This document shows, one piece after another, positions 1-64,000 of a stretch of 64,000 bases of DNA. The stretch spans positions 6,101 through 70,100 of the forward strand of contig DATBFX010000341.1 in assembly GCA_036558305.1 (NCBI GenBank). The letters are read 5' to 3'. Position numbers and translations under genes: made by a program. The stretch's first letter is position 1. Each line of letters opens with the position of its first letter. The stretch comes from Thermomicrobiales bacterium (lineage in GTDB: Bacteria > Chloroflexota > Chloroflexia > Thermomicrobiales > UBA6265). The notes under the pieces were generated by a model that saw only the letters and a program-made list of their open reading frames with translations, had not been told where the DNA came from and did not search any database.

Positions 1-137
1 TCACCGTCGCCGTCGGCCGCGACTACGGCGATGTGGCGCCGACCTCCGGGACGTACCGATCCCCGGTTCCAGGGCACTTGGTCGCGCGCAAGCACGTGGG
101 GGTGACGGCGGTAGAGTATTTCGGCGACACGACATAG
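1..137 (+). CDS. transglutaminase-like family protein, C-terminal fragment (5' end outside window)
   Basis: Frame 3 reads TVAVGRDYGDVAPTSGTYRSPVPGHLVARKHVGVTAVEYFGDTT, then TAG at 135-137. The GRDYxDVxPxxG ... V.V.V ending is the usual C-terminus of bacterial transglutaminase-like proteins (recalled pattern, not searched). Confidence 0.45.
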   Translation, partial: TVAVGRDYGDVAPTSGTYRSPVPGHLVARKHVGVTAVEYFGDTT

Positions 138-179
138 CGAAGTGGCGGAATCCGTAGGGGCGGGCACGGAGACCCGCCC

Positions 180-1103
180 CTACGACAGGTCTACGACGTC
201 GACGCCGAGTGCCGTGGCGAGGCGGTCAATGATCTCGGCAGCCGGTCGGTGTTTGCCGCGTTCGATCAGACTCACATACGACATCGAAATGTCGGCGCGC
301 TCGGCCAGCCGGCTCTGTGAGAGACCGGCGGCGGTGCGGAGGGAGCGCACCTTCGGTCCGAAGGGGCTCTGTTGAAGTTGCTCATGGCGCTCCTGGGCGG
401 CGCGTCGCGACAACTCGCGCCGGCACTCGGGGCTGCACGTTTTCCGCGTTTTCTTCGACCAGGGCTCGGGAAAGGTCTTGCCGCAGACGACGCAGGTGAC
501 GTGCAAGCGACCGCCGCGGGCGATCGAGACCTTGCGCGCGAACTCGGCCCGCCAGGCGGGATCGGCACGCAGCTCGGCGATGCGGGCATGACCGAGGGCG
601 GAGATTTCCTTCGGGTCGCGGTCGCCGAAGCCGGCCTCGCGGTGTGTCCCCGCCGCCCGGCGTGCTTGCAATTCGATGTTCGCCTTGCGGAGATTTTCCT
701 CGTTGGCGGCGCGGCGGGCGGGATCGAGCCGCTCTTCCAACCGGGCCCGGCGTCCGCGCGACCAGGAGCTGCGCTGCTCGGGGGAGATCGCCGCCTGCGC
801 CTGCTGGGCGGCGGTCTGGAAGTTGTCGAAACCGGCCGTGCCGACGCGGGCGGCTGCCTGCTGCCGGCGCAGCTCCTTGAGGGCCGGGCCGTGCAGCCCG
901 GTGCTCGCCTTCAGCTCGAATCGCTCTTTGTACTCGTCCGGGGTGACACCGTGGACCTGCGTCACGTGACCACCGAGGTTGCCGAAAAAGTCGCCGCAGA
1001 GGTGGCACTGCGCGCGCTCGCCGTCGTCGGCCAACACACCGAGCCGGCCGTGGATCGGGGCGTCCCAAAGGTCTTCGCTTACCATCGTGCGTACTCCCAA
1101 CAT
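180..1103 (-). CDS. multidomain transcriptional regulator: Ros/MucR-like zinc finger + zinc ribbon + C-terminal XRE-type HTH
   Basis: ORF track 180..1148 starts on GTG; the in-frame ATGs at 1103 and 1085 are more plausible. N-terminus CHLCGDFFGNLGGHVTQVHGVTPDEYKERF resembles the Ros/MucR finger. Centre CVVCGKTF...CSPEC is a zinc ribbon. C-terminus LRTAAGLSQSRLAERADISMSYVSLIERGKHRP is a Cro/XRE helix-turn-helix. Confidence 0.7.
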   Translation of the reverse strand: MLGVRTMVSEDLWDAPIHGRLGVLADDGERAQCHLCGDFFGNLGGHVTQVHGVTPDEYKERFELKASTGLHGPALKELRRQQAAARVGTAGFDNFQTAAQQAQAAISPEQRSSWSRGRRARLEERLDPARRAANEENLRKANIELQARRAAGTHREAGFGDRDPKEISALGHARIAELRADPAWRAEFARKVSIARGGRLHVTCVVCGKTFPEPWSKKTRKTCSPECRRELSRRAAQERHEQLQQSPFGPKVRSLRTAAGLSQSRLAERADISMSYVSLIERGKHRPAAEIIDRLATALGVDVVDLS

Positions 1104-1375
1104 CGGCTCACTTGAGCGGCGGGCGCTAATGATGCCACATTCGCCCACGAACGAACGCCGGCTATTTCATAGTACTTGATCAAGATATGGAGTACAAGAC
1201 GGAAACGCGGCCCGATCGCAGCGATCCGCTCTGGGCCGCCGACCGCCATCCGTGTCGAGCACCGTCGCGCCGATCGGCCGCGTGAAACCTTCGCCCCGGC
1301 GCGCGCGTATCAGCAAGGGAGGGGGAAGACGATTGGCGATCCCTGGCGGTCGAAGGTTGTCCGTGCCCTGCCACC

Positions 1376-3541
1376 GTGGCTCGATTTCGCGCCAGGCGAG
1401 GTGAGCGCGTGGAACGCCGACCGGGTGGGTGGCCGGACCCACCATCCGACCGACGCGATCCTCGATCCCAATCCGAACCGCCGGCGACCGAACCGGGCGC
1501 GGGCGGTAATCTGCCGCCCTGGTCGACCCTCGGTCTCGGGCCGGCCCCGTCGCCGGGATTCGAACGCTCCTGGGAGCCGGCCGAGGAGGACCTGGCGGAG
1601 ACGGCGGACCTGCCGGACCGGCCGCCGTCTCGCCTGGGTCGCGGCGCCCGCATCCTGATCCCCGTCGTTGCCGGTCTCTTGCTCGTCGGCGGCGCCGTTG
1701 GGCTCGTCTGGTTCGACGTGATCGGCGGCTCGACGCCGCCGACGCCGACCCACGCCGCGAACGCGGCTCTCGTCGGGTCGTCGGACACACGACCGGCCGG
1801 CACGCCGCAGGCGAGTCCGCATGCCGGCACGGCCGCCGTGTCGAAAACCGGGACTCCGGTCGTCACGCGCCAGGCGACGACGGTCGCGGGCGCGGTGCCG
1901 CCGGGTTCGACCCCGGTGCCGCCGAGCGGAACGGCGACCCCGGCGCCGAGACTCCTGTTGGCCGCCGGCAAAGGGACGTCGGCCGGCTTGAGCGCCGGCG
2001 ATGTGGCAAACCGGCTGCACGACGCGCTGTCCGGCCAACTCCCAGACCGCACCATCGAAGTCGTCGGCGAGAATCGCACGGACGAGGCGTCCATCGTCGT
2101 CGCCGCGACCGATCCCGCTCCGGTGTTCGAGGCCCGTGTCGTCGCGATCGCGCCGCTCGCCCTCGTCACGTCGCCGCGGTTGCCGCTGACCGGCGTCGGT
2201 CGCGATCAGGCCGACCGACTTTTGAAGGGCGCCATCGCCGATTGGCACGACGTGGGGACGGCGTCATCCCTCGCGGTCGAACCGCTCGCGCTCAAAGGAG
2301 CCGTCCCGGACGGGATGAAGCCGGTCGCCACCTACAAGGACTACGCGGCGCTCGTCGCCGGACTCGCGGCTCACCCGGGCGGAGTGGCGCTGGTGCCGGT
2401 GGATGCAGTCGACTTCCGCGTTAACGTCCTCGCCGTCGAGGGTGTCGATCCGCTCCGCGGGGTCGGCAACGTCCTGGCGTACCCGTACGGAGAGCGGCTC
2501 TACGTCGGCGTCAAGAGCGAGCAGGCGTCGAGTCTGAAACCCGCGCTCGATGCCGCCTTGGCGACGCTGGGGCTGCCGCAACCGGCACCGACGGTCGCCC
2601 GGCTCGGTTTCGCCGGCGACGTCGTGCCCGGTCGCAACGCCAACCAGCATTTCGGCGCGGCGGGCGATGCCACCCATCCGTTCGCAGAAATCGCGAACGA
2701 ACTCGCCTCCTACGATCTCACGGTCGCCAATCTGGAAGGGGTCCTCTCCGCGGCCGCCGATCCCGCCGCCGGCGGACCGGCGACGCCGTTCGCCGCCGCG
2801 CCGTCGTTGACCGACGGGTTGAAGTTCGCCGGTATCGATGCCGTCTCCCTGGCGAACGACCACGCGATTTCCTCCGGGACGCAGGGACTGACCGATACCA
2901 TCGCCGCGCTCAAGACCGCCGGGATTGCTTCGTTCGGCGCCGGTGAAAACCTGGGCGTGGCGCGAGCACCGTTCCTGGCCGTGGTCGGCGGCGTCAAAGT
3001 CGCCGTCGTCGGCGTCGATGGGATCGGCGCGAATCCCGACGGGTCCAGTCCGGGTGGCACCGAGGGCGCGGCCACCGCCAACAGCCCCGGGATCAACCCG
3101 CTGGTCCTCAGCCGGCTTCGCGCCGACATCGGCAACGCCGCGAAGGAGGCGGACGTCGTCATCCCGTACCTCCACGTCGGCGTCGAGGATCGAGAAACGC
3201 CGCCCGAGGCGGCGATCGCAGCGGCCCACGCCGCGATCGACGCCGGGGCGACGCTCGTCGTCGCCACCCACCCGCGGGTGACCGGCGGGATGGAGATCTA
3301 CAAGGGACGGCCGATCGTCTACTCGCTCGGCAGTCTGGTCGCCGATCAGATGCAGAGCGTGCAAACCCGCCAGGGGATGATTCTGGAAGTGACCCTTCGC
3401 GGTGGGACGGTCGTGGGGCTCCGCTTCCACGGGATCGAGATCGAGGATTTCAACCAACCGCGGCCGATGAGCGACGACGCGGAGGCGGCGTTCCTCGATC
3501 GCTTCTGGTGGCTGTCGGATCGATTGAAAGGCAAAGGTTGA
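1376..3541 (+). CDS. CapA-family (PGA_cap, metallophosphatase-like) membrane-anchored protein
   Basis: C-terminal half carries CapA-type motifs: GDVVPGRN, ANLEGVLS, SLANDHAISSG, FGAGENL, YLHVGVE, ATHPRV. One TM helix (ILIPVVAGLLLVGGAVGLVWF) follows a Pro/Arg-rich N-terminus. There is no ATG in the N-terminal region, so the GTG at 1376 is only the longest option. Confidence 0.75.
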   Translation: MARFRARRGERVERRPGGWPDPPSDRRDPRSQSEPPATEPGAGGNLPPWSTLGLGPAPSPGFERSWEPAEEDLAETADLPDRPPSRLGRGARILIPVVAGLLLVGGAVGLVWFDVIGGSTPPTPTHAANAALVGSSDTRPAGTPQASPHAGTAAVSKTGTPVVTRQATTVAGAVPPGSTPVPPSGTATPAPRLLLAAGKGTSAGLSAGDVANRLHDALSGQLPDRTIEVVGENRTDEASIVVAATDPAPVFEARVVAIAPLALVTSPRLPLTGVGRDQADRLLKGAIADWHDVGTASSLAVEPLALKGAVPDGMKPVATYKDYAALVAGLAAHPGGVALVPVDAVDFRVNVLAVEGVDPLRGVGNVLAYPYGERLYVGVKSEQASSLKPALDAALATLGLPQPAPTVARLGFAGDVVPGRNANQHFGAAGDATHPFAEIANELASYDLTVANLEGVLSAAADPAAGGPATPFAAAPSLTDGLKFAGIDAVSLANDHAISSGTQGLTDTIAALKTAGIASFGAGENLGVARAPFLAVVGGVKVAVVGVDGIGANPDGSSPGGTEGAATANSPGINPLVLSRLRADIGNAAKEADVVIPYLHVGVEDRETPPEAAIAAAHAAIDAGATLVVATHPRVTGGMEIYKGRPIVYSLGSLVADQMQSVQTRQGMILEVTLRGGTVVGLRFHGIEIEDFNQPRPMSDDAEAAFLDRFWWLSDRLKGKG

Positions 3542-3646
3542 GCGAACTCGTCGGCGATCGTGGCATCCCATCTGCATCACCGAACCGCACGCGTGCCAAT
3601 CATGGCCAGAGAGACGCTGCCGGTGAGGCGCTGGAGGTGAGCAGGC

Positions 3647-3883
3647 ATGGTGGCGGCATTGGTCAATGAAGCGAGTTGGAGTATTCCCCTGGGAGCCCCC
3701 GTCTACGATGTTGCCGGTGATAAGTTGGGGACCCTGAAAGGTGCCGACCATTACGAGCTATCGATTGAGGAGGGTTTCCTGCTCGTCACGACCTACACGG
3801 TACCGATGGCGTTCGTCGAACGCTACGAGGACGGTGCGATCCACCTCAGTGTCACCAAAGCGGAGGTCTCCGGGGATCGGTAA
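3647..3883 (+). CDS. small hypothetical protein (PRC-barrel/DUF2171-like feel)
   Basis: ATG at 3647 preceded by GGAGGTG (3633-3639). 78 aa with balanced composition (VYDVAGDKLGTLKG...HLSVTKAEV). No firm family recall. Confidence 0.45.
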   Translation: MVAALVNEASWSIPLGAPVYDVAGDKLGTLKGADHYELSIEEGFLLVTTYTVPMAFVERYEDGAIHLSVTKAEVSGDR

Positions 3884-4069
3884 CATGATCGGGCAGCGGT
3901 GTGCCGACTCCGCTGGCCTCTTGCCGGTGTCGAAAAGTTCGGCCATCACGGGCTACCATTGCCACGCGATCGAAGACCCAGGCGGCGATCCTCCCGACGA
4001 CCTTCGACCCGCGACGGGCTCGACACCGGAGGCGGGTGCCGGTCTCGGGACAGCAATGGGAACCTGGAG

Positions 4070-5494
4070 ATGGGACGACAGAAATCGATCCTGCCGGCGG
4101 CGGTTGTGCTCGTGGCGCTGACGATCCTTGCGTCGGCGTTCGGCGGTCATCGTCCGGTCACCGGAACGGCGGCGACGCCGGCCGCCGAAGCGTCGCCGAC
4201 GGCCGCGGCCGGGGTACCGGCGTCGGTCTATCTGCTGCGTGGTAGCCGCGTCGCGCCCGTCCACCGGGTCGAGGTCCTCGCCGGCGGTTCGATCTTCGAT
4301 GCGACCCTGGACGACCTGCTGCGGGGACCGCTCGACACGGAGGCGGGAGCCGGCTACACGACCGGTCTGCGGCAGCAGACGACGCGGACCGATCCGGTCG
4401 CGATCGACACGACGGCGAAGACGGCCACCGTCTCCCTGTCCAGAGAATTTCGGTCGAGCGACGCCACCGTCCAGGCGACCCGGATGGCCCAGGTCGTCTT
4501 CACGATGACGCAATTCCCCGCCATCCAGCAGGTGAAGTTCACCCTGAACGGCAAGGCATTGACCGTCCTCGACGGATCGGGCAAGAAGCTCAAGGGAGCG
4601 GCAACCCGCGACGACTACGCGAACCTGATGCCGGCGATTCTCGTCGAGTCCCCCGCGGCCTGGACGCAGGTGACGACGCCGATCCAGATTCGGGGCAGCG
4701 CGGCTCCTTCCGACGCGACCACCTTCTACCGGCTGGTCGACCGCCAGAATCAGGTATTGGCCGAAGGCGAACTGGCGCCGAAAGGAAGCGGCAACGACCG
4801 TCGCGCCATCGCGACGTCGATACCCTACGTTCTGGACGTGGCCGGGCGAGGTGCCCTCGTGCTCTTCGAGCGGACCGGGGACGACCCGCGCGAGCGCAAC
4901 ACGTTCGCGATCCCGCTCGATCTGCGGAAAACGACGCCGGATGCTACCCCGACGCCGACCGCGACGAACACGCCGACGGCAACCGCGACCTTCACACCGA
5001 CGGCGACGCCGACCAACACGGCAACACCCACGAACACGCCGACCGCGACTCCCACCCAGACGCCGACCGAAACACCGACGCCGACGGCCACCGCGACCCC
5101 GGAGCCGACCGGTTCGCTCACCATCCGCGTCTTCAACTGTCCGGCCGGCGCGACGCCCAGCAACTTCAATCCCGACGACTGCGACGTGGTGACGCGAGAC
5201 TTCAACTTCCAGGTGACGGGTGACAACCTCGTGCAACCGCTGACGATCGGCGACGCCCAGCGTCTGAGCAAAGAGCGATTCCGTTGGGGCGATCTCCGTT
5301 ATGGCACCTACGTTCTCACCGAGACGCGGTTGCCGAAGGGCTACGGGGCCTTCTACGTCGCCCACTCCGACATCGTCACCGGGTCCGCCAAGCGCGGCTA
5401 CGAGATCGCGATCGGCGCGGACGATCCGGACGTGACGATCCGCGTCTACAACTTCCCCGCCGAACCGACGCCGACGCCGGAGCCGGTCGGATAG
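4070..5494 (+). CDS. secreted GerMN + Gmad2 Ig-like protein with Thr/Pro linker and SpaA/Cna-B-like C-terminal domain
   Basis: In-frame ATG at 4070 gives the signal-anchor MGRQKSILPAAVVLVALTILASAFG. The GerMN-like segment runs LLRGSRVAPVH...MAQVVFTMTQFPAIQQVKFTLNGK, and the Gmad2-like segment is ILVESPAAWTQVTTPIQIRG. About 55 aa of TPTPTATNTPTATATFTPTATPT linker is encoded at 4925-5105. The C-terminal motif GTYVLTETRLPKGY is typical of SpaA/Cna-B folds. Confidence 0.75.
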   Translation: MGRQKSILPAAVVLVALTILASAFGGHRPVTGTAATPAAEASPTAAAGVPASVYLLRGSRVAPVHRVEVLAGGSIFDATLDDLLRGPLDTEAGAGYTTGLRQQTTRTDPVAIDTTAKTATVSLSREFRSSDATVQATRMAQVVFTMTQFPAIQQVKFTLNGKALTVLDGSGKKLKGAATRDDYANLMPAILVESPAAWTQVTTPIQIRGSAAPSDATTFYRLVDRQNQVLAEGELAPKGSGNDRRAIATSIPYVLDVAGRGALVLFERTGDDPRERNTFAIPLDLRKTTPDATPTPTATNTPTATATFTPTATPTNTATPTNTPTATPTQTPTETPTPTATATPEPTGSLTIRVFNCPAGATPSNFNPDDCDVVTRDFNFQVTGDNLVQPLTIGDAQRLSKERFRWGDLRYGTYVLTETRLPKGYGAFYVAHSDIVTGSAKRGYEIAIGADDPDVTIRVYNFPAEPTPTPEPVG

Positions 5495-5715
5495 CCCGGA
5501 TCGCCGAAGCGGACGGTGCGCCGTGGCTGACGGCGGCGGTGGCGATCACTGGCTGGCGGACCCGCCGGGCACACCACCACCGCGTCCGCCTGCGACCGGC
5601 GACCCGACACCCCTGCGATGCTCGGTGGCGTGCCCACACCGTACTCTCTACCGCTTCGTGAATGAGCCAGGCTAGATTTGGTCGGATTCGGGCGTTTCGC
5701 GGGCGCTCGGTTCGA

Positions 5716-7434
5716 TCACGCCGTGACCACCGCCGCCGCGGCCGCCAGGTTCAACTCCTCGATGGCCTGCTCCCGCATCTTGTACTTCTGGATCTTGCCG
5801 GTGACGGTCATCGGGAACGACTCGACGAAGCGCCAGTGGCGGGGGATCTTGTAGTGGGCGATCTGGCCCTGGCAGTAGGCACGGAGTTCCTCTGGTGACG
5901 CCTCCTGACCGGGGTGGAGAATGACCCAGGCCATCACCTCCTCGCCGTAGCGCTCGTCGGGGGTCCCGATGACCTGGACGTCGCGAATCTTGGGGTGACC
6001 GTAGAGGAACTCCTCGATCTCGCGCGGGTAGATGTTCTCGCCGCCGCGGATGATCATGTCTTTGGCGCGGCCGACGATGTTGACGTAGCCCTCGGCGTCC
6101 ATCGTCGCCAGGTCGCCGGTGTGCATCCAGCGACCGGCGTCGATCGCCTCGGCGGTGGCGTCCGGATTGCCCCAGTACCCGAGCATCACGATGTAGCCGC
6201 GGGAGAGGAGTTCGCCCGGCTCGCCGCGCGGGACGACCCGACCGGTCAGGCGATCGATGATTTTGCACTCGACGTGGTCGTGGACGCGGCCGACGGTGCT
6301 GACGCGTTTGTCGATGGGATCGTCGGTCGTGCTCTGGAACGAGACGGGCGAGGTTTCGGTCATGCCGTAGCAGATCGTCACTTCCGTCATGTGCATCTTC
6401 TCGAAGACCTGCTTCATCACCTCGACCGGGCAGGGGGCGCCGGCCATGATCCCGGTGCGAAGGGACGACAGGTCAAATCGCGCGAACTCGGGGTCCCCAA
6501 GCATCGCGATGAACATGGTGGGCACCCCGTGGAGAGCGGTGCAGCGTTCGGCCGCGACCGTTTCCAACGTCAGGCGAGGGTCGAACACCGGGGCCGGAAT
6601 GACCATCGTCGCGCCGTGGGTGACGCAGGCGAGGTTGGCGAGCACCATCCCGAAGCAATGGTAGAAGGGAACCGGGATACAGAGGCGGTCGCGTTCGGTG
6701 AAGCGCATCCGCTCGCCGATAAAGAACCCGTTGTTGAGGATCGAGTGGTGGGAGAGGGTGGCGCCTTTGGGGAAACCGGTCGTCCCGGACGTGTACTGGA
6801 TGTTGATCGGATCGTCGAACGCCTGCTCGCTTTGCCTGGTCGCCAACTCGTCGGCGGAGACGGACTCGCCCGCATCGAGCACGTCCTGCCAGGTAAAGGC
6901 ACCGGGGACCGATTGACCCCCGAATGCGATGACGGTGCGGAGATCGGGAACGCGCTCCGACCGAAGGCGGCCGGGTTCACAGTCGTCGAGTTCCGGGCAG
7001 ACCTCACGCAGCAGCGCCCCGTAGTCGGACGTCTTGAACGGCGGACCGATGATCAGCGCGGAGCATCCGGACTGGCGCAGCGCGTATTCGAGTTCGCGCA
7101 CGCGGTAGGCCGGGTTGATGTTGACGAGGATGGCACCGATTTTCGGGGTGGCGAATTGGGCGATCACCCACTCGACGTGGTTCGGCGACCAGATGCCGAT
7201 GCGGTCGCCTTTTTTCACGCCGAGGGCGAGCAGACCACGGGCGAACCGATTGCAGGCATCCCGGAGGTCGCCGTAGCTGAGCCGAACCCCCTGTTGGCGG
7301 GAAACGACCGCGTCATTGTCGGGGAACTGCACCGCGACGCGGTCGAAGAGTTCGCCGATGGTGGCGCCGATGAACGGCACGTCGCTGGCACCGTGGACGT
7401 AGGAGAGCGATCGGTCGTGGAGAGCCAGTGTCAT
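5716..7434 (-). CDS. AMP-dependent acyl-CoA synthetase/ligase (ACSF2/FadD-like)
   Basis: 572 aa with the AMP-binding signature [50 protein letters not shown] and the C-terminal [13 protein letters not shown]. Confidence 0.9.
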
Positions 7435-7791
7435 GATGAATCCTTCGCTTTCTGATTGCAGCGTATCCGGATCGTCTCAAAGGGACGGGTCCAGGAGGAA
7501 TTACGGTACACCCGCCGCGAAACGGCCACAAGGGGCGGCAGCTCCGTTGGCGACGTGGGGCAGACACAGCCAACTCATCATTCGACGATGTGCCATCCCG
7601 TTTATCGTCCTCTCACCTACCAGATCGCCGGTTCCCGTCCATCATGACCGCAAGCCAATCGCGGGGCATGCGTGTAATTGCCCATCTGGCGCAAGTAGTC
7701 ATCGCTGCGGCGCCGCGAAACCGGTCGTCCGGAGCAAGCACGGTCGACCGCGAGCAAGCGCAGCGGGTCAGGGTTCGCGTTAAGCACCCGG

Positions 7792-9393
7792 TTACCCTCG
7801 CTCGAAGACCACCCTACCGTCGATCACCGTCATCGCCGCCAGCAGCGTGTGCAACTCCTGCGGCGCAACCTCGCGCGGATCATGGTCGAGAACCGTAAGG
7901 TCGGCCAGCTTACCTTCGGAAATCGAACCTTTGAGGTGTTCCTCGAAGGAGGCGTAGGCGCCGTTGAGGGTGAACATGCGGATGGCTTCGTCGATGGTGA
8001 CGCCCTGGTTGGGACCCATCCGCTGTCCGTCCTGGGTGAGACGGGTGACGGCGGAGCGGAGGTTCACGAAGGGATCGACGGAGACGACCGGAGCGTCGGA
8101 ACTCCCGGCCGCGGCGATGCCGTGGTCGATCCAGGCGCGGCCGGGGTACGAGAAGGCGAGTTGTTCGGGCGTGAAATTCTCGATGTAGGAGTCGCCGAGG
8201 TAGTAGATGAACGAGGGCTGGGGAATCGCCAGGACGCCGAGGCGACGCATCCGTGCGAGGTGGCTCGGCGTGCAGATGCCGCAGTGCTCGATGCGCGCGC
8301 GGTGGTCGGGACGGGGGTGGGCGGCAAGCGCGGTTTCGTAGGCGTCGAGGATCATCGTGATGGCGAGGTCGCCGATGGCGTGGGCGGCCATTTGGAAACC
8401 GGCGGCATTGGCGCGGGTCATCCGCTCGTTGAGTCCGGGCTGGTCGTAGATGGTGATGCCGCGATTGCCGGGGTCGTTGCGGTAGTCGACGGTCATCGCC
8501 GCGGTCCGACCGCCGCCTGAGCCGTCCTGAAAGAGTTTGGCGGGACCGATCCGCAGCCAGGCATCGCCGAAGCCGGTTTGGAGACCGAGGCGTTCGAGAG
8601 CGTCCAACGTGTCGTCGATGATCATCATCGTGAAGACGCGGACGGGGAGTTCGCCGTCGCGGGCGAGTTCTTCGTAAGCGGCGAATTCGTCCGAGGTGCG
8701 AATGCTCGCTTCGCCGACGCTGGTGATGCCGTAGCGGAGGAACAGCCGGCCGGCGCCCCGTAGGTAGTCCTTCATCTCGGCGCGGGTCGAGGGCGGGATC
8801 AGGTCGCGGACGAGGCGGATCGCCGTCTCGCAAAGCAGACCATTCGGTTCGCCATGGTCGTCGCGGTCGATCCGGCCACCCGACGGGTCCGGCGTTTCGC
8901 GACCGATCCCGGCGCGGGCCAGCGCCGCCGAGTTGGCGACGGCGAGGTGACCGCAGGTGCGGACCAGGAGAGCGGGCCGGCCTTCGGTCGCCTCGTCGAG
9001 GTCGAAGCGCGTCGGGTGGCGGTGCACGTCGAGGCGGGTGTCGTCGTAACCGCGGCCGACGAGCCACCCGTCGCGACCGCTGCCGCGGGCGGCGGCGGCG
9101 CGAAACGCTTGCTGGAGGGCGGCAAGCGTCGGCGCGGCAGCCGGACCGGCGTCGATCGAACTCAGCGATTGACCGAGGGAGATCGGGTGGTTGTGGTTGT
9201 CGTTGAGACCGGGCAACAGCGCCCGACCGCCGAGATCGACGACACGGGTTGCCGGTCCGATCTCGGCCCGCACTTCCTCGTCGGTCCCGACCCGGCTGAT
9301 CTTGTTGGCGGAGACGGCGACCGCTTCGGCGGTCGGACGTCGGTCGTCGACGGTGATGCTCGGGCCGTTGCGAAATACCAGGTCGGCGGGCAT
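7792..9393 (-). CDS. amidohydrolase family protein (Amidohydro_3 / YtcJ-like metal-dependent hydrolase)
   Basis: N-terminus VFRNG...GRALLPGLNDNHNHP (metal-binding HxH). Also AHAIGD, HCGICTP and GSDAPV motifs. 533 aa. Confidence 0.85.
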   Translation of the reverse strand: MPADLVFRNGPSITVDDRRPTAEAVAVSANKISRVGTDEEVRAEIGPATRVVDLGGRALLPGLNDNHNHPISLGQSLSSIDAGPAAAPTLAALQQAFRAAAARGSGRDGWLVGRGYDDTRLDVHRHPTRFDLDEATEGRPALLVRTCGHLAVANSAALARAGIGRETPDPSGGRIDRDDHGEPNGLLCETAIRLVRDLIPPSTRAEMKDYLRGAGRLFLRYGITSVGEASIRTSDEFAAYEELARDGELPVRVFTMMIIDDTLDALERLGLQTGFGDAWLRIGPAKLFQDGSGGGRTAAMTVDYRNDPGNRGITIYDQPGLNERMTRANAAGFQMAAHAIGDLAITMILDAYETALAAHPRPDHRARIEHCGICTPSHLARMRRLGVLAIPQPSFIYYLGDSYIENFTPEQLAFSYPGRAWIDHGIAAAGSSDAPVVSVDPFVNLRSAVTRLTQDGQRMGPNQGVTIDEAIRMFTLNGAYASFEEHLKGSISEGKLADLTVLDHDPREVAPQELHTLLAAMTVIDGRVVFERG

Positions 9394-9558
9394 CGGTTTT
9401 CGTCCCTCTCAAGGCGCGGTCGCCTTTTTCGACGCGCGGGTCGTCAAACATCCCACAGCGGAGCCGAACGATAACGGATGCGGCGACTCGGGCGCGACGG
9501 GCAGTAGACTTGCCGCGCACGGGTCGCGATGAGGCGACCGCACCGAGCGGAGGCACCG

Positions 9559-10722
9559 ATGACCGCTGGCCTGGCGTATGAATTGACAGACGAGCAGCAG
9601 GCGCTCAGAGAAACGATCCGCGAGTTCGCGGAGAGCGAGATCGCACCGTACGCGGCCTCATGGGACGAACGGCACGTCTTTCCGACCGAGGTCGTCCGCA
9701 AGCTCGGCGAGTTGGGCGCGATGGGGGTCGCCTTTCCCGAGGAATACGGCGGGTTAGGGGCGGGCGCGGTCGCGCAGGCCGTTGTGGTCGAGGAGTTGGC
9801 ACGGATCGACTCCTCGATCGCGATCACGGTCGGGGCCAGCGTCTCGCTCGGCGGCGAACCGATCCTCCGGTTTGGGACGGAGGAACAGAAGCAGCATTTC
9901 CTCGTCCCACTTGCGCGGGGGGAAACGCTGGGTGCCTTTGCCAGCACCGAACCGGGCAGCGGCTCCGACGTGCAAGCGGCGAAGACGACCGCGCGCCGGG
10001 AAAACGGCTGCTGGGTTCTCAACGGCACGAAGGCGTTCATCACCAACGCCGGCAACGACCTGAGCTCGTTCGTGATCGTGACGGCGAGAACGGCGACCGA
10101 CGGCGGCGGCGGCGCGCTGAGCACCTTCGTCGTGCCGACCGGAACACCGGGCTACGAACCGCAGAAACCGTATCGCAAACTCGGTTGGCACGCCTCCGAC
10201 ACGCGGGAACTGGTCTTCGCCGATTGCCGGTTGCCGGACGAGGCGCTGCTCGGTCCGCTCGGCAAGGGAGCCCGCGTTTTTCTGACGGCACTCGACGGCG
10301 GCCGTATCGGTGTCGCCGCGATGTCGGTCGGTCTTGCCCAGGGGGCGCTCGAGCAGGCGACCGCCTACGCCAAGGAGCGAACCGCCTTCGGCGCGCCGAT
10401 CGGCCGGCAGCAGATGGTCTACGCGAAGTTGGCCGAACTGAGAACGCAGATCGAGGCGGCCCGATTGATGACCTACCGGGCGGCGGCGATGAAAGAAGCC
10501 GGTCAACCCTGCACGTTGGAAGCGGCGGCGGCAAAACTCTTCGCCTCCGAACTGGCGGTGCGGGCGGCGGAGGAGAACCTGCAAATCCACGGCGGGTTCG
10601 GTTACGTGGAGGAGTCGGCCGTTCCGAGGTTCTACCGCGACGCGAAGATCCTCACCATCGGCGAAGGCACGAGCGAAATATTGAAACTCGTCATCGCGCG
10701 GCAGATGGGCTTGGCGGAGTGA
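9559..10722 (+). CDS. acyl-CoA dehydrogenase (isovaleryl-CoA dehydrogenase suggested by context only)
   Basis: ATG at 9559 ([24 protein letters not shown]). ACAD motifs [27 protein letters not shown] and [11 protein letters not shown], with the TIGEGTSEI ending. The substrate is inferred from the neighbouring methylcrotonyl-CoA carboxylase genes. Confidence 0.88.
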
Positions 10723-10753
10723 GACCGGGGTCGAACGAAGGGGCCTCTTGTCG

Positions 10754-10939
10754 ATGCCGAAGGTGCCGCCGCTACGAGCGCGAGAGATCGAAGCGATCCT
10801 GGCACGAGCAGGTTTCGTCCTCGATCGTCAGTCAGGCCATCGCATTTGGTGCAAGGGCGAGCGCTGTACGCCGGTCCCGGCACACCCCGGTGACGTGCCA
10901 CCCGGCACGGTACGGAATATCATCAACCTTGCCGGATGA
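10754..10939 (+). CDS. hicA: HicA-family mRNA interferase toxin (copy 1)
   Basis: MPKVPPLRAREIEAILARAGFVLDRQSGHRIW...VPAHPGDVPPGTVRNIINLAG is the YcfA/HicA pattern. The ATG at 10754 aligns with the MPKLPP start of copy 2; the track start at 10748 is TTG. Confidence 0.85.
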   Translation: MPKVPPLRAREIEAILARAGFVLDRQSGHRIWCKGERCTPVPAHPGDVPPGTVRNIINLAG

Positions 10940-10983
10940 CGATCGAGGAATTTCTCAAACACCGGTGAAGGGAGCGAAACCCT

Positions 10984-11262
10984 ATGACACGCCGATACAG
11001 CATCGTCTTGACGCCAGAACCCGATGGCTCGGCACTTAATGTCACAAGTCCGGACTTTCCGGCGCTTGTTACGTTTGGAGAAACTCGCGAAGAAGCGCTC
11101 GCAATGGCCCTCGATTGCGCAAAGGCCCTGATCCTCACCTACCTCGATCACGGCTGGGATATTCCCGAAGAAGGCGGGCGCGCAGAGGTGGCGACGATAG
11201 AAGTCGACCTCGACGAACTCCGGAAGCGGTTGGAATCTGAGAAGATGGCTGTGCGAGCCTAA
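10984..11262 (+). CDS. hicB: HicB-family antitoxin (short, UPF0150-type, copy 1)
   Basis: [46 protein letters not shown] is the HicB/UPF0150 N-domain. It lies directly downstream of hicA. At 92 aa there is no recognisable RHH/HTH tail. Confidence 0.85.
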   Translation: MTRRYSIVLTPEPDGSALNVTSPDFPALVTFGETREEALAMALDCAKALILTYLDHGWDIPEEGGRAEVATIEVDLDELRKRLESEKMAVRA

Positions 11263-11374
11263 CCGGTTGTCGATCCAGGCGCATCGATCGCAATCCCCGA
11301 TTGCCCTTAGGCGACGGTCGGCTAGGGCCCTGAAAGACGCGTACTGAACGTGATGCCGAGATCGGGGAGGACCA

Positions 11375-12373
11375 ATGGTTGTGCGGGTGTTCCAGGTCGA
11401 TCGGTCGCCGCGGATGATGCCGTACGCCTTCGAACACGAGGCGATCCGGAGAGCGGGCGGCGAGTTCGTCGTCGACCATTGCACGTCCGAAACCGAAATC
11501 GTGGAGCGGGCGCAAGGAGCGGAGATACTCTTCGTCGCGGGGTCGCGATTGGTGACGCCGGTCGTGATGGATGCGCTGCCGCGCTGCCGTTTGATCGCGC
11601 GTTGGGCGGTCGGGTATGACATCATCGACGTTGAGGCAGCGACGGCGCGCGGGATCGCGGTTGCCAACTCTCCGTCCTACTGCAGCGAAGAGGTCGCGGA
11701 GCACACGATCGGACTTCTGTTCGCCGTGGCGCGGCGATTCGTCGTGAGCCACGAGCGGATGCGTCGGGGTGAATGGCAGCACCCCGGCGGACAGATCCAC
11801 CGTCTGGCGACACGTACGCTGGGGATCATCGGGTGCGGGCGGATCGGGTCGAAGGTCGCCGCCAGGGCACTGGGTCTCGGCATTCACGTTGTCGCCCACG
11901 ACGCGTATCGTTCGTCTGAAGCGCTCCGAGCAACTGGGGTCACACCCCGGACGTTCGACGAGGTGCTCGCGGAGGCCGACTACGTGACGGTTCACGTCCC
12001 GCTGTCGGCAGAGACCAGGCACCTCATCGACGCGTCGGCGCTTGCCAAAATGAAACCCGAGGCGATGCTCATCAACACGAGCCGGGGACCGGTGATCGAC
12101 GAGAGCGCGTTAATCGAGGCGTTGTCATCCGGACGGTTGGCCGGTGCGGCGCTCGACGTGTTCGAAGAGGAGCCGCTCGATCCGGCGAGTCCGCTGCTTT
12201 CGCTGGAACAGGTCGTCCTGACTCCGCACTATGCCGCCTACTCTGTCGAAAGCATCGACGCATTGCGGCGCGAGATCTGCCAGACCGCCGCGAGCTGGAT
12301 CGCCGACGGTTGGAGCGAGAACGTGGTGAATCCCGAGGTCAGGGAAAAGTTGCGGCCGCGGTCGCCCCGCTGA
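11375..12373 (+). CDS. D-isomer-specific 2-hydroxyacid dehydrogenase family protein
   Basis: ATG at 11375 after GGGGAGG. NAD-binding LGIIGCGRIGSKVA, DYVTVHVPLSAETRHLI, INTSRGPVIDESAL and LDVFEEEP...LTPHYA. Confidence 0.88.
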   Translation: MVVRVFQVDRSPRMMPYAFEHEAIRRAGGEFVVDHCTSETEIVERAQGAEILFVAGSRLVTPVVMDALPRCRLIARWAVGYDIIDVEAATARGIAVANSPSYCSEEVAEHTIGLLFAVARRFVVSHERMRRGEWQHPGGQIHRLATRTLGIIGCGRIGSKVAARALGLGIHVVAHDAYRSSEALRATGVTPRTFDEVLAEADYVTVHVPLSAETRHLIDASALAKMKPEAMLINTSRGPVIDESALIEALSSGRLAGAALDVFEEEPLDPASPLLSLEQVVLTPHYAAYSVESIDALRREICQTAASWIADGWSENVVNPEVREKLRPRSPR

Positions 12374-12416
12374 GCGGACCGTGCGACGGGCGGGTGCCCG
12401 GTGCAGAGAGGTGCAG

Positions 12417-13286
12417 ATGTTCGACGGGTTCGAACTCGCGAAGATCGACACCGATGAGGCGGTGATCCGCGTGCGCCACGGCGGCAGCGGACCGCCGCTC
12501 TTGTTGCTCCACGGCCATCCCCAGACGCACGTGATGTGGCACAAGGTGGCGCCGCTCCTGGCGCGCGACTTCACGGTCGTGGCACCGGATCTCCGCGGTT
12601 ACGGCGACAGCTCCAAACCGCCGACGACCCCGGATCACGAACCCTATTCGAAGCGGGCGATGGCGCGCGATCAAGTCGCGCTGATGCGGCACCTGGGGTT
12701 CGAGCGATTTTTCGTGGCCGGGCACGACCGCGGCGGTCGGTGCGCGTACCGGTTGGCACTGGATCATCCAGACCACGTCCTCAAGCTGGCGGTGCTCGAC
12801 ATCGTGCCGACGGGAGAGACATTTCGCCGCGCCGACATGGCGTTCGGGCTGGGATACTGGCACTGGTTCTTCCTCGCCCAACCGTACGATTTGCCGGAGC
12901 GGATGATCGGTGCCAACCCCGACAACTACTACTATCGTCAGCGCGACCTCTTCGACCCGGAGGCCCTCGCCGACTACCTCCGTTGCGTCCACGATCCGGC
13001 GACGATCCACGCCATGTGCGAGGACTACCGCGCCGGCGCCACGTACGATTTCGCCCTCGACGAGGCCGATCGGGGGACACGGCGGATCGCCTGTCCGCTC
13101 CTCGCCCTCTGGGGGCGTCGGGGTCGGCTGGAAGAGTGGTACGACGTGCTCGCGATCTGGGGCGATTGGGCCGACGACGTCCGCGGTCGCGCCCTCGACT
13201 GCGGACACTATCTCGCCGAGGAAGCACCGGACGAGACGTACGCGGAGTTGCACGCGTTCTTCCAGTCCGAGCGCGAGGCAGCATGA
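12417..13286 (+). CDS. alpha/beta hydrolase, haloacetate dehalogenase / epoxide hydrolase-like (Asp nucleophile)
   Basis: Start MFDGFE at 12417. LLLLHGHPQTHVMWHKVAP, APDLRGYGDS and a nucleophile elbow reading GHDRGG (Asp instead of Ser), as in fluoroacetate dehalogenase/epoxide hydrolase relatives. Confidence 0.8.
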   Translation: MFDGFELAKIDTDEAVIRVRHGGSGPPLLLLHGHPQTHVMWHKVAPLLARDFTVVAPDLRGYGDSSKPPTTPDHEPYSKRAMARDQVALMRHLGFERFFVAGHDRGGRCAYRLALDHPDHVLKLAVLDIVPTGETFRRADMAFGLGYWHWFFLAQPYDLPERMIGANPDNYYYRQRDLFDPEALADYLRCVHDPATIHAMCEDYRAGATYDFALDEADRGTRRIACPLLALWGRRGRLEEWYDVLAIWGDWADDVRGRALDCGHYLAEEAPDETYAELHAFFQSEREAA

Positions 13287-13750
13287 ACGACCCGCTCGGC
13301 GACGGTGCCCCGCTTTCGGCGGAAGTCGGTGCCGCGCCGCTCACCGGCCGCGTGCTCGGATCGGCGCGGTCGAGTTTTGCCGTGGCGGAGTGGACCGACC
13401 CCGGCGGTGAACCCGATCCGCCGCGCTTCGTCGCTCCGTTCCATGTGCACGAGCAGGACGACGAAGCGTGGTACGTCCTCGAAGGAACCCTTCGGTTTCG
13501 GCTGGGCGACCGCGAACTGGATGTGGCGGCCGGCTCGGCGATCCTGGTCCCCCGTGGTACCGCGCACACGTTCTGGAATCCGCACCGAGAGCGAGCACGC
13601 TACCTGATCGTGATGACGCCGAACATCCTCGGTTTGATCGAAGACATTCATGCGCTGGCGGACCGAGACGCGGGTGCTATGCGGGCGGTATTTGCGCGCC
13701 ACGACAGCCGGTTGGTCGAACCGCGTTCTCGCGACGACGACGACGGTTGA
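13283..13750 (+). CDS. cupin domain protein
   Basis: ATG at 13283 overlaps the upstream TGA (ATGA at 13283-13286). FHVHEQDDEAWYVLEGTLRF...ILVPRGTAHTFWN is a classic cupin two-motif core. The track ORF 12536..13750 is an over-extension of this frame. Confidence 0.8.
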   Translation: MNDPLGDGAPLSAEVGAAPLTGRVLGSARSSFAVAEWTDPGGEPDPPRFVAPFHVHEQDDEAWYVLEGTLRFRLGDRELDVAAGSAILVPRGTAHTFWNPHRERARYLIVMTPNILGLIEDIHALADRDAGAMRAVFARHDSRLVEPRSRDDDDG

Positions 13751-13813
13751 CGATGCAGTTGGATTTGGCTGCAGGTTGGTTTGGATGCAATGCGACGAGG
13801 TTTGATAGCTCCG

Positions 13814-14515
13814 TCAGGCGGAGACGGCCCCGGCAGCCATCGTTCGCTCGAAGGCATAACGCAGCGAGCCGCCGCAGCCGCCTGCATTCGCCGCGGCAAT
13901 GAGTGTCTCCACGAACCCCGCACCGTCAGTGGTGGTCGCCGGCTCGCTCACGTTCCGACGAATCGCCTCGGCCACGAGGTAAAGCAGGTCGTTGAGACAT
14001 TTGAAGTCGGCGACGATCGGGGCCAATTCGGAATCGAACGGCGGACGAATGGCGCGGGCCGAGAGTGTGAGATGGACAAACCACTCCGCAAGAAACACCC
14101 GGCGTTGATCGGATTCGAGGAGCGCAGAGGCTGCGGCATTAGGCCCTGCCGATCCATTGCTTGATGCATCCGGGGTGGTGCTTGCGACCGCCTCGCGAAA
14201 CGCTTGCTGAGCTGAGTCCTCACAACGCCAGGCACGTGACTTGCTGAAAACCCCATCGACGAGCGCGCGGTCTGGATAGCCGCCTCGGCCGTGGTCCAAG
14301 TCGGACCTCAGCTGACTGGTCAGATTGTGCAGGAGTTCGTTGAGGCAGATGAACTGCCCGAGAGTGCGATAGGCATCGGTATCGGGAGCGGGATAATAAG
14401 CGCGAACATCGATCACCAACTCCCAGGCGAGCCTGGAAAGGAACGCCAATCGACGGTCGGAACCGACGATCTCGGCGACCCGATCACGAATGTGCGTGGC
14501 TGCTGCGTTAGCCAT
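13814..14515 (-). CDS. hypothetical protein with internal duplication
   Basis: 233 aa with no family recall. Two ~55-aa segments align without gaps at about 30 percent identity: SDRRLAFLSRLAWELVIDVRAYYPAPDTDAYRTLGQFICLNELLHNL and SDQRRVFLAEWFVHLTLSARAIRPPFDSELAPIVADFKCLNDLLYLV. The region looks slightly less GC-rich than its neighbours. Confidence 0.55.
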   Translation of the reverse strand: MANAAATHIRDRVAEIVGSDRRLAFLSRLAWELVIDVRAYYPAPDTDAYRTLGQFICLNELLHNLTSQLRSDLDHGRGGYPDRALVDGVFSKSRAWRCEDSAQQAFREAVASTTPDASSNGSAGPNAAASALLESDQRRVFLAEWFVHLTLSARAIRPPFDSELAPIVADFKCLNDLLYLVAEAIRRNVSEPATTTDGAGFVETLIAAANAGGCGGSLRYAFERTMAAGAVSA

Positions 14516-14576
14516 CGAAATCCTCCAATGGCCGCGGGTGGTGCGTCACCCGCGGCAAGGAGTCTACGTCATAGCC

Positions 14577-14813
14577 TCATTCTTGCAGAATCCACACCCG
14601 CGTGTTGCCGTCCAAGACGGTTCCGTCTGGTTTGACGGTCAACGGACTCCTCGTTCCGGGTCGCAGCGTCGCCACGATGATGTCGGTTGGCTGCGCCTCC
14701 CAATACGAGAACGAGGGATTAGCCCTGATCGTTTCCTCGGCATGTGCAAATCGCAGGTACGGTTGCTTGGCCGATCCGAACGCGGCACGTCCTTCACCTC
14801 CGTGCTCGCCCAA
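14577..14813 (-). CDS. small hypothetical protein (ends in a ParB/Srx-like DGxxR motif)
   Basis: 78 aa. C-terminus LTVKPDGTVLDGNTRVWILQE is reminiscent of the ParB/sulfiredoxin-fold DGxHR motif, but the ORF stops right after it. It sits 61 nt upstream of the 233-aa ORF on the same strand. Confidence 0.35.
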   Translation of the reverse strand: MGEHGGEGRAAFGSAKQPYLRFAHAEETIRANPSFSYWEAQPTDIIVATLRPGTRSPLTVKPDGTVLDGNTRVWILQE

Positions 14814-14854
14814 CGAGTTGCCACCTCCGCGCCGCTACGATCGACCGGTCCGTC

Positions 14855-15997
14855 TCACGGGTGCTCACCGAAATACTCAGTGCCCGGTCGCACGTAACCG
14901 CGGGCAACCTCGTCGTTCACCTCCAGGCCGATGCCTGGCTTGTCGGTGAGGACGACGTGGCCGTTTTGGATCACCGGCTGGTCCTGGAGAGTCAGGTCTT
15001 CCCAACCGGGGTAGTCGATCCAGTGCCACTCCATGACCAGGAAGTTGGGAATCGACGCACAGACGTGTGCCGACGCCATTGTTCCCAACGGACCGCAGAC
15101 GTTGTGCGGGGCCAAGGGGACGTAATAGACCTCGGCCATGTTGGCGATTTTGCGGCACTCCGAGAGCCCCCCGCACTTCGGGATGTCCGGCATGATGTAG
15201 TCGACCGCCTGTTGTTCCAGCAGGTCGCGGAATCCCCAGCGCAGGTAGAGGTTTTCGCCGGTGCAGAGCGGGACCGGTGAGACGCGCTTGATCTCGCGCA
15301 TCGCGGCGACGTTCTCGGGTGGCACCGGTTCCTCCAACCAGAGGAGTTTGAACGGCGCCATCGTACGGGCGACGGCGATGCCGCTGGCGATGTCGTAGCG
15401 CCCGTGCATGTCGATCGCGAGGTCGACCTGGGGACCGACGGCGTCGCGGACGGCGGCGACCCGTTCGACCATCCAATCGAGTTCGCCGTTCGAGGCGTGC
15501 CAGTTCCAGCGGTCGGTGCGGAACCCGGCGCGGGTTTCGTCGACGTCGAACTTGATCGCGTCGAAACCGAGGGCGACCGCCTCCTTTGCCCGCCGCGCAT
15601 ACGACTCGGGCGAGAAATCCTCGCCGCCGTGGCAGTCGCAGTAGAGACGGACGGTGTCGCGGAATTTCCCGCCGAGCAGACGGTAGACGGGGACGCCGAG
15701 CGCCTTGCCGGCCAGGTCCCAAAGCGCGATCTCGATCCCGGTCATCGCGGTCACGGTCGCTCCCGCCATCGCCCCGTCGAAGAGACGGGAGCGCCGCATC
15801 TGCTCAAACAGACGATCCACGTTGAGGGGGTCTTCGCCGACGATGTAGCGTTTGAGGGCGTGGACCATCGCCGGGCAGCCCTCGCCGCCGTGGATGCACT
15901 CGCCGTTGCCGATCAGTCCCTCGTCGGTGTAGATGCGAACGTAGGTGGAATACCCGTGTCCCTTGATCTCGGCGGTCCGAATGTCGGTGATCTTCAC
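14855..15997 (-). CDS. enolase-superfamily enzyme (mandelate racemase/muconate lactonizing family, acid-sugar dehydratase-like)
   Basis: MKITDI...VRIYTDEGLIGNGE, IEIALWDLAGKALGVPVYRLLGG, metal ligands in the DMHGR...LEEP context, and CGGLSE. Confidence 0.88.
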   Translation of the reverse strand: MKITDIRTAEIKGHGYSTYVRIYTDEGLIGNGECIHGGEGCPAMVHALKRYIVGEDPLNVDRLFEQMRRSRLFDGAMAGATVTAMTGIEIALWDLAGKALGVPVYRLLGGKFRDTVRLYCDCHGGEDFSPESYARRAKEAVALGFDAIKFDVDETRAGFRTDRWNWHASNGELDWMVERVAAVRDAVGPQVDLAIDMHGRYDIASGIAVARTMAPFKLLWLEEPVPPENVAAMREIKRVSPVPLCTGENLYLRWGFRDLLEQQAVDYIMPDIPKCGGLSECRKIANMAEVYYVPLAPHNVCGPLGTMASAHVCASIPNFLVMEWHWIDYPGWEDLTLQDQPVIQNGHVVLTDKPGIGLEVNDEVARGYVRPGTEYFGEHP

Positions 15998-16022
15998 GCG
16001 CGATCTCCTCGGCGATCGATGC

Positions 16023-16808
16023 TCAATGGCCGGACGCCGCGGGCGGCGCCGACGGTTCGGGGTGCACCTGGCGACCGGTTTCGGTGGTGTATTCGGCCGT
16101 CTTCTCCGGCGTCGGCGGATAGTAGTCGTGGACCGATCCCCCGGCGGCGATCTTGGCGCGAATCCACTCTTCGAGCAGTTCCTTGGGCGGACCGGCCGTT
16201 GCGACCAACTCGGCCAGGTCCAGCGGCATCGCCAGCACCGCTTCGTCGTCGGCGAGAATCACATCACCGGGGAGCACCTGGACACCTGCCATGTTGATCG
16301 GCCGGTCGAAGTCGATCGCGACCAGGTCACGTCCGCTCGGTGCCGGATGGGTCGTCGCGGTGTAGACCGGTAATCCGACCTCCATGAGGTAGGGCGCGTC
16401 GCGCACCGCGCCGTGGATCACGGCCGCGGCGGCACCGCGTGCCAGCAGCCGGGCCGCCAGGATGTCGCCGATGATGCCGGCCGTCGGCACGCCGAGGGCG
16501 TCGACGCAGAAGACGTCACCCGGCTCGATCGACTCGATCAAGACGATCTCCGCCGAGGTGCGCCGCGCCACCGGATCCGGTGGTCCTTCCGGCCCGCGCC
16601 GCATCAAATACCGACACGTCCGCGCCCGACCGACGATCCGCCGACCGAGACCGAGCGTCTGGAGCGGCCGCAAGCCCCTCATGTAGCTGTTCCGCCAGCC
16701 GAGCTTCAGGAGCAACTGGTTGGCGGAGGCGGTACTGACGAGGGCGAGATCGTCTTTGATTGCCTCGAAACGTGCTCTTTCGGTCGGTCCCCATGAGATA
16801 TCAGTCAT
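16023..16808 (-). CDS. RraA-family protein (RraA/HMG-CHA aldolase-like)
   Basis: GDVFCVDALGVPTAGIIGDILAARLLARGAAAAVIHGAVRD and GDVILADDEAVLAMP match the RraA / 4-hydroxy-4-methyl-2-oxoglutarate aldolase fold pattern. Confidence 0.8.
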   Translation of the reverse strand: MTDISWGPTERARFEAIKDDLALVSTASANQLLLKLGWRNSYMRGLRPLQTLGLGRRIVGRARTCRYLMRRGPEGPPDPVARRTSAEIVLIESIEPGDVFCVDALGVPTAGIIGDILAARLLARGAAAAVIHGAVRDAPYLMEVGLPVYTATTHPAPSGRDLVAIDFDRPINMAGVQVLPGDVILADDEAVLAMPLDLAELVATAGPPKELLEEWIRAKIAAGGSVHDYYPPTPEKTAEYTTETGRQVHPEPSAPPAASGH

Positions 16809-17117
16809 GCGATCCGTTCCTCATTCGGAAGTGCGTCGTAGACGACCACTCCCCCGTTCCGCTTGCCACGTCGTTTGGGCCGGGCAACGCTCTGGCACCT
16901 GGCAACGCGTGCGTGAAGGCAGGTCCCGCTGGGAGAGCAGCCAACGAAGATTATCAGGTCGGCGACACCACGGCGACGGCCACGCGTACGAGAGCGATGC
17001 AGGGCGTACGGTGGCGGGATCCGAGCACTGAGCAGCCGGCGGACCGGTTGTGGCACACTCGTAACTGCGGTCGACGCACAGGGAGCGCATCGACGGCACC
17101 GGGCTGGGAATGAAGCA

Positions 17118-17336
17118 ATGCCGAAGCTGCCGCCGATGACGGTGCGGGAGGTTGAGACGATTCTCGGGCGGGCTGGTTTCGTTTTTGTTCGGCAAACCGA
17201 TCACCGCATCTGGCGACACCCCGATGGGCGCGCCGTCTCGGTCCCGGCCCACCGCGGCGATCTCAGACCCGGGACACTCCGCAACATCGTCGAACAGGCG
17301 GGGATGACCGTGGACGAGGTCCTCGGGTTTCGCTAG
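17118..17336 (+). CDS. hicA: HicA-family mRNA interferase toxin (copy 2)
   Basis: MPKLPPMTVREVETILGRAGFVFVRQTDHRIWRHPDGRAVSVPAHRGDLRPGTLRNIVEQAG. Paralogous to 10754..10939. Confidence 0.85.
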   Translation: MPKLPPMTVREVETILGRAGFVFVRQTDHRIWRHPDGRAVSVPAHRGDLRPGTLRNIVEQAGMTVDEVLGFR

Positions 17337-17349
17337 GGGAGAGAGACCG

Positions 17350-17628
17350 ATGCAACCTCATCGCTACACCATTCTGCTGACACCCGAAGAAGACGGCGGA
17401 TTTACGGCGACGTCTCCCTTTTTCCCGGGTCTCGTCACCTTCGGCGAGACCCGAGACGAGGCGATCGCGATGGCGCTCGATGCGGCAAAAGGGCTGCTGC
17501 TGGTCAAACTCGAATACGGCGACCCCATCCCGATCGAGGTCGATGCGCCAGAACTGGCGACGATCGAGGTCGACCTCCCCTCGCTCCGGGCGCAACTGGC
17601 GGCCGAAAAGGTGACGGCGACGGCGTAG
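17350..17628 (+). CDS. hicB: HicB-family antitoxin (short, copy 2)
   Basis: [45 protein letters not shown]. Same length (92 aa) and the same IEVDL...L tail as copy 1. Confidence 0.85.
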
Positions 17629-17701
17629 CATGCAGACAATTGATCTGGGTACCGGCGTTATCGCAAGCACGTTCACACCCGAAGGTGCGACGACGGGACA
17701 C

Positions 17702-19294
17702 ATGGCAACGACTCAGACAAACGCTCCTCCCAATCACCTCCAAGCAAACACCGCCGCCGTCGAAGAGCTGCGGGATCGCTTGGCGCACGCGGCGGCCGGT
17801 GGCGGCGAGGCGGCGCAGGCACGGCAGCGGGCGCGCGGGAAGATGCCGGTGCGCGAACGGATCGAGCGCGTGCTCGACGCGGCGTCGCCGTTCCTTGAGC
17901 TCTCGCCGCTGGCGGCGGAGGGGATGTACGAGGGCGCGAGTCCAGGGGCCGGCATCGTCACCGGCATCGGGCGGATCGGTGGTCGCGAGGTCGTCGTCGT
18001 CGCCAACGATCCGACGGTCAAGGGTGGCACGTACTTCCCGATGACCGTCAAAAAGCACCTGCGCGCGCAGGAGATCGCCCTCGCGAACCGGTTGCCGTGT
18101 CTCTACCTCGTCGATTCTGGTGGTGCCTTCCTACCGCTGCAGAGCGAGGTTTTTCCCGACAAGGACCACTTCGGCCGCATCTTCCGCAACCAGGCGGTCC
18201 TGTCGGCGCACGGCTTGCGGCAGGTGGCGATCGTGCTCGGATCGTGCACCGCCGGCGGTGCGTACGTGCCGGCCATGTGCGACGAGGCGGTGATCGTGCG
18301 CGGCGCGGGCACGATCTTCCTGGCCGGACCGCCGTTGGTGAAGGCGGCGACCGGCGAAGAGGTCTCGGCCGAGGAGTTGGGTGGCGCCGATGTCCACGGC
18401 CGGATCAGCGGCGTCGTCGACTACGTCGCGGACGACGAGCCGGCAGCGCTGGCGTTGGCCCGCGACTTGATGAGCGCACCGCGGCCCGAACCACCGCCGA
18501 CCCCATGGCAGCGTGAGACGATCCGCGAGATCGAGGAGGACCCCGAGGACTTGCTCTCCCTGGTGCCGCCCGACCCCCGTCATCCCTACGACGTGCGCGG
18601 CGTTTTGCGGCGGGTGCTCGATGGCAGCAGACTCCGCGAGTTCAAGGCGGACTATGGCCAGACGCTGGTCTGCGCCTTCGGCCACCTCTACGGGATTCCG
18701 GTCGGCGTGATCGCCAACAACGGCATCCTTTTTCCCGAATCGGCGCGGAAGGGCGCGCACTTCGTGATGCTCTGCGCTCAGCAACGGATCCCGCTCCTTT
18801 TCTTCCAAAACATCACAGGGTTCATCGTCGGTCGTAAGTACGAGCACGAGGGCGTGGCGCGGGACGGGGCGAAGATGGTCGCCGCCGTCGCCGTCGCCCA
18901 GGTACCGAAGATCACGGTCATGATCGGGGCCAGCTACGGCGCCGGGAACTATGCGATGTGCGGTCGCGCCTACGACCCGCGTTTCGTCTTTTCCTGGCCG
19001 ACCCACCGGATCGCGGTGATGGGTGGCGAGCAGGCGGCCGGTGTCCTGACCGATATCCGGCGGCACAGCGCGACGGCCCGCGGCCTCGACCTCGACGAAG
19101 CAGGCCTGGCGGCCATCCGCGAGGAGGTCGAAGCCCGGTACGCGGAGGAAGCAAGCCCCTACTACGCAACCGCCCGACTCTGGGACGACGGGATCATCGA
19201 CCCACGGCAGACACGCCAAGTCGTCGGTCTTGCTTTGGCAACGACCTTGAACGCGCCGATTCCAGAAACCGAGTATGGGGTGTTGCGGATTTGA
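17702..19294 (+). CDS. methylcrotonyl-CoA carboxylase, carboxyltransferase (beta) subunit
   Basis: Start MATTQTN at 17702; the upstream ATG at 17630 would add a non-homologous leader. [44 protein letters not shown], and two carboxyltransferase halves. Confidence 0.88.
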
Positions 19295-19367
19295 GTCGAC
19301 AGCGAAAAATATTGCCCCGTGTTCGCACAATCGATAGAGCTGTTGCGCTACGTCCCGGCCTATGCGC

Positions 19368-19799
19368 TCATTCTGCCGGCACGAGCGCAATCGTCCCTTC
19401 GCGGGCGACGATGCCAAAATGGCGCCGGTCCAACGTCGCAACTCTGCCGCCATTCCGCTCGGCGCAGGCGATCACCATGGCGTCGACGAGACCGAGCGGA
19501 AGATCGGCAGAGCGGCGGACGAGCACCCGAACTCGCGGGATGTCCTCCGCTCCAGCATCCAGTGCGTACGTTCCGTCGTCCAGGTCGCCAAGGAACGCCT
19601 CGAGGGCGGCCGGCGTACCGCGACTGACGAGAAGATAACCAAGCTCGCCGAGGATCGCCGCGGGCACGATCCAGGGTCCGGGTTCGTTCGCCATCGCTCG
19701 CAGGACCCGCTCGTGGTCCGGGTCGCGGCGATTGAGCCGAGCCAATAAGGCGGAGGTATCGACGGTGATCAAACGGGTCGCCAGTGCGCGGCCAGCCAA
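19368..19799 (-). CDS. vapC: PIN-domain ribonuclease toxin VapC
   Basis: ITVDTSALL, ILGELGYLL, GLVDAMVIACAER and ATLDRRHF supply the acidic PIN residues. It overlaps the upstream antitoxin gene by about 31 nt, so its true start may be internal. Confidence 0.8.
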   Translation of the reverse strand: MAGRALATRLITVDTSALLARLNRRDPDHERVLRAMANEPGPWIVPAAILGELGYLLVSRGTPAALEAFLGDLDDGTYALDAGAEDIPRVRVLVRRSADLPLGLVDAMVIACAERNGGRVATLDRRHFGIVAREGTIALVPAE

Positions 19800-19993
19800 T
19801 CGTCGAGGTCGCGCGCCGCCAGTTCGGGATCATCGAGGGTGGCATCGGATCGTGGACGAGGCGCACGGTGGACGTGAACGTAGCCCGCGATCGCCTCGTG
19901 GAGCAAATCCATTTCTGCTCGACCGGTTTGCCGAGCGAGATCGGCGATTTGCCGGAGAAGTTCGTCCGAAAGTTCGACCGTCTTCGTCGCCAT
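19769..19993 (-). CDS. vapB: ribbon-helix-helix (CopG/VapB-like) antitoxin
   Basis: Only the last 74 codons of track ORF 19769..20743 look real: MATKTVELSDELLRQIADLARQTGRAEMDLLHEAIAGYV, with ATG at 19993. It lies directly upstream of vapC. Confidence 0.7.
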   Translation of the reverse strand: MATKTVELSDELLRQIADLARQTGRAEMDLLHEAIAGYVHVHRAPRPRSDATLDDPELAARDLDDWLAAHWRPV

Positions 19994-20203
19994 TGCCCCA
20001 TCATGGCACGCAATCGGAGGGCGCGGTGCCGCGTTACACTGGATGCGGTCGGCCGAAGGTGTCGATTTTGTGCGGAGCCTTCCGCCTTTCGAATTCTGGA
20101 TGCGCCCAGCGCGGCAAGTTTGGCTGGTCGTCGGGCTGCCCGTGGCGGCGACGCTTAGGGGGCCGGTCCGCGCGACGGAGTGTGCGTATCGCGGGATTGA
20201 GGG

Positions 20204-20992
20204 GTGAAAGTGTTGGATGAGCTGACCGTCGTCCAAAACGGACCCGTTCGACGCATCACCTTTGCGCGTGCGGCGAAACGCAACGCCCTCTCGCGATCGC
20301 TCGTCGCCGCGCTGCACGACGCGCTCGGTGGCATCGTCGAAGGCGGCGCGACCAGGACCGTCGTCCTGGCGGGAGAGGGACCGGCGTTCTGCGCCGGTGG
20401 GGACATCGCCGAGTATGCCGAGGCGGCGGTAAGCGGCCGCGCGGAAGAGGACGCGGGCAAACTCGCCGACCTCCTGGCAAGGATGGCGGCCTGTCCGGTG
20501 CCGGTCGTGGCACGGGTGCACGGGGCTGCCTTCGGGGGCGGCGTCGGTCTGGTCTGTGCCGCCGACGTCGCGATCGCGGCCGAGGGCACCCGGTTCTCCC
20601 TGAGCGAGGCGCGGTTGGGGCTGGTGCCGGCGGTGATCTCGCCCTACGTCCTGGCGGCATTGGGAGAGCGGCAGGCGAAAGCCCTGATGCTCCTGGCGGC
20701 TCCGTTCGATACCGACGAAGCGGTGCGGTGCGGTGTCGTCCATCGGGTGGTGCCGGCCGAAGAACTCGATACGGCGGTGGACGGCGTCGTCGCGGAGCTG
20801 CTGCGGGGGGCGCCGGGGGCGTTGGCAACGATTAAGCGGATTCCGTCGATGTTGGGTGGTCTCGACGCGGCGGCGACGCGGGCCGCGACCGCCGGTCTGC
20901 TGGCGGACCGGTTGGCGAGCGAAGAGGCGCGGGAGGGCCTGCGCGCGTTCCTCGAAAAGCGGACGCCGGCGTGGGTGCCGGAGGGGTCGTGA
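20204..20992 (+). CDS. enoyl-CoA hydratase/isomerase family protein (methylglutaconyl-CoA hydratase by context)
   Basis: ITFARAAKRNALS, AFCAGGDIAEY, VHGAAFGGGVGLVCAADVAIA and EGLRAFLEKR form the crotonase fold. GTG start. It lies between the two carboxylase subunits. Confidence 0.85.
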   Translation: MKVLDELTVVQNGPVRRITFARAAKRNALSRSLVAALHDALGGIVEGGATRTVVLAGEGPAFCAGGDIAEYAEAAVSGRAEEDAGKLADLLARMAACPVPVVARVHGAAFGGGVGLVCAADVAIAAEGTRFSLSEARLGLVPAVISPYVLAALGERQAKALMLLAAPFDTDEAVRCGVVHRVVPAEELDTAVDGVVAELLRGAPGALATIKRIPSMLGGLDAAATRAATAGLLADRLASEEAREGLRAFLEKRTPAWVPEGS

Positions 20993-22938
20993 GCGCGCTC
21001 GACGGCAAGCGGGTCGCGATCGCGAACCGGGGCGAGATCGCCGTACGAATCGCGGCGACGTGCCGTCGTCTGGGAACCGTGCCGGTCGTCGTCCTCGGCG
21101 AGCCCGATCTCGACGGGTACGCCGCCCGCCGGATCGGCCGGGTCGAGCTGGTAGGACCGGCGGGAGCGGAGTTCGACGTCGAGCGCGTCGTCGCCGCAGC
21201 GCGCCGGACCGGCGCGGACTTCCTGCATCCGGGCTACGGCTTCCTCAGCGAGCGGCCGGCGCTCGCGGACGCCTGCGAGGAGGCGGGAATCCGGTTCGTC
21301 GGTCCGTCCGCGGCCACGCTTCGGCTTTGCGGCGACAAACTGGCGACCCGCAACACCGCGGTCGGCGCCGGCGTGCCGGTGCTGCCGGCGAGCGGTCCGC
21401 TCGGCGACGATGCCGCCGCCTGGCTCGAAGCGGCGCGCTCCGTCGGCTTCCCGCTCATCGTCAAACCGGCAGAGGCGGGTGGCGGGCGCGGCCTGCGGCG
21501 GGTCGCCGACGAGGGATCGCTGGTCGAGGCGGTCGCGACGTCGCGGCGCGAAAGCGCCTCCTCGGGCGCCGGGGAGACGGTCTACCTGGAGCGGGAACTG
21601 GTCGAACCGCGGCACGTCGAGGTCCAGGTCGTCGCCGACGGGTCGCGGGTCGTTGCCCTCGGCGATCGCGACTGCTCGCTGCAACGGCGGCATCAGAAGG
21701 TGATCGAGGAGGCGCCGGCGCCGAACATCGACGAGAAGACGCGACGGGCACTACATACGCACGCGAGCGAGATCGCCCGCGCGGTCGGACTGCGGGGGAT
21801 CGCAACCTGCGAATTTCTGCTCGGCGCCGACGGGACGTTCGCGTTCCTCGAAGTCAACCCGCGCATCCAGGTCGAACACCCGGTCTCCGAACTCGTGACC
21901 GGCGTCGATCTCGTCGAAACGCAACTCCTGATCGCCGCCGGTACGTCGCTTTCGTTCGCTTCAGCCTTGCCGCGCGGTCACGCGATCGAAGCGCGCGTCT
22001 ATGCCGAGGACCCGTGGCACGGATTCTTTCCGGCGGCGGGGACGCTGGCGACGGTGGATTGGCCGGCCGGTCCCGGCGTCCGCGTCGATGCCGGCTACGC
22101 ATCGGGGGACGCGGTTCCGGCGACGTACGACGCGATGTTGGCGAAGGTCGTCGCCCATGGTACTGACCGCGACGCGGCACTGGCCACGCTGCGATCTGCC
22201 CTCGGCGATACGGTCGTCGCCGGCGTTCCGAGCAATCTCCCGTGGCTGATCGCGCTGCTTGACGACGGTGCGGTCCAAGCCGGCCGCGCAACGACGAGCA
22301 CAGCCGCCGCGGTCGCCCCGGCAATGCCGGACCGGACCATGGCCCTGTTGGCCGCGACCGCTCAGACGCTCGATCGCTCCCGCACCGCCACCACCGATCC
22401 CTGGTCGGCGATCGGACCGTTTCGGCTCGCGGGACCGACGACGCTGTCGTTCCATGGGGACGATTGGGAAGACCGGGTGACGGTCGAGCGGACGGCCGAC
22501 GGTTGGCAGGCGGCGATCGGCGGCGAGACCGTGTTGCTCCAATGGTGGCGGGATGCGAACGGCATCTGGACGATCGCCGGCGGTGAGCGGGTGGCGCGGC
22601 TGGCGATCGTCGATCGCGGCGAAACGCTCGAAATCTCCGGCGACGGGGGACGCTGGTTGGTCCGACCCGGGCCGAAACCCGCGACGGCCCAGACCCGCCA
22701 CGCTCGAGCGAGCGATGGCCGAGTCAGGGCGCCTCTGCCGGGTAAGGTGCTGCGCATCAACGTCGAGGTGGGAGAGCGGGTCGAGCCCGGTCAACCGGTC
22801 GTCGCCCTGAGCGCGATGAAGATGGAACTGGTTTGCGAGGTGCCGGCGGCGGGAGTCGTGGACGCCATCCTCTGCCGGGTCGATCAAATCGTCGCCGCGG
22901 ACGATGTGCTGGCGGTGATCAGTGTCGAAGATTCCTAG
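20989..22938 (+). CDS. methylcrotonyl-CoA carboxylase, biotin carboxylase + BCCP (alpha) subunit
   Basis: The GTG at 20989 overlaps the upstream TGA (GTGA) and gives (M)SALDGKRVAIANRGEIAVRI. ATP-grasp motifs HPGYGFLSE, EVNPRIQVEHPVSE. C-terminal biotinylation motif ALSAMKMEL. Confidence 0.9.
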   Translation: MSALDGKRVAIANRGEIAVRIAATCRRLGTVPVVVLGEPDLDGYAARRIGRVELVGPAGAEFDVERVVAAARRTGADFLHPGYGFLSERPALADACEEAGIRFVGPSAATLRLCGDKLATRNTAVGAGVPVLPASGPLGDDAAAWLEAARSVGFPLIVKPAEAGGGRGLRRVADEGSLVEAVATSRRESASSGAGETVYLERELVEPRHVEVQVVADGSRVVALGDRDCSLQRRHQKVIEEAPAPNIDEKTRRALHTHASEIARAVGLRGIATCEFLLGADGTFAFLEVNPRIQVEHPVSELVTGVDLVETQLLIAAGTSLSFASALPRGHAIEARVYAEDPWHGFFPAAGTLATVDWPAGPGVRVDAGYASGDAVPATYDAMLAKVVAHGTDRDAALATLRSALGDTVVAGVPSNLPWLIALLDDGAVQAGRATTSTAAAVAPAMPDRTMALLAATAQTLDRSRTATTDPWSAIGPFRLAGPTTLSFHGDDWEDRVTVERTADGWQAAIGGETVLLQWWRDANGIWTIAGGERVARLAIVDRGETLEISGDGGRWLVRPGPKPATAQTRHARASDGRVRAPLPGKVLRINVEVGERVEPGQPVVALSAMKMELVCEVPAAGVVDAILCRVDQIVAADDVLAVISVEDS

Positions 22939-22949
22939 CTGGCGCGCGT

Positions 22950-23522
22950 TTACGTGGTGCCCGGCGATCCGAAGAGAACGCCCTTGATGAAGGCATCTTT
23001 CCCGAGATTGTAGTCGTTCCCGTCCGTGGCACCGGCGGCGAGGACGGCGCGTTTGCGAGCCGCGTATGCGTTGACGAGCTCGGGATCGGCACGAAGGGTG
23101 TCGCGGAAGCGGCGCTGCTGGGAGACTTCGGGGGCGTCGGCGGCGATGACGTGGACGTGGAGGCGGAAGGTTTCACCGTCGTGCTCGATCGTGCCGATGC
23201 GGACCGGGCGCTCCTCTGGAAAGGCACCGGGGCGGTCGTGCCGTTGGAATCCCATCCGGTTGAGGACGTCGCGGGCCGACGCAAGGCCCCCCGGTTGGTA
23301 GAGGAGCATCAAATCGATCACTCCCTTCCCGGGGCATCCCGGCACCGCCGTGCTGCCGACGTGCTCGACCTGTACCTCTGGCATTCGGTCGCGGATCAAG
23401 TCGATGACCCGTGACGCGACCACGGGGAAGCGCGGGTCGTACGGGCGGTATGCCGCCGTTGGGTCCTGATAGCGGACGTACTCGTAGCGGCCGATCGGAC
23501 ACTCCTCGTCCGTACCGTTCAT
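22950..23522 (-). CDS. GrpB family protein (UPF0157)
   Basis: ATG at 23522 (MNGTDEE). VEHVGSTAVPGCPGKGVIDLML, HVHVI and FRDTLRADPELVNAYAARK match GrpB. The track ORF extends upstream with non-protein-like sequence. Confidence 0.8.
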   Translation of the reverse strand: MNGTDEECPIGRYEYVRYQDPTAAYRPYDPRFPVVASRVIDLIRDRMPEVQVEHVGSTAVPGCPGKGVIDLMLLYQPGGLASARDVLNRMGFQRHDRPGAFPEERPVRIGTIEHDGETFRLHVHVIAADAPEVSQQRRFRDTLRADPELVNAYAARKRAVLAAGATDGNDYNLGKDAFIKGVLFGSPGTT

Positions 23523-23700
23523 CGAGTTCACCTCCCGCCCGACGTGAGTGGAAAAGTTTGGCAGGATACCATGGTGGGCAAGGCACGATGGGACTGCCCC
23601 AACCACAAACGTTTGCGTACTTCCTGCCTTCGGCGGTCGCCGGTCGACCATCGCGCGTGATGACCGCGGCGACTCGGAGGGGGATCGGAGCGAAGAAGCG

Positions 23701-24420
23701 ATGACGGACCCGCTCGGCGGCGAGCAAGGCAAACGGATTGACCTCCTCACGGTGGTGATCCCGACCTACAACGAGCGGGCGACCATCGGCGAATTGTTGC
23801 GCCGGGTGCGATCGTCCCCGCTGCCGACGCAGATCATCGTCGTCGACGACGGTTCGACCGACGGCACGACGGACCTGCTCAAGGCCGAGGCGGCCACCGG
23901 AACGTTCGAACTCGTGGTCCATCCGACCAACCGCGGCAAGGGCGCCGCCGTCCGCTCCGGCCTGGAACGTGCCCGCGGCGACGTCATCGTCGTCCAGGAC
24001 GCCGATCTGGAGTACGATCCTGCCGATTACCCGCTCCTGTTGGCGCCGATCGAGAAGGGTATCGCCGAGGTCGTCTACGGCTCGCGCTTCCTGGGCCCGC
24101 ACCGCGCGATGTACTTCTGGCACAGCGTTGGGAACAAACTGCTGACCCTGACCTGCAACATCCTGTTCGACACGACGCTGACCGACCTGGAAACGGGTTA
24201 CAAGGTCCTCACGTCCGAGGTCGCCCGCTCGTTCCGGCTGCGCTCCGACCGCTGGGGATTCGACCCCGAAATCACCGCCAAGGTCCTCAAGCGCGGCCAC
24301 CGCATCTACGAAGTCCCCATCTCCTACGCCGGCCGCGAATTTCGCGAGGGCAAGAAAATCACCTGGAAGGACGGGCTCGTCGTCGTCGCGACACTGCTCC
24401 GATACCGACTGTTCGAGTAA
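23701..24420 (+). CDS. family 2 glycosyltransferase (polyprenol-phosphate sugar synthase-like)
   Basis: ATG at 23701. LTVVIPTYNE, IIVVDDGSTDGT, VVQDADLEYDP and YGSRF form the GT2/Dpm1-like pattern. Confidence 0.85.
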   Translation: MTDPLGGEQGKRIDLLTVVIPTYNERATIGELLRRVRSSPLPTQIIVVDDGSTDGTTDLLKAEAATGTFELVVHPTNRGKGAAVRSGLERARGDVIVVQDADLEYDPADYPLLLAPIEKGIAEVVYGSRFLGPHRAMYFWHSVGNKLLTLTCNILFDTTLTDLETGYKVLTSEVARSFRLRSDRWGFDPEITAKVLKRGHRIYEVPISYAGREFREGKKITWKDGLVVVATLLRYRLFE

Positions 24421-24445
24421 CCATCGGGTTCGCATTGCATCGGGA

Positions 24446-26860
24446 TTGATCCGAGCGTACGATGACTCGCGATCGAGCGAGCGGACTGGCGATCGGAGCG
24501 TCGGAACGGTGATCGAAGGCTTGGCCGCGGCGTCCGCCTGGGGATCGGCGAGCGCACCCGTCGTGCTCCTCGCCGGTCTCCGCTTGCTGGGGCCGGACGG
24601 ATTGATCCTGGTCGCAACCGCCGCGGTGATCGCCGGCTGTGCCGCCTGGGCGTCCCGCGGGCGGGTGGAGTCCCTGCTTCCCGAGACGGATGCGCCGCCG
24701 ATTCCGCGACCAGCCCCGCCACCGGTCGTTCGTTCCGAGCCGGTTCCCACGCCCGTCATCGTCGGACCCGAACCACCATTTGCCGTGAGTCCCCTCCCCG
24801 CGACTTTACTTCCGGCGCCTGTCCCGGTGCCGGTCATGCCGCGACCGAAAGCACGCGCCTTTCCCCTCCGCTGGGAGATGATGCTCGTCGCTCCGGCCGG
24901 CCTCATCCTCCTCATCGTCGCCAACCATTCACTCAACGACCAAGATCTGACGCTCGTCACGCTGCTCATGCTGGTCGTCGGTTGCGCGCTCTGGATCTAC
25001 GACCAGCGAACCAACGGCGGTGTCTTTCTCCCCTGGTCGGCGCGGAATGCTCAGTCGCTTTCAATCGGATCGTTTCAGCGGCGGATGCTCGCGGTCGCGA
25101 TCATCGCCGCCGGCGCGGCCTATGCCTGGTCCAGCGACAACACCTTCCGTCCCTTCGGCGTGGCAAATTGGCTGCTTTCCGTTGCCGCCTGGAGCCTGGC
25201 CTGGTGGCCGAGAAGGTTCGACCCCGGCGCCGCCGAGCGCGTCCCCCGCGCGCCCTTCGCGCTGTCGGCCAAGGACGTCGTCCTCCTCGCCGGACTGTTC
25301 GCCGCGATCGCCGCGGGCGCCTTCTTCCGCTTCTACCGCATCGACGAGACACCCCTCGATCCGACGAGCGACCACGCCGAAAAGCTCCTCGACGTCACCG
25401 ACGTCCTCCACGGCAAGCGCCCCATCTTTTTCGAGCGCAACACCGGGCGGGAGCCGACCCAGTTTTACTTCACGGCCGCCTACCTCCGGATAACCCACCT
25501 GCCGACCAATTTCACGACGCTCAAACTCGGCACCGCCTTCATCGGAACGCTCGCCATTCCCCTCGTCTATTTGCTCGCCACGGAGCTGGCCGGCAGAACG
25601 ACCGGTCTTTTTGCCGCGACGCTCTACGCGATCGGTACCTGGCCGGTGGAGATCGCCCGCGCCGGGTTGCGGTTTCCCTACGCGCCGCTCGCCACCGCCG
25701 CCGTGCTCTGGTTCCTCCTGCGTTGGATGCGGACGCGCGATCGCCGCGACGCCCTGCTCTGCGGTCTCGGTCTCGGCGTCGGTCTCTACGGCTACACCCC
25801 GTTCCGCATCGTCGTGCTTTCCGTCGGTCTCGGTCTCCTCCTCGCCCTCGTCACTTCCGCGACCACGGCACAGCGGCGTCGCGTCGTCGGTGATGGCCTG
25901 CTGATCGGTGCCACCGCGGCGGTGGTCTTCGTCCCCCTCGGTCGCTACGCCCTGGAACACCGCGAGATGTTCTGGTACCGCGCCGGCGGTCGCCTCACCG
26001 GCGACAACGGCGGCAACGCCTTCGCCGCCCTCGTCGACCACATCTCGGTTTTCCTGCGCAACAACTGGAACGCGGCGCTCGGGTTCAACTGGCGGGGCGA
26101 CTCGACGTTCGTCAACGCGGTGACCTACGCCCCCATGATGGACCTCGTCACGGGCGCGCTCTTCCTCGCCGGTCTCACGGTCGTCCTCGCCCAGATCGCC
26201 TTTCGTCGTGACGTCCGCGCGGTGTTCCTCCTCGCCGCGTTCCCGCTACTGCTCCTCTCGTCGACACTGGCGATCGCTTTTCCCTGGGAAAATCCGAGCG
26301 TCAACCGCGAAGGTCCCGCCGCCCCCTTCGCCTTCACCATCGCCGCACTACCGCTGGCCGTTCTCGTTCGACGCCTGCGGGCTGGCCTCGGTTCGACGCG
26401 CGGTTACCTCGTGGCGGCCCCGGCAATCGCGGTGCTGATCGGCGTGGCGGCGGTCCGCGGTTTCGACCAGTACTTCCACGACTTCGACCGCCAGACCCGT
26501 GCTTCGGTCCCAAACACCACCGAGATTGCCCAGGCGATCCGCGGTGCGGCCGTGGTTGGCGTCTCGCCGGACGATGCCTACGTGATCGATGCCCCCTATT
26601 GGCTCGACATCCGCAACATCGGGATCGCGCTCGGCGACATCGATTGGGGACCGGCCCACAACGTCCGCGTCGGCGACCCGCTGCCGACCCTATCGTCGTC
26701 GCGTCCCCTCCTCCTTATTCTCAAGGGCGACGATCAGACGCGATTGGCCGAGGTGGAACGCGCGTTTCCGTGGGGTCACGTCACGAGGTACCCGACCGAA
26801 GTCCCCTCCCACGCATTCGTGACCGTTTGGGTACCGGCCCCGACCCCGTTCCTCCCGTAG
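24446..26860 (+). CDS. polytopic membrane glycosyltransferase, GT39/ArnT (PMT_2)-like
   Basis: Many TM helices. FFRFYRIDETPLDPTSDHAEKLLDV...GREPTQFYFTA resembles the first-loop signature of GT-C family 39-type enzymes. It lies immediately downstream of the GT2 gene. The TTG start at 24446 is uncertain, and the first ~170 aa are Pro-rich. Confidence 0.7.
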   Translation: MIRAYDDSRSSERTGDRSVGTVIEGLAAASAWGSASAPVVLLAGLRLLGPDGLILVATAAVIAGCAAWASRGRVESLLPETDAPPIPRPAPPPVVRSEPVPTPVIVGPEPPFAVSPLPATLLPAPVPVPVMPRPKARAFPLRWEMMLVAPAGLILLIVANHSLNDQDLTLVTLLMLVVGCALWIYDQRTNGGVFLPWSARNAQSLSIGSFQRRMLAVAIIAAGAAYAWSSDNTFRPFGVANWLLSVAAWSLAWWPRRFDPGAAERVPRAPFALSAKDVVLLAGLFAAIAAGAFFRFYRIDETPLDPTSDHAEKLLDVTDVLHGKRPIFFERNTGREPTQFYFTAAYLRITHLPTNFTTLKLGTAFIGTLAIPLVYLLATELAGRTTGLFAATLYAIGTWPVEIARAGLRFPYAPLATAAVLWFLLRWMRTRDRRDALLCGLGLGVGLYGYTPFRIVVLSVGLGLLLALVTSATTAQRRRVVGDGLLIGATAAVVFVPLGRYALEHREMFWYRAGGRLTGDNGGNAFAALVDHISVFLRNNWNAALGFNWRGDSTFVNAVTYAPMMDLVTGALFLAGLTVVLAQIAFRRDVRAVFLLAAFPLLLLSSTLAIAFPWENPSVNREGPAAPFAFTIAALPLAVLVRRLRAGLGSTRGYLVAAPAIAVLIGVAAVRGFDQYFHDFDRQTRASVPNTTEIAQAIRGAAVVGVSPDDAYVIDAPYWLDIRNIGIALGDIDWGPAHNVRVGDPLPTLSSSRPLLLILKGDDQTRLAEVERAFPWGHVTRYPTEVPSHAFVTVWVPAPTPFLP

Positions 26861-27141
26861 TCCCGCCGGGCGTCGAAACGCGGCGAGGACGTGACGGAAG
26901 TACCCGGCAGCCCCGCGTTCAGGCTCCTCACCGGCTCCTGGCTACCGAACCGGCGGGCCGCCGGGGCTCAATCGTATGGACCTTTGCGATTAGACGGGAC
27001 GAGGTCACCGTCGCGACGCGAATCCAGGACCAAGATCGCCCCTCGCCGACGCCCGCCGCGTCTTGGGGGACGTACAATTCGTCGCAACGGGTTCGCGGTC
27101 CGCCGATGGCGGCCGCCCGGGCCTTACCAAAGGAGCGGTCA

Positions 27142-28278
27142 ATGCCGACCCGATCCAAGAAACCTCCCGCCAAAGCCGTCCAAGACGCGTTCCAGGCCGG
27201 AGCCGCCTCGCCGAACGGGAACGGCTCCCTCCATCTGCCGCTCGACCACGTCGACGTCGGCGCCGGCACGATCACCGCCACCGTCGCACCGCCTTCGACC
27301 GGCAGCGCCGGACTGCCTCATGAGTCCTTGCGGGAGATGTATTCCTTCATGGCTCTCGCACGCGCCCTCGACGAACGGATCTGGCAACTCAATCGCTCCG
27401 GCAAGGCGCCCTTCGTCGTCTCCGGTCAGGGTCACGAAGCGGCCCAGGTCGGCGCCGCCTTCGCCCTCGATCGCGACAACGACATCATCATCCCCTACTA
27501 CCGCGATCTCGCCCTTTGCCTCGTCTTCGGCCTCACCGCGCGCGACGTGTTGATGGGCGTGTTGGCCCGCGCGGACGACGCCGTCTCCGGGGCGCGCCAG
27601 ATGCCGGCCCACTACGGCTCGGCCAAACGGCGCATCATCAGCGGTTCCAGCGTCGTCGGCACCCAGATCCCGCAGGCGACCGGTACCGCCTACGCCGCCA
27701 AACTGCGGCGCACCGGTCAGGTCACCCTCGTCGCCTTCGGTGAGGGCGCCACCTCCGAAGGCGATTTCCACGAGGCCTGCAACTTCGCCGGCATCCACAA
27801 GCTGCCCGTGATCTTCTTTTGCGAGAACAACCGCTACGCCATCTCGGTCCCCCAGGACAAGCAGATCGCCATCGACAACGTCGCCGATCGCGCCGCCGGT
27901 TACGGCTTCCCCGGTGTGGTCGTCGATGGAACTGATCTCCTCTCCGTCTACCAGGTGATCAAGGACGCCGCCGACCGCGCCCGCCGCGGCGACGGCGCCA
28001 CGCTCGTCGAAGCGAAGCTCTACCGCTTCCATCCCCACTCTTCCGACGACGATGATCGCTTCTACCGCGATCCCCACGAGGTCAAAGCCTGGCGTGCCCA
28101 CGATCCCGTCGCCCGCTTCGACGCCCGTCTGCGCGAGCTCGGCGCGCTCGACGACGGTACCGCCGCCGAGATCGCCGCCCGCGTCAAACGAGAGGTGAAC
28201 GCCGCCACCGAGTCCGCCGAACAAGCACCACTCCCCGACCCCGCGACGTTCGATCGCCACGTCTACGCCGAGCGCTAG
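27142..28278 (+). CDS. 2-oxoacid (branched-chain type) dehydrogenase E1 component, alpha subunit
   Basis: ATG at 27142 after AGGAG (27131-27135). RQMPAHYGS, TPP-binding FGEGATSEGDFHEACNFAG...VIFFCENNRYAIS, and YRFHPHSSDDDD. Track ORF 26599.. is an over-extension. Confidence 0.9.
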   Translation: MPTRSKKPPAKAVQDAFQAGAASPNGNGSLHLPLDHVDVGAGTITATVAPPSTGSAGLPHESLREMYSFMALARALDERIWQLNRSGKAPFVVSGQGHEAAQVGAAFALDRDNDIIIPYYRDLALCLVFGLTARDVLMGVLARADDAVSGARQMPAHYGSAKRRIISGSSVVGTQIPQATGTAYAAKLRRTGQVTLVAFGEGATSEGDFHEACNFAGIHKLPVIFFCENNRYAISVPQDKQIAIDNVADRAAGYGFPGVVVDGTDLLSVYQVIKDAADRARRGDGATLVEAKLYRFHPHSSDDDDRFYRDPHEVKAWRAHDPVARFDARLRELGALDDGTAAEIAARVKREVNAATESAEQAPLPDPATFDRHVYAER

Positions 28279-28349
28279 CACCGGCGCTGGTTGTAGGGGA
28301 GGGCCCCGTGCCCTCCCGCGCCACCCAAACACGGCGCAAAGGATTGGCA

Positions 28350-29396
28350 ATGGTCCAAACGCTCGAACGGCCCACCGACCTCTCTCCAAACGCCGCGCGC
28401 GAAACCGGCACCCCGAACAAATCGCTGATCGAGGCGATCCACGACACCCTCCGCGACGAACTCCGCGCCGACGACCGCATCGTCGTCCTCGGCGAGGACG
28501 TCGGCCGGCGCGGCGGGGTCTTCCGCGTCACCGCCGATCTGCTGGAAGAGTTCGGCGAAGACCGCATCATCGATACCCCGCTCGCCGAGTCCCTCATCGT
28601 CGGCACCGCAATCGGCATGGCCCTGAACGGTTTGAGACCGATCGCCGAGATCCAGTTTCTCGACTTCATCCACCCCGCGATGGACCAGATCATGAACGAG
28701 GCCGCGCGCCTCCGCTACCGCTCGAACAACGATTTCAACTGTCCCCTCGTCATCCGCACCCCGTTCGGCGGCGGCGTCCACGGCGCCCTCTACCATTCCC
28801 AGAGTATCGAAGCCCTCTTCGTCCACACGCCGGGTCTCAAGGTCGTCGTCCCGGCCACGCCGGTCGACGCCAAGGGACTCCTTCGCGCCGCCATCCGCGA
28901 CGAGGATCCGGTCCTCTTCCTCGAACACAAGAAACTCTACCGCTCGATCAAGGGCCCGGTGCCCGACGGCGATTACGACGTTCCCCTCGGCCGGGCCCGC
29001 ATCGTCCAGGAAGGGACCGACGCCACCATCGTCGCTTACGGGCTGATGGTCCACGAATCCGAAAAGGCCGCCGCCGCGATCGCTCAGGAAACCGGCGCCA
29101 GCATCGAGTTGATCGATCTCCGCTCCCTCAAACCGCTCGACGAGGCCGCGGTCCTCGACTCCGCCAGGAAAACCGGCAAGGTCCTGGTCGTCACCGAAGC
29201 CAATCGCCTCTGCTCCGTCGCCAGCGAAATCGCCGCCCTCGTCGCCGAAGAGGCCTTTGCCTACCTCGACGCCCCCGTCATGCGCGTCACCGCCCCCGAC
29301 GTCCCCGCCATGCCCTTCAGCCCACCCCTCGAACACGCCTTCATGGTCGACGCCGAGAAGATCGGCGCGATGCTGCGCAAGCTCGTCGCGTTCTAG
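28350..29396 (+). CDS. 2-oxoacid dehydrogenase E1 component, beta subunit
   Basis: ATG at 28350 (MVQTLERP). VLGEDVGRRGGVFRVT, IDTPLAES, IQFLDFI and LRSLKPLD. Confidence 0.9.
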   Translation: MVQTLERPTDLSPNAARETGTPNKSLIEAIHDTLRDELRADDRIVVLGEDVGRRGGVFRVTADLLEEFGEDRIIDTPLAESLIVGTAIGMALNGLRPIAEIQFLDFIHPAMDQIMNEAARLRYRSNNDFNCPLVIRTPFGGGVHGALYHSQSIEALFVHTPGLKVVVPATPVDAKGLLRAAIRDEDPVLFLEHKKLYRSIKGPVPDGDYDVPLGRARIVQEGTDATIVAYGLMVHESEKAAAAIAQETGASIELIDLRSLKPLDEAAVLDSARKTGKVLVVTEANRLCSVASEIAALVAEEAFAYLDAPVMRVTAPDVPAMPFSPPLEHAFMVDAEKIGAMLRKLVAF

Positions 29397-29398
29397 CC

Positions 29399-29465
29399 GT
29401 CAGGCGCTAGGCGTTAGGAGAACGAACCGTTTCGTGCGCCTAACGCCTAACGCCTAGCGCCTGAC
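29399..29465 (+). repeat. intercistronic hairpin A with stems of tandem 7-nt units (gcctaac/gcctagc/gcctgac)
   Basis: gtcaggcgctaggcgttagg (29399-29418) is the exact reverse complement of cctaacgcctagcgcctgac (29446-29465). An extra gcctaac unit sits in the 27-nt loop. It starts 3 nt after the E1beta stop and ends 16 nt before the E2 ATG; GGAGG at 29472-29476 lies outside the stem. Confidence 0.9.
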
Positions 29466-29481
29466 GCCTCCGGAGGCCCGT

Positions 29482-30840
29482 ATGCCCACCCAAACGGCGA
29501 CCACGATTACGATGCCGCAACTCGGCGAGAGCGTGACCGAAGGGACGATCGGTGCCTGGCTCAAGCAGGTCGGCGATCGTGTCGAAAAGTACGATCCCCT
29601 GGTCGAGGTCGAAACGGACAAGGTCAACTCCGAGATTCCGTCGCCCGTTGCCGGGGTGCTCGTCGAAATCCTGATCGAGCCGGAGAGTACCGTCCCGGTC
29701 GGCGCCGGGCTGTGTCGGATCGACGAAGCGGGCGAAGGTTCGGTCCCCCCGGCCCCCCAATCCTGGGGGGAGAACGACGACCCGCAGTCTTCAGGGCCAT
29801 TCTCAAGAGCGCGACCCTCCGTCTCCCCCCAGGATTGGGGGGCCGGGGGGGCCGAAGCCGGGGGGGCCGAACCGCCCACCGAACTCGATCTCCTCCGCAC
29901 CCGCTCGTCACCGGCCGTCCGCCGTATTGCGGAAGAGCACGGTCTCGACATCGGCCAGATCGACGGTACCGGCATCGGGGGCCGCGTCACCAAACAGGAC
30001 ATCCTTGCCTACGTTGCCCAGATGCAATCCGCCGCTCCCGCCTCGGTGGAAACGACGGAGCGCGTCGTCGCGGCGCCGCCGGCACCGGCTGCCGTCCAGC
30101 CACCAGAACCGCGAGCGGCCGCGCGTCCCGCAATCCAGCCCTTCCCCGGCGACGAGGTCGTCCCGGTGACGCCGATGCGCCGGCAGATCGCCGAGCACAT
30201 GGTCCGCTCGGAGCGACTGGCGCCGCACGTGACGACGGTGGTCGAGGTCGACATGACCAACGTCGTGGCGTACCGCGCGGCCCGCAAAGAGGACTTTGCG
30301 CGACGGGAGGGAATCGAGCTCAGCTACCTGCCGTTCGCGATCAAGGCCGTCACCCTGGCGCTCCGCGATCACCCGCGGATGAACGCGGTCTGGGACGAAG
30401 AGCGCATCATCCACCGCAACGCGATCCACGTCGGCGTCGCGGTCGGTCTGGAGGACGGTCTGATCGTGCCGGTCGTCAAGCACGCCGATCGCCTCAGCCT
30501 GACCGGTCTGGCGCACGCCGTGGCCGACCTGATTGCCAGGGCCCGCGCCGGTAACCTGACGCCGGACGACGTCACCGGCGGCACCTTCACCGTCAACAAC
30601 CCCGGCACTTTCGGTTCGATTGCCTCCACGCCCATCCTTGTTCAACCCCAGGTTGCCATCCTCTCGACCGAGGCCATCGTCAAACGCCCCGTGGTCGTCG
30701 ACGACATGATCGCGATCCGGTCGATGATGAACCTCTCGCTCAGCTTCGACCATCGCGCCCTCGACGGTCTCGCCGCGGCCCGCTTCCTCCAACGGGTCAA
30801 ACGCTGGCTGGAGGGCGTGGACGACAAGATCGCCGTGTAG
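29482..30840 (+). CDS. 2-oxoacid dehydrogenase E2 component (dihydrolipoamide acyltransferase)
   Basis: Lipoyl domain (VEVETDKVNSEIPSP), PSBD (SSPAVRRIAEEHGLDIGQIDGTGIGGRVTKQDI) and a catalytic domain ending in SFDHRALDG. The linker contains the palindromic element listed separately. Confidence 0.9.
   Translation: MPTQTATTITMPQLGESVTEGTIGAWLKQVGDRVEKYDPLVEVETDKVNSEIPSPVAGVLVEILIEPESTVPVGAGLCRIDEAGEGSVPPAPQSWGENDDPQSSGPFSRARPSVSPQDWGAGGAEAGGAEPPTELDLLRTRSSPAVRRIAEEHGLDIGQIDGTGIGGRVTKQDILAYVAQMQSAAPASVETTERVVAAPPAPAAVQPPEPRAAARPAIQPFPGDEVVPVTPMRRQIAEHMVRSERLAPHVTTVVEVDMTNVVAYRAARKEDFARREGIELSYLPFAIKAVTLALRDHPRMNAVWDEERIIHRNAIHVGVAVGLEDGLIVPVVKHADRLSLTGLAHAVADLIARARAGNLTPDDVTGGTFTVNNPGTFGSIASTPILVQPQVAILSTEAIVKRPVVVDDMIAIRSMMNLSLSFDHRALDGLAAARFLQRVKRWLEGVDDKIAV
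29745..29850 (+). repeat. perfect 29-bp inverted repeat (MITE/REP-like element) embedded in-frame in the E2 linker
   Basis: ccccccggccccccaatcctggggggaga (29745-29773) and tctccccccaggattggggggccgggggg (29822-29850) are exact reverse complements separated by 48 nt. The arms translate as PQSWG and PQDWG. Confidence 0.9.
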
Positions 30841-30941
30841 GACGGGGTTGGTTGGTGGGCACAAGCCGACGATCGCCGCCTGAGCGATGTGAGAATCCCG
30901 CCCCAGCCAGAGACCCCCACGACGAGGGTGTGGGAACGTCA

Positions 30942-31017
30942 CATGGTACCACATCGAAGAAACGGATAGGAGATTCGAATTCTTCGTAGATATTATGGTA
31001 ATTCGCATGGTACCACA
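30942..31017. promoter_or_regulatory. AT-rich island with two copies of CATGGTACCACA (palindromic core TGGTACCA) flanking a small hairpin
   Basis: CATGGTACCACA occurs at 30942-30953 and 31006-31017, centres 64 bp apart. Between them cgaagaa (30955-30961) pairs with ttcttcg (30980-30986). The element lies in a ~650 bp gap with no convincing ORF. Its function is unknown. Confidence 0.4.
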
Positions 31018-31489
31018 GCCATGCCGCGCCAAATAGGCATAATTGCCTAATTGGCACTCCTGTATTCCGCGATACACGACCGCCGCATCGGCAATGCTCG
31101 CGATGCCCCGCCGACGCGGTTCCCTATGCTGGGAGACCGGTCAGCGAACAGACCGGGGATCGGGACCACACCCATTGTCCGCCGGAGCGAATCGCCAATG
31201 GGTGCGTACCGGGGTGCGCACCGGAGAACGCGTCTCACTCAAGGGGTCGAACTCGCGATCACGAATGGTGTCACGCCCACCGGCCGGTGGTGGTGGCCGA
31301 ATGATCTGTTCGCGTTCCGGCATCGTACTATGCAGAGGGTTGGTGTGTAGAAAGGAGGATGCAGTTCTCGGTTCGATGAGGCCGGCCGTCGTCGAGATGG
31401 CGACGATCCCGCCGAGCCCCGCGGCGGCCAACTGACGCCGGTCCGATGGCGCGACACCGCCGACGAGATAGACACGAGAGGGAAAGCCA

Positions 31490-33109
31490 ATGATTCGGTT
31501 CAACCATTGCCGTGCGATCGTCTTCGCTGTCGTAGCGCTATGTCTATCACCAGTTCTTATGCAGACACACCCAGCCGTGGCCCAGGACCGCCCTGTCCTC
31601 CGCTTCGGCACCAATGCCGCCGATCTCTCGACCCTCGATCCCCACTACGCCTCCGGCACGCAGGACCGAACCGTCGTCGACATGCTCTTCAACGCGCTGG
31701 TCCGCTTCAAACCCGGCGACGCCTCGGTGATCGAACCGGATCTGGCAACCGCCGTCCCGGAACCGGTGATCGAAGGCGGGAAGCAGACCTGGACTTTCAC
31801 CCTCCGCGACGGGGTCGTGTGCCACCCGTGGGAGGGCGGAGAAGCCTATCCGCTGACGGCGGACGACGTGGTCTTCTCGCTTCAAAAGTCGGCGAATAAG
31901 GACAGCTCCGGGTATGCGGCCGACTACGCGGGGATGACGGTTGCCAAGGTCGACGACAAGATCGTCAAGATCACGATGGACGCTCCCCTCTCGCCGACCC
32001 TCTTCCTGCCGAAAGTCGCCAACTACAACGGCGGTTTCATCGTCTGCGCCAAGGCCGTCGAAGCACTCGGGCTCGACGGGTTCAAGACCCACCCGGTCGG
32101 CACCGGACCGTTTGTGTTCCAGTCCTACACCCCGCAGACCAGCGTCATCCTCACCGCCAACGACAACTACTTCCGCGGCGCGCCGAAACTCGGCGGGGTG
32201 GAAGTCCGCTACATGCCGGATGCGACGAGCCGCGAGCTGGCGCTCCAATCGGGCGAGTTGGATGCCGCGTCGGGCGTCAACGAGGCCCAGTGGGTCGACC
32301 GCATCAACGGCGAGGGCACGCTCAAGGCCGACGTCTTCGGTCCCGGCGAGGTCGCCTGGGTCAACCTGAACGTCACCAACCAGTACCTGTCCAAACCGCA
32401 GGTTCGCCAGGCGATCGCCTACGCCATCGACCGTGAGGAGCACCAGGCGCTCTACGGGTCGCCCGTCTCCGAAATCGTCTATTCGGTGGTACCGGCCTCG
32501 CTGATGCCGGGCGGGTTGACCCAGGAACAGGCCACCGCCGCTGGCGTTGACTATCCCCACAACATCGAGAAGGCCAAGCAACTGCTCACCGAGGCGGGGT
32601 ATCCAGACGGGTTCGAGATGACCCTGGTCACCAGCGAGATGCCGGCCTACCGCTCCAACTACGAAGTCCTCCAATCCGAACTGGCGAAGATCGGGATCAA
32701 GATCGACCTCCAGGTGGTCGATCATGCCACGATGCACGCCCAGATCCGGGAGGACGTCAACCCGATCGTGATCTACGTCGCGTACCGGCCGAATGCCGAC
32801 GTGTACCTGACCCAGTTCTTCTACTCGCCGTCGATCGTCGTGTCCGGCGCCTCGCCGGTGACCAACTTCAGCCACTACGGCGCGATCGACGACCTGATCC
32901 TCCAGGCCCGCGGCGAGACCGATCCCGCCGCGCAGGAAGAACTCTGGCGTCAGGCGAACACCCAGATCCTGAAGGACGTCGCCGCGATTCCGCTTCAGTA
33001 CCAGAATCAGGTCTACGCGCGCAATCCCAAGGTCGACTACGGACACGAGTTGGTCAAAGTCCTCGCCCTCTACCCGGGCATCGACGAAACGACCACGATC
33101 GCGTCGTAA
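31490..33109 (+). CDS. ABC transporter substrate-binding protein, family 5 (peptide/nickel type)
   Basis: Signal peptide MIRFNHCRAIVFAVVALCLSPVLMQTHPAVAQ. SBP_bac_5 pattern LRFGT...LDPHYA...NALVRFKPGD. Confidence 0.88.
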   Translation: MIRFNHCRAIVFAVVALCLSPVLMQTHPAVAQDRPVLRFGTNAADLSTLDPHYASGTQDRTVVDMLFNALVRFKPGDASVIEPDLATAVPEPVIEGGKQTWTFTLRDGVVCHPWEGGEAYPLTADDVVFSLQKSANKDSSGYAADYAGMTVAKVDDKIVKITMDAPLSPTLFLPKVANYNGGFIVCAKAVEALGLDGFKTHPVGTGPFVFQSYTPQTSVILTANDNYFRGAPKLGGVEVRYMPDATSRELALQSGELDAASGVNEAQWVDRINGEGTLKADVFGPGEVAWVNLNVTNQYLSKPQVRQAIAYAIDREEHQALYGSPVSEIVYSVVPASLMPGGLTQEQATAAGVDYPHNIEKAKQLLTEAGYPDGFEMTLVTSEMPAYRSNYEVLQSELAKIGIKIDLQVVDHATMHAQIREDVNPIVIYVAYRPNADVYLTQFFYSPSIVVSGASPVTNFSHYGAIDDLILQARGETDPAAQEELWRQANTQILKDVAAIPLQYQNQVYARNPKVDYGHELVKVLALYPGIDETTTIAS

Positions 33110-33113
33110 CGGA

Positions 33114-33219
33114 GGCGGCAAGGCGGCAAGGCGGCGAGGCGGCAAGGACGATAAGAGACCGACGGACAGCTCCCGGATTCCTATTCCCTGTTCCCTTGCC
33201 GCCTTGCCGCCTTGCCGCC
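33114..33219 (+). repeat. intercistronic hairpin B: (GGCGGCAA)x4 - loop - (TTGCCGCC)x3
   Basis: Left arm 33114-33147 is ggcggcaaggcggcaaggcggcgaggcggcaagg. Right arm 33194-33219 is ccttgccgccttgccgccttgccgcc. About 22 bp can pair perfectly. It starts 5 nt after the SBP stop and ends 14 nt before the permease ATG. Confidence 0.9.
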
Positions 33220-33233
33220 TCGATTGAACTCCT

Positions 33234-34175
33234 ATGCTCAGACACATCGTCCGACGGCTGCTGCTGGCGATACCGACCCTGCTGGCGGTCTTCACCATCA
33301 TTTTCGTCGTCGTTCGGGTCGCTCCTGGCGACCCGGCGACGGCCGTGCTCGGCGACAACGCGTCCAAGCAGGCGGTCGATGCGCTGCGCGAGCGGATGGG
33401 ACTCAACGAACCGCTCTGGAAGCAGTACCTGACCTTCCTTGCCGACCTCTCACGTGGCGATCTCGGGAAATCACTGAAAACCGGTCAGCCGGTCTGGTAT
33501 CAGATCCGATCCGCTTTGCCCCACACGCTGGAGCTCACCTTCGCCGCCATCTCGATCGGGCTGGCGATCGGCGTGCCGATCGGGGTCGTCACCGCCGTCC
33601 AGCGCAACCGCGCGCCCGACTACATCGGCCGCGTCGTCTCCCTCGTCGGTCTCTCGCTGCCGGCGTTCTACCTGGCCGTTCTGCTGATCTACTTCTTCGC
33701 TGTCAAGGTGAGTTGGTTCCCGGCCGTCGGCGCCCCGCCGCTCTCCGATCTCGGCGCCAATCTGCATCACCTCGTCCTCCCGGCCGTCACCCTCGGGTTG
33801 ATCGAAATGGCCTACATCGCCCGCATGACCCGCTCGGTGATGATCGCCGTCCTCAGCGACGACTACGTAAGGACGGCGCGAGCGAAGGGACTCCGGGAAT
33901 GGGTTGTCCTGGTCAGACACGCCCTGCGGGCCGGGTTGATCCCGATCGTCTCCCTCGTCGGCATCTTCGCGATCAGCTTGATCGGATCGTCGGTCCTGGT
34001 GGAGGAGGTCTTCGCCCGACCGGGGCTCGGCAAGCTGATGGTCGGCGCGACCAAGCAGAAGGACTACACGTCGTTGCAGTCGATCATGGTGGTCTACGCC
34101 TGCATCATCGTCGTCATCAACCTGATTACCGACATCCTCTATACGGCGATCGACCCGCGGGTTCGCTACTCGTGA
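33234..34175 (+). CDS. ABC transporter permease (DppB/OppB-like)
   Basis: MLRHIVRRLLLAIPTLLAVFTIIFVVVRVAPGDP. EAA-loop region YVRTARAKGL. Confidence 0.9.
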   Translation: MLRHIVRRLLLAIPTLLAVFTIIFVVVRVAPGDPATAVLGDNASKQAVDALRERMGLNEPLWKQYLTFLADLSRGDLGKSLKTGQPVWYQIRSALPHTLELTFAAISIGLAIGVPIGVVTAVQRNRAPDYIGRVVSLVGLSLPAFYLAVLLIYFFAVKVSWFPAVGAPPLSDLGANLHHLVLPAVTLGLIEMAYIARMTRSVMIAVLSDDYVRTARAKGLREWVVLVRHALRAGLIPIVSLVGIFAISLIGSSVLVEEVFARPGLGKLMVGATKQKDYTSLQSIMVVYACIIVVINLITDILYTAIDPRVRYS

Positions 34176-34212
34176 TCCCCGGAGTCGGCTGGGGGCGGAG
34201 GAGGGCCCGTCG

Positions 34213-35112
34213 ATGAGCGAATCGGCCGTCTCAAGCGGTGATTTGACCGGCACAGGCCGGCAGACCGACTACATCTCGGGTGGTCGGCGGGCGCTGCGGA
34301 CGTTCGCCCGCAACCGCACCGCAGTCGTCGGCGTCGGACTCATCTCGCTCCTCCTCCTGGTTGCCATCGCCGCGCCGCTCATCGCCCCCCACCACCCGCT
34401 CGACCAGAGTGTCCGCAACCGACTTGCCCCGCCGAGCGCGGACTACCCGCTCGGCCGCGACGACAAGGGACGCGACATCCTGTCGCGGGTGATCTTCGGG
34501 ACGCGGATCGCGCTCCAGGTCGGGGTCTTCTCGGTCCTCCTCGGCGGTGTGCTCGGTACCCTGATCGGTCTCACCGCCGCGTTCTTCGGCGGCAAGACCG
34601 ACGGCGCCCTGATGCGGTTGACCGATGTCCTCCTCTCCTTTCCCGACCTGATCACCGGTCTGCTCGTCCTCGCCGTCCTCGGTCCCGGTCTTTCCAAGAT
34701 GATCGTCGCCATCGGCTTGACCATCGCGCCTCGCTTCTCGCGAATCTCCTACGGATCGGCTCTTTCCCTGATGCGGCGCGACTTCGTCGACGCCGCCCGC
34801 ACGATCGGGGTCGGCAACTCGCGCATCCTGCGCGTCCACCTTTTGCCGAACGTCCTCGGGGAACTGCTGGTCTTCGGCAGTCTCTGGACCGCGTCGGCGA
34901 TCCGCCTCGAAGCCAGCCTCAGTTTCATCGGGCTCGGCGTTCAGCCGCCCACGCCGACCTGGGGTCAGATGATCCGCGAAGGCACACTCTACCTGACGAC
35001 CGTTCCCTGGTACTCGCTCGGCCCTGGTCTGGCGCTTTTGCTCGCCGTTCTCGCTTTCAACCTCGCCGGCGACGGGCTGCGTGACGCCCTCGATCCCCGG
35101 TCACGGTCCTGA
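34213..35112 (+). CDS. ABC transporter permease (DppC/OppC-like)
   Basis: GLISLLLLVAIAAPLIAPHHP, PLGRDDKGRDILSRVIFG and FVDAARTIGV. Confidence 0.9.
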   Translation: MSESAVSSGDLTGTGRQTDYISGGRRALRTFARNRTAVVGVGLISLLLLVAIAAPLIAPHHPLDQSVRNRLAPPSADYPLGRDDKGRDILSRVIFGTRIALQVGVFSVLLGGVLGTLIGLTAAFFGGKTDGALMRLTDVLLSFPDLITGLLVLAVLGPGLSKMIVAIGLTIAPRFSRISYGSALSLMRRDFVDAARTIGVGNSRILRVHLLPNVLGELLVFGSLWTASAIRLEASLSFIGLGVQPPTPTWGQMIREGTLYLTTVPWYSLGPGLALLLAVLAFNLAGDGLRDALDPRSRS

Positions 35113-36366
35113 CGCCACCGCGACGCGTTGCCACTCCACTATCCGCAACGGCGGCGCGATCCACAGCACCAGCGGCACCGCCAAATTGACGGCCGACAGC
35201 ACGATCAGGGTCTCTTGCAGACCAAACTGCTCCAGCATCGCGCCGTAGGCGACAATGCCAACCGACCGTGCCCCCGAGCTGAGTGCCATCAGACTGCCGA
35301 AGACCCGGCCGCGCATCGTCTCCGGGACCCGCTCCTGGAGGATGGTCATCCAGATCGGATTCGTCGGTTCCAGGAAGATGGCGTTGACCACGATCGACGC
35401 GGTGACGATCACCAGCGGCGGCAACGGGATCAGCACCCAAAACGTGAGCGCCCGTACGGCAAATCCGGTCACGATCGTGGTCCGCCTCGGCAATCGCGGC
35501 GCGAACGACAGAAACAGCACGTTGCCGATCAACGACCCCGCCGCCAGCGCGGCATACATGAAGCCCAAGTCGACGGCGCTGCCAAAGACTTCCTTCGCGT
35601 AGACCGGGAGCACGACCGAATAGATCGGTTCCGCCAGCAGATTCCCCAGCGCGAACGCCGCGATCATCCAGCGGATGAGCCGGTCGCCCCGCACGAAGCG
35701 CAAGCCGTCAAGCAACGATCCGGGACGGCCTCCCTGACCGGCGTCGGTGGTCGCCCCGTCCGTCTCGCGGCCGCGCGCCGGGACCCTGAGCGCGACGATG
35801 CCGGCGGAGACGAGGAAGGTCGCGGCGTCGATCCACATCACATTCGTCGGACTGAACGCCGCGATCAGGACGCCGCCGAGGGGCGGTCCGACCAACCCGG
35901 CGACCCGCGTCACCATCTGTGAGGACGCATTCGCGCGTTCGAGTTGCACCCCACCGAGTCGGGCAAGCTCCGGATAGAGACTCAGGCGGGCCGCCCAACC
36001 GGGAGCGTCGAGCACCGCGCCGAGGAAGACCAGGACGAGCAATTCCCAGAAGGCGAGACCCACCGTGTGGTAGAGCAAGGGGACCAGCGCCACGTTCACG
36101 GCGCTTGCCAAATCGGCGACGATGCTCGTCCGCTTGAATCCCAGGCGGTCGACGACGACGCCACCGACGATGCCACTCACCAGGACGGGGAGGGCGCCGA
36201 CGGCCGCCGTGACCCCCGTCTTGCCGGCGCTCCCGGTCGTTTGCAACACGAACCAGGGGATCGCAAGGTAGGTAAAAACGTTGCCGATCCCGGAGATCCC
36301 GTCGGCCGTCAGCAACGCGATGAACGGCGCCCGTCGTGGCGGTGTCGAGCCTGGCGAATCGATCAC
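35101..36366 (-). CDS. MFS transporter
   Basis: 421 aa, about 12 TM segments, MFS_3/EntS-like N-terminus FIALLTADGISGIGNVFTYLAIPWFVL. GTG start. The 3' end overlaps the convergent permease gene by 12 nt. Confidence 0.8.
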   Translation of the reverse strand: MIDSPGSTPPRRAPFIALLTADGISGIGNVFTYLAIPWFVLQTTGSAGKTGVTAAVGALPVLVSGIVGGVVVDRLGFKRTSIVADLASAVNVALVPLLYHTVGLAFWELLVLVFLGAVLDAPGWAARLSLYPELARLGGVQLERANASSQMVTRVAGLVGPPLGGVLIAAFSPTNVMWIDAATFLVSAGIVALRVPARGRETDGATTDAGQGGRPGSLLDGLRFVRGDRLIRWMIAAFALGNLLAEPIYSVVLPVYAKEVFGSAVDLGFMYAALAAGSLIGNVLFLSFAPRLPRRTTIVTGFAVRALTFWVLIPLPPLVIVTASIVVNAIFLEPTNPIWMTILQERVPETMRGRVFGSLMALSSGARSVGIVAYGAMLEQFGLQETLIVLSAVNLAVPLVLWIAPPLRIVEWQRVAVASGP

Positions 36367-36621
36367 TCATTCCTCGGGTGCGGGCGTGGCAATGACCGGG
36401 TGCATCCGCACGTTCGTTGCCAAGCGCAAACCCGCCGGAACCAGGATCGAGATTGCGCCGAGGGATGGGCCTGTGCACCCCAAGGCTGGTACCACCTGAG
36501 GGACGAACAGCCATCGACTTCGGTTGGGCAACCGGAGTACGTCAGTCCGGAAGGTTGGTAGCCCACGTGTCGCAAACCGTAATAGCGCAGCGTTGACACT
36601 CTTGGTCTAGGGCAACGTTCA

Positions 36622-37596
36622 TCACTCGCGCCGAACGGTAACTCGCTCGACCAGGTCGCTCATGGTCACCCGTGTACCACTTTTGGTGAGGACCCACCAT
36701 CGCCGCCCGCTTTTGAAGATGTACCAGCCCGGGAATCTGGTTCCGGCCTCCAAGGGTGGGCCGACCTCCTTGGACCCGGCACTCGACGTCTGCCGCCGCG
36801 GCGTCGTCGTCTTCACCGTCCATTCGCGGAGGCAGGCATGGGCCGTGGTGTTCTTGAATGGATGATCGCTCGGATAGCCCCGCAGGACGTCCTCGGCGAC
36901 GAAGGCCGGCACATCGGGAGCAGCGTACGTCGGCCCGGTGGGCGTCACCGGTCCCGGCTCCGGGCTGCCCATGCGTTTCCGCTCGTCGGTTCTGGCGGCG
37001 AACCATCGATCGGCGTAGATGTCCCAGGCCAGCCGGCCGCCGATCATCGTGTGGCGGAGCTTGTCGGGGCAGTTGTGGCGGTCCGGGTGTTCCGTCTCGC
37101 AGAACGCCGGACAGCCGGCGACGACCCAGTTGAAGTCCCAGTGCCGCTCCGGCTTGTCGATGTTCAGCCGCGCCGCTACCCGGCCCATGAAGTCGGCCGT
37201 GACCGTAATGACGCGATCGCGTCGACGGGGATCCGCCCACAGGTCGGCATCCTCGATCATCTCGCACGAAAAGCCGTTCATATTGCCGGGACCGCCACCG
37301 TCCGCCGCCTGCCAGGTCACCTCGTCGGCGGGGATCATCACCCAACACTCCCGGTCGTCGCACGTGGAGTGGTAGGACGCCTGCCGACCCTCGGCGCCGT
37401 TGAAGAGGTATTGGGCTTCGGAAGCCGCTGTGCTGTGTGGGTTTCCGTTGCCGTGCTGCACGCTGCGGCGAGGCATCATGGCCGGGATACCCGGGCGGTT
37501 CTGGGTCATCCACTCGGGCAAGATCTTGAGGTGGATCGGGTAGTCGGTCTCGAGCGGTCCGCCGGGGAGTCCCGGAACGGTCGTCGAGTTCGCCAT
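36622..37596 (-). CDS. N-acetylmuramoyl-L-alanine amidase (Amidase_2/PGRP fold), lysin-like
   Basis: VQHGNGNPHSTAASEAQYLFNG...ASYHSTCDD...WQAADGGGPGNMNGFSCE is the Amidase_2 zinc-amidase pattern. The ~130-aa C-terminal extension is of unknown type. Confidence 0.75.
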   Translation of the reverse strand: MANSTTVPGLPGGPLETDYPIHLKILPEWMTQNRPGIPAMMPRRSVQHGNGNPHSTAASEAQYLFNGAEGRQASYHSTCDDRECWVMIPADEVTWQAADGGGPGNMNGFSCEMIEDADLWADPRRRDRVITVTADFMGRVAARLNIDKPERHWDFNWVVAGCPAFCETEHPDRHNCPDKLRHTMIGGRLAWDIYADRWFAARTDERKRMGSPEPGPVTPTGPTYAAPDVPAFVAEDVLRGYPSDHPFKNTTAHACLREWTVKTTTPRRQTSSAGSKEVGPPLEAGTRFPGWYIFKSGRRWWVLTKSGTRVTMSDLVERVTVRRE

Positions 37597-38219
37597 GTCA
37601 CTCCCTCCGGTGTCATCGCGCAGGAGCGGAAACCGCGCGTCGGATCATGGCCGAGTGCCCTGAGTTCCTTTGGTCGTACATCCTAACGTACTCGGGCGGC
37701 CACATGTCCGCGCCGAGGGGAGATCGGCTCGTCGCTCGCCGCTGCGACTTCAGCGATCGGTTCCTGGCCACGGGGGCCCCAACACGCTGCGTTTGCCCGG
37801 CCGAACCCGGCAATGGTGTTCGCCGCGGCGATGCGTCCTCTCTTGCCGTCTATGCTCTTCGCCGGGGGCCGGTGCCGTCCTCGCCGTGGTGCGTGCGCGT
37901 CGCCGTAGCCGTCGCGGTTGTGTCCACAAGCGGTGCCCGTACCGCGAGCGGCTCGTCCCGATCCGGCACGTCGTCATCGGCGGCGTGCCGCTCGACGCGG
38001 TGTAGGGAAGCGGCCGGATGCAGATGGTGCGACGGGTTCGACGGGTCGGGGCCGCGGCGGTGGATCGCGGACCGGCACGGCATGACCGTCGGGGCGGTCT
38101 GCGCGGAGGCGGCGGGCGTTGCACGAGGTAGGAAATCCGCCCCCGGCGATTCGATCTGTACCCGACCACGCTACCGGTTGCAGCGTAGCCGGGCTCGACC
38201 ACCGTCGCCGTTGTGATGT

Positions 38220-38573
38220 TTACCTTTCGCGGAGGAGACCAGGTCCGCGGGGCGGCGGCGGCAGAATGATGTGCTCTTTCACGAGCCAGAACGTCCCCGT
38301 CGTCTTGGCATAGCGCGGCACGTCTTCCCAGGCCGCCGCAACTTCCGGCGATTGCCCGGCGCGAAGGAATGCCTCCTCGTCGTCGTACCACTGCTCGACG
38401 AACGCCTCGGTCTCGAGCTCGCCTTGAATCCGCCGAGTGACCTCGGAGACGACGTAGCCCCGCAGACCCGGCGCCTTGGCCGAGATCGGCGCGTGGACGT
38501 CCAACCAGTACCGAATGAACTCCTCGGGCGTGAAATCTTCCCGCCGATACGCCGTTCCGATCGCTTTGATCAC
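38220..38573 (-). CDS. EthD-family protein
   Basis: The last 117 codons of track ORF 38220..39428: (V)IKAIGTAYRREDFTPEEFIRYWLDVHAPI...EQWYDDEEAF. The GTG at 38573 overlaps the upstream TGA (GTGA). Confidence 0.7.
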   Translation of the reverse strand: MIKAIGTAYRREDFTPEEFIRYWLDVHAPISAKAPGLRGYVVSEVTRRIQGELETEAFVEQWYDDEEAFLRAGQSPEVAAAWEDVPRYAKTTGTFWLVKEHIILPPPPRGPGLLRER

Positions 38574-39274
38574 TCCCGTTCTCCTTTCGGGTCGACGCCC
38601 AACCGCTCCAACAACGCGTCCGCCGGCGTTGCTCGCGCACCACCTTCGCCGGACTTCGACGGGTAGCGATACTGCCGGACGAAACCGGTAATCTGCTCCT
38701 GAACGTGCCCGTTCCACACCCCACGAAGCAGTGCCGTTCCGTGCTCGTGAGTCGGAAACGTGACTTCCAGCGCCATGCCAATCGACGCGCGGCGTAGATT
38801 GCCGGTTGACTCCCGCGAGACCGGATCGTTGGTACCAACAAGGAACAGTTTGGGTACACCGGCGCCACGAGGCACACGAGAGAACCCTTCGGGTGCCATT
38901 GCCGACAGCAACACCACTCCGTCGAGCTCCGTCCGATCGGCGGCCCACAGGAGATGTTCGGCGGTCGCACCCGCCGCGATTGCCACGACGAACGGCGCTC
39001 CGGCGGCCCGCGCCATGCGAATCCACGAGACGACGTCGTCGACCGCCTTGTCTTCGCACCAATCGCCGTCCGACGCGCCGTGTCCCCGCAGATCGACGGC
39101 GAGAACCGAGAGTTCGGCGGCCAGCAAGAAGGGGATCAGTGGCCGCCAGCGGTCGAGATCTTCTTCGGGACCGACATCGTGCAGGAGCACGACCCGAGCG
39201 GAACCGCCCGACCACAACTCTCCGCGGAGGGCGCAGCCGTCGCCGGCGACGATCGCGAGCGGTAGCGGCGTCAT
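38570..39274 (-). CDS. alpha/beta hydrolase family protein
   Basis: The ATG at 39274 overlaps the upstream ATPase stop (ATGA). VVLLHDVG and VDLRGHGASDG. No clear GxSxG seen, so the catalytic status is unknown. Confidence 0.6.
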   Translation of the reverse strand: MTPLPLAIVAGDGCALRGELWSGGSARVVLLHDVGPEEDLDRWRPLIPFLLAAELSVLAVDLRGHGASDGDWCEDKAVDDVVSWIRMARAAGAPFVVAIAAGATAEHLLWAADRTELDGVVLLSAMAPEGFSRVPRGAGVPKLFLVGTNDPVSRESTGNLRRASIGMALEVTFPTHEHGTALLRGVWNGHVQEQITGFVRQYRYPSKSGEGGARATPADALLERLGVDPKGERE

Positions 39275-40299
39275 GCGACGGCCAGGTCGGCGGGCATCGG
39301 CGCCGAGTTGAAGCAGGCAACCCAGTGGTCCGACCCCGGTGCGGCCGGTTCGAGTGGCGGAACCTCCTGGCGACAGACGTCGAGCGACCGGAAGCAACGA
39401 CCGGCGAATCGACAGGCCGGACGCGCATCCATGAGGTTCGCCTCGCCGGGCAAGTGGATCCGACCGGCCGGGCGACCTTTCAAGAGCGATGGCACGGAGG
39501 AGAGGAGAGCCTGGGTGTACGGGTGCAACGGGTTGCGGAACAGCTCGTCCGCGGGCGCGAGCTCGACGAGTTTGCCCAGGTACATCACGGCGACCCGATC
39601 GGCCATGTGGCGAACGACGCTCATATCGTGGCTGATGAAGAGGTAGGTCAGGCGCAACCGGTCCTGCAATTCCCGCAGCAGGTTGAGGATCTGGCTCTGC
39701 ATCGAAACGTCGAGGGCGCTGACCGGTTCGTCGGCGACGATGAACGTCGGGTTGACCGCCAACGCACGGGCGATACTCAATCGCTGCCGCTGCCCGCCGG
39801 AAAACTCGTGCGGGAAGCGTTCCGCGGCGTCGGCCGGAAGGTGGACCAAATGCAACAGCTCGGCGATCCGCGTTTGCTGCTCCGCTTTTCCCAGTCCCAG
39901 GTGCCCCATTCCCTCGGCGATGATCGCCTCCGCCTTCATCCGCGGGTCGAGCGAATCGAACGGGTCCTGGAAGATGATCTGAGCCCGCTGCCGGAAATCC
40001 CGCAACTTGCCGGGTGGCAAACGCAGTACGTCGTCATCACGAAAACGGAGGCTCCCATCGGTCGGTTCGATCAGGCGGAGGATGAGCCGCGCCAGGGTCG
40101 ATTTGCCGGACCCCGATTCGCCGACGAGCGCGAGCGTCTCTCCCTCACGGATGTCGAACGAGACGTCGTCGACGGCCGAAACCCATTTCGTGGCACGACC
40201 GAAGAAGTCCCAGGCAACGGGGAACCGCTTCGTCAGCCCCTGGACCGCGAGCAGCGAATCAGCGGACGAAGGGGGTTGGGTTGTGGCAGCGGAGATCAT
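39271..40299 (-). CDS. ABC transporter ATP-binding protein (DppF/OppF-like)
   Basis: ATG at 40299. Walker A GESGSGKST, signature FSGGQRQR, Walker B FIVADEP. C-terminal oligopeptide-type extension with CRFAGRC. Confidence 0.9.
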   Translation of the reverse strand: MISAATTQPPSSADSLLAVQGLTKRFPVAWDFFGRATKWVSAVDDVSFDIREGETLALVGESGSGKSTLARLILRLIEPTDGSLRFRDDDVLRLPPGKLRDFRQRAQIIFQDPFDSLDPRMKAEAIIAEGMGHLGLGKAEQQTRIAELLHLVHLPADAAERFPHEFSGGQRQRLSIARALAVNPTFIVADEPVSALDVSMQSQILNLLRELQDRLRLTYLFISHDMSVVRHMADRVAVMYLGKLVELAPADELFRNPLHPYTQALLSSVPSLLKGRPAGRIHLPGEANLMDARPACRFAGRCFRSLDVCRQEVPPLEPAAPGSDHWVACFNSAPMPADLAVA

Positions 40300-41308
40300 G
40301 GTCGGTGTCGATCCTCGCGAGGTCCGGGTGCGTTTCGACGCACGGCGCGATCCGGTTCGGACAACGGGCCGCAAAGCGGCAGGCGGTCGGCATCGCCCAG
40401 AGTTCCGGGACGCGACCGGGAATGACGTGCAGCGTCGGCTGCCGCGTCGCCAGGTACGGCATGCTCTTCAGCAAACCCTGCGTGTACGGGTGCTGCGGAT
40501 TCTCGAAAATCTGCCGGGTCGTCCCGATCTCGACGATCTCCCCCGCATACATCACCGCGACCCGATCCGCGATCTCGTTGACGACGCCGAGATTGTGGGT
40601 AATCAGGATCACGCTCAAACCGAGTTCCTGCCGTAGACTGGCGATCAAGTCGAGGATCTGCGCCTGGATCGTGACGTCGAGCGCCGTCGTCGGCTCGTCC
40701 GCGAGCAACAACTTCGGGTTCATCACCAGCGCCAGCGCCAGCATCACCCGCTGCCGCATCCCACCGGAAAACTGGTGCGGGTAATCGTCAAGCCGCCGTG
40801 CCGCGTCCGGAATTCCGAGGCGGTCGAGCATCGCCACCGCCCGCGTCCGCGCTTCGTGTTTGCTCACCGCCGCGTGCGCCCGAACCACCTCGGCAATCTG
40901 CGATCCGACCGTAAACGCCGGATCGAGCGCGGTCATCGGCTCCTGAAACACCATCGCGATCTCGTTGCCACGCACCTTTCGCATCTCGCCGCCGCTGAGG
41001 CGAAGCAGGTCGCGCTCCCCGAACCGGACAGTTCCCTCGGCCACCGCCGCGGCCGGCGGCAGCAGCCGCATGATCGAGAGCGCCGTCATCGACTTCCCGC
41101 ACCCGCTTTCGCCGACCAGACCGAGGATCTCGCCAGTATTCACGGTAAGCGAGACGCGATCGACGGCGCGCAGGACGCGGCGGCGACCCTGGATGACGGT
41201 GGTGAGGGCGTCGATGGTGAGGAGGGGAGCGACCGGCACGGTCCCCCTTTCCCGCGTAGCGAGCGGGGTGTCCTCGAGGCCGCGGCCGGGGGGGTGAGGG
41301 TCGCGCAT
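40259..41308 (-). CDS. ABC transporter ATP-binding protein (DppD/OppD-like)
   Basis: Walker A GESGCGKSM, signature FSGGMRQR, Walker B LLLADEP, C-terminal CRFAARC. Start is the ATG at 41308 or the GTG at 41317. Confidence 0.9.
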   Translation of the reverse strand: MRDPHPPGRGLEDTPLATRERGTVPVAPLLTIDALTTVIQGRRRVLRAVDRVSLTVNTGEILGLVGESGCGKSMTALSIMRLLPPAAAVAEGTVRFGERDLLRLSGGEMRKVRGNEIAMVFQEPMTALDPAFTVGSQIAEVVRAHAAVSKHEARTRAVAMLDRLGIPDAARRLDDYPHQFSGGMRQRVMLALALVMNPKLLLADEPTTALDVTIQAQILDLIASLRQELGLSVILITHNLGVVNEIADRVAVMYAGEIVEIGTTRQIFENPQHPYTQGLLKSMPYLATRQPTLHVIPGRVPELWAMPTACRFAARCPNRIAPCVETHPDLARIDTDHDLRCHNPTPFVR

Positions 41309-41310
41309 CG

Positions 41311-42237
41311 TCACCACCGCCGCAGCCTCGGGTCGAACACGTCGCGCAGACCGTCGCCGAGGGTGTTCAACCCGAGCACAATCAAGGCAATGGCAATTCC
41401 TGGAATGATTGCCACCCAGGGATCGTTGTAGAGGTAGTTGCGTCCGTTAGCGATCATCTGCCCCAGACTCGGCGTCGGCGGCTGTGCGCCGAGACCGATG
41501 AACGACAAGCCGGCCTCGGCGATGACCGTCACGGCGATGTAGTACGAGGCCATCACGAGCGAGGTCGCGATCGTGTTGGGTACCAGATGCCGGAGGATCA
41601 CCTTCCAGGCCGGTACCCCCAGTGCGCGGGCGGCCTCGACGAACGCCCGCTCCCGCAGCGAGAGCGTCTGGGCACGGATGATCCGCGCAAACCCGGCCCA
41701 GTTGACGACGCTGACGGCGAGGATCACCGCCGGAATCCCCGGTTTGAACATGCCGGCGAAGATGACCGCGACCAGGATCACCGGGAAACCCCAGGTGAGG
41801 TCGATCAAGCCACTGATGATCCGATCGACCGGGCCACGGAAGTACCCGGCCACGGCCCCGAGAATCAAGCCGAACGACATCGAGGCGGCAGTGACCACCA
41901 TCCCGATCAGCAGCGAGATCGCCATGCCGGCGGCGATACGCCAGGCGGTGTTCCGACCGAGGTTGTCGGTACCCAGCAGACGCCCCTGGCTGAACGGTTT
42001 GATCAGCGCGGCGTTCACATCCTGGTCGAGATAGAGGTGCCTGAATCCCGGCGTCGCCAGGAGCACGGTACCGATCGCGGCGACGAAGAGACAAGCGAGC
42101 GTTATCGCTCCCCCGATCAGCGTGAGCTTGTTCGCCCACAACGGCGCGAGCCGGTCGCCGAGCCCGCGGCCCGGACGCAGCGGGGTTCGTTCCTCGGCGA
42201 AATCTTCGAAGTGGAGCGGAACCGGCTCGCTGGCCAT
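41311..42237 (-). CDS. ABC transporter permease (DppC/OppC-like)
   Basis: The ATG at 42237 shares one base with the upstream TGA. LGTDNLGRNTAWRIAAG and FVEAARALGV. Confidence 0.88.
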   Translation of the reverse strand: MASEPVPLHFEDFAEERTPLRPGRGLGDRLAPLWANKLTLIGGAITLACLFVAAIGTVLLATPGFRHLYLDQDVNAALIKPFSQGRLLGTDNLGRNTAWRIAAGMAISLLIGMVVTAASMSFGLILGAVAGYFRGPVDRIISGLIDLTWGFPVILVAVIFAGMFKPGIPAVILAVSVVNWAGFARIIRAQTLSLRERAFVEAARALGVPAWKVILRHLVPNTIATSLVMASYYIAVTVIAEAGLSFIGLGAQPPTPSLGQMIANGRNYLYNDPWVAIIPGIAIALIVLGLNTLGDGLRDVFDPRLRRW

Positions 42238-43166
42238 CAGCCGCTCCCGTGCTGGCGGGTCCGTGGATCGGCCCACTGCTGCCCGATGTCGGCGAGCAGA
42301 TTGAAGAAGATGACCGCCAGGGTAAGCATCAGCGCCAGCGTCTGCGCCAGCGTGTAGTCCCGTTTCAGCACACTGTTGACGAGTTGCGAGCCGAGCCCGG
42401 GCCAGCGGAAGATCGTCTCCACGATCAGGGTGTACCCAAGCAGCGTCCTGAGCATGATGCCGGCCAGCGCGATCACCGGCGGCAGCGCATTCCGGAGCAC
42501 GTGGATCCAGACGATGCGCGCTTCCGGCAGACCTTTCGCGTAGAGCGTCCGCACGTAATCTTTGTTGAACTCTTCGAGCATCGACGACCGGACGACGCGC
42601 AGGTTGATCGCGATCGCCTCGGCTGCAAGGACGAAAGCCGGCAGGATCAAATGGCGAAGGTCACCCGAACCGGCGACCGGCAACCAGCGGTGCTCGACCG
42701 AAAAGAGTTGAATCAGCAACACGGCGAGGAAGAAGTTGGGGATGGCCATCCCGAGCACGGCCAGCAGCATCGTGCCCTGATCGATGAGCGTGTTGCGCTT
42801 CCAGGCCGCCAATACCCCAAGCGGAATCGCCGTCAGGTAGGTCATCAGCGCCGCCGCGGACGCCAAGAAGACGGTGTTCCAGATCGCTTTGCCGATCAAT
42901 TTGTTGATCGGCTGCCCATTGACGAACGAGACACCGGGATCGCCCGTAACCAGGTTCTTGACGAAAACCACGTATTGGACGGGCAACGGCCGATCCAGCC
43001 CCAGCTTCTCGCGCAACTGCGGGGCGAGGAATTCCCGGTTAACCGGATTGGTCAGAACGTCCTCGACACTCCCCGGCGCTACCCGCAGCCCGTAGAAGAT
43101 CACGAGCGAGGCAACAAAGAGCAACAGCAGCGAGTAGAGCGTCCGGTGGATGATGAAGGTCAACAT
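42237..43166 (-). CDS. ABC transporter permease (DppB/OppB-like)
   Basis: MLTFIIHRTLYSLLLLFVASLVIFYGLRVAPG and YVRTLYAKGL. Confidence 0.9.
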   Translation of the reverse strand: MLTFIIHRTLYSLLLLFVASLVIFYGLRVAPGSVEDVLTNPVNREFLAPQLREKLGLDRPLPVQYVVFVKNLVTGDPGVSFVNGQPINKLIGKAIWNTVFLASAAALMTYLTAIPLGVLAAWKRNTLIDQGTMLLAVLGMAIPNFFLAVLLIQLFSVEHRWLPVAGSGDLRHLILPAFVLAAEAIAINLRVVRSSMLEEFNKDYVRTLYAKGLPEARIVWIHVLRNALPPVIALAGIMLRTLLGYTLIVETIFRWPGLGSQLVNSVLKRDYTLAQTLALMLTLAVIFFNLLADIGQQWADPRTRQHGSG

Positions 43167-43178
43167 TTCCGTTTGAGA

Positions 43179-43322
43179 GGCGGCAAGGCGGCAAGGCGGG
43201 AACCCGCCAGAGCGGGTGATGGCGGCAAGGATTTTCGAGCGGGCACCCAGTTCTGGCGCTCAATAGGCTCAATCATCCTTCGACCACTCCCCGCCGCCTT
43301 GCCGCCTTGCCGCCTTGCCGCC
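43179..43322 (-). repeat. intercistronic hairpin C: same GGCGGCAA/TTGCCGCC unit as hairpin B
   Basis: Plus-strand ggcggcaaggcggcaaggcgg (43179-43199) pairs over 21 bp with ccgccgccttgccgccttgccgccttgccgcc (43291-43322). A third ggcggcaagg at 43221-43230 allows an alternative pairing. In the sense of the minus-strand genes the element begins at the SBP stop and ends 12 nt before the permease ATG. Confidence 0.9.
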
Positions 43323-45007
43323 TACGACTCCACCCAAACGTCGTTGTACTGCGGGTAGAGCATCGTTTGCGTCGGCATCCAGCCGTGCACCTTCTTGTGG
43401 TTGACCCAGATCGCGTTCGAGGTCACCAGCGGAATCTTCGGCACTTGCTCGGCCCAGATCAACTGGGCCTTGCTCGCCGCGGCCTTGAGCTCCTCGTCGC
43501 TGCCGGCCTTCTGCCAGTCGTCGAAGGCCTTCAACAAATTGGGGATACCGCCGCTGTACTCCATGCTCGGGACGATCGAGTTGAAGAGCAGGATCACGTC
43601 CATCGGCGAGGACCAGAGCCACTCGTAGCCGAACGAATCGGGTGGGGAATCCTTGCTGTTGAGTTTGGTTCCGAATTCGGGATTCTGGTAACTCTCGACC
43701 TTCATGTCGGCGCCGACCTTCGCCAGCATACCGGCGACCGCCTCGCTGATCTGGGCGCCGAACGTCTGTCCGGACCAGTTCAAGTGCGTCCAGGAGAGCT
43801 TGACGCCGTTCTTGGCGCGGATCCCGTCCGAACCCTTCGCCCAGCCCTGGTCGTCGAGCATCTTGTTGGCGAGATCGAGGTCGAACTTGTTGAACTGCTC
43901 GACACCCGGGTCGTACCACTTCCAGTTGGACGCGATCGGTCCTTGCGTGGCGACCGCGTGACCGAAGTAGATCGCCTTGACGAGTCCTTCACGGTCGATT
44001 GCGTGGGAAATTGCCTGGCGCACCGCCAACTGGTCGAATTCCAGGTCCTTGCGCAGCCAGTTCAACGCAAGGAACGAGTTCGCCGGGTTCGCCCACTCCT
44101 GGACAACGAGATCGGGATTGCCCTTGAGGCGGTCGACGTCCTGCCCCGCCGGGTTCTTGATCGCGTCGACGTCGCCGGCTTCCATCTCATTCGCTCGGTT
44201 CGCCGCCTCGACGATCGGCACCCACTTCAACTCGTCGATGTAGGCCGGTCCCTTATTCTGGATGAACGGGCAGGCGGTACCCGGATAATCCGCCCACTTC
44301 GCCATGCGAACCTGACTACCGGGTGTAAATTCCGTCAGGGTGAACGGACCGGTGCCGTCTGCCGTCGTGGCGCCGTAGGTGTCGCCGGCAGCGGCGCGGG
44401 CGGCCTGGTTGTGGATCATCGAGTACTCGGTCGCCAGGGTCTCCGGGAACGCGGCGAACGGGTGCGCCATGGTCACGATCACCGTGTTGCCGTCGCCGGC
44501 TTTGACATCGGTGACGGTATTCCAGAAGATGGCGTTCTGACCGGTCTTGGGATCGCGGAACAGGTCGAAGTCCTCGACCACGTTCGCGTTGGTGCAGGGC
44601 GTGCCCGAGTGGAACTTCAATCCGTCCCGGATCTTGATTGTCCAGGTCAAGCCGTCGTCGGAGACGGTCCAGGAGTCGGCCAGCGCCGGAACGATCTTAC
44701 CGTCCGGGTCGCGGAGCATCACGTATTCGTAGAGCGCATTGTATCCCGGATCGGCCCAGCCGGAGAGTACCGGGTCCATCTTCGTGAAGTCGCGGTCGTA
44801 CCCTTCGGTGAACGTGCCGCCGGTTTGCGGCGTGTCCTGTGCTGCCGCGAGCCGAGGCGAAGCCGCTGCCAGGAGTGACGCCGCCGCCGGGGCGGAGACG
44901 CCGAGCAGCGCCGCACGCTTGACGAACTCGCGTCGACTCAACCCGGCCCGCCGGTACTCGTCGACCAGAGATCTCAGGCCGGTTCGTGGATCGATCCTGT
45001 CGCTCAC
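43322..45007 (-). CDS. ABC transporter substrate-binding protein, family 5, Tat-type signal
   Basis: LSRREFVKRAALLGVSAPAAASLLAAASPRLAAAQD is a twin-arginine-like leader. The SBP_bac_5 body follows. Confidence 0.88.
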   Translation of the reverse strand: MSDRIDPRTGLRSLVDEYRRAGLSRREFVKRAALLGVSAPAAASLLAAASPRLAAAQDTPQTGGTFTEGYDRDFTKMDPVLSGWADPGYNALYEYVMLRDPDGKIVPALADSWTVSDDGLTWTIKIRDGLKFHSGTPCTNANVVEDFDLFRDPKTGQNAIFWNTVTDVKAGDGNTVIVTMAHPFAAFPETLATEYSMIHNQAARAAAGDTYGATTADGTGPFTLTEFTPGSQVRMAKWADYPGTACPFIQNKGPAYIDELKWVPIVEAANRANEMEAGDVDAIKNPAGQDVDRLKGNPDLVVQEWANPANSFLALNWLRKDLEFDQLAVRQAISHAIDREGLVKAIYFGHAVATQGPIASNWKWYDPGVEQFNKFDLDLANKMLDDQGWAKGSDGIRAKNGVKLSWTHLNWSGQTFGAQISEAVAGMLAKVGADMKVESYQNPEFGTKLNSKDSPPDSFGYEWLWSSPMDVILLFNSIVPSMEYSGGIPNLLKAFDDWQKAGSDEELKAAASKAQLIWAEQVPKIPLVTSNAIWVNHKKVHGWMPTQTMLYPQYNDVWVES

Positions 45008-45204
45008 GCGTACCTCCTTCGTCTGACGCGGGTGCGCCCTTGCGGCGGGTCACACCCGTCCCGAACGACACCGATTCCGGTAGGAGTTTTCAGTATTCTA
45101 TCCCCGCTCTTTCAAGGCGCAAGCCACGCCATCGCTTCGCACACCTCAGGGGATGGTCGCGGCCGGGACGCCCACTTCGCCGGCTCCGTCGAATCGATGC
45201 TGCG

Positions 45205-45223
45205 ATGTTATATTTTATACAAC
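45205..45223 (-). promoter_or_regulatory. AT-rich box upstream of the ABC operon (candidate promoter/GntR operator)
   Basis: atgttatattttatacaac is 19 nt of almost pure A/T in GC-rich DNA. It lies between the GntR gene end (45318) and the SBP start (45007), has TGT...ACA ends, and resembles the box at 46111-46135 (about 12 of 18 positions when one is reverse-complemented, aligned by hand). Confidence 0.4.
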
Positions 45224-45317
45224 TCCTCGTCAAGACGGTTTGCGCTCCGACGTCCCGCCTCGGTCAGAAGCGGGATGCCAAGGACGCGATCGACCCGTGA
45301 ACTGGCGCACCGGGCAA

Positions 45318-46046
45318 TCAAGCGCCGTCTCGCGAACCCGGACTCGCCTTCGCGCGACCGTCGACAGCGGTCGGACTCGCGGTCCCGGTGAACAGCGTCG
45401 GTTCCTCCGCAAAGAGCTTGCGGAGGACTTCCACGGAATGTTCGAGGTGATTCGTCAGCGCCGCGAGGGCACCGTCGACCTCTTTCGCCTCGATCCGATC
45501 GAGGATCAACTCGTGCTCGGCACGCGCCGACTCGGCGGTAACGCGCGAGGCACCGATCCGCCGGTAACGCTCGGTGTGATCCCAGACGATGCCGATCAAC
45601 CGGAGCAGCCACTTCGAACCGGACGGTTCGTACAGGGCGAAATGGAAGGCGCGATGGTCGTCGTATTCTGCGTGACCCTTTTGAACGAACTGGCGGACGA
45701 TCTTGTTGTTGAGGCGTCGCGCTTTCGCCAGGACCGCAGGCGTGGTCTGCGGGATCGCCTGCCGCAGCGCCTCGACTTCGAGGACGATGCGCGTCCGGTA
45801 AACGTCGAGCATGTCCTCCATCGAGAGCGGCGCCACCCGCGCCCCGCGGTTCGGGATCGACTCGACGAATCCCTCCGCCTCCAGCAGCCGCAAAGCTTCC
45901 CGGACCGGAATCATGCTGACGCCGTTGCGGGCTGCAAGGTCCTGCAGACGCAATGGTGAGCCCGGCGAATAGTCGCCGGTCAGGATCGCCCGCCGCGTCC
46001 GCCGGTAAACCAACTCGACCGAGCTGGTCAGGTCGGCATTGACCAT
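45318..46046 (-). CDS. GntR-family transcriptional regulator (FadR/FCD subfamily)
   Basis: YRRTRRAILTGDYSPGSPLRLQDLAARNGVSMIPVREALRLLEAEGFVESIPNRGARV is the winged-helix GntR domain. An all-helical FCD-like C-terminal domain follows. Confidence 0.88.
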   Translation of the reverse strand: MVNADLTSSVELVYRRTRRAILTGDYSPGSPLRLQDLAARNGVSMIPVREALRLLEAEGFVESIPNRGARVAPLSMEDMLDVYRTRIVLEVEALRQAIPQTTPAVLAKARRLNNKIVRQFVQKGHAEYDDHRAFHFALYEPSGSKWLLRLIGIVWDHTERYRRIGASRVTAESARAEHELILDRIEAKEVDGALAALTNHLEHSVEVLRKLFAEEPTLFTGTASPTAVDGRAKASPGSRDGA

Positions 46047-46110
46047 CCGCCCTCTCGCTGCCTACCGGCCAAGGGTGCGCGGTCGCCCCTTGCCGCGTCG
46101 CCACGCCCGT

Positions 46111-46135
46111 GTAAAGTCTATATATTATATGATTG
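46111..46135. promoter_or_regulatory. AT-rich box in the divergent GntR / MBL-hydrolase intergenic region
   Basis: gtaaagtctatatattatatgattg. It contains TATAAT on the minus strand (46124-46129) and TATATT/TATGAT on the plus strand, and is similar to the box at 45205-45223. Confidence 0.4.
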
Positions 46136-46233
46136 CGGTGCTATTTCCGATCGCGGGTCGGTGTTGCCGTCGACGGACGGGTCGGGACCGCACGCAGCCG
46201 CCCGTACCGGCCGGAGAACCTGGAGCAGCCATC

Positions 46234-46983
46234 GTGCGCCTGACACCGGAGATCGCCCTCGTCGGCAGCGGCAGTTTCGGATTCGATCTCACCTCGCCCG
46301 CCGACGCCCACCTCTACCTGATCGACGGCGGCGGCGACCTTGCCCTCGTCGACGCCGGCTGCGGTGGCAGCATCGGCGACACCGACCTCATCCTGCGCAC
46401 CATCGCCGCCGACGGCTACGACCCGGCTCGCATCTCCAAACTCCTCCTCACGCACTACCACTTCGACCACATCGGCGGCGCCGCCGAGGTCCACGACCGC
46501 CTTGGCGTCCCCGTCCACGCCTCTCCCCTCACCGCCCGCGTCCTCCAGTCGGCCGAGGAGTCGACGAATTTGCTCTCCGCCGTCAAAGACATCGGTTTCG
46601 TCCCCGACGACTACGAATTGCGCACCTGTCCGGCCACCGGCGACCTCGTCGACGGTGCCACCGTCCGTATCGGCCGCTTGACGCTGACGGTCTTCGAGAC
46701 CCCAGGGCACTGCGACGGCCACCTCTCTTTCCTGGTCGAGGGTGGCGATCGCCGCGCGCTCATCCAGGGTGACCTCGTCTTCTACGGTGGCACCATCCTG
46801 CTCCAGGACATCCCCGACTGCTCGATCCAGAACTACAGCGAGAGCGTGCGCAAACTCGCGGCCGTCGAATTCGACGCGTTCCTCCCCGGCCACGGCCCGA
46901 TCTCCCTCCGCAACGGCAAACGCCACATCGACCTCGCCGCCGCCCAATTTGCGAGACTGATGGTGCCAAAGAATTGGGGTTGA
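46234..46983 (+). CDS. MBL-fold metallo-hydrolase
   Basis: The GTG at 46234 gives (M)RLTPEIALVGSG...YLIDGGGDLALVDAG. HxHxDH motif as THYHFDHIGG. TPGHCDGH. Confidence 0.8.
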   Translation: MRLTPEIALVGSGSFGFDLTSPADAHLYLIDGGGDLALVDAGCGGSIGDTDLILRTIAADGYDPARISKLLLTHYHFDHIGGAAEVHDRLGVPVHASPLTARVLQSAEESTNLLSAVKDIGFVPDDYELRTCPATGDLVDGATVRIGRLTLTVFETPGHCDGHLSFLVEGGDRRALIQGDLVFYGGTILLQDIPDCSIQNYSESVRKLAAVEFDAFLPGHGPISLRNGKRHIDLAAAQFARLMVPKNWG

Positions 46984-47038
46984 CCACGTTCTCACACGGG
47001 TCTCGACCCGGAGGGTCGCGACAGAAAGGAGTCACCGC

Positions 47039-47548
47039 GTGACGGCGGCAACGATCGGGCAGGCGGACGAAACCAGGGAGGGCTGGCGCGGCAAGATCGG
47101 CCTCATGGACCAGCAGGAGATGGACGAGTTCCTGGTGGGCGGCAACCTCGCCCGGCTCGCCGTCCTCGACGACAAGGGCTGGCCCTATGTCCAGCCCGTC
47201 TGGTACCAGTGGGAGCCGAACGAGGGCGTCTTCTGGATCGTCGCCCGCAAGAAAAGCGCGTGGGCTGCCTTCATGCAACGCGACGGCCGCGTCGCCCTCA
47301 CCATCGATGGCGAGACCCGCCCTTATCGCAAAGTCGCCCTCCAGGGTACGGCCGAGGTCATCGAGGAACCGAACGTCGGCGGCGAATGGGTCGAGATTGC
47401 CAATTCGATGGCCACCCGCTACCTCGGCGAACACGGCCCCGACTACATCGTCCCCACTCTCGACAAACCGCGCTGGCTCTTCAAAATCACGCCGACCTCG
47501 CTGGTGACGTGGCAGGGCGTCGATTGGCACTCGCGGTACAAGGAGTAG
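47039..47548 (+). CDS. pyridoxamine 5'-phosphate oxidase family (split-barrel flavin/F420-binding) protein
   Basis: GTG at 47039 after AAAGGAG. MDEFLVGGNLARLAVLDDKGWPYVQPVWY and VALTID...RKVALQGTAEVI match the PPOX-like split barrel. Confidence 0.75.
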   Translation: MTAATIGQADETREGWRGKIGLMDQQEMDEFLVGGNLARLAVLDDKGWPYVQPVWYQWEPNEGVFWIVARKKSAWAAFMQRDGRVALTIDGETRPYRKVALQGTAEVIEEPNVGGEWVEIANSMATRYLGEHGPDYIVPTLDKPRWLFKITPTSLVTWQGVDWHSRYKE

Positions 47549-47690
47549 GCGGACAGACGGACAGACGGACAGACGGACGGACGGAGGACTTATGAACGCC
47601 AACGCAACGACCGACTCAGGTCTAGCACCGGGCAAGGCAGACGCGACTCGTTCTCCGCTGTCCGACTGTCCGTCTGTCCGCCTATCCGTC
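47549..47690 (+). repeat. hairpin D: (GGACAGAC)x4 - loop - (GTCTGTCC-type)x4
   Basis: Left arm gcggacagacggacagacggacagacggacggacgga lies directly after the TAG at 47546-47548. Right arm 47655-47690 is ccgctgtccgactgtccgtctgtccgcctatccgtc. 17 bp pair perfectly, plus 7 more after one mismatch. The annotated ATG at 47592 lies in the loop. Confidence 0.9.
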
Positions 47691-49181
47691 TTGCGTGAGG
47701 GCTTCGACTATCCCTTGAGCCGGCTCGATCCGTTCGGGGCGCACATCGACCCGCCGAGTGTCGCGCTCTACGAGACGATCGTCGTCAAGGGACCGGACGG
47801 AACGGCGCAGCCGGGGCTGGCCGAATCGTGGCAAATCTCGCGAGATGGGCTCGAATGGCGCTTCCGCCTCCGACCGGACGCACCGTTCCACTCGGGCGCA
47901 CCCTGCGACGCCGACGCGGTGGTCGCCGCGCTGGATCCCCTCCGGTACGACCACTTCAGTCCGCGACGCCAACTCTGGTACTGGGATCCGGTGGACACGG
48001 TCCGCGCCGAAGAGACCGACACCGTCGTCTTTACGCTCCATCACCCGTACGTGCGCCTGCCGTCTCTCCTCTGGGGAACCCACACGGCCATCTACAACCA
48101 AACACTTCGCTCGCAGGAACCCGAACGCTTCGGTTACGAACTCGCCGACGGGACCGGGCCGTTCCGATTCGTGAGCTGGTCGAAGGAACGCGTCGTCCTC
48201 GAAAGGTGGGCGGACTACCCCGGTTCGGCGGCTCCGTTCCTCGCGACGGGCGGTCCCGCCAGGCTGGACCGGATCGAATGGACGATGCTGCTCGATCCCG
48301 CGGAGCGCGTCGCGGCGCTGGACCGGGGCGACGTGGACTGCATCCACGGTCCACGTTACGCCGACGTCCCCCGCTTGGAGGCCGACTCGCGCTTCCACGT
48401 CGTCCGGTTCAGCCAGGCCGCGAACGCCTACCTGGCCCTCAACTGGCAGCGCACCGACCTCGGTTTCGATGACGTTCGCGTCCGCCGCGCCATCTCCGCC
48501 GCGATCGACCGCCCCCGTCTCGTCGAGGACGCGCTCCTCGGGTACGGCGTCCCGACCTTCGGTCCGCTCTCACCCGGCGGCGAGTTCTACGATCCCGCCG
48601 TCGAATCCGGTCGCGGCCACGATCCCGCCGCCGCCGGTCGCCTCCTCGACGAAGCCGGTTGGCAACTCGGTGCGGACGGTATCCGATCGAAGGGGGAGGA
48701 ACGCCTCTCCTTCGAGTGCGTGATCCAGGACGACGCGATCCATCAGCAGATCGCGATCGGTCTGCGCGACCAGTTGCGCTCCGTCGGTATCGTCCTCGAT
48801 CTCAGACCGATCCTGACCTTCAGCGGCTTCTACCAGACGGTCGCGAGCGGACCGGCCAGCTTCATCAACAAATGGCTCTGGCAAGACCCGGTCGACGCCG
48901 CGATCGGCTTCACCGCCTCCTGGGGCCGCCCGTTCCCGAACTGGCAGCACGCCGCGATCCCGCGTCTCGACGATGCCTACCGCGCCTGGCTTCAGGCCGA
49001 GACACTGGAAAGCCTCCAGGCCGCAGCGACGCAGGCCCAACTCATCGTTGCCGACGAACTGCCCTATATCCCGCTGCTGGTCCCGCAGGACGTCTGGGTT
49101 CATTCGACCCGCGTCACCGGCTGGGAGCCGGCCCAGGCGATCCTCTACCCGTTCTATCATCGGACCGAGGTGCGCGGGTGA
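47592..49181 (+). CDS. family-5 solute-binding-protein homologue without signal peptide
   Basis: The SBP_bac_5 body starts at LREGFDYPLSRLDPFG...ALYETIVVKGPDG. The 33 residues before it (from the ATG at 47592) are hydrophilic and partly encoded by hairpin D. The TTG at 47691 is an alternative start. Confidence 0.75.
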   Translation: MNANATTDSGLAPGKADATRSPLSDCPSVRLSVLREGFDYPLSRLDPFGAHIDPPSVALYETIVVKGPDGTAQPGLAESWQISRDGLEWRFRLRPDAPFHSGAPCDADAVVAALDPLRYDHFSPRRQLWYWDPVDTVRAEETDTVVFTLHHPYVRLPSLLWGTHTAIYNQTLRSQEPERFGYELADGTGPFRFVSWSKERVVLERWADYPGSAAPFLATGGPARLDRIEWTMLLDPAERVAALDRGDVDCIHGPRYADVPRLEADSRFHVVRFSQAANAYLALNWQRTDLGFDDVRVRRAISAAIDRPRLVEDALLGYGVPTFGPLSPGGEFYDPAVESGRGHDPAAAGRLLDEAGWQLGADGIRSKGEERLSFECVIQDDAIHQQIAIGLRDQLRSVGIVLDLRPILTFSGFYQTVASGPASFINKWLWQDPVDAAIGFTASWGRPFPNWQHAAIPRLDDAYRAWLQAETLESLQAAATQAQLIVADELPYIPLLVPQDVWVHSTRVTGWEPAQAILYPFYHRTEVRG

Positions 49182-49297
49182 GGATGAACGAACGCGGGGG
49201 CACGACCGCTGCCGGATCGGCGGTCCCCGACCCCCCATTCGACGGTGAGACCCGACAGCACGAACAGATGGTCACGCCCCAACGAAAGGAGTGAGGT

Positions 49298-50092
49298 ATG
49301 GCAGGACCGCGCTTGAGCGGCAGGACGGCGGTCATCACGGGCGGCGGGAGCGGATTCGGCCGGGCAACCGCGCGCCGCTTCGCCGAGGAAGGAGCCTCCA
49401 AAATCGTCCTCGCGGACATCCGCAAGGAGAAAGCGGACGAGGTCAAAGCCGAGGTGGAAGCACTGGGCGCGCAAGCGCTGGCGGCACGATGCGACGTCGG
49501 CGAGGTCGCCGCCTGCGAGAGACTGGTCGAAGACACCCTCACCTTCGTCGACGGCAAACTCGACATCCTCGTCAGCAACGCCGCCCCCTTCCACGGCCCC
49601 GAGTCGTTCCTCGAATTCCGCGACCAGACCTGGTTCGAGGACGTCGCAATCAACCTGACCGCTTCCTATGTCCTGGGTCAGCGTTGCGCCCGCGCGATGG
49701 CCAAGACCGGTGGCGGCGCGATCCTCTACACCACCTCGATCAATTCCCAGGGCGCCGGCGCCGGTTTCGCCTCCTACTGCGCGACCAAGGCCGGCATCGT
49801 CGGACTCCTCCAGGTGATGGCCGTCGAACTCGCCAAATACAACATCCGCGTCAACGCCGTCGGCCCCGGCCCGGCCGACACCCCTCGCTCCGTTCAACTC
49901 GTCGGCGAGGAGACGATGGAGCAATTCCGCAAGAAGTTCCCCGTCGTCCCCCTCAACCGGCTCGCCAGCGCCGATGACGTCGCCAACGCCTTCGTCTACC
50001 TCGCCTCCGACGAAGCCTCGTACGTCACCGGCCAAAACCTTATGGTCTGCGGCGGAGTCACAGCGTACGTCTACAACGTACCGGAGGAGTGA
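49298..50092 (+). CDS. short-chain dehydrogenase/reductase (SDR)
   Basis: AVITGGGSGFGRA (TGxxxGxG), NAAP, and the YCATKAG catalytic Tyr-Lys. ATG after AAAGGAG. Confidence 0.9.
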   Translation: MAGPRLSGRTAVITGGGSGFGRATARRFAEEGASKIVLADIRKEKADEVKAEVEALGAQALAARCDVGEVAACERLVEDTLTFVDGKLDILVSNAAPFHGPESFLEFRDQTWFEDVAINLTASYVLGQRCARAMAKTGGGAILYTTSINSQGAGAGFASYCATKAGIVGLLQVMAVELAKYNIRVNAVGPGPADTPRSVQLVGEETMEQFRKKFPVVPLNRLASADDVANAFVYLASDEASYVTGQNLMVCGGVTAYVYNVPEE

Positions 50093-50154
50093 GACGGACA
50101 GACGGACAGTAGAACGAGCCATTTCCGTCTGTCCGTCTGCCCGTCTGCCCGTCC
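50092..50154 (+). repeat. hairpin E: GGACAGAC-type units
   Basis: agacggacagacgg (50092-50105, starting at the last base of the SDR stop) is the exact reverse complement of ccgtctgtccgtct (50125-50138). The right arm continues gcccgtctgcccgtcc to 50154. The next ATG is at 50175, with GGAG outside the stem. Confidence 0.85.
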
Positions 50155-50174
50155 AGCGAACGGAGTGAGCAAAG

Positions 50175-50999
50175 ATGCCACACGCGAACGTCAACGGCGT
50201 CAAGATCTACTACGAGATCAGCGGTAGCGGGCCGACGGTAATCCAGATCGGCGGTGCGGTCAATGGGCACGAAGGGTACGCCTTGATCACGCCGCACATG
50301 AAGGAGCACTTCACGGTGATCGACTTCGATCACCGCGGCTACGGGTTCAGCGACCGGCCATCTCAGAAGTACACGATGGATACCTGGGTCGACGACATGG
50401 CCGGATTGCTCGACGTCCTGGGCATCCAGAAATGCCATGTCCATGGCGGCTCGATGGGCGGTTTCATCGCCTGCCTTTTTGGCGCGAAGTACCCGGAGCG
50501 GGTTGACCGGCTCGTCTTCAACGGTGCCGTCGCCAAGTGCGACTGGATGGCGCGCACCAACTTCCATCTCTGGAAACGGACCGCCCAAACATTCGGTCTC
50601 GGGTCTGAAGAACTCGCCCTGATGCTCCTGACACACGCCTTCTCCCGCAAATATCTCGACGAGATGGTCGCCGGCGGCAGCCTCCACTCTCTGAGCTGGA
50701 TGCAGGATTCGATCACGCGCAACGCGTCGCTCGAGATCTTCTCAGACGCCTGCGACGCCATGGCCGAAACCGACGTCACCGGTCTCCTCGCCGGTATCGT
50801 CGCGTCTACCCTCGTCCTCCACGGCGACGAGGACATCCTGACCCCCCTCGACTGCGGTCCCGACGGCGCGGGCGCTCGCGTGATCGCCGAAGGCATCCCC
50901 GACGCCGAACTCTATCTCCTCAAAGGGTGTGGTCATGGCGTCCTCTTCGAACGCGCCGATGAGGCGGTCGGGAAGGTGATTGACTTCCTCAAGACCTGA
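50175..50999 (+). CDS. alpha/beta hydrolase
   Basis: VIDFDHRGYGFSD, nucleophile elbow VHGGSMGG, LVLHGDEDILTP and GCGHGV. Confidence 0.85.
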   Translation: MPHANVNGVKIYYEISGSGPTVIQIGGAVNGHEGYALITPHMKEHFTVIDFDHRGYGFSDRPSQKYTMDTWVDDMAGLLDVLGIQKCHVHGGSMGGFIACLFGAKYPERVDRLVFNGAVAKCDWMARTNFHLWKRTAQTFGLGSEELALMLLTHAFSRKYLDEMVAGGSLHSLSWMQDSITRNASLEIFSDACDAMAETDVTGLLAGIVASTLVLHGDEDILTPLDCGPDGAGARVIAEGIPDAELYLLKGCGHGVLFERADEAVGKVIDFLKT

Positions 51000-51333
51000 C
51001 GGTGTCAGGCACACAGAGAGGAGTCCGGACCGCCCATTCCGCGGGGGCAACCCCATCGACAGACCCCGTTGGCGGGCCGCGGATCGGGTGATACGGGGAC
51101 AGTGCCCCCACCCAACCGCCGTGACTCTCTGGACACGTTTCGCTCCGCTAACTAGTCCAGGATCGTTGCGCGCACAGCCCCCCGGGTGTCACGGTGACCT
51201 ATTCGGTCTCACCGGGTTGCCGTCGCCGTTCTTGCTCCCCGATCGCCCCGGTGCACCTCGCCGGTATATGCACGCGCTTCGTCGTGCCGACCCAAGCGGT
51301 ATATGCTGTGGCAGTCGTGAAAGGCAATCCGCG

Positions 51334-53229
51334 ATGCGCGATCTCTCGCGAACCAAGAAGCTCGGGGTCTTCGGTCTGCTGGTCGTTGGCGCGACGGCGG
51401 TCCTTCGGCGAACGGCGGCGAGGGCCTACGTCGACAAGGCGCTCCAGCCGACCGGGTTGCTCATCCGGCTGTCGCATACCCTGGATCGAAAGCTCGGCTG
51501 GTATCGACTGCCGCGCCCGCTCGGACTTGTGGTTTTGGTCGGACTGCGCAAGCTCCTCCGTCGCCGCAACCTCTACGACACGACGAAGATTCCGTCGCTG
51601 CCCCAGCCGCCACCGGTCGCTCCCGACGCGCGCTATCGGACAGCGCGCACGGCAGATGGCACCTTCAACGACGTCGAGCAGCCGAGGATGGGCAGCGCCG
51701 GCACCCGGTTCGGCCGGAACGTCCCGCTCGAGGACACCTACCCCGATCCGATGCCGGACATCCTCCAGCCCAATCCGCGCACCGTCAGTCTCGAACTCCT
51801 CACCCGCGACGCCTTCCAGCCGGCGACGACGATCAATCTCCTGGCCGCCGCCTGGATCCAATTCATGGTCCGCGACTGGTTCAGCCACGGCAAGAGTCCG
51901 AAAGAGAACCCCTGGGAGCTGCCGCTGGACGCCGGCGACCCCTGGCCGGACAAACCGATGCGAATCCTCCGCACCATGCCCGATCCCACCCGCCCCGAGG
52001 GCAGCGACGGCGCGCCGCCGACGCACATCAACACCGAGACGCCCTGGTGGGACGGTTCGCAAATCTACGGCAGCGATGCCGCTTTCCAGGCCAAGGTCCG
52101 CACGGGGCGCGACGGCAAACTCGCCGTCGGCGCCGAGAATCCGCTCCTGGCCGATCCGACGTCGCCGGAGAACCCCGCCAACGTCCCCGGTTTCTGGCTC
52201 GGGTTGGCGCTGCTGCACAACCTGTTCACGCTCGAGCACAACGCGATCTGCGACCAGTTCCGAACGCGGTATCCGCATTGGTCCGACGACGAGGTGTTCG
52301 ACCATGCCCGGCTCGTCAACGCCGCCCTCCTGGCGAAGATCCACACGGTCGAATGGACGCCCGCCCTGATCAGCCACCCCACGACAAAGCTGGCGATGCG
52401 GGCAAACTGGTGGGGTATCGCCGGCGAGCACCTGCACAATCTCTTCGGGCGGATTTCCGGCAGCGAGGTGATCAGCGGTATTCCGGGCTCGAAAACAGAC
52501 CACTACGGGATTCCCTACTCACTCACCGAAGAGTTTGTCGCCGTCTACCGGATGCATCCGCTCATCCCCGACGATTTCTCCTTCCGGGCAGTGGCGGACA
52601 ACCGCTTGCTGAACGAGCGAACCTTTCCCGAGTTAACGGGCATGCACGCGCTGGAGGTGCTGGCGCAGACGCCGATGGCGGACCTGCTCTACTCGTTTGG
52701 CACGTCCAATCCGGGCGCGATCCAACTGCACAACTATCCGCGCGGTTTGCAGCACTTCATCCGTCCCGACGGCATCCCGCAGGATCTGGCGGCGACGGAC
52801 ATCCTGCGCACCCGCGAACTTGGCGTGCCGCGGTACAACCGGTTCCGCGAGTTGCTTCACCTCCGGCCGGCGTCGACCTTCGAGGAGCTGACCGACAACC
52901 CGGTCTGGGCGGAGGAGCTCAGGCGGGTCTACGGCGGCGACGTCGACCGGGTCGATCTTGTGATCGGGCTCTTCGCCGAGCCCAAACCGGCGGGGTTCGG
53001 CTTCAGCGATACGGCCTTCCGGATCTTCATCTTGATGGCGTCCCGCCGGCTCAACAGCGACCGCTTCTTCACCAACGACTACACCCCCGAGGTCTACACC
53101 CAGACCGGTTTGGACTGGATCGACCAGAACGGGATGGCCTCGGTCCTCCTGCGGCACTACCCCGCTCTCCAGCCGGCGCTGCGGGGAGTCGAGAACCCCT
53201 TTGCGCCGTGGACGACCGTGGGCGGTTAG
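51334..53229 (+). CDS. animal-type heme peroxidase superfamily protein, alpha-dioxygenase (PIOX)/cyclooxygenase-like
   Basis: ATG at 51334 (MRDLSRTKKLGVFGLLVVGA). LDRKLGWYRLPRPLGLVVLVGLRKLLRRRNLYDT and YRTARTADGTFNDVEQPRMGSAGTRFGRN resemble plant/bacterial alpha-dioxygenase N-termini. WIQFMVRDW, LEHNAICD, and EEFVAVYRMHPLIPD (compare the COX LYHWHPL Tyr/His motif). Confidence 0.8.
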   Translation: MRDLSRTKKLGVFGLLVVGATAVLRRTAARAYVDKALQPTGLLIRLSHTLDRKLGWYRLPRPLGLVVLVGLRKLLRRRNLYDTTKIPSLPQPPPVAPDARYRTARTADGTFNDVEQPRMGSAGTRFGRNVPLEDTYPDPMPDILQPNPRTVSLELLTRDAFQPATTINLLAAAWIQFMVRDWFSHGKSPKENPWELPLDAGDPWPDKPMRILRTMPDPTRPEGSDGAPPTHINTETPWWDGSQIYGSDAAFQAKVRTGRDGKLAVGAENPLLADPTSPENPANVPGFWLGLALLHNLFTLEHNAICDQFRTRYPHWSDDEVFDHARLVNAALLAKIHTVEWTPALISHPTTKLAMRANWWGIAGEHLHNLFGRISGSEVISGIPGSKTDHYGIPYSLTEEFVAVYRMHPLIPDDFSFRAVADNRLLNERTFPELTGMHALEVLAQTPMADLLYSFGTSNPGAIQLHNYPRGLQHFIRPDGIPQDLAATDILRTRELGVPRYNRFRELLHLRPASTFEELTDNPVWAEELRRVYGGDVDRVDLVIGLFAEPKPAGFGFSDTAFRIFILMASRRLNSDRFFTNDYTPEVYTQTGLDWIDQNGMASVLLRHYPALQPALRGVENPFAPWTTVGG

Positions 53230-53298
53230 CGCGATCCGCCGCCACGAGGTGAGCGTACGTTCCCGGTTTCCGGCCGGGCAAGAGGCGGAGGAGGAGCG

Positions 53299-53709
53299 AT
53301 GACCATCAATCCCGAGCGGCAGCGAGACTACGCCCGCAAAGCCCTCGCCGGCATCCGGCTGGTCAACGGCGGACTCGGTCTCCTCGCGCCGGCGGTGCTG
53401 GCCCGCCAGGTAGCGGCCGATGCCAAGACCAACCCGGCCGCGCTCTACGCGTTTCGGATGTTCGGCGTCCGGACCATCCTCATCGCCGTCGACCTGCTGA
53501 TGCCCGACGGTCCCGTCCGGGCGCACGCCGTCCGTGCCGCCCCGGTGATCCACGCCACCGACGCGTTCTCGGTCGCCCTTGCCGGTATTCGTGGCGAGCT
53601 GCCGCCGCGAGTCGCCGTCAAATTGGGGTTGATCTCGGGCGTCAATACCGCGTTGGCGATCATCGCGCAACCCGCTCGGTCGACACCGTCCGGCGAACTC
53701 CGCGCCTAA
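53299..53709 (+). CDS. small hydrophobic hypothetical protein
   Basis: 136 aa with 3-4 predicted TM segments (GIRLVNGGLGLLAPAVLA, MFGVRTILIAVDLL, LGLISGVNTALAIIA). Same strand as, and between, the two heme-enzyme genes. Confidence 0.5.
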   Translation: MTINPERQRDYARKALAGIRLVNGGLGLLAPAVLARQVAADAKTNPAALYAFRMFGVRTILIAVDLLMPDGPVRAHAVRAAPVIHATDAFSVALAGIRGELPPRVAVKLGLISGVNTALAIIAQPARSTPSGELRA

Positions 53710-53782
53710 TACTGGGAACAGCAGGGCGCGACCGGATCGGCGGCCAGGAATCGGTGCGGAATCGCTGGAAGGGGCGGCGGTC

Positions 53783-54970
53783 TTGAGGCTGGCGAAGAAG
53801 GTCAACGATGCGCTGGTTGCCGTCGTACTTGCCGAACGGCGGATCGATCCCTATTTTCGGGATCGCTTCGACGGTCTGCTGCAGAGACCGCTCGTGGCCT
53901 GTGTCCAGCATCTGATCAATCTCCGGCGCCAGGATGAGCGGCTGGGCATCGCCGAGGAGAGGCTTCTTGCCAATGAGGCCGAGGTGACGTCGGGCATCAT
54001 CGAGCAGATGTCCTTGTTCACGCGGCGGACGTACCCCACCGGTATCGCGGAACGGGCCGGTAACACCAAGACCTACGGTATCGTCCGGGGGGAGTTCACC
54101 GTGCTCCCCGATCTGCCGGAGTCACTGCGGTGCGGTGTTTTTCGCGAGCCCGGCCGGACCTATCCGGCGTGGGTGCGGTTCGCGGGGCCGGGACCGTTGA
54201 CTCCGCCGGACATCGAGGACAACGGGGTCCTCAGCATCGGGATCAAATTGATGGGCGTCGAAGGCGAGAAGCTGAGCGACGACGAGAAGATGACCCAGGA
54301 CTTTACGGGGATCAGCGCGCCGACCTTTACCACCCCGAACATCGTCGAGAACCTGAAATTGCAGAAGCGCCTGGTGGACGGAACCCCGATTCTCTACTTC
54401 CTGCAACCGTTCGATTCGCACATCCTGGACGGTCTGATGCAGGGACTCTATGCGCGGACGCACACCAACCCCTTGAACGTTCGGTATTACAGCTGCGTCG
54501 CCTACCTGTTCGGTCCGGGTCGCGCGATTCACTACTCGGTCCGGCCCCGCACGCCCGAGAAGACAAGGATGCCCAGGAATCCGTCGGCGAACTACCTGCG
54601 GGAGGCGATGGTCGAGACCCTGGGTCGGCGCGAGGTGCTCTTCGACTTCGTGATCCAGTTCCAGACCGATCCCCACAGGATGCCGATCGAGAACGCCTCC
54701 GTCGAGTGGCCGGAGCGGCTCTCCCCGTTCATCCCGGTGGCAACGCTGCGACTTCCGCGGCAGCGGTTCGACTCCGCGGCCCAACTCGCGTTTGCCCGCA
54801 ACCTCTCGTTCAATCCCTGGCACTGCATCGCCGACCACCGCCCGCTCGGCAACCAGAACCGGGCGCGGAAGACAATCTACCTGGAACTGTCCAAGCTTCG
54901 ACAGTCGATCGGCGGTGAGGCCCGGATCGAACCCACCGGCAACGAAACGTTCGATGGTGGGCCGGTCTGA
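53783..54970 (+). CDS. catalase-related (mini-catalase / allene-oxide-synthase-like) heme protein
   Basis: ERAGNTKTYGIVRGEFTV...FREPGRTYPAWVRFAGPG...GIKLMGVEGEKL parallels the catalase core beta-barrel start. C-terminal NRARKTIYLELSKLR fits the catalase proximal R..Y.....R heme-ligand pattern. The TTG start is uncertain. Confidence 0.6.
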   Translation: MRLAKKVNDALVAVVLAERRIDPYFRDRFDGLLQRPLVACVQHLINLRRQDERLGIAEERLLANEAEVTSGIIEQMSLFTRRTYPTGIAERAGNTKTYGIVRGEFTVLPDLPESLRCGVFREPGRTYPAWVRFAGPGPLTPPDIEDNGVLSIGIKLMGVEGEKLSDDEKMTQDFTGISAPTFTTPNIVENLKLQKRLVDGTPILYFLQPFDSHILDGLMQGLYARTHTNPLNVRYYSCVAYLFGPGRAIHYSVRPRTPEKTRMPRNPSANYLREAMVETLGRREVLFDFVIQFQTDPHRMPIENASVEWPERLSPFIPVATLRLPRQRFDSAAQLAFARNLSFNPWHCIADHRPLGNQNRARKTIYLELSKLRQSIGGEARIEPTGNETFDGGPV

Positions 54971-55010
54971 TCGCCGATCACACCCAGCGGAGCACGCGCG
55001 GAGGGCAGAG

Positions 55011-55442
55011 ATGGCATGGAGCAGCGCGGCCTGGTCGCGGATGTTCGTGGCGGCGGCCGTTTTCAATTTTGCGATCGGTGTCCCGATCCTCGTGGCGCGC
55101 AGGTGGAGCTACGATCTGGCCTACAGCACGCCGCTGCCGGCCGACGACACCATGACCTTGAAGTTCTGGGGCGACTTTGGCTTCGCCGTCGTCCTGATCG
55201 GTGTCGGGTACTACCTCGTCTCTCGCGACGTCGGCGCGAACCGCGGGCTCGTCTGGTTGGGGATCGGCGCCAAGCTGTTCGACGTGGTCGTGCTGACCTA
55301 CCGGTGGGCGACGGACCTGGCGAATCCGATCGTCCTGCTCCCCGCGCTCATCGACGGCATCTTCGTCCTCCTCTTCGCCGCCTTCCTGTACCAGACCCGG
55401 CTTTCGGGGCTCCAGTCCTCAACCGCCGGCAATCAACCCTGA
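55011..55442 (+). CDS. small integral membrane protein, unknown function
   Basis: ATG at 55011 after GGAGGG. MAWSSAAWSRMFVAAAVFNFAIGVPILV with four hydrophobic segments. The track ORF from 54792 is an over-extension. Confidence 0.55.
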   Translation: MAWSSAAWSRMFVAAAVFNFAIGVPILVARRWSYDLAYSTPLPADDTMTLKFWGDFGFAVVLIGVGYYLVSRDVGANRGLVWLGIGAKLFDVVVLTYRWATDLANPIVLLPALIDGIFVLLFAAFLYQTRLSGLQSSTAGNQP

Positions 55443-55464
55443 GCGGGCGCATCCCAGACGGCGG

Positions 55465-56880
55465 TCAAGAGTCGCCAAGATTCGCGAGATACCGAATGGC
55501 CCGCAGACCGGGGAGGAAGAAGTAGGCGCCGCCGCGCACGGTGACGAACTGGGGGAGACCGCTGAACCGTTGTCGCACCGGTTGCGCCTGGACGGTAAAC
55601 GTGCAACCGAATGGGGAACGACCGGCGACGAGAGGGTCAGCGTCGTCGTAGAGACCGGCGAAGTTGGGATTGTTGAGCCAGGTGTGACTGACGAACTCGA
55701 ATTGCCGGCCGATGTTCGCGTTCAGGCAGATGAAGTGGAGACCGCGGTCGGTTTCGAACTCCTCGACGATGCCGAGGGAGTCGGCGGTCGCCGGGTCGTT
55801 CATCGGGAGCGGCGGTCCGTATTCCCGGCCCCGGCGGAGCAGCCGGTGTCGCTTGTTGATGGCGAGCGATTTGTCGGTGCCCGGAGACGGGTCCAGTGAG
55901 TCGCGGGGATTGGTGCGGCGGATGTGGGCGCCGATCGGGCAGCCGAACCCGTGGGGATCGATCTTGTGGTAGCCGAAATCGCTGGCGTCCCCGAGTTCCG
56001 GATTGTCGCGATCGGGCGCCATCGCCAGCGGTGCCCCGCTCGGCCAGCGCCCCACGAGCTTGGCGGCGAGTTTCAGGCGGGCCGCCGGATCACCGCTGCC
56101 GTCCGGGTTCTTCGTCGCATCGTCGACAAAACGCCAGAAGGCGGCGACGTGCTGGCGAAGTTGGCGAAAGACGAGATAGGTGCCGTTCCGGCCCAGGTCA
56201 AACCCGTCTCCGCCACTGCGACCGGTCGTGTCGCGGACAACCGGTCCCGCCGTGTATTGACCGTACTCGTTCCGGTAGCCGAGCACGAACTCGCCGGCCC
56301 TGACGGTGTTGCCGGGTGGCCCGGTGCGACCCAACCCTTCGACGATCGGTTGGGAGATGCCGTCGCGGAACCCGAAGTGCTCGCGATCGTCGAGATCGCT
56401 CGTGTCGAGTCTCGCCACTTCGACCAGTTGCGCGGCGGCGAGTTGGCGCGAGAGTTCGGCACGGACCGTAGCCAGGACCGCACGATCTGCCGCGAAGACG
56501 AGCAGCACGAGATCGATGGGTCGAGTTTGCGGTCCACCCCAAGCCCAGCGTTCGGGAGCGCTGTCGTCGACGTCGCCGAGGATGCGTCGCGTGTGGTCCG
56601 TCGTCATGCCGGCGATGAACTCGTGGGCGAACATTGTGAGACTCGCCGCCGGCACACCGAGCTTGCCGAGACCGGACGGGGTCAAGGCGATGTTGAGCGC
56701 CCGATCGCTCGGCTTGACGCGGCCGGTCGTGATCGTCTCGGCGACCGCACGGAGCCAGACCCGCGCGGCGTCCGGCTGCGCGATTTCGAGGTGCAGGTAG
56801 CAGGCGGCATTGAGGTCGCCGTAACCGCGCGCCACCAGACCCTGAATGTCCTCGAGTTCGAGTTGCTCCATCGCCGGCAT
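55465..56880 (-). CDS. DyP-type heme peroxidase
   Basis: LELEDIQGLV, EHFGFRDGISQPIVEG (GxxDG), GAHIRRTNPRD (proximal His region), and LHFICLNANIGRQFEFV. Start is the ATG at 56880 or 56871; the upstream part of the track ORF overlaps the preceding gene. Confidence 0.88.
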   Translation of the reverse strand: MPAMEQLELEDIQGLVARGYGDLNAACYLHLEIAQPDAARVWLRAVAETITTGRVKPSDRALNIALTPSGLGKLGVPAASLTMFAHEFIAGMTTDHTRRILGDVDDSAPERWAWGGPQTRPIDLVLLVFAADRAVLATVRAELSRQLAAAQLVEVARLDTSDLDDREHFGFRDGISQPIVEGLGRTGPPGNTVRAGEFVLGYRNEYGQYTAGPVVRDTTGRSGGDGFDLGRNGTYLVFRQLRQHVAAFWRFVDDATKNPDGSGDPAARLKLAAKLVGRWPSGAPLAMAPDRDNPELGDASDFGYHKIDPHGFGCPIGAHIRRTNPRDSLDPSPGTDKSLAINKRHRLLRRGREYGPPLPMNDPATADSLGIVEEFETDRGLHFICLNANIGRQFEFVSHTWLNNPNFAGLYDDADPLVAGRSPFGCTFTVQAQPVRQRFSGLPQFVTVRGGAYFFLPGLRAIRYLANLGDS

Positions 56881-56915
56881 GCCAGGTCCTACGATGCTCA
56901 GTCCACTCGGGCTCG

Positions 56916-58193
56916 TCACAGGAGACGGAGCCATTGTTCGACGGCGGTTGCGTCCATCGCTCCGTACAAACCTCGCCGGATGTCGGCATTGCGCGCGATG
57001 TTGACGGCCGTCAGTCGCGGATAGGCGGAGTACCAAACCCGCGTCGGAATTTGATGCACGCGCAGATAATCCTTGAATGCCGTCTCGTCCTTCGCCCCGT
57101 GGAGGATCAGCCAATCGGTCTTGGGATAGCCGACGCCGTTGCTGAAGACCGCGTTCAGACCCCAGGCGACCTTGTCGATGAACTCGTCCATGTAGCTTTC
57201 GAGGCTGCCGTCGTAGTTGCTCGCGAAAATCAGGCGGCGTTGATCGTCGATCAGGACCCAGCGCGCGAAGTGGATCGTCCTTACCCCGCTGAGCTGGCCC
57301 TTCGTGTAGATGTTCCGGGTGCCGTAGTTGACGAGCCAGAGGACCCCGCGGGCAGACAGCAGGCGGAAGCGCCCGGATTTCAGAAAGCCGACGCCGGCGA
57401 AGGGGTTCTGCACCGCGCGGTCCTCAAGGGAGGCGAGGGACGCGACGCGTGCGGGATCGGGTCTGATGTGGCGCGCCGGGTCACGTCGCTCGCGCTTCCG
57501 CAACAACAGCAGCCAGAAGGGCAAACCCAGGATGATGACCGGCGAAAGAAGCAGCAGGAGCAGCGGGACGGCGACCAGACGAAGTCGCCCGCGGATGAGG
57601 TCGCGCAGGCCGGATGCTGGCGGAGGCGTTCGCGCCCAGGCAAGGGTCGGTTCCTGGTTCACGAACTCCTGAATCGCCCCCCGGATTTCGGCGGGACGGC
57701 GGCTTGACCAGTTTTGGCCAGGACGATCCAAGAAATCCTGGATCGCCTCGCGCAGCGCGGCGTCCTGATGGACCTGCTGGACGGTCCGGCCGGGTCTGTT
57801 GGCGTACGTTGTCTGCGCTTTGACGGTCCTCGCCCGTAAAAAGGCGATCCGGCTGTCATCGGTGAGCGCCGAAGCGGCCGGATAGCCCTCGCAGTGAGAG
57901 AAGATGTCGTCCAGACCGGTGCGGGCAGACGCCACCAGATCGCGCAGATAGCGATCCAGCGACCCATCGATGTCGCTCAGGAAGACGAGGTAAGGCGGGG
58001 TCGATTCGCCGCCGGCGCCGGCGGACTCCTCCAGGATCAGGATTCGTGCGAAGTGCAGTTGGGAAAGCTGCGTGAACGGAATTACGGCGCCATTGGCGAC
58101 GCCGTTGCCCATCGTCGTCAGGAGTTCGTCGAGTTGTCCGATCGCCGCCGACCGGATGCGGGCGATGATCGTCACGGCGAGCTGCTGCTCCAC
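56916..58193 (-). CDS. membrane protein with two DyP-like half-domain repeats (DyP-associated)
   Basis: Two internal repeats: LHFARILILEE...YLVFLSDIDGSLDRYLRDLVASARTGLDDIFSHCEGYP and IHFARWVLIDDQRRLIFASNYDGSLESYMDEFIDKVAWGLNAVFSNGVGYP. A TM helix (LVAVPLLLLLLSPVIILGLPFWLLLL) separates them. The GTG at 58193 after GGGAGA is my best guess for the start. Confidence 0.6.
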   Translation of the reverse strand: MEQQLAVTIIARIRSAAIGQLDELLTTMGNGVANGAVIPFTQLSQLHFARILILEESAGAGGESTPPYLVFLSDIDGSLDRYLRDLVASARTGLDDIFSHCEGYPAASALTDDSRIAFLRARTVKAQTTYANRPGRTVQQVHQDAALREAIQDFLDRPGQNWSSRRPAEIRGAIQEFVNQEPTLAWARTPPPASGLRDLIRGRLRLVAVPLLLLLLSPVIILGLPFWLLLLRKRERRDPARHIRPDPARVASLASLEDRAVQNPFAGVGFLKSGRFRLLSARGVLWLVNYGTRNIYTKGQLSGVRTIHFARWVLIDDQRRLIFASNYDGSLESYMDEFIDKVAWGLNAVFSNGVGYPKTDWLILHGAKDETAFKDYLRVHQIPTRVWYSAYPRLTAVNIARNADIRRGLYGAMDATAVEQWLRLL

Positions 58194-58249
58194 GCTGGCT
58201 CTCCCGACGATGACTCCACCGGGCCATTTGCGCCCGCGCGACCGCGGTG

Positions 58250-58687
58250 TCAGGTGGGAAAGACGAGAAAGAAGTTCACGAGCTTCTTCTTGCCCCAATA
58301 GACGATGCCGAGAAAGCGACCCGGCGACACCTCGCGAATCTCGTCCCTGATCCAGTGCGCGACGAGCGAGGTGCGGGAGTAATCCAGGACGATGCACTCC
58401 TTGCCATCGAACCAACTCTTCTCTTTGTAGACATTGGCCCGAATCGCACGGACGCGGAGTGGCGTTATCTTGTTACGCAGACCTTCGCCGCGGGCGTCGA
58501 ATACCTTGCCCTGCCAGATCAGGAGATGGATCAGCGTCGCGGTCAGGTGCGACAGCCAAGAACCGGGCTGGACGATCGCCGTGCCGTCGGCATCGCCCGT
58601 CGGGACGCGTTCGACACCGCCGTCTCGGAACAGCTCGTCGAGTTGCTGCTGCGACATCGCCGTCAGTTGGGTCGCATCCAACGACAT
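58250..58687 (-). CDS. hypothetical protein, first gene of the DyP operon
   Basis: ATG at 58687 (MSLDATQLTAMSQQQLDELF). Globular composition (WFDGKECIVLDYSRTSLVAHWIRDEIREVSPGRFLGIVYW). No family recall. Confidence 0.55.
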   Translation of the reverse strand: MSLDATQLTAMSQQQLDELFRDGGVERVPTGDADGTAIVQPGSWLSHLTATLIHLLIWQGKVFDARGEGLRNKITPLRVRAIRANVYKEKSWFDGKECIVLDYSRTSLVAHWIRDEIREVSPGRFLGIVYWGKKKLVNFFLVFPT

Positions 58688-58886
58688 TTCGCACCCCGCT
58701 TCTGGATCAACGAGGCTGAGGCACAGCGTTCCGGATTCTCGAACCACCGCGAAGGACGGCAGTATAACGGTCGGTTGGATGCGACACAATGGGTTGGTCG
58801 GCGTCGGCAGGGTCTATGCAAAGTCGCCGTGGTGGCGCTCCGCCGATAGACTGGGGGTGTCCAATCACCGGCTACCGGCGGAGCGC

Positions 58887-59211
58887 ATGGCCAGTAGAGA
58901 GGCCCCGCCGTTGGTCGAGGTGCTCGCCCAGGTTCCCGACGTCCGCTGCGCCCGCGGGAAGCGGCATCCGCTCCAGGCGGTGTTGCCGCTGGCCGGCGTG
59001 GCCATCCTCGGACGTCACCTTCGACGAGGACCGCAGCGCGGTGCGGACCAAGGCCGCGCCCCAGGTCGGTGCCGCCTGCCGCAACCCGGCGATCACCCTG
59101 CTGCGCCGGCTGGGCGCCGCCAATGTCGCCGCTGCCTGCCGCACCTTCGCCGGTCGCCCGCTCACCGCCATCGCCCTCGTCGCCACCGCCGGCTGCCAGG
59201 TGAAGAAATGA
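58887..59211 (+). pseudogene. ISAs1-family transposase remnant (N-terminal ~40 aa fused out of frame to C-terminal ~65 aa)
   Basis: From 58887 one frame reads MASREAPPLVEVLAQVPDVRCARGKRHPLQAVLPLAGVAILG, the ISAs1/H-repeat N-terminal motif VPDPR..RGKRH. From 59011 the +1 frame reads DVTFDEDRSAVRTKAAPQVGAACRNPAITLLRRLGAANVAAACRTFAGRP, the typical ISAs1 C-terminus. The DDE core is missing. Confidence 0.65.
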
Positions 59212-59344
59212 TCCTGGCTCACCGATGAGCAGAAGAGTCGCGCCCTGAGGGCGCTTGATGCGCGGGTGCGGGTCTGGGCATCCGGTCGCGACCCAAGGTA
59301 CGCAATCACGATCTCGCTCGACGGACTGCTGCCGGCTGGCCCCG

Positions 59345-59596
59345 CTAGTGATCTTCGGACGGCAGCCGGTGGCGACCCCGACGGGGCGCGTGCGCGTGGC
59401 TGTAGCCGTCGTGGTTGTGCCAGACGGGGCGGACGTCGCGGGGATCGGCCTTGAAGAGCAACTTCGGCATCGTGTAGACCCGCCGCCCGGCCGAACCGCA
59501 AACCGGACAGAACGCCGGTTCATTCGCCTCGGCCATCGACCGCTCGCGCTCGAAGCGCGCCCCGCAATCGATGCAGCCGTAGTCGTACTTGGGCAC
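59345..59596 (-). CDS. FmdB-family zinc-ribbon protein
   Basis: The GTG at 59596 gives (M)PKYDYGCIDCGARFERERSMAEANEPAFCPVCGS, the FmdB MPxYEYxCxxCG...CPxCG pattern. The longer track ORF 59345..60040 is an over-extension. Confidence 0.75.
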   Translation of the reverse strand: MPKYDYGCIDCGARFERERSMAEANEPAFCPVCGSAGRRVYTMPKLLFKADPRDVRPVWHNHDGYSHAHAPRRGRHRLPSEDH

Positions 59597-59613
59597 GTTC
59601 ACCCCCGACGAGA

Positions 59614-59747
59614 GGAACAGACGGACAGACGGACAGACGGACCAAGTCGACGACGAAGTCGCGATCACGCTTGTTACGACTGACGACCGACGGCTGACGG
59701 CTCTCCCTGTTCCGTCTGCCCGTCTGCCCGTCTGTCCGTCTGCTTCC
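59614..59747 (-). repeat. hairpin F: GGACAGAC-type units, spanning the 3' end of the Fur-family gene
   Basis: Plus-strand ggaacagacggacagacggacagacggacc (59614-59643) pairs with gttccgtctgcccgtctgcccgtctgtccgtctgcttcc (59709-59747), 15 bp perfect plus 7 more. The Fur-family stop (59674-59676) lies in the loop, and arm 59709-59747 is translated as ...KQTDRRADGQTEQ. Confidence 0.88.
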
Positions 59748-60216
59748 GGCAATAGTCGCACTGACCGAACAGCGCCAGGTGATCGACGTTCGCCACGAAT
59801 CCGTATCGTTTGAGAATGCTCTCGCGGAGCGGCTCGACCAAGGCGTCGTCGAGGACGAGCATCCCGCCGCAATCGCGGCAGATGAGGTGGTGGTGACGAC
59901 CGTCGGCGAGGAGTTCGTATTGGCGCACGCCGCCGCCGAGGTCGGTCTCGGAGATGAGCCCGAGATCGCGAAACAACTCGAGCGTCCGGTAGACCGTCGA
60001 CCGGTTCACGGCCGGCGACAGCGGACCGACGCGGGCCCAAACTTCCTCGGCGGTCAGGTGCTCGCCGGGACGTGCGAACGCGCCCAGGATCAACAACCGC
60101 TGCGGTGTCACCCGCTGTCCGACGGCCCGGAGGAGGACCGCCAGTTCTTGCGGCGAGCGCTCCGGTTGCCAGGTCGCCTCCTGCTGCCGATCGATCGCCG
60201 TGTCGTCGCTACCCAC
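59674..60216 (-). CDS. Fur-family metalloregulator (Zur-like by context)
   Basis: RVTPQRLLILGAFARPGEHLTAEEVWARV...NRSTVYRTLELFRDLGLI...HHHLICRDCG...FGQCDYC. The start is uncertain (GTG at 60216 proposed; no in-frame ATG nearby). The last ~20 residues are repeat-encoded. Confidence 0.8.
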   Translation of the reverse strand: MGSDDTAIDRQQEATWQPERSPQELAVLLRAVGQRVTPQRLLILGAFARPGEHLTAEEVWARVGPLSPAVNRSTVYRTLELFRDLGLISETDLGGGVRQYELLADGRHHHLICRDCGGMLVLDDALVEPLRESILKRYGFVANVDHLALFGQCDYCRKQTDRRADGQTEQGEPSAVGRQS

Positions 60217-60327
60217 CGGATGAGTCCTTTTGACGCCGCGTTCGGCGGCGTATCGCACACGACACGAAGCGTACCACGCCCCCTTGACCGCTCCCCCGTC
60301 GTCACCTAAGATGCGGGCGCGCGTTGT

Positions 60328-60341
60328 TGCGACAATTCGCA
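60328..60341. promoter_or_regulatory. inverted repeat TGCGA-CAAT-TCGCA in the divergent Fur-family/metal-ABC promoter region (candidate Fur/Zur box)
   Basis: tgcgacaattcgca at 60328-60341, followed by the AT-richer tctgcatgttttgtacgtt. It lies ~60 nt upstream of the proposed TTG start of the binding protein. Assigned by position only. Confidence 0.35.
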
Positions 60342-60400
60342 TCTGCATGTTTTGTACGTTACTCTTTGCCCCATTGGACAGCACCGACAGGAGCTTCACC

Positions 60401-61456
60401 TTGCCTATCGAGACGCTTTCCCGTCGCACCCTGATCGGCGCCGCCGCGTCGCTGGTTGCTCTCGCACGGCTCGCCGGTCGGGTTGGTCGAGTCGCCGCCC
60501 AGGACGCCACCCCTACCGCGCCCACGTCCTCCCTCGGCTGGAGCGACTCATTTGACGACGACAACGGCAAACTCAACGTTGCCACCACCGTCGCGCCGAT
60601 CAGCTCGATCGTGCGCAACGTCGGCGGCACCCGCATCGACCTCCACGGCATCATCCCCGACGGTACCGACTCCCACACCTTCGAACCCGCGCCGTCCGAC
60701 GCCAAGATCCTCTCCAAAGCCGACCTCGTGATCGTCAACGGACTCCACCTGGAGCAACCGACCGTCGACCTCGCCCAGGCAAACCTGAAGGACGGCGCCC
60801 AGATCTATCAACTCGGCGAGAACACCATCACCGAAGACCAGTGGATCTACGACTTCTCCTTTCCCAAGGAGAAGGGCGATCCCAACCCGCACCTCTGGAT
60901 GAATGTCCCCTTCGCGATGAACTACGCCAAGCTCGCCCAGCAATGGCTGGCCGAGCGCGACCCCACAAATGCCGATTACTACCAGCAAAACCTCGACCGC
61001 TACCTCGCCGTCCTCACCCAACTCGACAACGGCATCATGCAGTCGGTGCAGACGATCCCCGAAGGCAACCGTAAACTCCTCACCTACCACGACGCCTACG
61101 CCTACTTCGCCCAGCACTACGGCATGACCGTCATCGGCGCCGCCCAGCCCTCAGACTTCTCCGAACCGTCGCCGCAAGAGGTTGCCGCGCTGATCGACCA
61201 GATCAAGCAGGAGCACGTCCCGGCCGTGTTCGGCTCCGAAGTCTTCCCGAGCACCGTCCTCGAACAGATCGCCAAAGAGGCCGGCGCCAAGTACATCGAC
61301 AAGATGCGCGACGACGAGCCTCCCGGCGACCCCGGCGACCCCGACCACACCTACGTCGGCATGATGCTGATGGACATGTCGCTGATGATCCCCGCCCTCG
61401 GCGGCACCATCAACGCCCTCGCCGGCATCGAACCCTGGGACACGTACGTGCCGTGA
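60401..61456 (+). CDS. metal ABC transporter substrate-binding protein (ZnuA/TroA, cluster 9 family)
   Basis: TTG at 60401, 7 nt after AGGAG (60389-60393), gives (M)PIETLSRRTLIGAAASLVALARL, a Tat-like leader. VATTVAPISSIVRNVGG, HTFEPAPSD, NPHLWMN and YHDAYAYF are TroA-fold motifs. No His-rich loop, so Zn versus Mn is undecided. Confidence 0.82.
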   Translation: MPIETLSRRTLIGAAASLVALARLAGRVGRVAAQDATPTAPTSSLGWSDSFDDDNGKLNVATTVAPISSIVRNVGGTRIDLHGIIPDGTDSHTFEPAPSDAKILSKADLVIVNGLHLEQPTVDLAQANLKDGAQIYQLGENTITEDQWIYDFSFPKEKGDPNPHLWMNVPFAMNYAKLAQQWLAERDPTNADYYQQNLDRYLAVLTQLDNGIMQSVQTIPEGNRKLLTYHDAYAYFAQHYGMTVIGAAQPSDFSEPSPQEVAALIDQIKQEHVPAVFGSEVFPSTVLEQIAKEAGAKYIDKMRDDEPPGDPGDPDHTYVGMMLMDMSLMIPALGGTINALAGIEPWDTYVP

Positions 61457-61566
61457 GGCAAAAGGCGGAAGGGATCTGACACCGGCCACCTACTTGCGTC
61501 TCAAGGAGTAACGGATGGATGCCGAGATGACACCAGACGCGAACGACGTGCTCTTGGCCGCCCAAA

Positions 61567-61591
61567 GCTCGAAGCTCGAAGCTCGAAGCTC
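61567..61591 (+). repeat. tandem heptamer (GCTCGAA)x3.5 abutting the ATPase start codon
   Basis: gctcgaagctcgaagctcgaagctc ends one base before the ATG at 61592. I found no reverse-complement partner nearby. Confidence 0.8.
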
Positions 61592-62443
61592 ATGACTTCT
61601 CACGCCATTCACCTCCAGCAGGTCTCCTGCGCGTACGACGCAACGGCGGTCTTGCGCGACGTTTCGCTCCGGGTGACCCCCGGTCAATTCGTCGGCATGA
61701 TCGGCCCGAGCGGCGCCGGCAAGACGACACTACTGCGCACGATGCTCGGACTGGTGCCGCGGGTCGATGGCGAGGTCGTCGTCGGTGGTCGACCCGTCGC
61801 ACCGGGACGGCCACCGGCCGGCGTCGGTTACGTCCCGCAAGTCGAGACGGTCGATTGGGGATTCCCGGTCAGCGTCGAAAACGTCGTCCTGATGGGCAAG
61901 GTCGGTCGGATGGGACCCTGGCCCTGGCCGAGCCGGGGCGACCGGCGCGAGGTCGCCGAAACGCTGGAGCGGCTCGGCATCGGCAAACTCGGCCACCGGC
62001 ACATCCGCGACCTGTCGGGTGGACAACAGCAACGGACGTTTCTTGCCCGCGCCCTGATCGGTCGCCCTCGGATCCTGTTCCTCGACGAACCGACCGCCAG
62101 CGTCGATATCAAGACCCGCGACGACATCCTCCACCTGCTCGCCCACCTCAACCGCGACGACGGCGTCACCACCGTCATGACCACCCACGAACTCAACACC
62201 GTCGCCGCTCACCTCCCCTGGGTCGTCTGCGTCAACGCCGGTGTCGTCGCCCAGGGTCCGCCGAGCACCGTCTTCACCGGGCCAATTCTCTCCCGCACCT
62301 TCGGCACCGAGATGCGGGTGATCCGCGACCTCGAAACCGGCAACCTCCTCGTCGCCGAAGCGGGGACGCACGGGCCGTTTTCGAGTCGTCAGTCGTCAGT
62401 CGTCAGTCGTCAGTTGCAGACGGGCGACTCGTCGGCCGCCTAG
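61592..62443 (+). CDS. metal ABC transporter ATP-binding protein (ZnuC-like)
   Basis: Walker A GPSGAGKTT, signature LSGGQQQR, Walker B LFLDEP. The C-terminal tail SSRQSSVVSRQLQ is encoded by hairpin H. Confidence 0.9.
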   Translation: MTSHAIHLQQVSCAYDATAVLRDVSLRVTPGQFVGMIGPSGAGKTTLLRTMLGLVPRVDGEVVVGGRPVAPGRPPAGVGYVPQVETVDWGFPVSVENVVLMGKVGRMGPWPWPSRGDRREVAETLERLGIGKLGHRHIRDLSGGQQQRTFLARALIGRPRILFLDEPTASVDIKTRDDILHLLAHLNRDDGVTTVMTTHELNTVAAHLPWVVCVNAGVVAQGPPSTVFTGPILSRTFGTEMRVIRDLETGNLLVAEAGTHGPFSSRQSSVVSRQLQTGDSSAA

Positions 62444-62510
62444 AAGGAGACTCCGACTATGCGCATTCTTGCCTGCAACGACTATCGACTGACGACTGAC
62501 GACTGACGAC
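62385..62510 (+). repeat. hairpin H: (GTCGTCA)x4 - loop - (GACTGAC)x3-4
   Basis: 62385-62409 is the exact reverse complement of 62486-62510 (25 bp). A second 7-bp pairing joins gttgcag (62413-62419) and ctgcaac (62473-62479). The left arm lies inside the ATPase coding end (stop 62441-62443). The right arm ends 4 nt before the permease ATG at 62515. Confidence 0.9.
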
Positions 62511-62514
62511 TTGC

Positions 62515-63435
62515 ATGTCCCACTTCACCGAACCCTTCCAATACGAGTTTTTCCGCCACGGTCTCGTCGTCGCCACGCTCGTCGGCGCCCTCTGCGGCAT
62601 GGTCGGTGTCTCGATCATTCTGCGGCGGATGAGTTACATCGGGCATGGGTTGTCGCACTCCGTGTTCGGGGGAGCGGTCGTTAGCTACCTGATGAGTTGG
62701 AACTTCTACATCGGCGCCGGTCTCTGGGGGTTCTTCTCGGCGCTGTTGATCAACGCCACCGCCAAACGGCGCAACATCGGCGGGGACGCCGCCATCGGCA
62801 TCGTCACCACGGCCTCCTTCGCCCTCGGCGTCGCCCTCATCAGCAAAACGCGACGGTTCACCCGCAACTTCGAGGCGGCCCTATTCGGCAACATCCTCGG
62901 CGTCACCCGCGAGGACATCGTCGTCATCGCCGCCGTCACCGCCGTCGTCGCCCTGGGGATGTTCTTCGCCTACAAGCAACTCCTTTTCGCCACGTTCGAT
63001 CCCGAGCTCGCCCGCGTCTACGGCGTTCCGACCCAATGGGTCGACACCGGGTTCGCCCTCGCCCTCGCCGCCACCATCGTCGCCTCGATGAACGTCGTCG
63101 GCGTCACCCTGATCGCCGCCGCCATCGTCATCCCGCCCACCACCGCGCGACTCCTCACCCACTCCTTCGGTCGCCTGCTGATCCTCTCCACCCTCATCGG
63201 TGCCGCCTGCGGTTTCTTCGGGATGTTCCTCAGCTACGAGTACGACATCGCCTCCGGTGCCGCCATCGTCCTGTTGTCGGCGGCCGTGTTCGCCGCGGTC
63301 TATGCCGGTACCAGCCTCAAACGCGTCCTGAGCCACCGGCACGTCGTCGTGTCGGAACCGGCGCAGCACCGGGGGCGGTCGGTCGCCGGGCTATCGCCGG
63401 CGGCGGCGGGAACCGACGATCACCTGTTTGACTGA
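62515..63435 (+). CDS. metal ABC transporter permease (ZnuB-like)
   Basis: 306 aa, 8-9 TM segments, ABC-3 family feel (FMQNALLAG-type N-terminus replaced by FEFFRHGLVVATLVGALCGMVG). Confidence 0.85.
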   Translation: MSHFTEPFQYEFFRHGLVVATLVGALCGMVGVSIILRRMSYIGHGLSHSVFGGAVVSYLMSWNFYIGAGLWGFFSALLINATAKRRNIGGDAAIGIVTTASFALGVALISKTRRFTRNFEAALFGNILGVTREDIVVIAAVTAVVALGMFFAYKQLLFATFDPELARVYGVPTQWVDTGFALALAATIVASMNVVGVTLIAAAIVIPPTTARLLTHSFGRLLILSTLIGAACGFFGMFLSYEYDIASGAAIVLLSAAVFAAVYAGTSLKRVLSHRHVVVSEPAQHRGRSVAGLSPAAAGTDDHLFD

Positions 63436-63450
63436 GCGGGTCTGACCGAA

Positions 63451-64000
63451 TCACCCACCGACGGCGGTCAGGGCGATTTCGCGCCAGGAATCGCCGACGT
63501 AGAGGTCGAGCCGGTGGGTCGACAGGTTGTAGATGACCAGGCCCTCGGGCGGCGCGGTCATGGCATCCCGCTGATCGCTCGTCATCCGCGGCGGGAGGAA
63601 GCCGCTGGTCGTCGAGGTGAGATCGAGCAGGGCGGCCGGTTGGACCGTCCCGATGCCGACGCTGCCCTGTCGCAACGTCATCGTGTCGATCTCGGCACCG
63701 TTGGCATCGGGAGTCTGGAACGTGAGGCGGCCCTGGGTGAAGTCGGCCTGCGCGTCGGGACCGACCGCGTCGCGGTAGGCCCGCGCCTGCGCCACCCAGC
63801 CGGTGAAATCGCCGGTCGCGATCCAACGCAGACCGGCCTGCCCGCTGACGGGATGCCCGATCTGAACCGGTAGCCCGCGGCCTTCCGCCGTCCCGCCGGT
63901 GTCCTCGCCCGGCGGGATGGGACCCACCAGGAGGCGACCGGCGGCGTCGATCGTGACTTGCTGCTCGCCGTCTCCGCCGAGGACCTGGACGTGCGCGTCG
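63451..64000 (-). CDS. C-terminal part of a larger secreted/tail-fibre-like protein (5' end outside window)
   Basis: The frame stays open to the window edge; the track M at 63927 is a GTG inside the ORF. C-terminal GSVGIGT...SGFLPPRMTSDQRDAMTAPPEGLVIYNLSTHRLDLYVGDSW recalls a motif seen at the ends of tail-fibre-like or cell-surface proteins. Confidence 0.5.
   Translation of the reverse strand, partial: DAHVQVLGGDGEQQVTIDAAGRLLVGPIPPGEDTGGTAEGRGLPVQIGHPVSGQAGLRWIATGDFTGWVAQARAYRDAVGPDAQADFTQGRLTFQTPDANGAEIDTMTLRQGSVGIGTVQPAALLDLTSTTSGFLPPRMTSDQRDAMTAPPEGLVIYNLSTHRLDLYVGDSWREIALTAVGG

Follow-up and report, generated by a model that had tools for sequence, protein, structure and literature searches.

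Seven gaps between genes in a soil bacterium of the Thermomicrobiales are occupied by very stable hairpins, and at each of these loci the hairpin arms are complementary runs of 7-8-nt tandem units. How do such structures arise, and do they serve the messages in which they lie? We addressed these questions in one 64,000-nt stretch of the genome (the window, analysed as a whole) and in gaps of related genomes.

Architecture and stability of the hairpins

The elements are listed below, with the gene contexts of the seven hairpins assigned by Pfam and folding energies (dG) in kcal/mol.

A, 29399..29469, plus strand: hairpin in the E1beta-to-E2 gap (dG -50.1, z -4.9)
B, 33112..33221, plus strand: SBP5-to-permease hairpin (dG -81.9, z -9.4)
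C, 43178..43323, minus strand: second SBP5-to-permease hairpin (dG -95.6, z -7.0)
D, 47547..47691, plus strand: PNPOx-like to SBP5-like hairpin (dG -82.9, z -7.5)
E, 50092..50153, plus strand: SDR to alpha/beta-hydrolase hairpin (dG -38.3, z -3.5)
F, 59617..59743, minus strand: Fur/Zur to FmdB zinc-ribbon hairpin (dG -79.9, z -5.7)
G, 61565..61591, plus strand: znuA-to-znuC gap, a single-armed array of (AAGCTCG)x3.9, found by TRF and our own scan
H, 62384..62511, plus strand: ZnuC-to-ZnuB hairpin (dG -81.4, z -8.6)

All seven hairpins reported in the initial annotation were present, 0-4 nt from the positions it gave, and Pfam agreed with its gene contexts (E1beta/E2, SBP/permease twice, Fur/FmdB and others), placing H between ZnuC and ZnuB; it had overlooked the eighth array, the one-armed G. 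A-F and H have a common layout, (unit)n, loop, (complementary unit)n, and the arrays, arms and folds bear out the tandem-unit stems that had been described. TRF and our own scan of the window confined arrays of period 7 or 8 to the seven loci and 61565-61591, giving 12 arrays, compared with a mean of 0.05 and a maximum of 1 in 100 shuffles. The inverted-repeat arms, of 22-37 nt, are 86-100% complementary. Stable RNA folding was found for all seven hairpins, with minimum free energies of -38 to -96 kcal/mol and z of -3.5 to -8.6 (B reached -9.4 in a further fold); equally stable folds arose in 0-1 of 200 dinucleotide shuffles, and the array-free gaps of the window gave z of -1.7 to +1.2. Assemblies from other samples, 99.7-100% identical, carry A, B, F, G and H without an indel. 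The paired arrays nearly fill the noncoding gap between two genes and the spacer is non-conserved; several unrelated units of 7 or 8 nt, none with a G-run longer than GG, coexist in the one genome. A terminator scan called none of the elements terminator-like, and direct reading agreed with the earlier remark that no T-run follows them. We conclude that these fast-changing hairpins made from paired short tandem repeats are genuine.

At A, the 5' units GTCAGGC/GCTAGGC/GTTAGG face (CGCCTAA)n/CGCCTGA in a 21-bp stem with a loop of ~18 nt, and the SD (GGAGG) and ATG of E2 lie 3' of the stem. B, with (GGCGGCAA)x4.4 against (TTGCCGCC)x3.4, begins 3 nt past a TAA stop and stops 12 nt short of an ATG that lacks an SD. 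The unlinked C is built of the same unit (GGCGGCAA/TTGCCGCC), a perfect outer stem of 22 bp enclosing a structured loop of 93 nt, though the SBPs beside B and C are just 27% identical. One unit is likewise common to the unlinked D, E and F: D pairs (GGACAGAC)x4.5 with GTCTGTCC-type units, E pairs GACGGACAGACGGACAG with (CCGTCTGY)x3.6 in a 15-bp stem upstream of a gene with its own SD, and the arms of F are of the GGACAGAC type, with a mini-array of H-type units inside the loop (59676-59699). H pairs (AGTCGTC)x4.4 with (CGACTGA)x3.7 in a stem of 24-28 bp. The elements do lie in gaps between genes, as initially described, but D, F and H are not purely intercistronic, since the Fur ORF crosses the 5' arm of F and ends at a TGA in the loop, the ZnuC ORF runs across the 5' arm of H to a TAG at 62441-62443, and the loop of D, whose 5' arm overlaps a TAG stop, contains GGAGGA and an ATG (47592) that shares the frame of the downstream ORF. 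The 3' arm of D may be coding.

Polarity and gap type

The initial annotation emphasized that all seven hairpins have the same polarity relative to transcription. This is true on both strands, but it is automatic for an inverted repeat, since X-loop-X' becomes X-loop'-X' on reverse complementation; the apparent 7/7 polarity is a geometric artefact and tells nothing about transcription. The hairpins fold with equal stability as sense and as antisense RNA, and G-U pairs were not enriched in the sense folds (28 versus 24), so that nothing indicates selection on the transcribed strand in particular; arm copy numbers had no consistent upstream/downstream asymmetry. There is a strand-independent bias, 38:4, for the G-rich arm to be at the 5' end. 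The proposed consensus of the downstream arm, G-N-C-T-N-N-C, is for the most part no better than chance: only GCCTGAC of A and GACTGAC of H are near each other, at distance 1 (null p ~0.016), and the other pairs of units are at the null level.

Restriction to co-directional gaps holds in the window, where 8/8 arrays lie in such gaps, but is not significant (p ~0.1), because 21 of the 28 window gaps that reach 60 nt or more are already co-directional. In other genomes, 19 hairpins were in co-directional, 7 in convergent and 4 in divergent gaps (background 47:13:15), one of the divergent cases being in another Thermomicrobiales genome. The hairpins take any type of intergenic gap, tracking availability; those of the window happen all to be within operons.

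Turnover in related genomes

Presence or absence, unit sequence and copy number all vary between orthologous gaps, the comparison that had been suggested as a check. The F gap has GGACAGAC in the window and GGAGAGAC arms in relative L101; the A gap has GGCGTTA/GCCTAAC in the window and GTCGTCA/GACGACT in L125; and the G gap has AAGCTCG in the window, GCCGCAA in L117 and GAGAAGT in L100 and L105. When the unit at one gap changes, both arms change together. H is kept in L117, with three arm substitutions that are uncompensated; comparison of the window with L117 shows that loops have diverged more than arms. H is missing in a relative whose ZnuB is at least 90% identical, and there znuC (259 aa) overlaps znuB.

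Length changes in whole units. Between L125 and L126 (99.44% identical), the sole indel in 7.7 kb is a step of 28 nt (4 x 7) in a 5' arm, in line with the earlier suggestion that stems change length by slippage, though misassembly might in principle account for the step. Three of the 14 SNPs separating these two genomes fall inside the ~70-nt loop, which evolves ~30 times faster than the flanks. Among strains 99.7-100% identical, no length polymorphism was seen at F, G or H. L100 and L105 carry the loop in exactly opposite orientations, and a loop in the E2 linker palindrome is inverted too. Hairpins of two unit families can nest (L085; the F loop). Loops compared between loci gave only chance matches of 7-9 nt and are unrelated.

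At the SBP-to-permease gap, the orthologous gaps of three relatives (121-167 nt) are array-free and contain unrelated non-periodic hairpins, with z of -3.6 to -4.9 and 0/200 shuffles as stable. Structure of this gap is conserved across relatives via unrelated ordinary hairpins; a hairpin thus appears to be wanted here, since relatives without arrays are still strongly structured. In E. coli ABC-transporter operons, the SBP cistron is stabilised by a protective structure at its 3' end, malE-malF being the classic case (PMC5927463).

Origin, possible function and known counterparts

We give roughly even chances to the reading that these are paired repeat arrays made by slippage, which act on operon mRNA as protective stem-loops of the REP type. 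Replication slippage would make each locus gain or lose whole units, and arm-to-arm templating, recombination or selection for pairing would uphold complementarity, so that the unit of both arms would drift jointly. In the polycistronic mRNA the arrays would fold into 15-28-bp stems and, like REP/BIME intercistronic stem-loops, would most likely form a barrier against 3'-to-5' exonucleases; the longest stems are possible substrates of RNase III. The stability and translation of flanking cistrons could thereby be uncoupled, for example in favour of binding protein over permease. The RNA-level role suggested by the initial annotation is plausible at SBP-to-permease gaps, which are structured in relatives. 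Further observations count for this reading: the inverted loops, which point to DNA-level recombination of the arms; the insertion-like nature of H, given the relative with the overlapping znuC and znuB and no gap; the gap types, which track availability; and the like design of the Xanthomonas arrays described below.

Counting against it are the equal stability of sense and antisense folds, the dispensability of H in that close relative, the single arm of G, the uncompensated arm substitutions relative to L117 and the constant length of F, G and H. Slippage alone leaves unexplained the presence of one unit at unlinked loci and the G-first bias.

It is also possible, though we consider it rather unlikely, that the hairpins are functionless, being generated by slippage and by hairpin-templated mutation, neutral or mildly selfish, and gathering where noncoding DNA tolerates them. 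The rapid turnover, the gap types proportional to availability, the absent sense-strand G-U bias, the lack of H in the close relative and the fast loops would all be expected then, but not the strong structure that persists in array-free SBP-to-permease gaps, the better conservation of arms relative to loops when the window is compared with L117, or the 38:4 bias, which requires selection or a directional mechanism.

The znu locus could be read as a case of translational coupling, in which an SD and mini-ORF start in the loop would lead to melting of the 3' arm by translation and feed an SD-less downstream start. The G array ends at the znuC ATG and lies within a 26-codon mini-ORF (61515-61595; SD AAGGAG) whose TGA overlaps that ATG; in the H loop, AAGGAG and an ATG at 62459 open a mini-ORF of 15 codons, which stops 8 nt short of the SD-less znuB ATG at 62515. 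The position of AAGGAG and ATG is kept in L117 at both G and H though the surroundings have changed, the G gap there containing a two-armed GCCGCAA/GCCTCAA hairpin. The D loop has its GGAGGA and ATG, and no SD precedes the gene that follows B, C, G or H. That G/H mini-ORFs overlap the next start codon or end 8-11 nt before it is weak evidence, however, since a (GACTGAC)n-type arm forces a stop in every frame. We regard coupling as improbable, given that no SD-bearing start codon lies in the loop of A, B, C or E, that the permease start at B is SD-less in array-free relatives too, and that hairpins also occupy convergent and divergent gaps.

A role at the DNA level, whether by binding a multimeric protein or by forming non-B DNA (G-quadruplex, i-motif, cruciform) affecting replication, nucleoid or transcription, is slightly more doubtful still. 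Periodicity would suit cooperative binding, the G-first bias is independent of strand, and Xanthomonas GGGAATC repeats form G4 in vitro (PMC4692102). Units with GG at most would yield only weak two-tetrad G4s, however, and several unrelated units in one genome are at odds with a single sequence-specific binder. Cruciform extrusion from duplex DNA is disfavoured by loops as long as those here, 14-96 nt.

Least credible is the polar mobile element of the initial annotation, here taken as a MITE- or REPIN-like hairpin spread by a transposase such as RAYT: it would explain the units common to B/C and D/E/F, the GGACAGAC arrays plentiful across many Gemmatimonadales MAGs and the REP-like extragenic placement, but unrelated loops, and a unit common to B and C despite 27% SBP identity, argue against copies of one element, fixed ends, array-independent terminal inverted repeats and target-site duplications are missing, arm lengths vary by whole units, an orthologous gap retains its element as the unit changes, and no transposase association was seen among the part of the window's genes screened.

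Among known systems, Rho-independent terminators are likewise GC-rich stem-loops downstream of a stop codon, but our elements lack a U-tract, their stems span 15-28 bp and their loops reach up to 96 nt. REP/BIME and REPIN elements of Enterobacteria and Pseudomonas are extragenic within-operon hairpins, classically between binding protein and permease, and the malE-malF stem-loop has the same predicted 3' protection and differential cistron stability (PMC5927463, PMC3116915). REPs, however, are one conserved imperfect palindrome per genome, with short stems, no periodicity and a RAYT partner, whereas our stems are periodic, of differing unit families and with no known transposase link. TAACTGA direct repeats of Beggiatoaceae and cyanobacteria, described together with cyanobacterial STRR heptamers (MacGregor 2015, PMC4679880), are intergenic heptamer arrays with strain indels in 7-nt steps, and many end a few nt from a start codon, as do G and a znuB array in L103; but they are nearly always one-armed (inverted in 1/170), oriented relative to the downstream gene and of one unit across phyla (PMC4679880). 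The survey of Mrazek et al. 2007, as quoted in PMC4679880 and PMC4692102, covers long prokaryotic SSRs of 5-11 nt, most commonly heptamers; the unit size class matches, the phylogenetic distribution is likewise sporadic, and the proposed origin, polymerase slippage, goes with the unit-step change seen here, but as quoted it concerns single arrays, and these summaries are silent on hairpin pairing.

The hairpins were initially not recognised as a described class, but they resemble a little-studied one already reported in Xanthomonas, where GGGAATC heptamer arrays include convergent inverted pairs; Nostoc has GGGGA(C/T)T (Rehm et al. 2015, PMC4692102). These arrays are 89-93% intergenic and of unknown function; in Xanthomonas, 65-70% lie between aligned ORFs, and 70-75 convergent two-array cases per genome are potential stem-loops (PMC4692102). 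Like ours, the Xanthomonas arrays are of tandem 7-nt units, often abut the upstream stop codon, differ in length and sequence between close species with the pair type retained, and belong to a high-GC genome (65%; PMC4692102). They have one dominant G4-capable unit with a G3 tract, in contrast to the several unrelated units with GG at most found here, in Thermomicrobiales (Chloroflexota) and also in Gemmatimonadota, with nested two-family hairpins (L085, F loop) and a quantified G-first bias. New here are this 38:4 bias, the concerted unit change, the structure that relatives retain at the SBP-to-permease gap by means of ordinary hairpins, the 28-nt step, the inverted loops and the unrelatedness of loops between loci.

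Paired arrays in the window

By direct reading of the sequence we found all seven intercistronic hairpins of the initial annotation where it had placed them, and Pfam agreed with the identities claimed for the flanking genes. Each element has the form (unit)n-loop-(complementary unit)n. A lies between the E1beta and E2 genes; B and C between genes for a binding protein of an ABC transporter (SBP, here SBP5) and a permease; D between PNPOx-like and SBP5-like genes; E between SDR and hydrolase genes; F between the Fur/Zur and FmdB genes; and H between znuC and znuB. Tandem Repeats Finder (TRF) and an independent lag-match scan confined period-7/8 arrays in the window to these loci and one extra:

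G, 61565-61591: one-armed array, (AAGCTCG)x3.9, in the znuA-znuC gap, ending at the znuC ATG

The window holds 12 period-7/8 arrays, against a mean of 0.05 in 100 shuffles. By TRF they comprise 2.2-4.9 copies of 7 or 8 nt with 88-100% match, and at seven of the eight loci they are paired, with arms of 22-37 nt that are 86-100% complementary. The units (GGACAGAC, GGCGGCAA, GGCGTTA, GTCGTCA and AAGCTCG) fall into at least four families within 35 kb, and none contains a GGG tract. RNA folding, one of the checks proposed at the outset, gave -38 to -96 kcal/mol for the elements (z of -3.5 to -8.6 versus dinucleotide shuffles); all array-free window gaps had z between -1.7 and +1.2. In A-E the 5' arm begins at most 3 nt from the upstream stop codon, and in C, D and E the two overlap; in F and H the upstream ORF continues into the 5' arm. 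Independent assemblies agree with the window: contigs from other samples, 99.7-100% identical, run through A, B, F, G and H with zero indels. The sequence observation of the initial annotation is confirmed; its interpretation is partly supported.

The loop of F (59676-59699) holds an H-type mini-array (ACGACTG x3.4), ~91% identical to the H arms, within a GGACAGAC-type hairpin. Five short-read contigs from other samples (L110, L111, L113, L114 and L116) end inside hairpin H, at window positions 62424-62481, as expected because inverted repeats break de Bruijn assemblies. Array hairpins that break short-read assemblies fragment metagenomes. They also lengthen ORFs or give them new ends, as in Fur, ZnuC and possibly the SBP-like gene, and this makes them relevant to annotating high-GC soil MAGs. 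Elsewhere in the window, a 749-aa ORF (50980-53229) has a Pfam match (E = 1.6e-108) to the animal haem peroxidase family, which is uncommon in bacteria.

Turnover of units, arms and loops

Comparison of orthologous gaps, likewise proposed at the outset, revealed that relatives keep the architecture with different units, and that both arms change together. In the Zur-FmdB gap, GGACAGAC of the window corresponds to GGAGAGAC/GGGAAGAC in L101 (L-numbers denote loci fetched from other genomes or samples), and in the E1beta-E2 gap GGCGTTA/GCCTAAC corresponds to GTCGTCA/GACGACT in L125 and L126. The znuA-znuC gap carries AAGCTCG in the window, GCCGCAA/GCCTCAA in L117, GAGAAGT/TCTCACT in L100 and L105, and AGCTGAG/GCTATCA in L103. 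The suggestion that periodic stems could change length by slippage is supported by L125 and L126, which are 99.44% identical over 7.7 kb and differ by a single indel in the 5' arm, whose 28 nt correspond exactly to four units of 7 nt; 3 of their 14 SNPs fall within the ~70-nt loop. At the population level we saw no slippage in F, G or H, with zero indels among 99.7-100% identical assemblies. Loops change too, the 15-nt loop of the znuA-znuC hairpin being exactly reverse-complemented between L100 (2658-2713, AAAGAACGACGAAAA) and L105 (740-800, TTTTCGTCGTTCTTT). To judge from gene coordinates only, a relative with a ZnuB of 90% identity or more has no gap at this junction, since its znuC (259 aa) overlaps znuB. 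H therefore behaves like an inserted or expanded segment, one that adds 24 codons to ZnuC in the window.

The initial annotation had also considered a polar mobile element, but the loops of the seven elements are unrelated: BLAST of loops against each other and against the window returned only chance matches of 7-13 nt, except for the mini-array in the F loop. A MITE or other mobile element, recognizable by shared internal sequence, terminal inverted repeats and target-site duplications, was rejected, since the elements do not have these features. No transposase, including the RAYT (Y1) type associated with REP elements, was among the 20 of ~53 window proteins that were scanned against Pfam. 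Operon duplication was rejected as the source of B and C, which have a common unit, yet their SBPs are merely 27% identical. The turnover of units, the 28-nt step, the loop inversion, the insertion-like behaviour of H, the unrelated loops and the B/C pair together argue against a transposable copy; from these sequence comparisons we favour local slippage, probably combined with arm-to-arm templating or recombination.

Related structures were noted nearby and in other Thermomicrobiales. The E2 gene (29482-30840) contains a 118-nt in-frame palindrome (29739-29856) in the linker between the lipoyl and E3-binding domains, with 35-nt arms that are 97% complementary, an RNA dG of -101.6 and two CCCCCC-loop-GGGGGG modules. 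Both modules are present in L125 (4320-4500), where the module-1 loop reads AGGATT (PQDWG) and that of the window AATCCT (PQSWG), a hairpin-loop inversion inside coding sequence. One-armed arrays lie just past stop codons in L124 (4734-4790, AGCTCCA x8.1) and L121 (11824-11842, GGCAGCA x2.7).

Arm order and gap type

All seven hairpins had been reported to share one polarity relative to transcription. This is a geometric identity: reverse-complementing X-loop-X' yields X-loop'-X', so that the composition of the 5' arm does not depend on the strand read, and polarity is uninformative about transcription. Comparison of sense and antisense RNA stability, as an indication of selection on the transcribed strand, showed no difference; G-U pairs were not enriched on the sense strand (28 sense versus 24 antisense), and arm copy number had no consistent upstream/downstream asymmetry. 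The reported placement in co-directional gaps holds within the window but is not exclusive. Eight of eight has a p of only ~0.1, because co-directional gaps already make up 21 of the 28 in the window that measure at least 60 nt, and hairpins elsewhere occupy convergent and divergent gaps. Thirty classifiable paired-array hairpins from other genomes divide into 19 co-directional, 7 convergent and 4 divergent (background gaps, 47:13:15), counts that are approximate because the calls of our own gene caller are; one hairpin of another Thermomicrobiales genome sits in a divergent gap. Of the proposed unit consensus, G-N-C-T-N-N-C, what survives is the closeness of GCCTGAC (A) and GACTGAC (H), with a null p of ~0.016, and the fit of the other units is at chance.

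A different regularity emerged from arm composition. Of 51 paired-array hairpins, from the fetched loci as well as the window, 38 have the G-rich arm at the 5' end, 4 have it at the 3' end and 9 are neutral. For arrays outside the window that were not ascertained by the search pattern, the ratio of G-first to C-first is 20:4 (p = 0.0015), and counted per genome the G-first majority is 22:2 (24 genomes with a majority either way). The bias is strand-independent. By GC skew, A-E are G-first (0.25-0.45) and F (0.12) and H (0.06) near-neutral, F being purine-first (0.46); the C-first exceptions concentrate in nearly unskewed units such as CAGCCGT. Extension of a coding-strand purine skew was rejected as the source, since G-first order is also seen in three of the four hairpins that lie in divergent gaps. 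To our knowledge no current model of bacterial repeats explains the bias, which, holding in 22 of 24 genomes, is a simple and testable regularity. The inverted pairs of Xanthomonas arrays termed 'convergent' have the same G-first arrangement (PMC4692102).

Two CAGCCGT hairpins in L085 (Thermomicrobiales MAG BP_591; 3905-4075 and 5885-6075) both have a C-rich 5' arm. One is nested, with outer arms of CAGCCGT and inner arms of GATAAGC; the other lies in a divergent gap and has a loop with a one-armed GTCTGTCC array.

Possible roles and relation to known repeats

The best hint of function, and one confined to a single locus, comes from the SBP-permease gap of element B. In three relatives (P0023, P0027 and P0038; permease 80-83% identical) this gap is always 121-167 nt long and lacks arrays, having instead unrelated ordinary hairpins (z of -3.6 to -4.9, equalled in stability by 0 of 200 shuffles). 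What is conserved at B is therefore a strongly structured spacer, which the array hairpin provides in this genome. This resembles the classic malE-malF case and agrees with work on E. coli, in which it is the binding-protein cistron of ABC-transporter operons that a 3' structure protects and stabilizes (PMC5927463). A putative protection of upstream mRNA from 3' exonucleases would have its only, indirect support in the conserved structure of these gaps. Our best explanation, which we hold at about even odds, is that the paired arrays are generated by slippage and would act on operon mRNA much as REP-type protective stem-loops do. REP sequences set operon cistron ratios in enterobacteria; if the RNA-level reading is true, array hairpins are a second, independently evolved answer to the same problem and, unlike REPs, could be quickly retuned in unit steps. 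The main rival, that the paired arrays are functionless by-products, seems to us rather unlikely. That H is dispensable in a relative speaks for it, and the structure that persists at B in relatives without arrays speaks against it.

Mini-ORFs in the znu gaps and D could alternatively form a coupling device. A Shine-Dalgarno sequence (SD) and ATG lie upstream of the array in G and within the loop in H and D, and the mini-ORFs run through the array or 3' arm to a stop that coincides with, or shortly precedes, a downstream start codon lacking an SD. Those of znu, which have a strong SD (AAGGAG), lie at 61515-61595 in the znuA-znuC gap and at 62459-62506 in the H loop, with counterparts at 1113-1177 and 2037-2075 in L117, whose ZnuC is 87% identical. 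Between the two genomes the start position is conserved for both G and H but the peptide sequence is not, and the ends of the znu mini-ORFs either overlap the following start codon or fall 8-11 nt short of it. The pattern is, however, absent from A, B, C and E.

A broader proposal, which we consider improbable, is that periodic-stem hairpins form one class across phyla (Xanthomonas, Chloroflexota, Gemmatimonadota and perhaps Actinobacteria), a self-renewing, length-tunable intercistronic element that is G-first through selection on transcripts. Renewal would proceed through unit slippage and arm-to-arm templating, and selection on transcripts would impose the strand-independent design. In either direction of transcription the C-rich arm would pair upon emerging and would therefore offer no site for Rho loading, and an SD-like purine array would never stand directly before a start codon. 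The element would govern how stable operon segments are relative to one another, or how they are processed, and cells could adjust it through length changes of 7-8 nt at a time.

Intrinsic terminators, Rfam families and REP-type elements were rejected. An intrinsic terminator would have a short GC-rich stem, a 3-8 nt loop and a U-tract; no T-run follows any 3' arm, as initially reported, and the terminator scan returned sites at chance frequency with no element among them. Rfam gave no match to the window at the gathering threshold, and a tRNA and tmRNA scan of it found none. REP, BIME and REPIN have one conserved imperfect palindrome genome-wide, and here unit families differ and loops are unrelated. 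TAACTGA-type or STRR repeats, one-armed arrays in forward orientation that end a few nt from a start codon, are a partial parallel: G and the znuB array of L103 alone resemble them, the seven reported loci being two-armed.

The elements had not been recognised as a described class; heptamer arrays including convergent inverted pairs are, however, already described in Xanthomonas (PMC4692102). More generally, 5-11 nt repeats are over-represented, heptamers above all (Mrazek et al. 2007, as quoted in PMC4679880). A scan of species genomes with the GGACAGAC pattern matched mostly Gemmatimonadales MAGs, in which arrays of related units crowd the intergenic regions and often serve as hairpin arms; at five loci from such MAGs (L010, L018, L023, L035 and L040) the loops of array hairpins frequently include another dispersed repeat, GTCATCCCGAGCG...GAGTCGAGGGATCT, which in some cases forms an inverted pair.

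The closest described class is the GGGAATC arrays of Xanthomonas, which are 89-93% intergenic, mostly between aligned ORFs, and form 70-75 convergent inverted pairs per genome (PMC4692102). Like these, for which at least 2-3 head-to-tail copies of a 5-11 nt unit are diagnostic, the elements are tandem arrays (2.2-4.9 copies of 7 or 8 nt), are mainly intergenic and near the upstream stop codon, and form opposite-strand pairs with the G-rich array first, apart from unpaired G and the near-neutral F and H. In contrast to the Xanthomonas arrays, which have G3+ tracts capable of forming G-quadruplexes and one dominant unit per genome, they combine 7- and 8-nt units of several unrelated kinds within a single genome and have no such tracts, occur in Chloroflexota and Gemmatimonadota, and can be nested. 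The repeat class is known, if poorly understood, and the elements add a variant to it.

Follow-up and report, generated by a model that had tools for sequence, protein, structure and literature searches.

A palindromic repeat in the inter-domain linker of a Thermomicrobiales E2 acyltransferase and the dispersed G/C-rich family to which it belongs

The E2 dihydrolipoyl acyltransferase gene in the window, by which we mean the whole 64-kb stretch of DNA analysed, contains a long inverted repeat within its reading frame. This raises the question of where such a sequence came from and what has kept it in a metabolic enzyme. At a probability of about 0.8, we consider it to be a copy from a dispersed family of non-autonomous, G/C-rich palindromic repeats, inserted once into an ancestral E2 gene and translated ever since.

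The palindrome and its host gene

The E2 gene is the third gene, behind those for E1-alpha (about 27139-28278) and E1-beta (28308-29396), and homologues of the 452-aa protein carry the name 2-oxoisovalerate dehydrogenase E2. The Pfam boundaries placed the repeat between the lipoyl domain and the E3-binding domain of this ORF, which is where the initial annotation had put it (Table 1). An AlphaFold2 model built from a 31-sequence alignment was poor throughout (mean pLDDT 46), and the domain limits were taken from Pfam instead.

Re-reading of the sequence confirmed that the 29-nt arms at 29745-29773 and 29822-29850, first described as exact reverse complements 48 nt apart, are indeed so. The complementarity is longer than was originally noted, extending over 35 nt (29739-29773 / 29822-29856) at 97%, with 34 Watson-Crick pairs and one G-T, and a looser outer complementarity joins 29737-29753 to 29857-29873. 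The RNA of the element was predicted to fold at -112.3 kcal/mol (z = -7.7; none of 200 shuffles was as stable), in line with the very stable mRNA hairpin proposed at the outset, and the DNA at -60.3 kcal/mol (z = -7.5). Since the chance expectation for an 18-mer with at most three mismatches was 0.07 per window and both folds were this extreme, the inverted repeat is not a product of chance. No second copy of the element was found in the 64-kb window.

Both arms encode near-identical peptides, as had been claimed, the left arm giving PPAPQSWGE and the right arm SPQDWGAGGAE. The antisense frame is open as well, in the form of a 182-aa ORF at 29454-30002, and six-frame translation of the window element gave five of six reading frames open from end to end. 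Conservation of the ORF suggests that the segment is translated as part of E2. The element-encoded stretch of the predicted protein includes PQSWGENDDPQSSGPFSR. An insertion of about 35 aa had been anticipated; the element is inserted in the linker, but it does not simply add 35 residues, as the linkers of outgroup E2 proteins are similar in length, so that the element now forms most of the linker. The 15-nt tandem duplication at the outer end of the right arm is partly common to one orthologous locus (L001).

Table 1. Features of the E2 gene and of the palindromic element, in window coordinates
Feature	Positions	Strand	Basis
E2 dihydrolipoyl acyltransferase gene, branched-chain 2-oxoacid dehydrogenase type, 452 aa	29482..30840	+	ORF list; Pfam Biotin_lipoyl, E3_binding, 2-oxoacid_dh
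Lipoyl domain, aa 8-80	29503..29721	+	Pfam PF00364, E = 5e-21
Whole palindromic element including outer complementarity (GGTTCGG...CCGAACC); encodes GSVPPAPQSWGENDDPQSSGPFSRARPSVSPQDWGAGGAEAGGAE	29737..29873		Inverted repeats, fold, six-frame translation
Left arm, 35 nt: TTCGG-TCCCCCC-GG-CCCCCCAATCCTGGGGGG-AGA	29739..29773	+	Inverted-repeat listing, family consensus
Core 18-mer CCCCCCAATCCTGGGGGG, left copy; by itself a 6-bp stem with a 6-nt loop	29753..29770	+	Motif scan; same 18-mer in >107 stretches of other genomes
Loop/spacer, 48 nt, of unique sequence, with a small stem inside; encodes NDDPQSSGPFSRARPS	29774..29821	+	Fold
Right arm, 35 nt: TCT-CCCCCCAGGATTGGGGGG-CC-GGGGGGG-CCGAA	29822..29856	+	Inverted-repeat listing
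Core 18-mer, right copy (minus-strand match)	29825..29842	-	Motif scan
Perfect 15-nt tandem duplication, GCCGGGGGGGCCGAA x2, encoding AGGAE AGGAE; outer end of right arm	29842..29871	+	Direct-repeat listing
Peripheral-subunit (E3) binding domain, aa 142-175	29905..30006	+	Pfam PF02817, E = 3e-15
Catalytic acyltransferase domain, aa 224-445; DHRxxDG motif intact	30151..30816	+	Pfam PF00198, E = 5e-83; invariant alignment columns

A repeat family in three phyla

Genomes of Chloroflexota, Cyanobacteria and Armatimonadota contain the exact 18-mer CCCCCCAATCCTGGGGGG with the same flanks in more than 107 stretches. Among the matches listed (80 loci), 54 were from Chloroflexota, 17 from Cyanobacteria and 6 from Armatimonadota, and several contigs of one MAG often bore copies. 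The family unit reads G-CCCCCC-YNG-CCCCCCAATCCTGGGGGG-A-R and is mostly found paired with an inverted second unit across a variable spacer of 7-109 nt, resembling a REP doublet; 79 of the 123 copies have an inverted partner at most 150 nt away. Conservation extends into the flanks, where positions -9 to -4 are C in 80-93% of the copies and position +1 is A in 83%. Both window arms agree with the consensus built from the 123 copies, and the left arm fits the unit (G-C6-YNG-C6AATCCTG6-A-R in short form). An identical C7-GG-core-AGA...TCT-core-CC-G7 architecture was found in two other Thermomicrobiales MAGs (L045 and L037). Searching for other copies with the same arms, as had been proposed, therefore yielded many in other genomes, other Thermomicrobiales included, and the E2 repeat is a member of this multi-copy family. 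The loops of the E2 copy, of its orthologues and of other family copies did not match one another, which argues against a master copy.

In Anaerolineae, Ardenticatenales and an unclassified Chloroflexota MAG (JBDRGC), the core lies inside a MITE of 121-160 nt with termini GTWACTRCTCAG. Flanking 8-bp duplications matching at 7 or 8 positions were present at 10 of 15 copies of this form, compared with at most 5 matching positions in shifted controls. In contrast, the Thermomicrobiales copies consist of the bare core without duplications, and the cyanobacterial copies also lack both MITE termini and duplication. A target-site duplication of at least 5 bp was seen at 0 of 24 bare-core copies, and none flanks the E2 copy. 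The arms of the E2 copy are inverted repeats, yet they do not carry the GTWACTRCTCAG termini, which were absent throughout the 64-kb window. When about 0.8 Mb of loci and the window were searched for a RAYT homologue with E. coli RayT as the query, the best tblastn E value was 0.95 and no phmmer match reached E <= 1; the retrieved loci yielded no autonomous IS with the MITE termini. As neither a transposase nor duplications were found, we infer mobility of the bare core from its distribution alone. The MITE-embedded form would be mobilised by a transposase, and the bare core may have been moved by a REP/RAYT-like route.

In at least seven unrelated proteins, a copy lies within a recognised Pfam domain or between two such domains. 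The hosts of these coding copies are a NACHT/HEAT protein, two nSTAND1 NTPases, an ABC exporter, an aldehyde ferredoxin oxidoreductase (AFOR), an amidohydrolase and a FAD oxidase. Several protein-internal copies lie at domain boundaries (NACHT to HEAT, membrane to ATPase, AFOR N to C), as does the E2 copy between the lipoyl and binding domains. In its Thermomicrobiales form the unit is free of stop codons in all six frames, and most copies in coding sequences share the reading frame of E2 in a sample that was partly hand-picked. PQSWG / PQDWG peptides recur in unrelated proteins as a product of the DNA element itself, and low-complexity PQSWG / PQDWG segments of Chloroflexota and cyanobacterial proteins can be annotated as repeat-derived.

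The family has apparently not been described so far. Rfam 15, searched at permissive and at gathering thresholds, gave no family, with nothing but generic miRNA-hairpin matches far below the gathering threshold in the window, and nothing at the repeats of 16 loci from the three phyla. Full-text literature searches with the core in both orientations and with the MITE termini returned unrelated matches only, apparently chance occurrences, and the literature on repeats in Chloroflexi held nothing relevant to the family. No family copies were found in the viral contigs scanned, and the only recurrent genes beside copies were two-component regulators, a common unrelated family. An exhaustive phmmer search of 1.84 billion representatives with the 48-aa element peptide gave no match, presumably since so short and biased a query scores too low, and a word-indexed protein search with a 44-aa element peptide collected one candidate, too few to be informative.

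Descent of the E2 copy and constraint on its arms

In the tree, the E2 proteins bearing the element form one clade with collapsed and empty forms nested within it, and the E2 genes of this clade are 72-84% identical. The PQSWG / PQDWG motifs were seen in P0001-P0008, P0010 and P0013 of the protein alignment. Outgroup E2 linkers contained no such sequence, the core was absent from all more distant E2 loci scanned, and a metagenome scan for E2 relatives returned one further close locus only, a duplicate of L005. The E2 copy goes back to a single ancestral insertion. The initial annotation had described a MITE/REP-like element that landed in a flexible linker, and the palindromic orthologues and the copies elsewhere support this, except that the insertion is neither recent nor private. 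Where orthologues have the segment, it is still palindromic at the DNA level, to a degree that varies between them (z = -10 to -1.2), and not the ordinary linker that had been considered as the alternative. Most orthologues retain a significant hairpin, and in one (L002, z = -1.2) it is essentially gone. In P0006 and P0007 the palindrome has collapsed to a single hairpin through a 72-nt deletion between TGGGGGG direct repeats, and in P0023 the whole palindrome has been cleanly lost (102 nt); in each case the gene is otherwise intact.

These observations are consistent with a history in which one copy entered the lipoyl-to-E3-binding-domain linker in an ancestor of the Thermomicrobiales clade and was thereafter inherited vertically and translated. 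The insertion may have been tolerated because the Thermomicrobiales unit can be read through in every frame, because it encodes Pro/Gly/Ala-rich peptides like those of natural E2 linkers, and because the protein would require merely a flexible tether at this site. Its later fate differed by lineage, being point decay, the 72-nt collapse or the 102-nt loss, with all changes multiples of three. The element is probably a tolerated passenger, not an adaptive one.

The passenger model alone does not account for the undecayed arms, since a pure passenger should decay. Third-codon positions in the arms were 71-92% identical and those in the domains 43-67% (for L006, p = 2e-6), and loop identity between orthologues was 42-55%. 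The window arms keep the family consensus while synonymous sites are saturated relative to L006, the most divergent orthologue. The arms are therefore conserved at the nucleotide level. A covariation test was null: the paired fraction of cells was 84.7% (84.6% in shuffles), and 3 double changes were seen where 2.1 were expected. Selection on base pairing was rejected on this result. The arms are constrained at synonymous sites, and pairing is not preferentially kept.

That the hairpin is a selected cis-acting nucleic-acid element, whatever its origin, serving as a translational pause, in mRNA stability or processing, or in factor binding, seems unlikely. Such a function would agree with synonymous conservation of the arms far above the gene background while the loop drifts, with a hairpin still significant in most orthologues, with two double C:G to T:A changes in L001 that leave no internal break (both alter amino acids), and with one core conserved in three phyla. 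The several copies of other proteins at domain boundaries would fit as well, although simple tolerance also predicts this placing. However, the covariation test was null, and the covariation table, with 32 unpaired against 17 changed-but-paired cells, points to approximately random substitution. Furthermore, the hairpin has been essentially lost, collapsed or deleted in the lineages named above, whose genes are otherwise intact. Just as doubtful is the proposal that the core is a sequence-specific functional module of the three phyla, acting through a conserved factor or the translating ribosome, with the domain-boundary copies aiding multi-domain proteins as ready linkers, by translation pacing or by both. 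If true, it would explain why the arms are conserved synonymously though pairing is not preferentially maintained.

Considerably less probable is a protein-level linker role gained by the encoded peptides (PQSWGE ... SPQDWGAGGAE), by which the arms would be kept. Tryptophan is retained in the left arm of 5 of 6 and in the right arm of 6 of 6 orthologues with DNA, and the shared frame of most coding copies in the partly hand-picked sample points the same way. However, a peptide role does not account for the conserved synonymous third positions, A to V, A to T, S to F and D to N changes are tolerated, the segment is absent from P0023 and halved in P0006/P0007, and identical peptides arise in unrelated proteins merely from the DNA element.

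We give very little credence to an origin without a mobile element, in which a Pro/Ala-then-Gly/Ala linker with complementary codons (CCC/GCC against GGG/GGC) was sharpened into a palindrome by template switching. The codons for PPAP and GAGG are intrinsically reverse-complementary, and template switching creates and homogenises inverted repeats (PMC8794818, PMC8604942), but the CAATCCTGG / CCAGGATTG centre with exact flanks is present at more than 100 loci of three phyla, mostly intergenic, and outgroup E2 linkers lack such sequence. Chance codon complementarity was rejected on the recurrence of the core in three phyla. Least credible of all is the assembly artefact that the initial annotation had allowed for: library or assembly errors such as fold-back chimeras can yield palindromes, but this repeat lies mid-contig and in frame, and orthologous genes in independent JGI, ENA and NCBI assemblies carry it at the same place.

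As a family copy inserted once and inherited since, the E2 repeat provides a dated case in which the fates of an element (intact, decayed, collapsed, excised) can be traced in an enzyme with well-understood linker biology. It is a system for asking how mobile DNA provides inter-domain linkers, what preserves such palindromes over long periods, and what mobilises a 30-nt unit without a duplication footprint.

Comparison with known systems

The G+C clusters of yeast mitochondria are short, G/C-rich, palindromic, dispersed and apparently mobile, and one is optionally present in frame in var1; they differ in residing in an AT-rich organellar genome and are unrelated in sequence. The coding palindromes of Nematomorpha mitochondria (PMC6649704) are likewise long, near-perfect inverted repeats in functional genes with both arms translated, but their arms encode conserved protein regions and form no dispersed family, whereas here a multi-copy element occupies a dispensable linker.

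The Anaerolineae/Ardenticatenales form has all the hallmarks of bacterial MITEs such as Correia/NEMIS, ERIC, RUP and Nezha (PMC10969869): it is 121-160 nt long, has terminal inverted repeats and 8-bp target-site duplications, is itself non-coding and occurs in many copies. In-frame fusions of MITEs with host ORFs are known (PMC10969869). The copies in E2, in other Thermomicrobiales and in Cyanobacteria differ in comprising the internal G/C-rich double hairpin only, without termini or duplication (0 of 24 bare-core copies against 10 of 15 of the MITE form).

REP/REPIN doublets form hairpins that are mobilised by RAYT transposases (PMC3116915, PMC3733652), and REPs within genes have been documented (PMC3733652). 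The present family shares with them an imperfect-palindrome unit of 20-40 nt (here about 30 nt), a predominance of inverted doublets, each folding into a single long hairpin across a spacer of lower conservation, numerous copies in a genome, and a bare form without target-site duplication. In contrast to REPs, it has no general GTAG (or CGTC) end tag (PMC3733652); the spacer between its runs is Y-N-G (reverse complement C-N-R), with GTAG in a minority only, for example in L041 and L079. Its spacer varies in length where that of each REP family is fixed, its core is near-identical across phyla where REP families are usually lineage-specific, and no RAYT was found in the sequence searched (about 0.8 Mb of loci and the window).

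The closest analogue is the group of Rickettsia palindromic elements described by Ogata et al. in 2000 and 2002 (RPEs; summary in PMC10969869), and the present repeat is treated as an analogue of RPEs and not as a member. As far as that summary describes them, both are dispersed palindromic repeats of roughly 100-150 bp, both lie repeatedly in frame at fold-compatible positions of unrelated, apparently still functional genes, and both encode a recognisable conserved peptide (here PQSWG / PQDWG, in frame in E2 and seven other proteins) with no transposase identified. The likeness is one of description; no relationship in sequence was seen. RPE hosts in that summary belong to one genus of reduced intracellular bacteria, whereas the present family inhabits three phyla of bacteria that are free-living and G/C-rich; the conserved unit here is much shorter (about 30 nt) with a free spacer, and its core is also found within a TIR/TSD-bearing MITE. 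On composition and hosts, homology to the described RPE families is very unlikely. The same review presents RPEs as the standout case of selfish palindromes in functional genes, such cases being merely conceivable elsewhere in prokaryotes (PMC10969869), and a comparable family can now be placed in free-living G/C-rich bacteria of three phyla, with copies in enzymes, transporters and STAND NTPases that are predicted to be translated.

The palindrome and its host gene

The initial annotation had described two exact 29-nt inverted arms spaced 48 nt apart in the linker of the E2 gene. The window sequence bore this description out, and the palindrome is real. A repeat finder extended the arms to 35 nt and added a looser outer pair (Table). 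The 18-mer CCCCCCAATCCTGGGGGG (the core), itself a small hairpin, was present in each arm, while only 0.07 occurrences with up to three mismatches were expected per window. No C6-N(4-8)-G6 hairpins were found in the 64 kb besides those of the E2 element. Folding energies of the segment were -112.3 kcal/mol for RNA (z = -7.7) and -60.3 kcal/mol for DNA (z = -7.5), and in each case 0 of 200 shuffles were as stable.

The genes for E1-alpha and E1-beta lie upstream of the E2 ORF, whose homologues, from Thermomicrobiales and other Chloroflexota, carry the name 2-oxoisovalerate dehydrogenase E2. The element corresponds to aa 86-131, wholly within the first inter-domain linker. Neither the TDKV motif of the lipoyl-lysine nor the catalytic motif DHRxxDG varied across the protein alignment, so the E2 gene looks functional. 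The whole element was stop-free in five of six frames; the long ORFs crossing it in other frames or on the opposite strand result from high G+C and the stop-free palindrome, and are no evidence of genes.

A second, more abundant class of hairpins was observed between genes of the window, with RNA folding energies of -50 to -91 kcal/mol (six folded). In each arm, units of 7-8 nt (TAGGCGC, AGGCGGCA, AGACGGAC, AGTCGTC) stand in tandem, the two arrays being inverted with respect to each other, and some units are found again at several sites. In the E1-beta/E2 spacer the hairpin architecture is kept in orthologues with differing units: TTGCCAG in L001 and L002, AGTCGTC in L003 and AGCCGCT in L004. 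These arrays resemble the cyanobacterial STRR heptamer arrays.

Features of the window, of E2 orthologue DNA and of family copies in other genomes (L numbers)
Feature	Positions	Description
E2 ORF	29482-30840	452 aa; Biotin_lipoyl aa 8-80, E3_binding aa 142-175, 2-oxoacid_dh aa 224-445
29-nt arms	29745-29773 / 29822-29850	perfect reverse complements
35-nt arms	29739-29773 / 29822-29856	97%
Outer pair	29737-29753 / 29857-29873	looser
Tandem duplication	outer end of right arm	perfect, 15 nt, GCCGGGGGGGCCGAA x2
ORFs through element	29454-30002 (-), 29712-30554 (+), 29624-29911 (-)	other frames or strand
Second hairpin class	29395-29469, 33112-33221, 43178-43323, 47546-47691, 50092-50153, 59617-59743, 62384-62511	intergenic
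L001 (E2)		palindrome perfect across 31 nt
L006 (E2)		palindrome good
L002, L003, L007 (E2)		palindrome decayed
L004/L005, L196 (E2)		single hairpin, 19-bp stem, loop AATCCT
MITE form	L051 4919-5049, L075 1278-1409, L104 6663-6793, L111 5116-5247, L039 7356-7515	examples; there are others
Head-to-tail arrays	L094 5669-5762, L054 45-104, L068 43-102, L089 2018-2087	2-3 units, same orientation
L090		NACHT/HEAT-repeat protein; copy between NACHT and HEAT repeats
L020, L055	about 1655; about 7119	nSTAND1 NTPases (cyanobacterial); copy inside domain
L021	about 7070-7260	ABC exporter (Chloroflexota); copy between membrane and ATPase domains; loop of five PDIRQPRGE repeats
L107		aldehyde ferredoxin oxidoreductase; copy between N and C domains
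L031		amidohydrolase; copy inside domain
L035		FAD-binding oxidase; copy inside domain

History and maintenance of the E2 insertion

When the protein was aligned with its homologues (P numbers), the closest orthologues (72-84% identical) contained the segment PQSWGE ... SPQDWGAGGAE with a differing middle part. P0006 and P0007 had a single fused APQSWGAGGAE, P0008 retained a remnant, and P0023 lacked the element peptide; linkers of orthologues further away were unrelated in sequence and similar in length. In a distance tree of the domain columns, all element-bearing genes formed one clade with the collapsed and empty forms nested within it, which points to a single insertion in the ancestor that was then passed on vertically. 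At the DNA level, the palindrome occupied the same E2 position in six orthologues. The single-hairpin form equals the window form less 72 nt lying between TGGGGGG direct repeats. Compared with its sister P0013, P0023 carries a deletion of exactly 102 nt in the gene, which took out the palindrome from outer C-run through to outer G-run. The reading frame was kept through all these changes, and the orthologues make up an unusually clear evolutionary series.

Arm identity to the window was 71-91% (76-91% excluding the decayed right arm of L007) and loop identity 42-55%. Third codon positions were 71-92% identical in the arms and 43-67% in the domains; each orthologue compared showed a significant excess in the arms over the domains (L006, p = 2e-6; the others, p = 0.02-0.045). 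The constraint on the arms therefore works at the level of nucleotide sequence. L001 alone looks concerted: at two pairs C:G became T:A by double changes, altering amino acids, and there is no internal break. If template switching homogenised the inverted repeat (PMC8794818, PMC8604942), this case would require no selection. Base pairing as such was not favoured: paired cells made up 84.7% versus 84.6% in shuffles, double changes numbered three versus 2.1 expected, and 32 cells were unpaired versus 17 changed yet still paired. General conversion from other family copies is contradicted by the P0005 genome, where the E2 copy is decayed and the cores are perfect in two other copies, and by the loops, which matched neither one another among E2 genes nor those of other copies.

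The repeat family in other genomes

Other copies with the same arms were found in other genomes including other Thermomicrobiales. A scan for the core in one genome per species gave more than 107 stretches, a lower bound. The 80 loci among the matches listed comprised 54 from Chloroflexota (Anaerolineae, Ardenticatenales, Thermomicrobiales, Chloroflexia), 17 from Cyanobacteria, 6 from Armatimonadota and three other or unknown. Several MAGs contributed many contigs each among these matches, and two contigs came from the Thermomicrobiales genome encoding P0005. No copy was found in the viral contig scan. Flanks conserved over 123 copies defined the unit G-CCCCCC-YNG-CCCCCCAATCCTGGGGGG-A-R, with an inverted partner within 150 nt in 79 of the 123. 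Paired cores were most often 13 nt apart (range 7-109 nt; 54 nt in the window). Other Thermomicrobiales loci, among them L045 and L037, are built like the E2 copy: C7-GG-core-AGA-(40-70 nt)-TCT-core-CC-G7.

Unlike the usual inverted pair, four loci carry head-to-tail arrays. Two of these (L054, L068) are from Armatimonadota, and the L068 array is open in one frame, read as repeated SPQDWGAGGA. The cyanobacterial copies L027, L048, L080, L085 and L112 share a right flank, (C)TAATGCAGAGT, just beyond the outer G-run, so that here too the core may sit inside a larger element specific to the lineage.

In the MITE form (121-160 nt) the double hairpin is the centre of an element with ends GTWACTRCTCAG ... 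CTGAGYAGTWAC; its hosts are Anaerolineae, Ardenticatenales and the unclassified Chloroflexota MAG JBDRGC. Flanking 8-bp direct repeats matching at 7-8 positions were present in 10/15 copies (shifted controls, at most 5), which argues that this form is moved by a transposase making staggered cuts. Some copies have perfect 8-bp target-site duplications. The termini were absent from Thermomicrobiales and cyanobacterial copies, the E2 copy included, and direct repeats of at least 5 bp adjoined none of 24 bare copies. Searches revealed no autonomous IS bearing the MITE termini among the loci retrieved, no RAYT-like protein in about 0.8 Mb of loci plus the window, and no recurrent gene beside family copies. 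REP/RAYT-like transposition would be the nearest model for spread of the bare core.

ORFs reading through copies, a sample partly picked by eye, were checked with Pfam. In seven, recognised domains flanked or surrounded the copy (Table); in L011 and L081 a domain flanked it on a single side. Further ORFs, from high-GC genomes, gave mixed results, with plausible terminal-region cases (L052, L091) alongside others (L069, L098, L010) in which the likely start falls at the copy or downstream of it. Most coding copies also use the E2 frame (PQSWG / PQDWG), which is suggestive only in a partly eye-chosen sample. The Thermomicrobiales unit has no stops over six frames; the spacer variants CTA and TAG, common in cyanobacteria, introduce a stop in one frame. 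Insertions into linkers may survive simply because the unit is stop-free and its translation Pro/Gly/Ala-rich.

The in-frame copy in the ABC exporter has five tandem 27-nt repeats as the spacer between its two units, thus the spacer can be expanded by tandem duplication while translated. In the two nSTAND1 NTPases the element lies at an equivalent position, between Walker A and a Walker B-like DQFEEFFF motif; either the two share an insertion of long standing or this site is preferred.

Comparison with known systems

The proposal of a MITE/REP-like element tolerated in the E2 linker was essentially right. The main interest lies in the repeat family disclosed and in the clear evolutionary series seen at E2, more than in the E2 locus alone. 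No Rfam family matched, and full-text searches for the core and the MITE termini returned nothing relevant; since literature coverage is incomplete, the family is only provisionally undescribed. The GTAG tag is a defining feature of REPs (PMC3733652) and is not generally present here, so REP/RAYT membership fails on this point. Membership of the Rickettsia palindromic elements by sequence is implausible. The family belongs to a known class, palindromic mobile repeats able to live in frame inside genes: in behaviour it is closest to the Rickettsia elements (as summarised in PMC10969869), in architecture to REPINs (PMC3116915), and one of its sub-forms is a standard MITE.

Follow-up and report, generated by a model that had tools for sequence, protein, structure and literature searches.

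Two ABC operons with a hairpin at the first gene junction

The window analysed here is a whole stretch of 64,000 nucleotides from a soil Thermomicrobiales MAG of 8.1 Mb. It carries two ABC transport operons on opposite strands, which we call B and C. In both, a gene for a solute-binding protein (SBP) of the SBP_bac_5 type is followed by a BPD_transp_1 permease gene, and a hairpin lies at the junction, as the initial annotation had described. The genes are:

31490-33109, + strand: SBP gene of operon B (SBP_bac_5, 539 aa; Pfam E 1.9e-68 and the open reading frame list)
33234-34175, + strand: first permease gene of operon B (BPD_transp_1; Pfam E 6.7e-41)
34213-35112, + strand: second permease gene of operon B (BPD_transp_1 with OppC_N; Pfam)
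43322-45007, - strand: SBP gene of operon C (SBP_bac_5, 561 aa, stop codon TAG; Pfam E 4.1e-75)
42237-43166, - strand: first permease gene of operon C (BPD_transp_1; Pfam E 7.9e-41)
41311-42276, - strand: second permease gene of operon C (BPD_transp_1; Pfam)
39271-41317, - strand: two ATPase genes of operon C, at 40259-41317 and 39271-40374 (ABC_tran and oligo_HPY; Pfam)

Operon B has no ATPase gene downstream, because the gene that follows is a convergent MFS gene. Both junctions have the malE-malF-type layout, in which a stable stem-loop separates the gene for the binding protein from that for the first membrane component. The parts of the hairpins are:

33114-33147, + strand: 5' arm of hairpin B, (GGCGGCAA)x4.25 including one variant, in the order GGCGGCAA twice, GGCGGCGA, GGCGGCAA, GG
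33148-33193, + strand: loop of hairpin B, 46 nt, with CCTATTCCCTGTTCCC in its 3' part
33194-33219, + strand: 3' arm of hairpin B, (TTGCCGCC)x3.25
43293-43323, - strand: 5' arm of hairpin C as transcribed, (AGGCGGCA)x3.9
43203-43231, - strand: small inserted hairpin and inner unit copy, interrupting the 3' arm of hairpin C
43178-43202, - strand: outer 3' arm of hairpin C as transcribed, TTGCCGCC units (array at 43178-43199)

In both hairpins the stem is made of two arrays of a 7-8-nt unit in inverted orientation, and the identical 8-nt unit claimed for them was located in the arrays of each. The fold energies are -82.3 kcal/mol for hairpin B and -91.0 kcal/mol for hairpin C, with z of -10.1 and -7.2 against dinucleotide shuffles. 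The 16-mer GGCGGCAAGGCGGCAA occurs nine times in the window with at most one mismatch, where 0.01 occurrences are expected. Pairing in hairpin B continues outward to GA/TC at 33112-33113 and 33220-33221. Its arm begins 4 nt after the SBP stop codon TAA (33107-33109), and in operon C the stop codon TAG (43322-43324 in + strand coordinates) overlaps the first unit of the hairpin. On the permease side, B ends 14 nt before the ATG at 33234, and in C 11 nt separate the 3' arm from the permease start (43164-43166). The description of hairpin C needs one correction: its 3' arm as transcribed is interrupted by an extra small hairpin that reads CCCGC-CAGA-GCGGG on the + strand (43203-43216) and is followed by the inner unit copy. 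Neither loop contains a gene, and similarity between the 46-nt loop of B and the 94-nt loop of C is not apparent when the two are read by eye, in agreement with their description as unrelated. The CCTATTCCCTGTTCCC of the B loop is a relic of a (TGTTCCC) unit found in other copies. The U run typical of an intrinsic terminator is absent after both hairpins, which are followed, as transcribed, by CGATTGAACTCC in B and CTCAAACGGAAA in C.

The binding proteins of the two operons are 27% identical and the arms are nearly perfect. Thus, the hairpins are younger than the gene duplication. Direct copying between the two junctions, which had been offered as one origin, is unsupported. This is because the nearest relative of hairpin C is an element on another contig (C393:3157-3330), which carries the identical mini-hairpin insert, an insert not shared with B, and because the binding proteins are so far diverged.

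A dispersed family of tandem-unit hairpins

Hairpins B and C do not stand apart as a pair: they are two of about 45 hairpins with the GGCGGCAA unit, of which the genome has 86 arrays. There are 884 long-stem hairpins in the genome, and in 297 of them the stem repeats every 7, 8 or 9 nt, with 7 and 8 making up nearly all cases. These tandem-unit hairpins are high in copy number, extragenic and often inside operons, with 201 of the 297 in same-strand gaps. In such gaps, 62% begin between -3 and +5 nt from the stop codon, and the median distance from hairpin end to the next start is 18 nt. The arm order is constant in every unit family (for example 40/40 and 29/29), with the G-rich arm first. Members of the family are also inserted in coding sequence, in frame, and upstream of genes in divergent gaps, though some of the gaps labelled 'divergent' or 'inside' are gene miscalls. 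The units turn over fast between relatives. Many contigs terminate within these repeats, so it follows that the repeats break short-read assemblies; they also push called gene starts too far upstream, which is of practical concern.

The majority of the copies lie at junctions without relation to transport. Between convergent genes the hairpins are depleted (20/1064, OR 0.34, p 3e-7). When folding energy and G-U counts were compared between sense and antisense, no excess was found on the transcribed strand, which indicates that complementarity is maintained at the DNA level. Together, the absence of a transcribed-strand bias and the depletion in convergent gaps argue that most copies are not ordinary 3'-end elements.

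All 12 of the four-helix-bundle genes in the genome (PF05635, 23S-rRNA-IVS-type) are enclosed by inverted tandem-unit arms, and each has its own, different enclosing unit. One copy with the GGCGGCAA unit, at C353:1934-2436, has a PF05635 gene in its loop and itself lies at an SBP-permease junction. Since the loops of B and C hold no such gene, these two hairpins are at best gene-less relatives of the gene-bearing ones. If the gene-less hairpins had arisen from gene-bearing copies by internal deletion, the two would be expected to share subterminal sequence. Such similarity is higher within a family than between families in the GGCGGCAA case alone (18.2 vs 13.1), a comparison confounded by a reference segment that included some array sequence. 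Ten gene-bearing copies belong to as many different unit families (10), for which the chance probability is 0.04. A more speculative reading is that each PF05635 protein recognises the unit enclosing its own gene, and that the matching gene-less hairpins are unit-specific intercistronic valves, where binding or RNase III cutting would set the ratio of upstream to downstream product. We regard this as a long shot. If it were true, at least eight SBP-permease junctions with GGCGGCAA would form one co-controlled set.

Enrichment after binding-protein genes and its interpretation

The genome has about 110 Opp/Dpp-type binding-protein genes. By our own GC3-based gene calls, which are approximate and have a coverage of about 80%, tandem-unit hairpins are found in 26 of the 56 SBP_bac_5-to-permease junctions (46%) and in 142 of 3342 other same-strand junctions (4%), giving an odds ratio of 19.5 (p 3e-20). 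When all SBP families are included the count is 32/81, compared with 39/385 for other ABC junctions and 130/3312 for non-ABC junctions. For the GGCGGCAA unit alone, 8/79 SBP-permease junctions stand against 13/3319 others (OR 29, p 1e-8). The survey of all other such junctions that the initial annotation had proposed thus shows that the placement of the element is not due to chance. The element also occurs at unrelated junction types, which take 20 of the 28 classified GGCGGCAA copies, but its frequency there is far lower. Shorter strong hairpins were found in 12 of 16 SBP_bac_5 junctions that had seemed empty. Therefore, about 52 of the 56 (about 93%) have a stem-loop of some family.

The position of the hairpin is conserved across orthologues and its sequence is not; structure is what is kept. 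The junction ranks within the lowest 2% of 60-nt folding windows at 20/20 orthologous loci, which come from Chloroflexota, Methylomirabilota and Rokubacteria, and at 13 of these loci it is the single best window. Even within the genus, the orthologue of junction C (in G001) has a hairpin built on a different unit, (GGCAGTA)n. The hairpins in other phyla are strong and unrelated in sequence, which is what selection for structure at that position predicts, and they indicate that structure is maintained there independently of the tandem-unit family. The stem at one locus (L014) has a compensatory G-C to A-T change relative to three others (L006, L010, L012). By raw count, in two further genomes (G012 and G016), stems of at least 10 bp occur at 17/23 SBP-permease junctions, and 2 are tandem-unit. 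Nine orthologous junctions taken together gave no consensus fold, because they mix two hairpin types. Structure at the SBP-permease junction looks selected, and in the source genome the local repeat family looks to be what supplies it.

Hairpins B and C belong, as copies without a gene, to a dispersed palindromic family, and we think it probable that they are kept after SBP genes for a stem-loop that acts as RNA. The elements would insert in the few nucleotides that separate a stop codon from the next ribosome-binding site, and would be retained preferentially after SBP genes because a stable stem-loop is useful at that junction. The operon would be transcribed as a single RNA, in which the nearly perfect stem of 25-35 bp could be a cutting site for RNase III, a barrier to 3' exonucleases, or both. 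A gene for RNase III is present in the genome. The SBP segment of the transcript would then persist longer than the segment for permeases and ATPases, leaving the binding protein in excess. We infer the action as RNA, the part played by a nuclease and the resulting protein ratio from the arrangement of the sequence. Some observations stand against this explanation. Most copies are away from transport junctions, the depletion in convergent gaps is unlike a general 3'-end stabiliser, and in another genome (G007) the GGCGGCAA unit occurs mostly as solo arrays, with 1/20 sites at an SBP-permease junction.

Selfish or mutationally generated palindromes could also pile up wherever they are harmless. 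The SBP-permease gap would then be permissive, and the enrichment would reflect tolerance and not use. In support, arm length, loop length and energy are the same at SBP junctions as in every other context, so that a stronger form of the hairpin at SBP junctions was looked for and rejected; the absence of a transcribed-strand bias, the copies in coding sequence and in divergent gaps, and the rapid turnover of units all fit as well. However, tolerance does not account for the unrelated strong hairpins at orthologous junctions of distant phyla, one of them with a compensatory change, or for a stem-loop at nearly every SBP_bac_5-permease junction, and we consider it unlikely.

The hairpins could instead be partial transcription terminators (attenuators), at which the polymerase stops in some rounds so that fewer transcripts reach the permease genes. 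The outcome would be identical to that of the preferred explanation, and one orthologous junction (G019) does have a classical GC stem followed by TTTTTT. Nevertheless, only 2% of the tandem-unit hairpins genome-wide have at least five T among the 8 nt that come after them (the mean is 1.6 T), and the hairpins are under-represented at convergent gene ends, which is where terminators would be expected. Identity with classical terminators was rejected because the U tract is missing downstream, and attenuation has in our view little chance of being the answer.

At the level of translation, a stem 0-5 nt past the stop codon could hinder termination by stalling the ribosome and so lower the upstream protein, or could keep stop-start coupling across the insert. 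The closeness of the hairpins to stop and start codons fits such a device. In E. coli, REPs within 15 nt of a stop codon reportedly affect translation, according to work by Liang, Rudd and Deutscher from 2015. Yet a lower yield of binding protein would run counter to the needs of such operons, and the same closeness follows from insertion into very short spacers where stop codon and ribosome-binding site are preserved. We hold a translational device to be improbable. Least probable of all is a role as DNA, in which the arrays bind a four-helix-bundle or nucleoid protein or form cruciforms: equal complementarity on both strands, the fixed arm order and the 12 enclosed genes would suit it, but nothing ties it to the SBP-permease junction in particular, and the orthologous hairpins of other phyla are short stem-loops of the usual kind, with no repeats in them.

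Protein ratios within operons are understood mostly from a few cases in E. coli. With a stem-loop at almost every Opp/Dpp-type SBP-permease junction, and close to half of them from one repeat family, the source genome offers a replicated natural experiment on how hairpins might set stoichiometry outside Proteobacteria. Tandem-heptamer and -octamer hairpins with four-helix-bundle genes are widespread and, to our knowledge, have had no explanation so far. The retention of their gene-less partners after SBP genes points to a possible cellular use for them.

Comparison with known systems

Small repeats that are co-transcribed within operons include the Correia/NEMIS elements of Neisseria and the MIRUs of mycobacteria. 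Correia hairpins are RNase III substrates that alter the stability of the flanking mRNA, and MIRUs occupy intercistronic gaps, where they touch the adjoining stop and start codons. Correia elements are bounded by defined terminal inverted repeats and duplicate a TA target, and MIRUs have direct repeats and a length of 40-100 bp. Neither has the arms of tandem 7-8-nt units found here.

Arrays of the heptamer GGGAATC in Xanthomonas (Rehm et al. 2015) are paired and convergent and can form stem-loops (PMC4692102). They are mostly intergenic, between same-strand genes, at most 50 bp from a stop codon, and mostly transcribed, and the G-rich arm comes first, as in our family (PMC4692102). Unlike here, that paper interprets the arrays as G-quadruplexes and has one unit per genome; it reports no link to transport operons and does not mention four-helix-bundle genes (PMC4692102). 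Long, nearly perfect tandem-unit stems, as here, are also a feature of the ORF-bearing 23S rRNA IVS of Coxiella burnetii and Leptospira, which encodes the S23p four-helix-bundle protein. In Coxiella (Warrier et al. 2016), the terminal stem is a nearly perfect 28 bp with tandem heptamers beside a PF05635-family gene, and once RNase III has cut within the stem, the RNA fragments on either side are unequal in amount, with more of the upstream one (PMC4990558). In contrast, hairpins B and C are gene-less and lie in mRNA, not rRNA, and cutting by RNase III is putative for them.

A REP is one imperfect palindrome, about 20-40 nt long, whose 5' end carries a conserved GTAG-type head; the arms described here are instead built from tandem units and have no conserved head. 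Unlike REP as a general 3'-end element, the tandem-unit hairpins also avoid convergent gaps. A separate, non-periodic family in the genome, GTAGGGG..CGTG..CCC, does fit the REP palindrome feature. A RAYT link of the tandem-unit hairpins was rejected, since none of the five PF01797 (Y1 transposase) matches is flanked by tandem-unit arms; one of these genes (on C571) is flanked by non-periodic REP doublets of the GTAGGGGAGCGCC type. The REP work of Newbury et al. from 1987 is said to have described a stable upstream message in a transport operon. In E. coli, dppA, mglB, thiB and artJ are followed by REPs, and transcripts that carry REPs are stabilised (PMC10100675); to go by reference 20 of PMC6906923, the malE-malF gap also contains repeats. 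Thus, hairpins B and C resemble the REP/BIME of E. coli and Salmonella transport operons (malE-malF, hisJ-hisQ) in being high-copy palindromes directly after the binding-protein gene of an ABC operon, and the effect we propose, by analogy, would be the same: an upstream message that is stable, and binding protein in excess.

Hairpins B and C within a genome-wide repeat family

The two repeat hairpins in the ABC transport operons of the window, hairpin B in operon B and hairpin C in operon C, form long stems at the junction between a binding-protein (SBP) gene and a permease gene.

Hairpins B and C (fold energies compared with shuffles)
33114-33219, hairpin B: arms of GGCGGCAA units and their complement; -82.3 kcal/mol, z -10.1
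43178-43323, minus strand, hairpin C: arms of GGCGGCAA units and their complement; -91.0 kcal/mol, z -7.2

The two-unit 16-mer occurs nine times in the window with at most one mismatch, versus 0.01 expected. In both operons, the hairpin separates an SBP_bac_5 gene from the first member of a pair of BPD_transp_1 permease genes, after which operon C has two ATPase genes. Hairpin B begins 4 nt past the SBP stop codon, and 14 nt lie between its end and the permease ATG. The first unit of hairpin C overlaps the TAG stop, and 11 nt separate its other arm from the start codon. Sequence, folding and Pfam assignments confirm what the initial annotation had claimed, i.e., a GGCGGCAA hairpin at this junction in both operons. 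Operon B encodes a binding protein and two permeases without ATPase genes, and a convergent MFS transporter gene comes directly after it (window 34213-36366).

The source genome is an 8.14-Mb draft of 634 contigs with 67.5% G+C, and its closest public relatives are Thermomicrobiales MAGs. It holds 86 GGCGGCAA arrays in total. An inverted-repeat scan gave 884 hairpins with a stem of at least 16 bp, 297 of which have periodic stems (period 7 in 198, 8 in 97 and 9 in 2), and these are referred to here as tandem-unit hairpins. About a dozen unit families dominate, among them ACAGACGG (40), AAGGCGGC (29 plus 10 variants), ACCGGCT (26) and AAGGCGG (24). Arm order is constant inside every family (e.g., 40/40 and 29/29), with the G-rich or purine-rich arm first in most. 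Because a tandem-unit element reads identically on either strand, the same polarity relative to transcription is automatic; the genuine regularity is that the reverse arm arrangement is never found. Unpaired half-arrays of other units, present within many loops, obey this rule too. Contig ends inside arrays are common (e.g., C17, C65, C318, C342, C353, C409, C466, C558, C585). The repeats thus break up the assembly, and the count given here is an underestimate.

Other tandem-unit hairpins and solo arrays (without a partner arm) in the window
29437-29469: solo array (CGCCTAA)x4.7 between 2-oxoacid dehydrogenase genes E1-beta and E2
47550-47691: (CGGACAGA)n / (TCCGTCTG)n hairpin directly 5' of a third SBP_bac_5 gene; this gene's called start (47592) is inside the hairpin, and the gene after it encodes a short-chain dehydrogenase, not a permease
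50092-50153: (AGACGGAC)n hairpin between dehydrogenase and hydrolase genes
59617-59743: (ACAGACGG)n hairpin
61565-61591: solo array (AAGCTCG)x3.9, ending one base before an ABC ATPase gene start
62384-62511: (AGTCGTC)n hairpin between the ATPase and ABC-3 permease genes of a ZnuA-type operon

Outside the window, (GAGCTTC)n hairpins at C229:12871-15312 and C446:5500-8040 are apparently translated in frame within LuxR-type STAND regulators, yielding, for example, the peptides ELRASSFELE and RSSKLEALDG.

Four long "loops" proved to be homologous genes. All 12 genes of the four-helix-bundle family PF05635 (23S_rRNA_IVP) in the genome are inside inverted tandem arrays of 7-8 nt, each with its own distinct unit, and ten of these units are those of major hairpin families. 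The encoded proteins share 30-75% mutual identity.

PF05635 gene-bearing copies, all outside the window
C353:1934-2436: GGCGGCAA copy, in an SBP-permease junction
C161:15657-16215: AGTGGCA copy, in an SBP-permease junction
Contigs C196, C149, C613, C1, C257, C371, C538, C233, C279 and C227: one copy each

Tandem-unit arms likewise enclose the majority of PF05635 genes in five related genomes. In one of the related genomes, G016, the arms around one such gene have the same unit as a hairpin without a gene in an SBP-permease junction.

Enrichment at SBP-permease junctions

Genes were called anew, HMM families were built from the genome itself (which has about 110 SBP_bac_5 genes), and comparisons were restricted to co-directional junctions.

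Hairpins at same-strand gene junctions (tandem-unit hairpin; any hairpin of at least 16 bp where counted)
SBP_bac_5 to permease: 26/56 (46%); 40/56
Sugar-type SBP to permease: 6/23; 12/23
All SBP families to permease: 32/81; 52/81
Other junctions touching an ABC gene: 39/385
Junctions without an ABC gene: 130/3312
Same-strand junctions other than SBP_bac_5 to permease: 142/3342 (4.2%)

The link between tandem-unit hairpins and the SBP-permease junction is real (SBP_bac_5 to permease versus other same-strand junctions, odds ratio 19.5, p 3e-20). The GGCGGCAA unit alone occurs at 8/79 SBP-permease and 13/3319 other junctions (OR 29, p 1e-8). Since shorter but strong stem-loops are present in 12 of the 16 SBP_bac_5 junctions that first seemed empty, about 52/56 (about 93%) are structured. 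Though most copies sit elsewhere, unrelated junctions do not carry the hairpins at a similar frequency per junction, so the outcome that the initial annotation named as refuting its reading was not seen. The interpretation in the initial annotation is supported in part and more broadly than proposed, the association with SBP-permease junctions being family-wide and genome-wide and not particular to hairpins B and C. We found no report in the literature tying tandem-unit hairpin elements to these junctions.

Age and origin of the junction structure

The structure at the junction, as judged from sequence comparison, is older than the repeat. The comparison covered 20 loci with genes for relatives of binding protein B (Chloroflexota, Methylomirabilota, Rokubacteria and other groups); in every one, a stem-loop follows the stop codon immediately, and the sequences are unrelated. 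Among the 60-nt folding windows of its own locus, the junction ranks in the lowest 2% in 20/20 and is the single best in 13/20. Compared with L006, L010 and L012, one locus (L014) has A-T in place of G-C, a compensatory change. At the orthologue of junction C in the same-genus genome G001 (L045, G001:C132), a tandem-unit hairpin has a different unit, (GGCAGTA)n, which indicates that the unit turned over at a fixed site. More distant orthologues have ordinary hairpins and, in one case, a classical terminator.

The hairpins are much younger than the gene duplication, since their arms are near-perfect although binding proteins B and C share only 27% identity. The initial annotation had offered independent selection at the two junctions or copying between them. 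The inserted mini-hairpin of hairpin C recurs in an element on contig C393 and is not shared by hairpin B. The two junctions thus acquired family members separately, likely by copying from other members of the family, and nothing indicates copying between B and C. RAYT-like transposases were considered as the agent of spread and rejected, as tandem-unit elements are not linked to RAYT-like genes. Beyond the arms, gene-less hairpins resembled the gene-bearing copy of their own unit family more than those of other families in a single family (18.2 versus 13.1), a comparison confounded by array sequence in the reference segment. In genome G007, the GGCGGCAA unit is found mainly as single arrays.

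Elsewhere, a Y1 transposase (PF01797) gene at C571:4209-4944, outside the window, has GTAGGGGAGCGCCCCGTGCGCTCCCG hairpin doublets on both sides. This locus looks like a classical REP-RAYT pair distinct from the tandem-unit family; the GTAGGGGAGCGCCCCGTGCGCTCCCG type also occupies some SBP-permease junctions (C426, C457).

Possible role of the stem and comparison with known systems

The SBP-permease junction appears to need a stem-loop, which the local repeat family supplies here. The most likely reading, held with moderate confidence, is that within mRNA the stem is cut by RNase III, blocks 3' exonucleases or does both, so that binding-protein message would be in excess. The genome has an RNase III gene. 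Of the tandem-unit hairpins in same-strand gaps, 62% begin between -3 and +5 nt of the stop codon, and the hairpins end a median of 18 nt short of the next gene start, an anatomy compatible with, though not proof of, a stem acting in RNA.

Alternatively, the gap could be a permissive site where hairpins are purely tolerated: copies at SBP junctions are neither longer nor stronger than those elsewhere, and a stem-loop is nevertheless kept in all 20 loci of the binding protein B relatives. A DNA-level role is another candidate. Complementarity of the arms is maintained at the DNA level, and tandem-unit hairpins carry no transcribed-strand signature, folding being equal on both strands without G-U excess. 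A stem adjoining the stop codon could also affect translation, and the start positions would suit this. Partial termination of transcription is a further rival. A T-rich tract follows only 2% of the hairpins in same-strand gaps, convergent gaps are depleted of them (20/1064, OR 0.34, p 3e-7; non-periodic REP-like hairpins show no such depletion), and these features, with strand-equal folding and context-independent strength, argue against classical terminators.

The functional principle proposed here is already known. The novelty lies in its vehicle, namely tandem-unit hairpins with links to four-helix-bundle genes, and in its scale among SBP_bac_5-to-permease junctions. Gene-less convergent heptamer arrays are found in Xanthomonas (PMC4692102) and paired repeat sites in Geobacter (PMC2700814). 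E. coli REPs after dppA, mglB, thiB and artJ (PMC10100675), and after malE as cited in PMC6906923 (its reference 20), are precedents for a stem after a binding-protein gene. The nearest published case to the gene-in-hairpin layout is the Coxiella 23S rRNA insert, with a 28-bp stem and tandem heptamers; RNase III cleaves inside this stem, and of the resulting fragments the upstream one is more abundant (PMC4990558).
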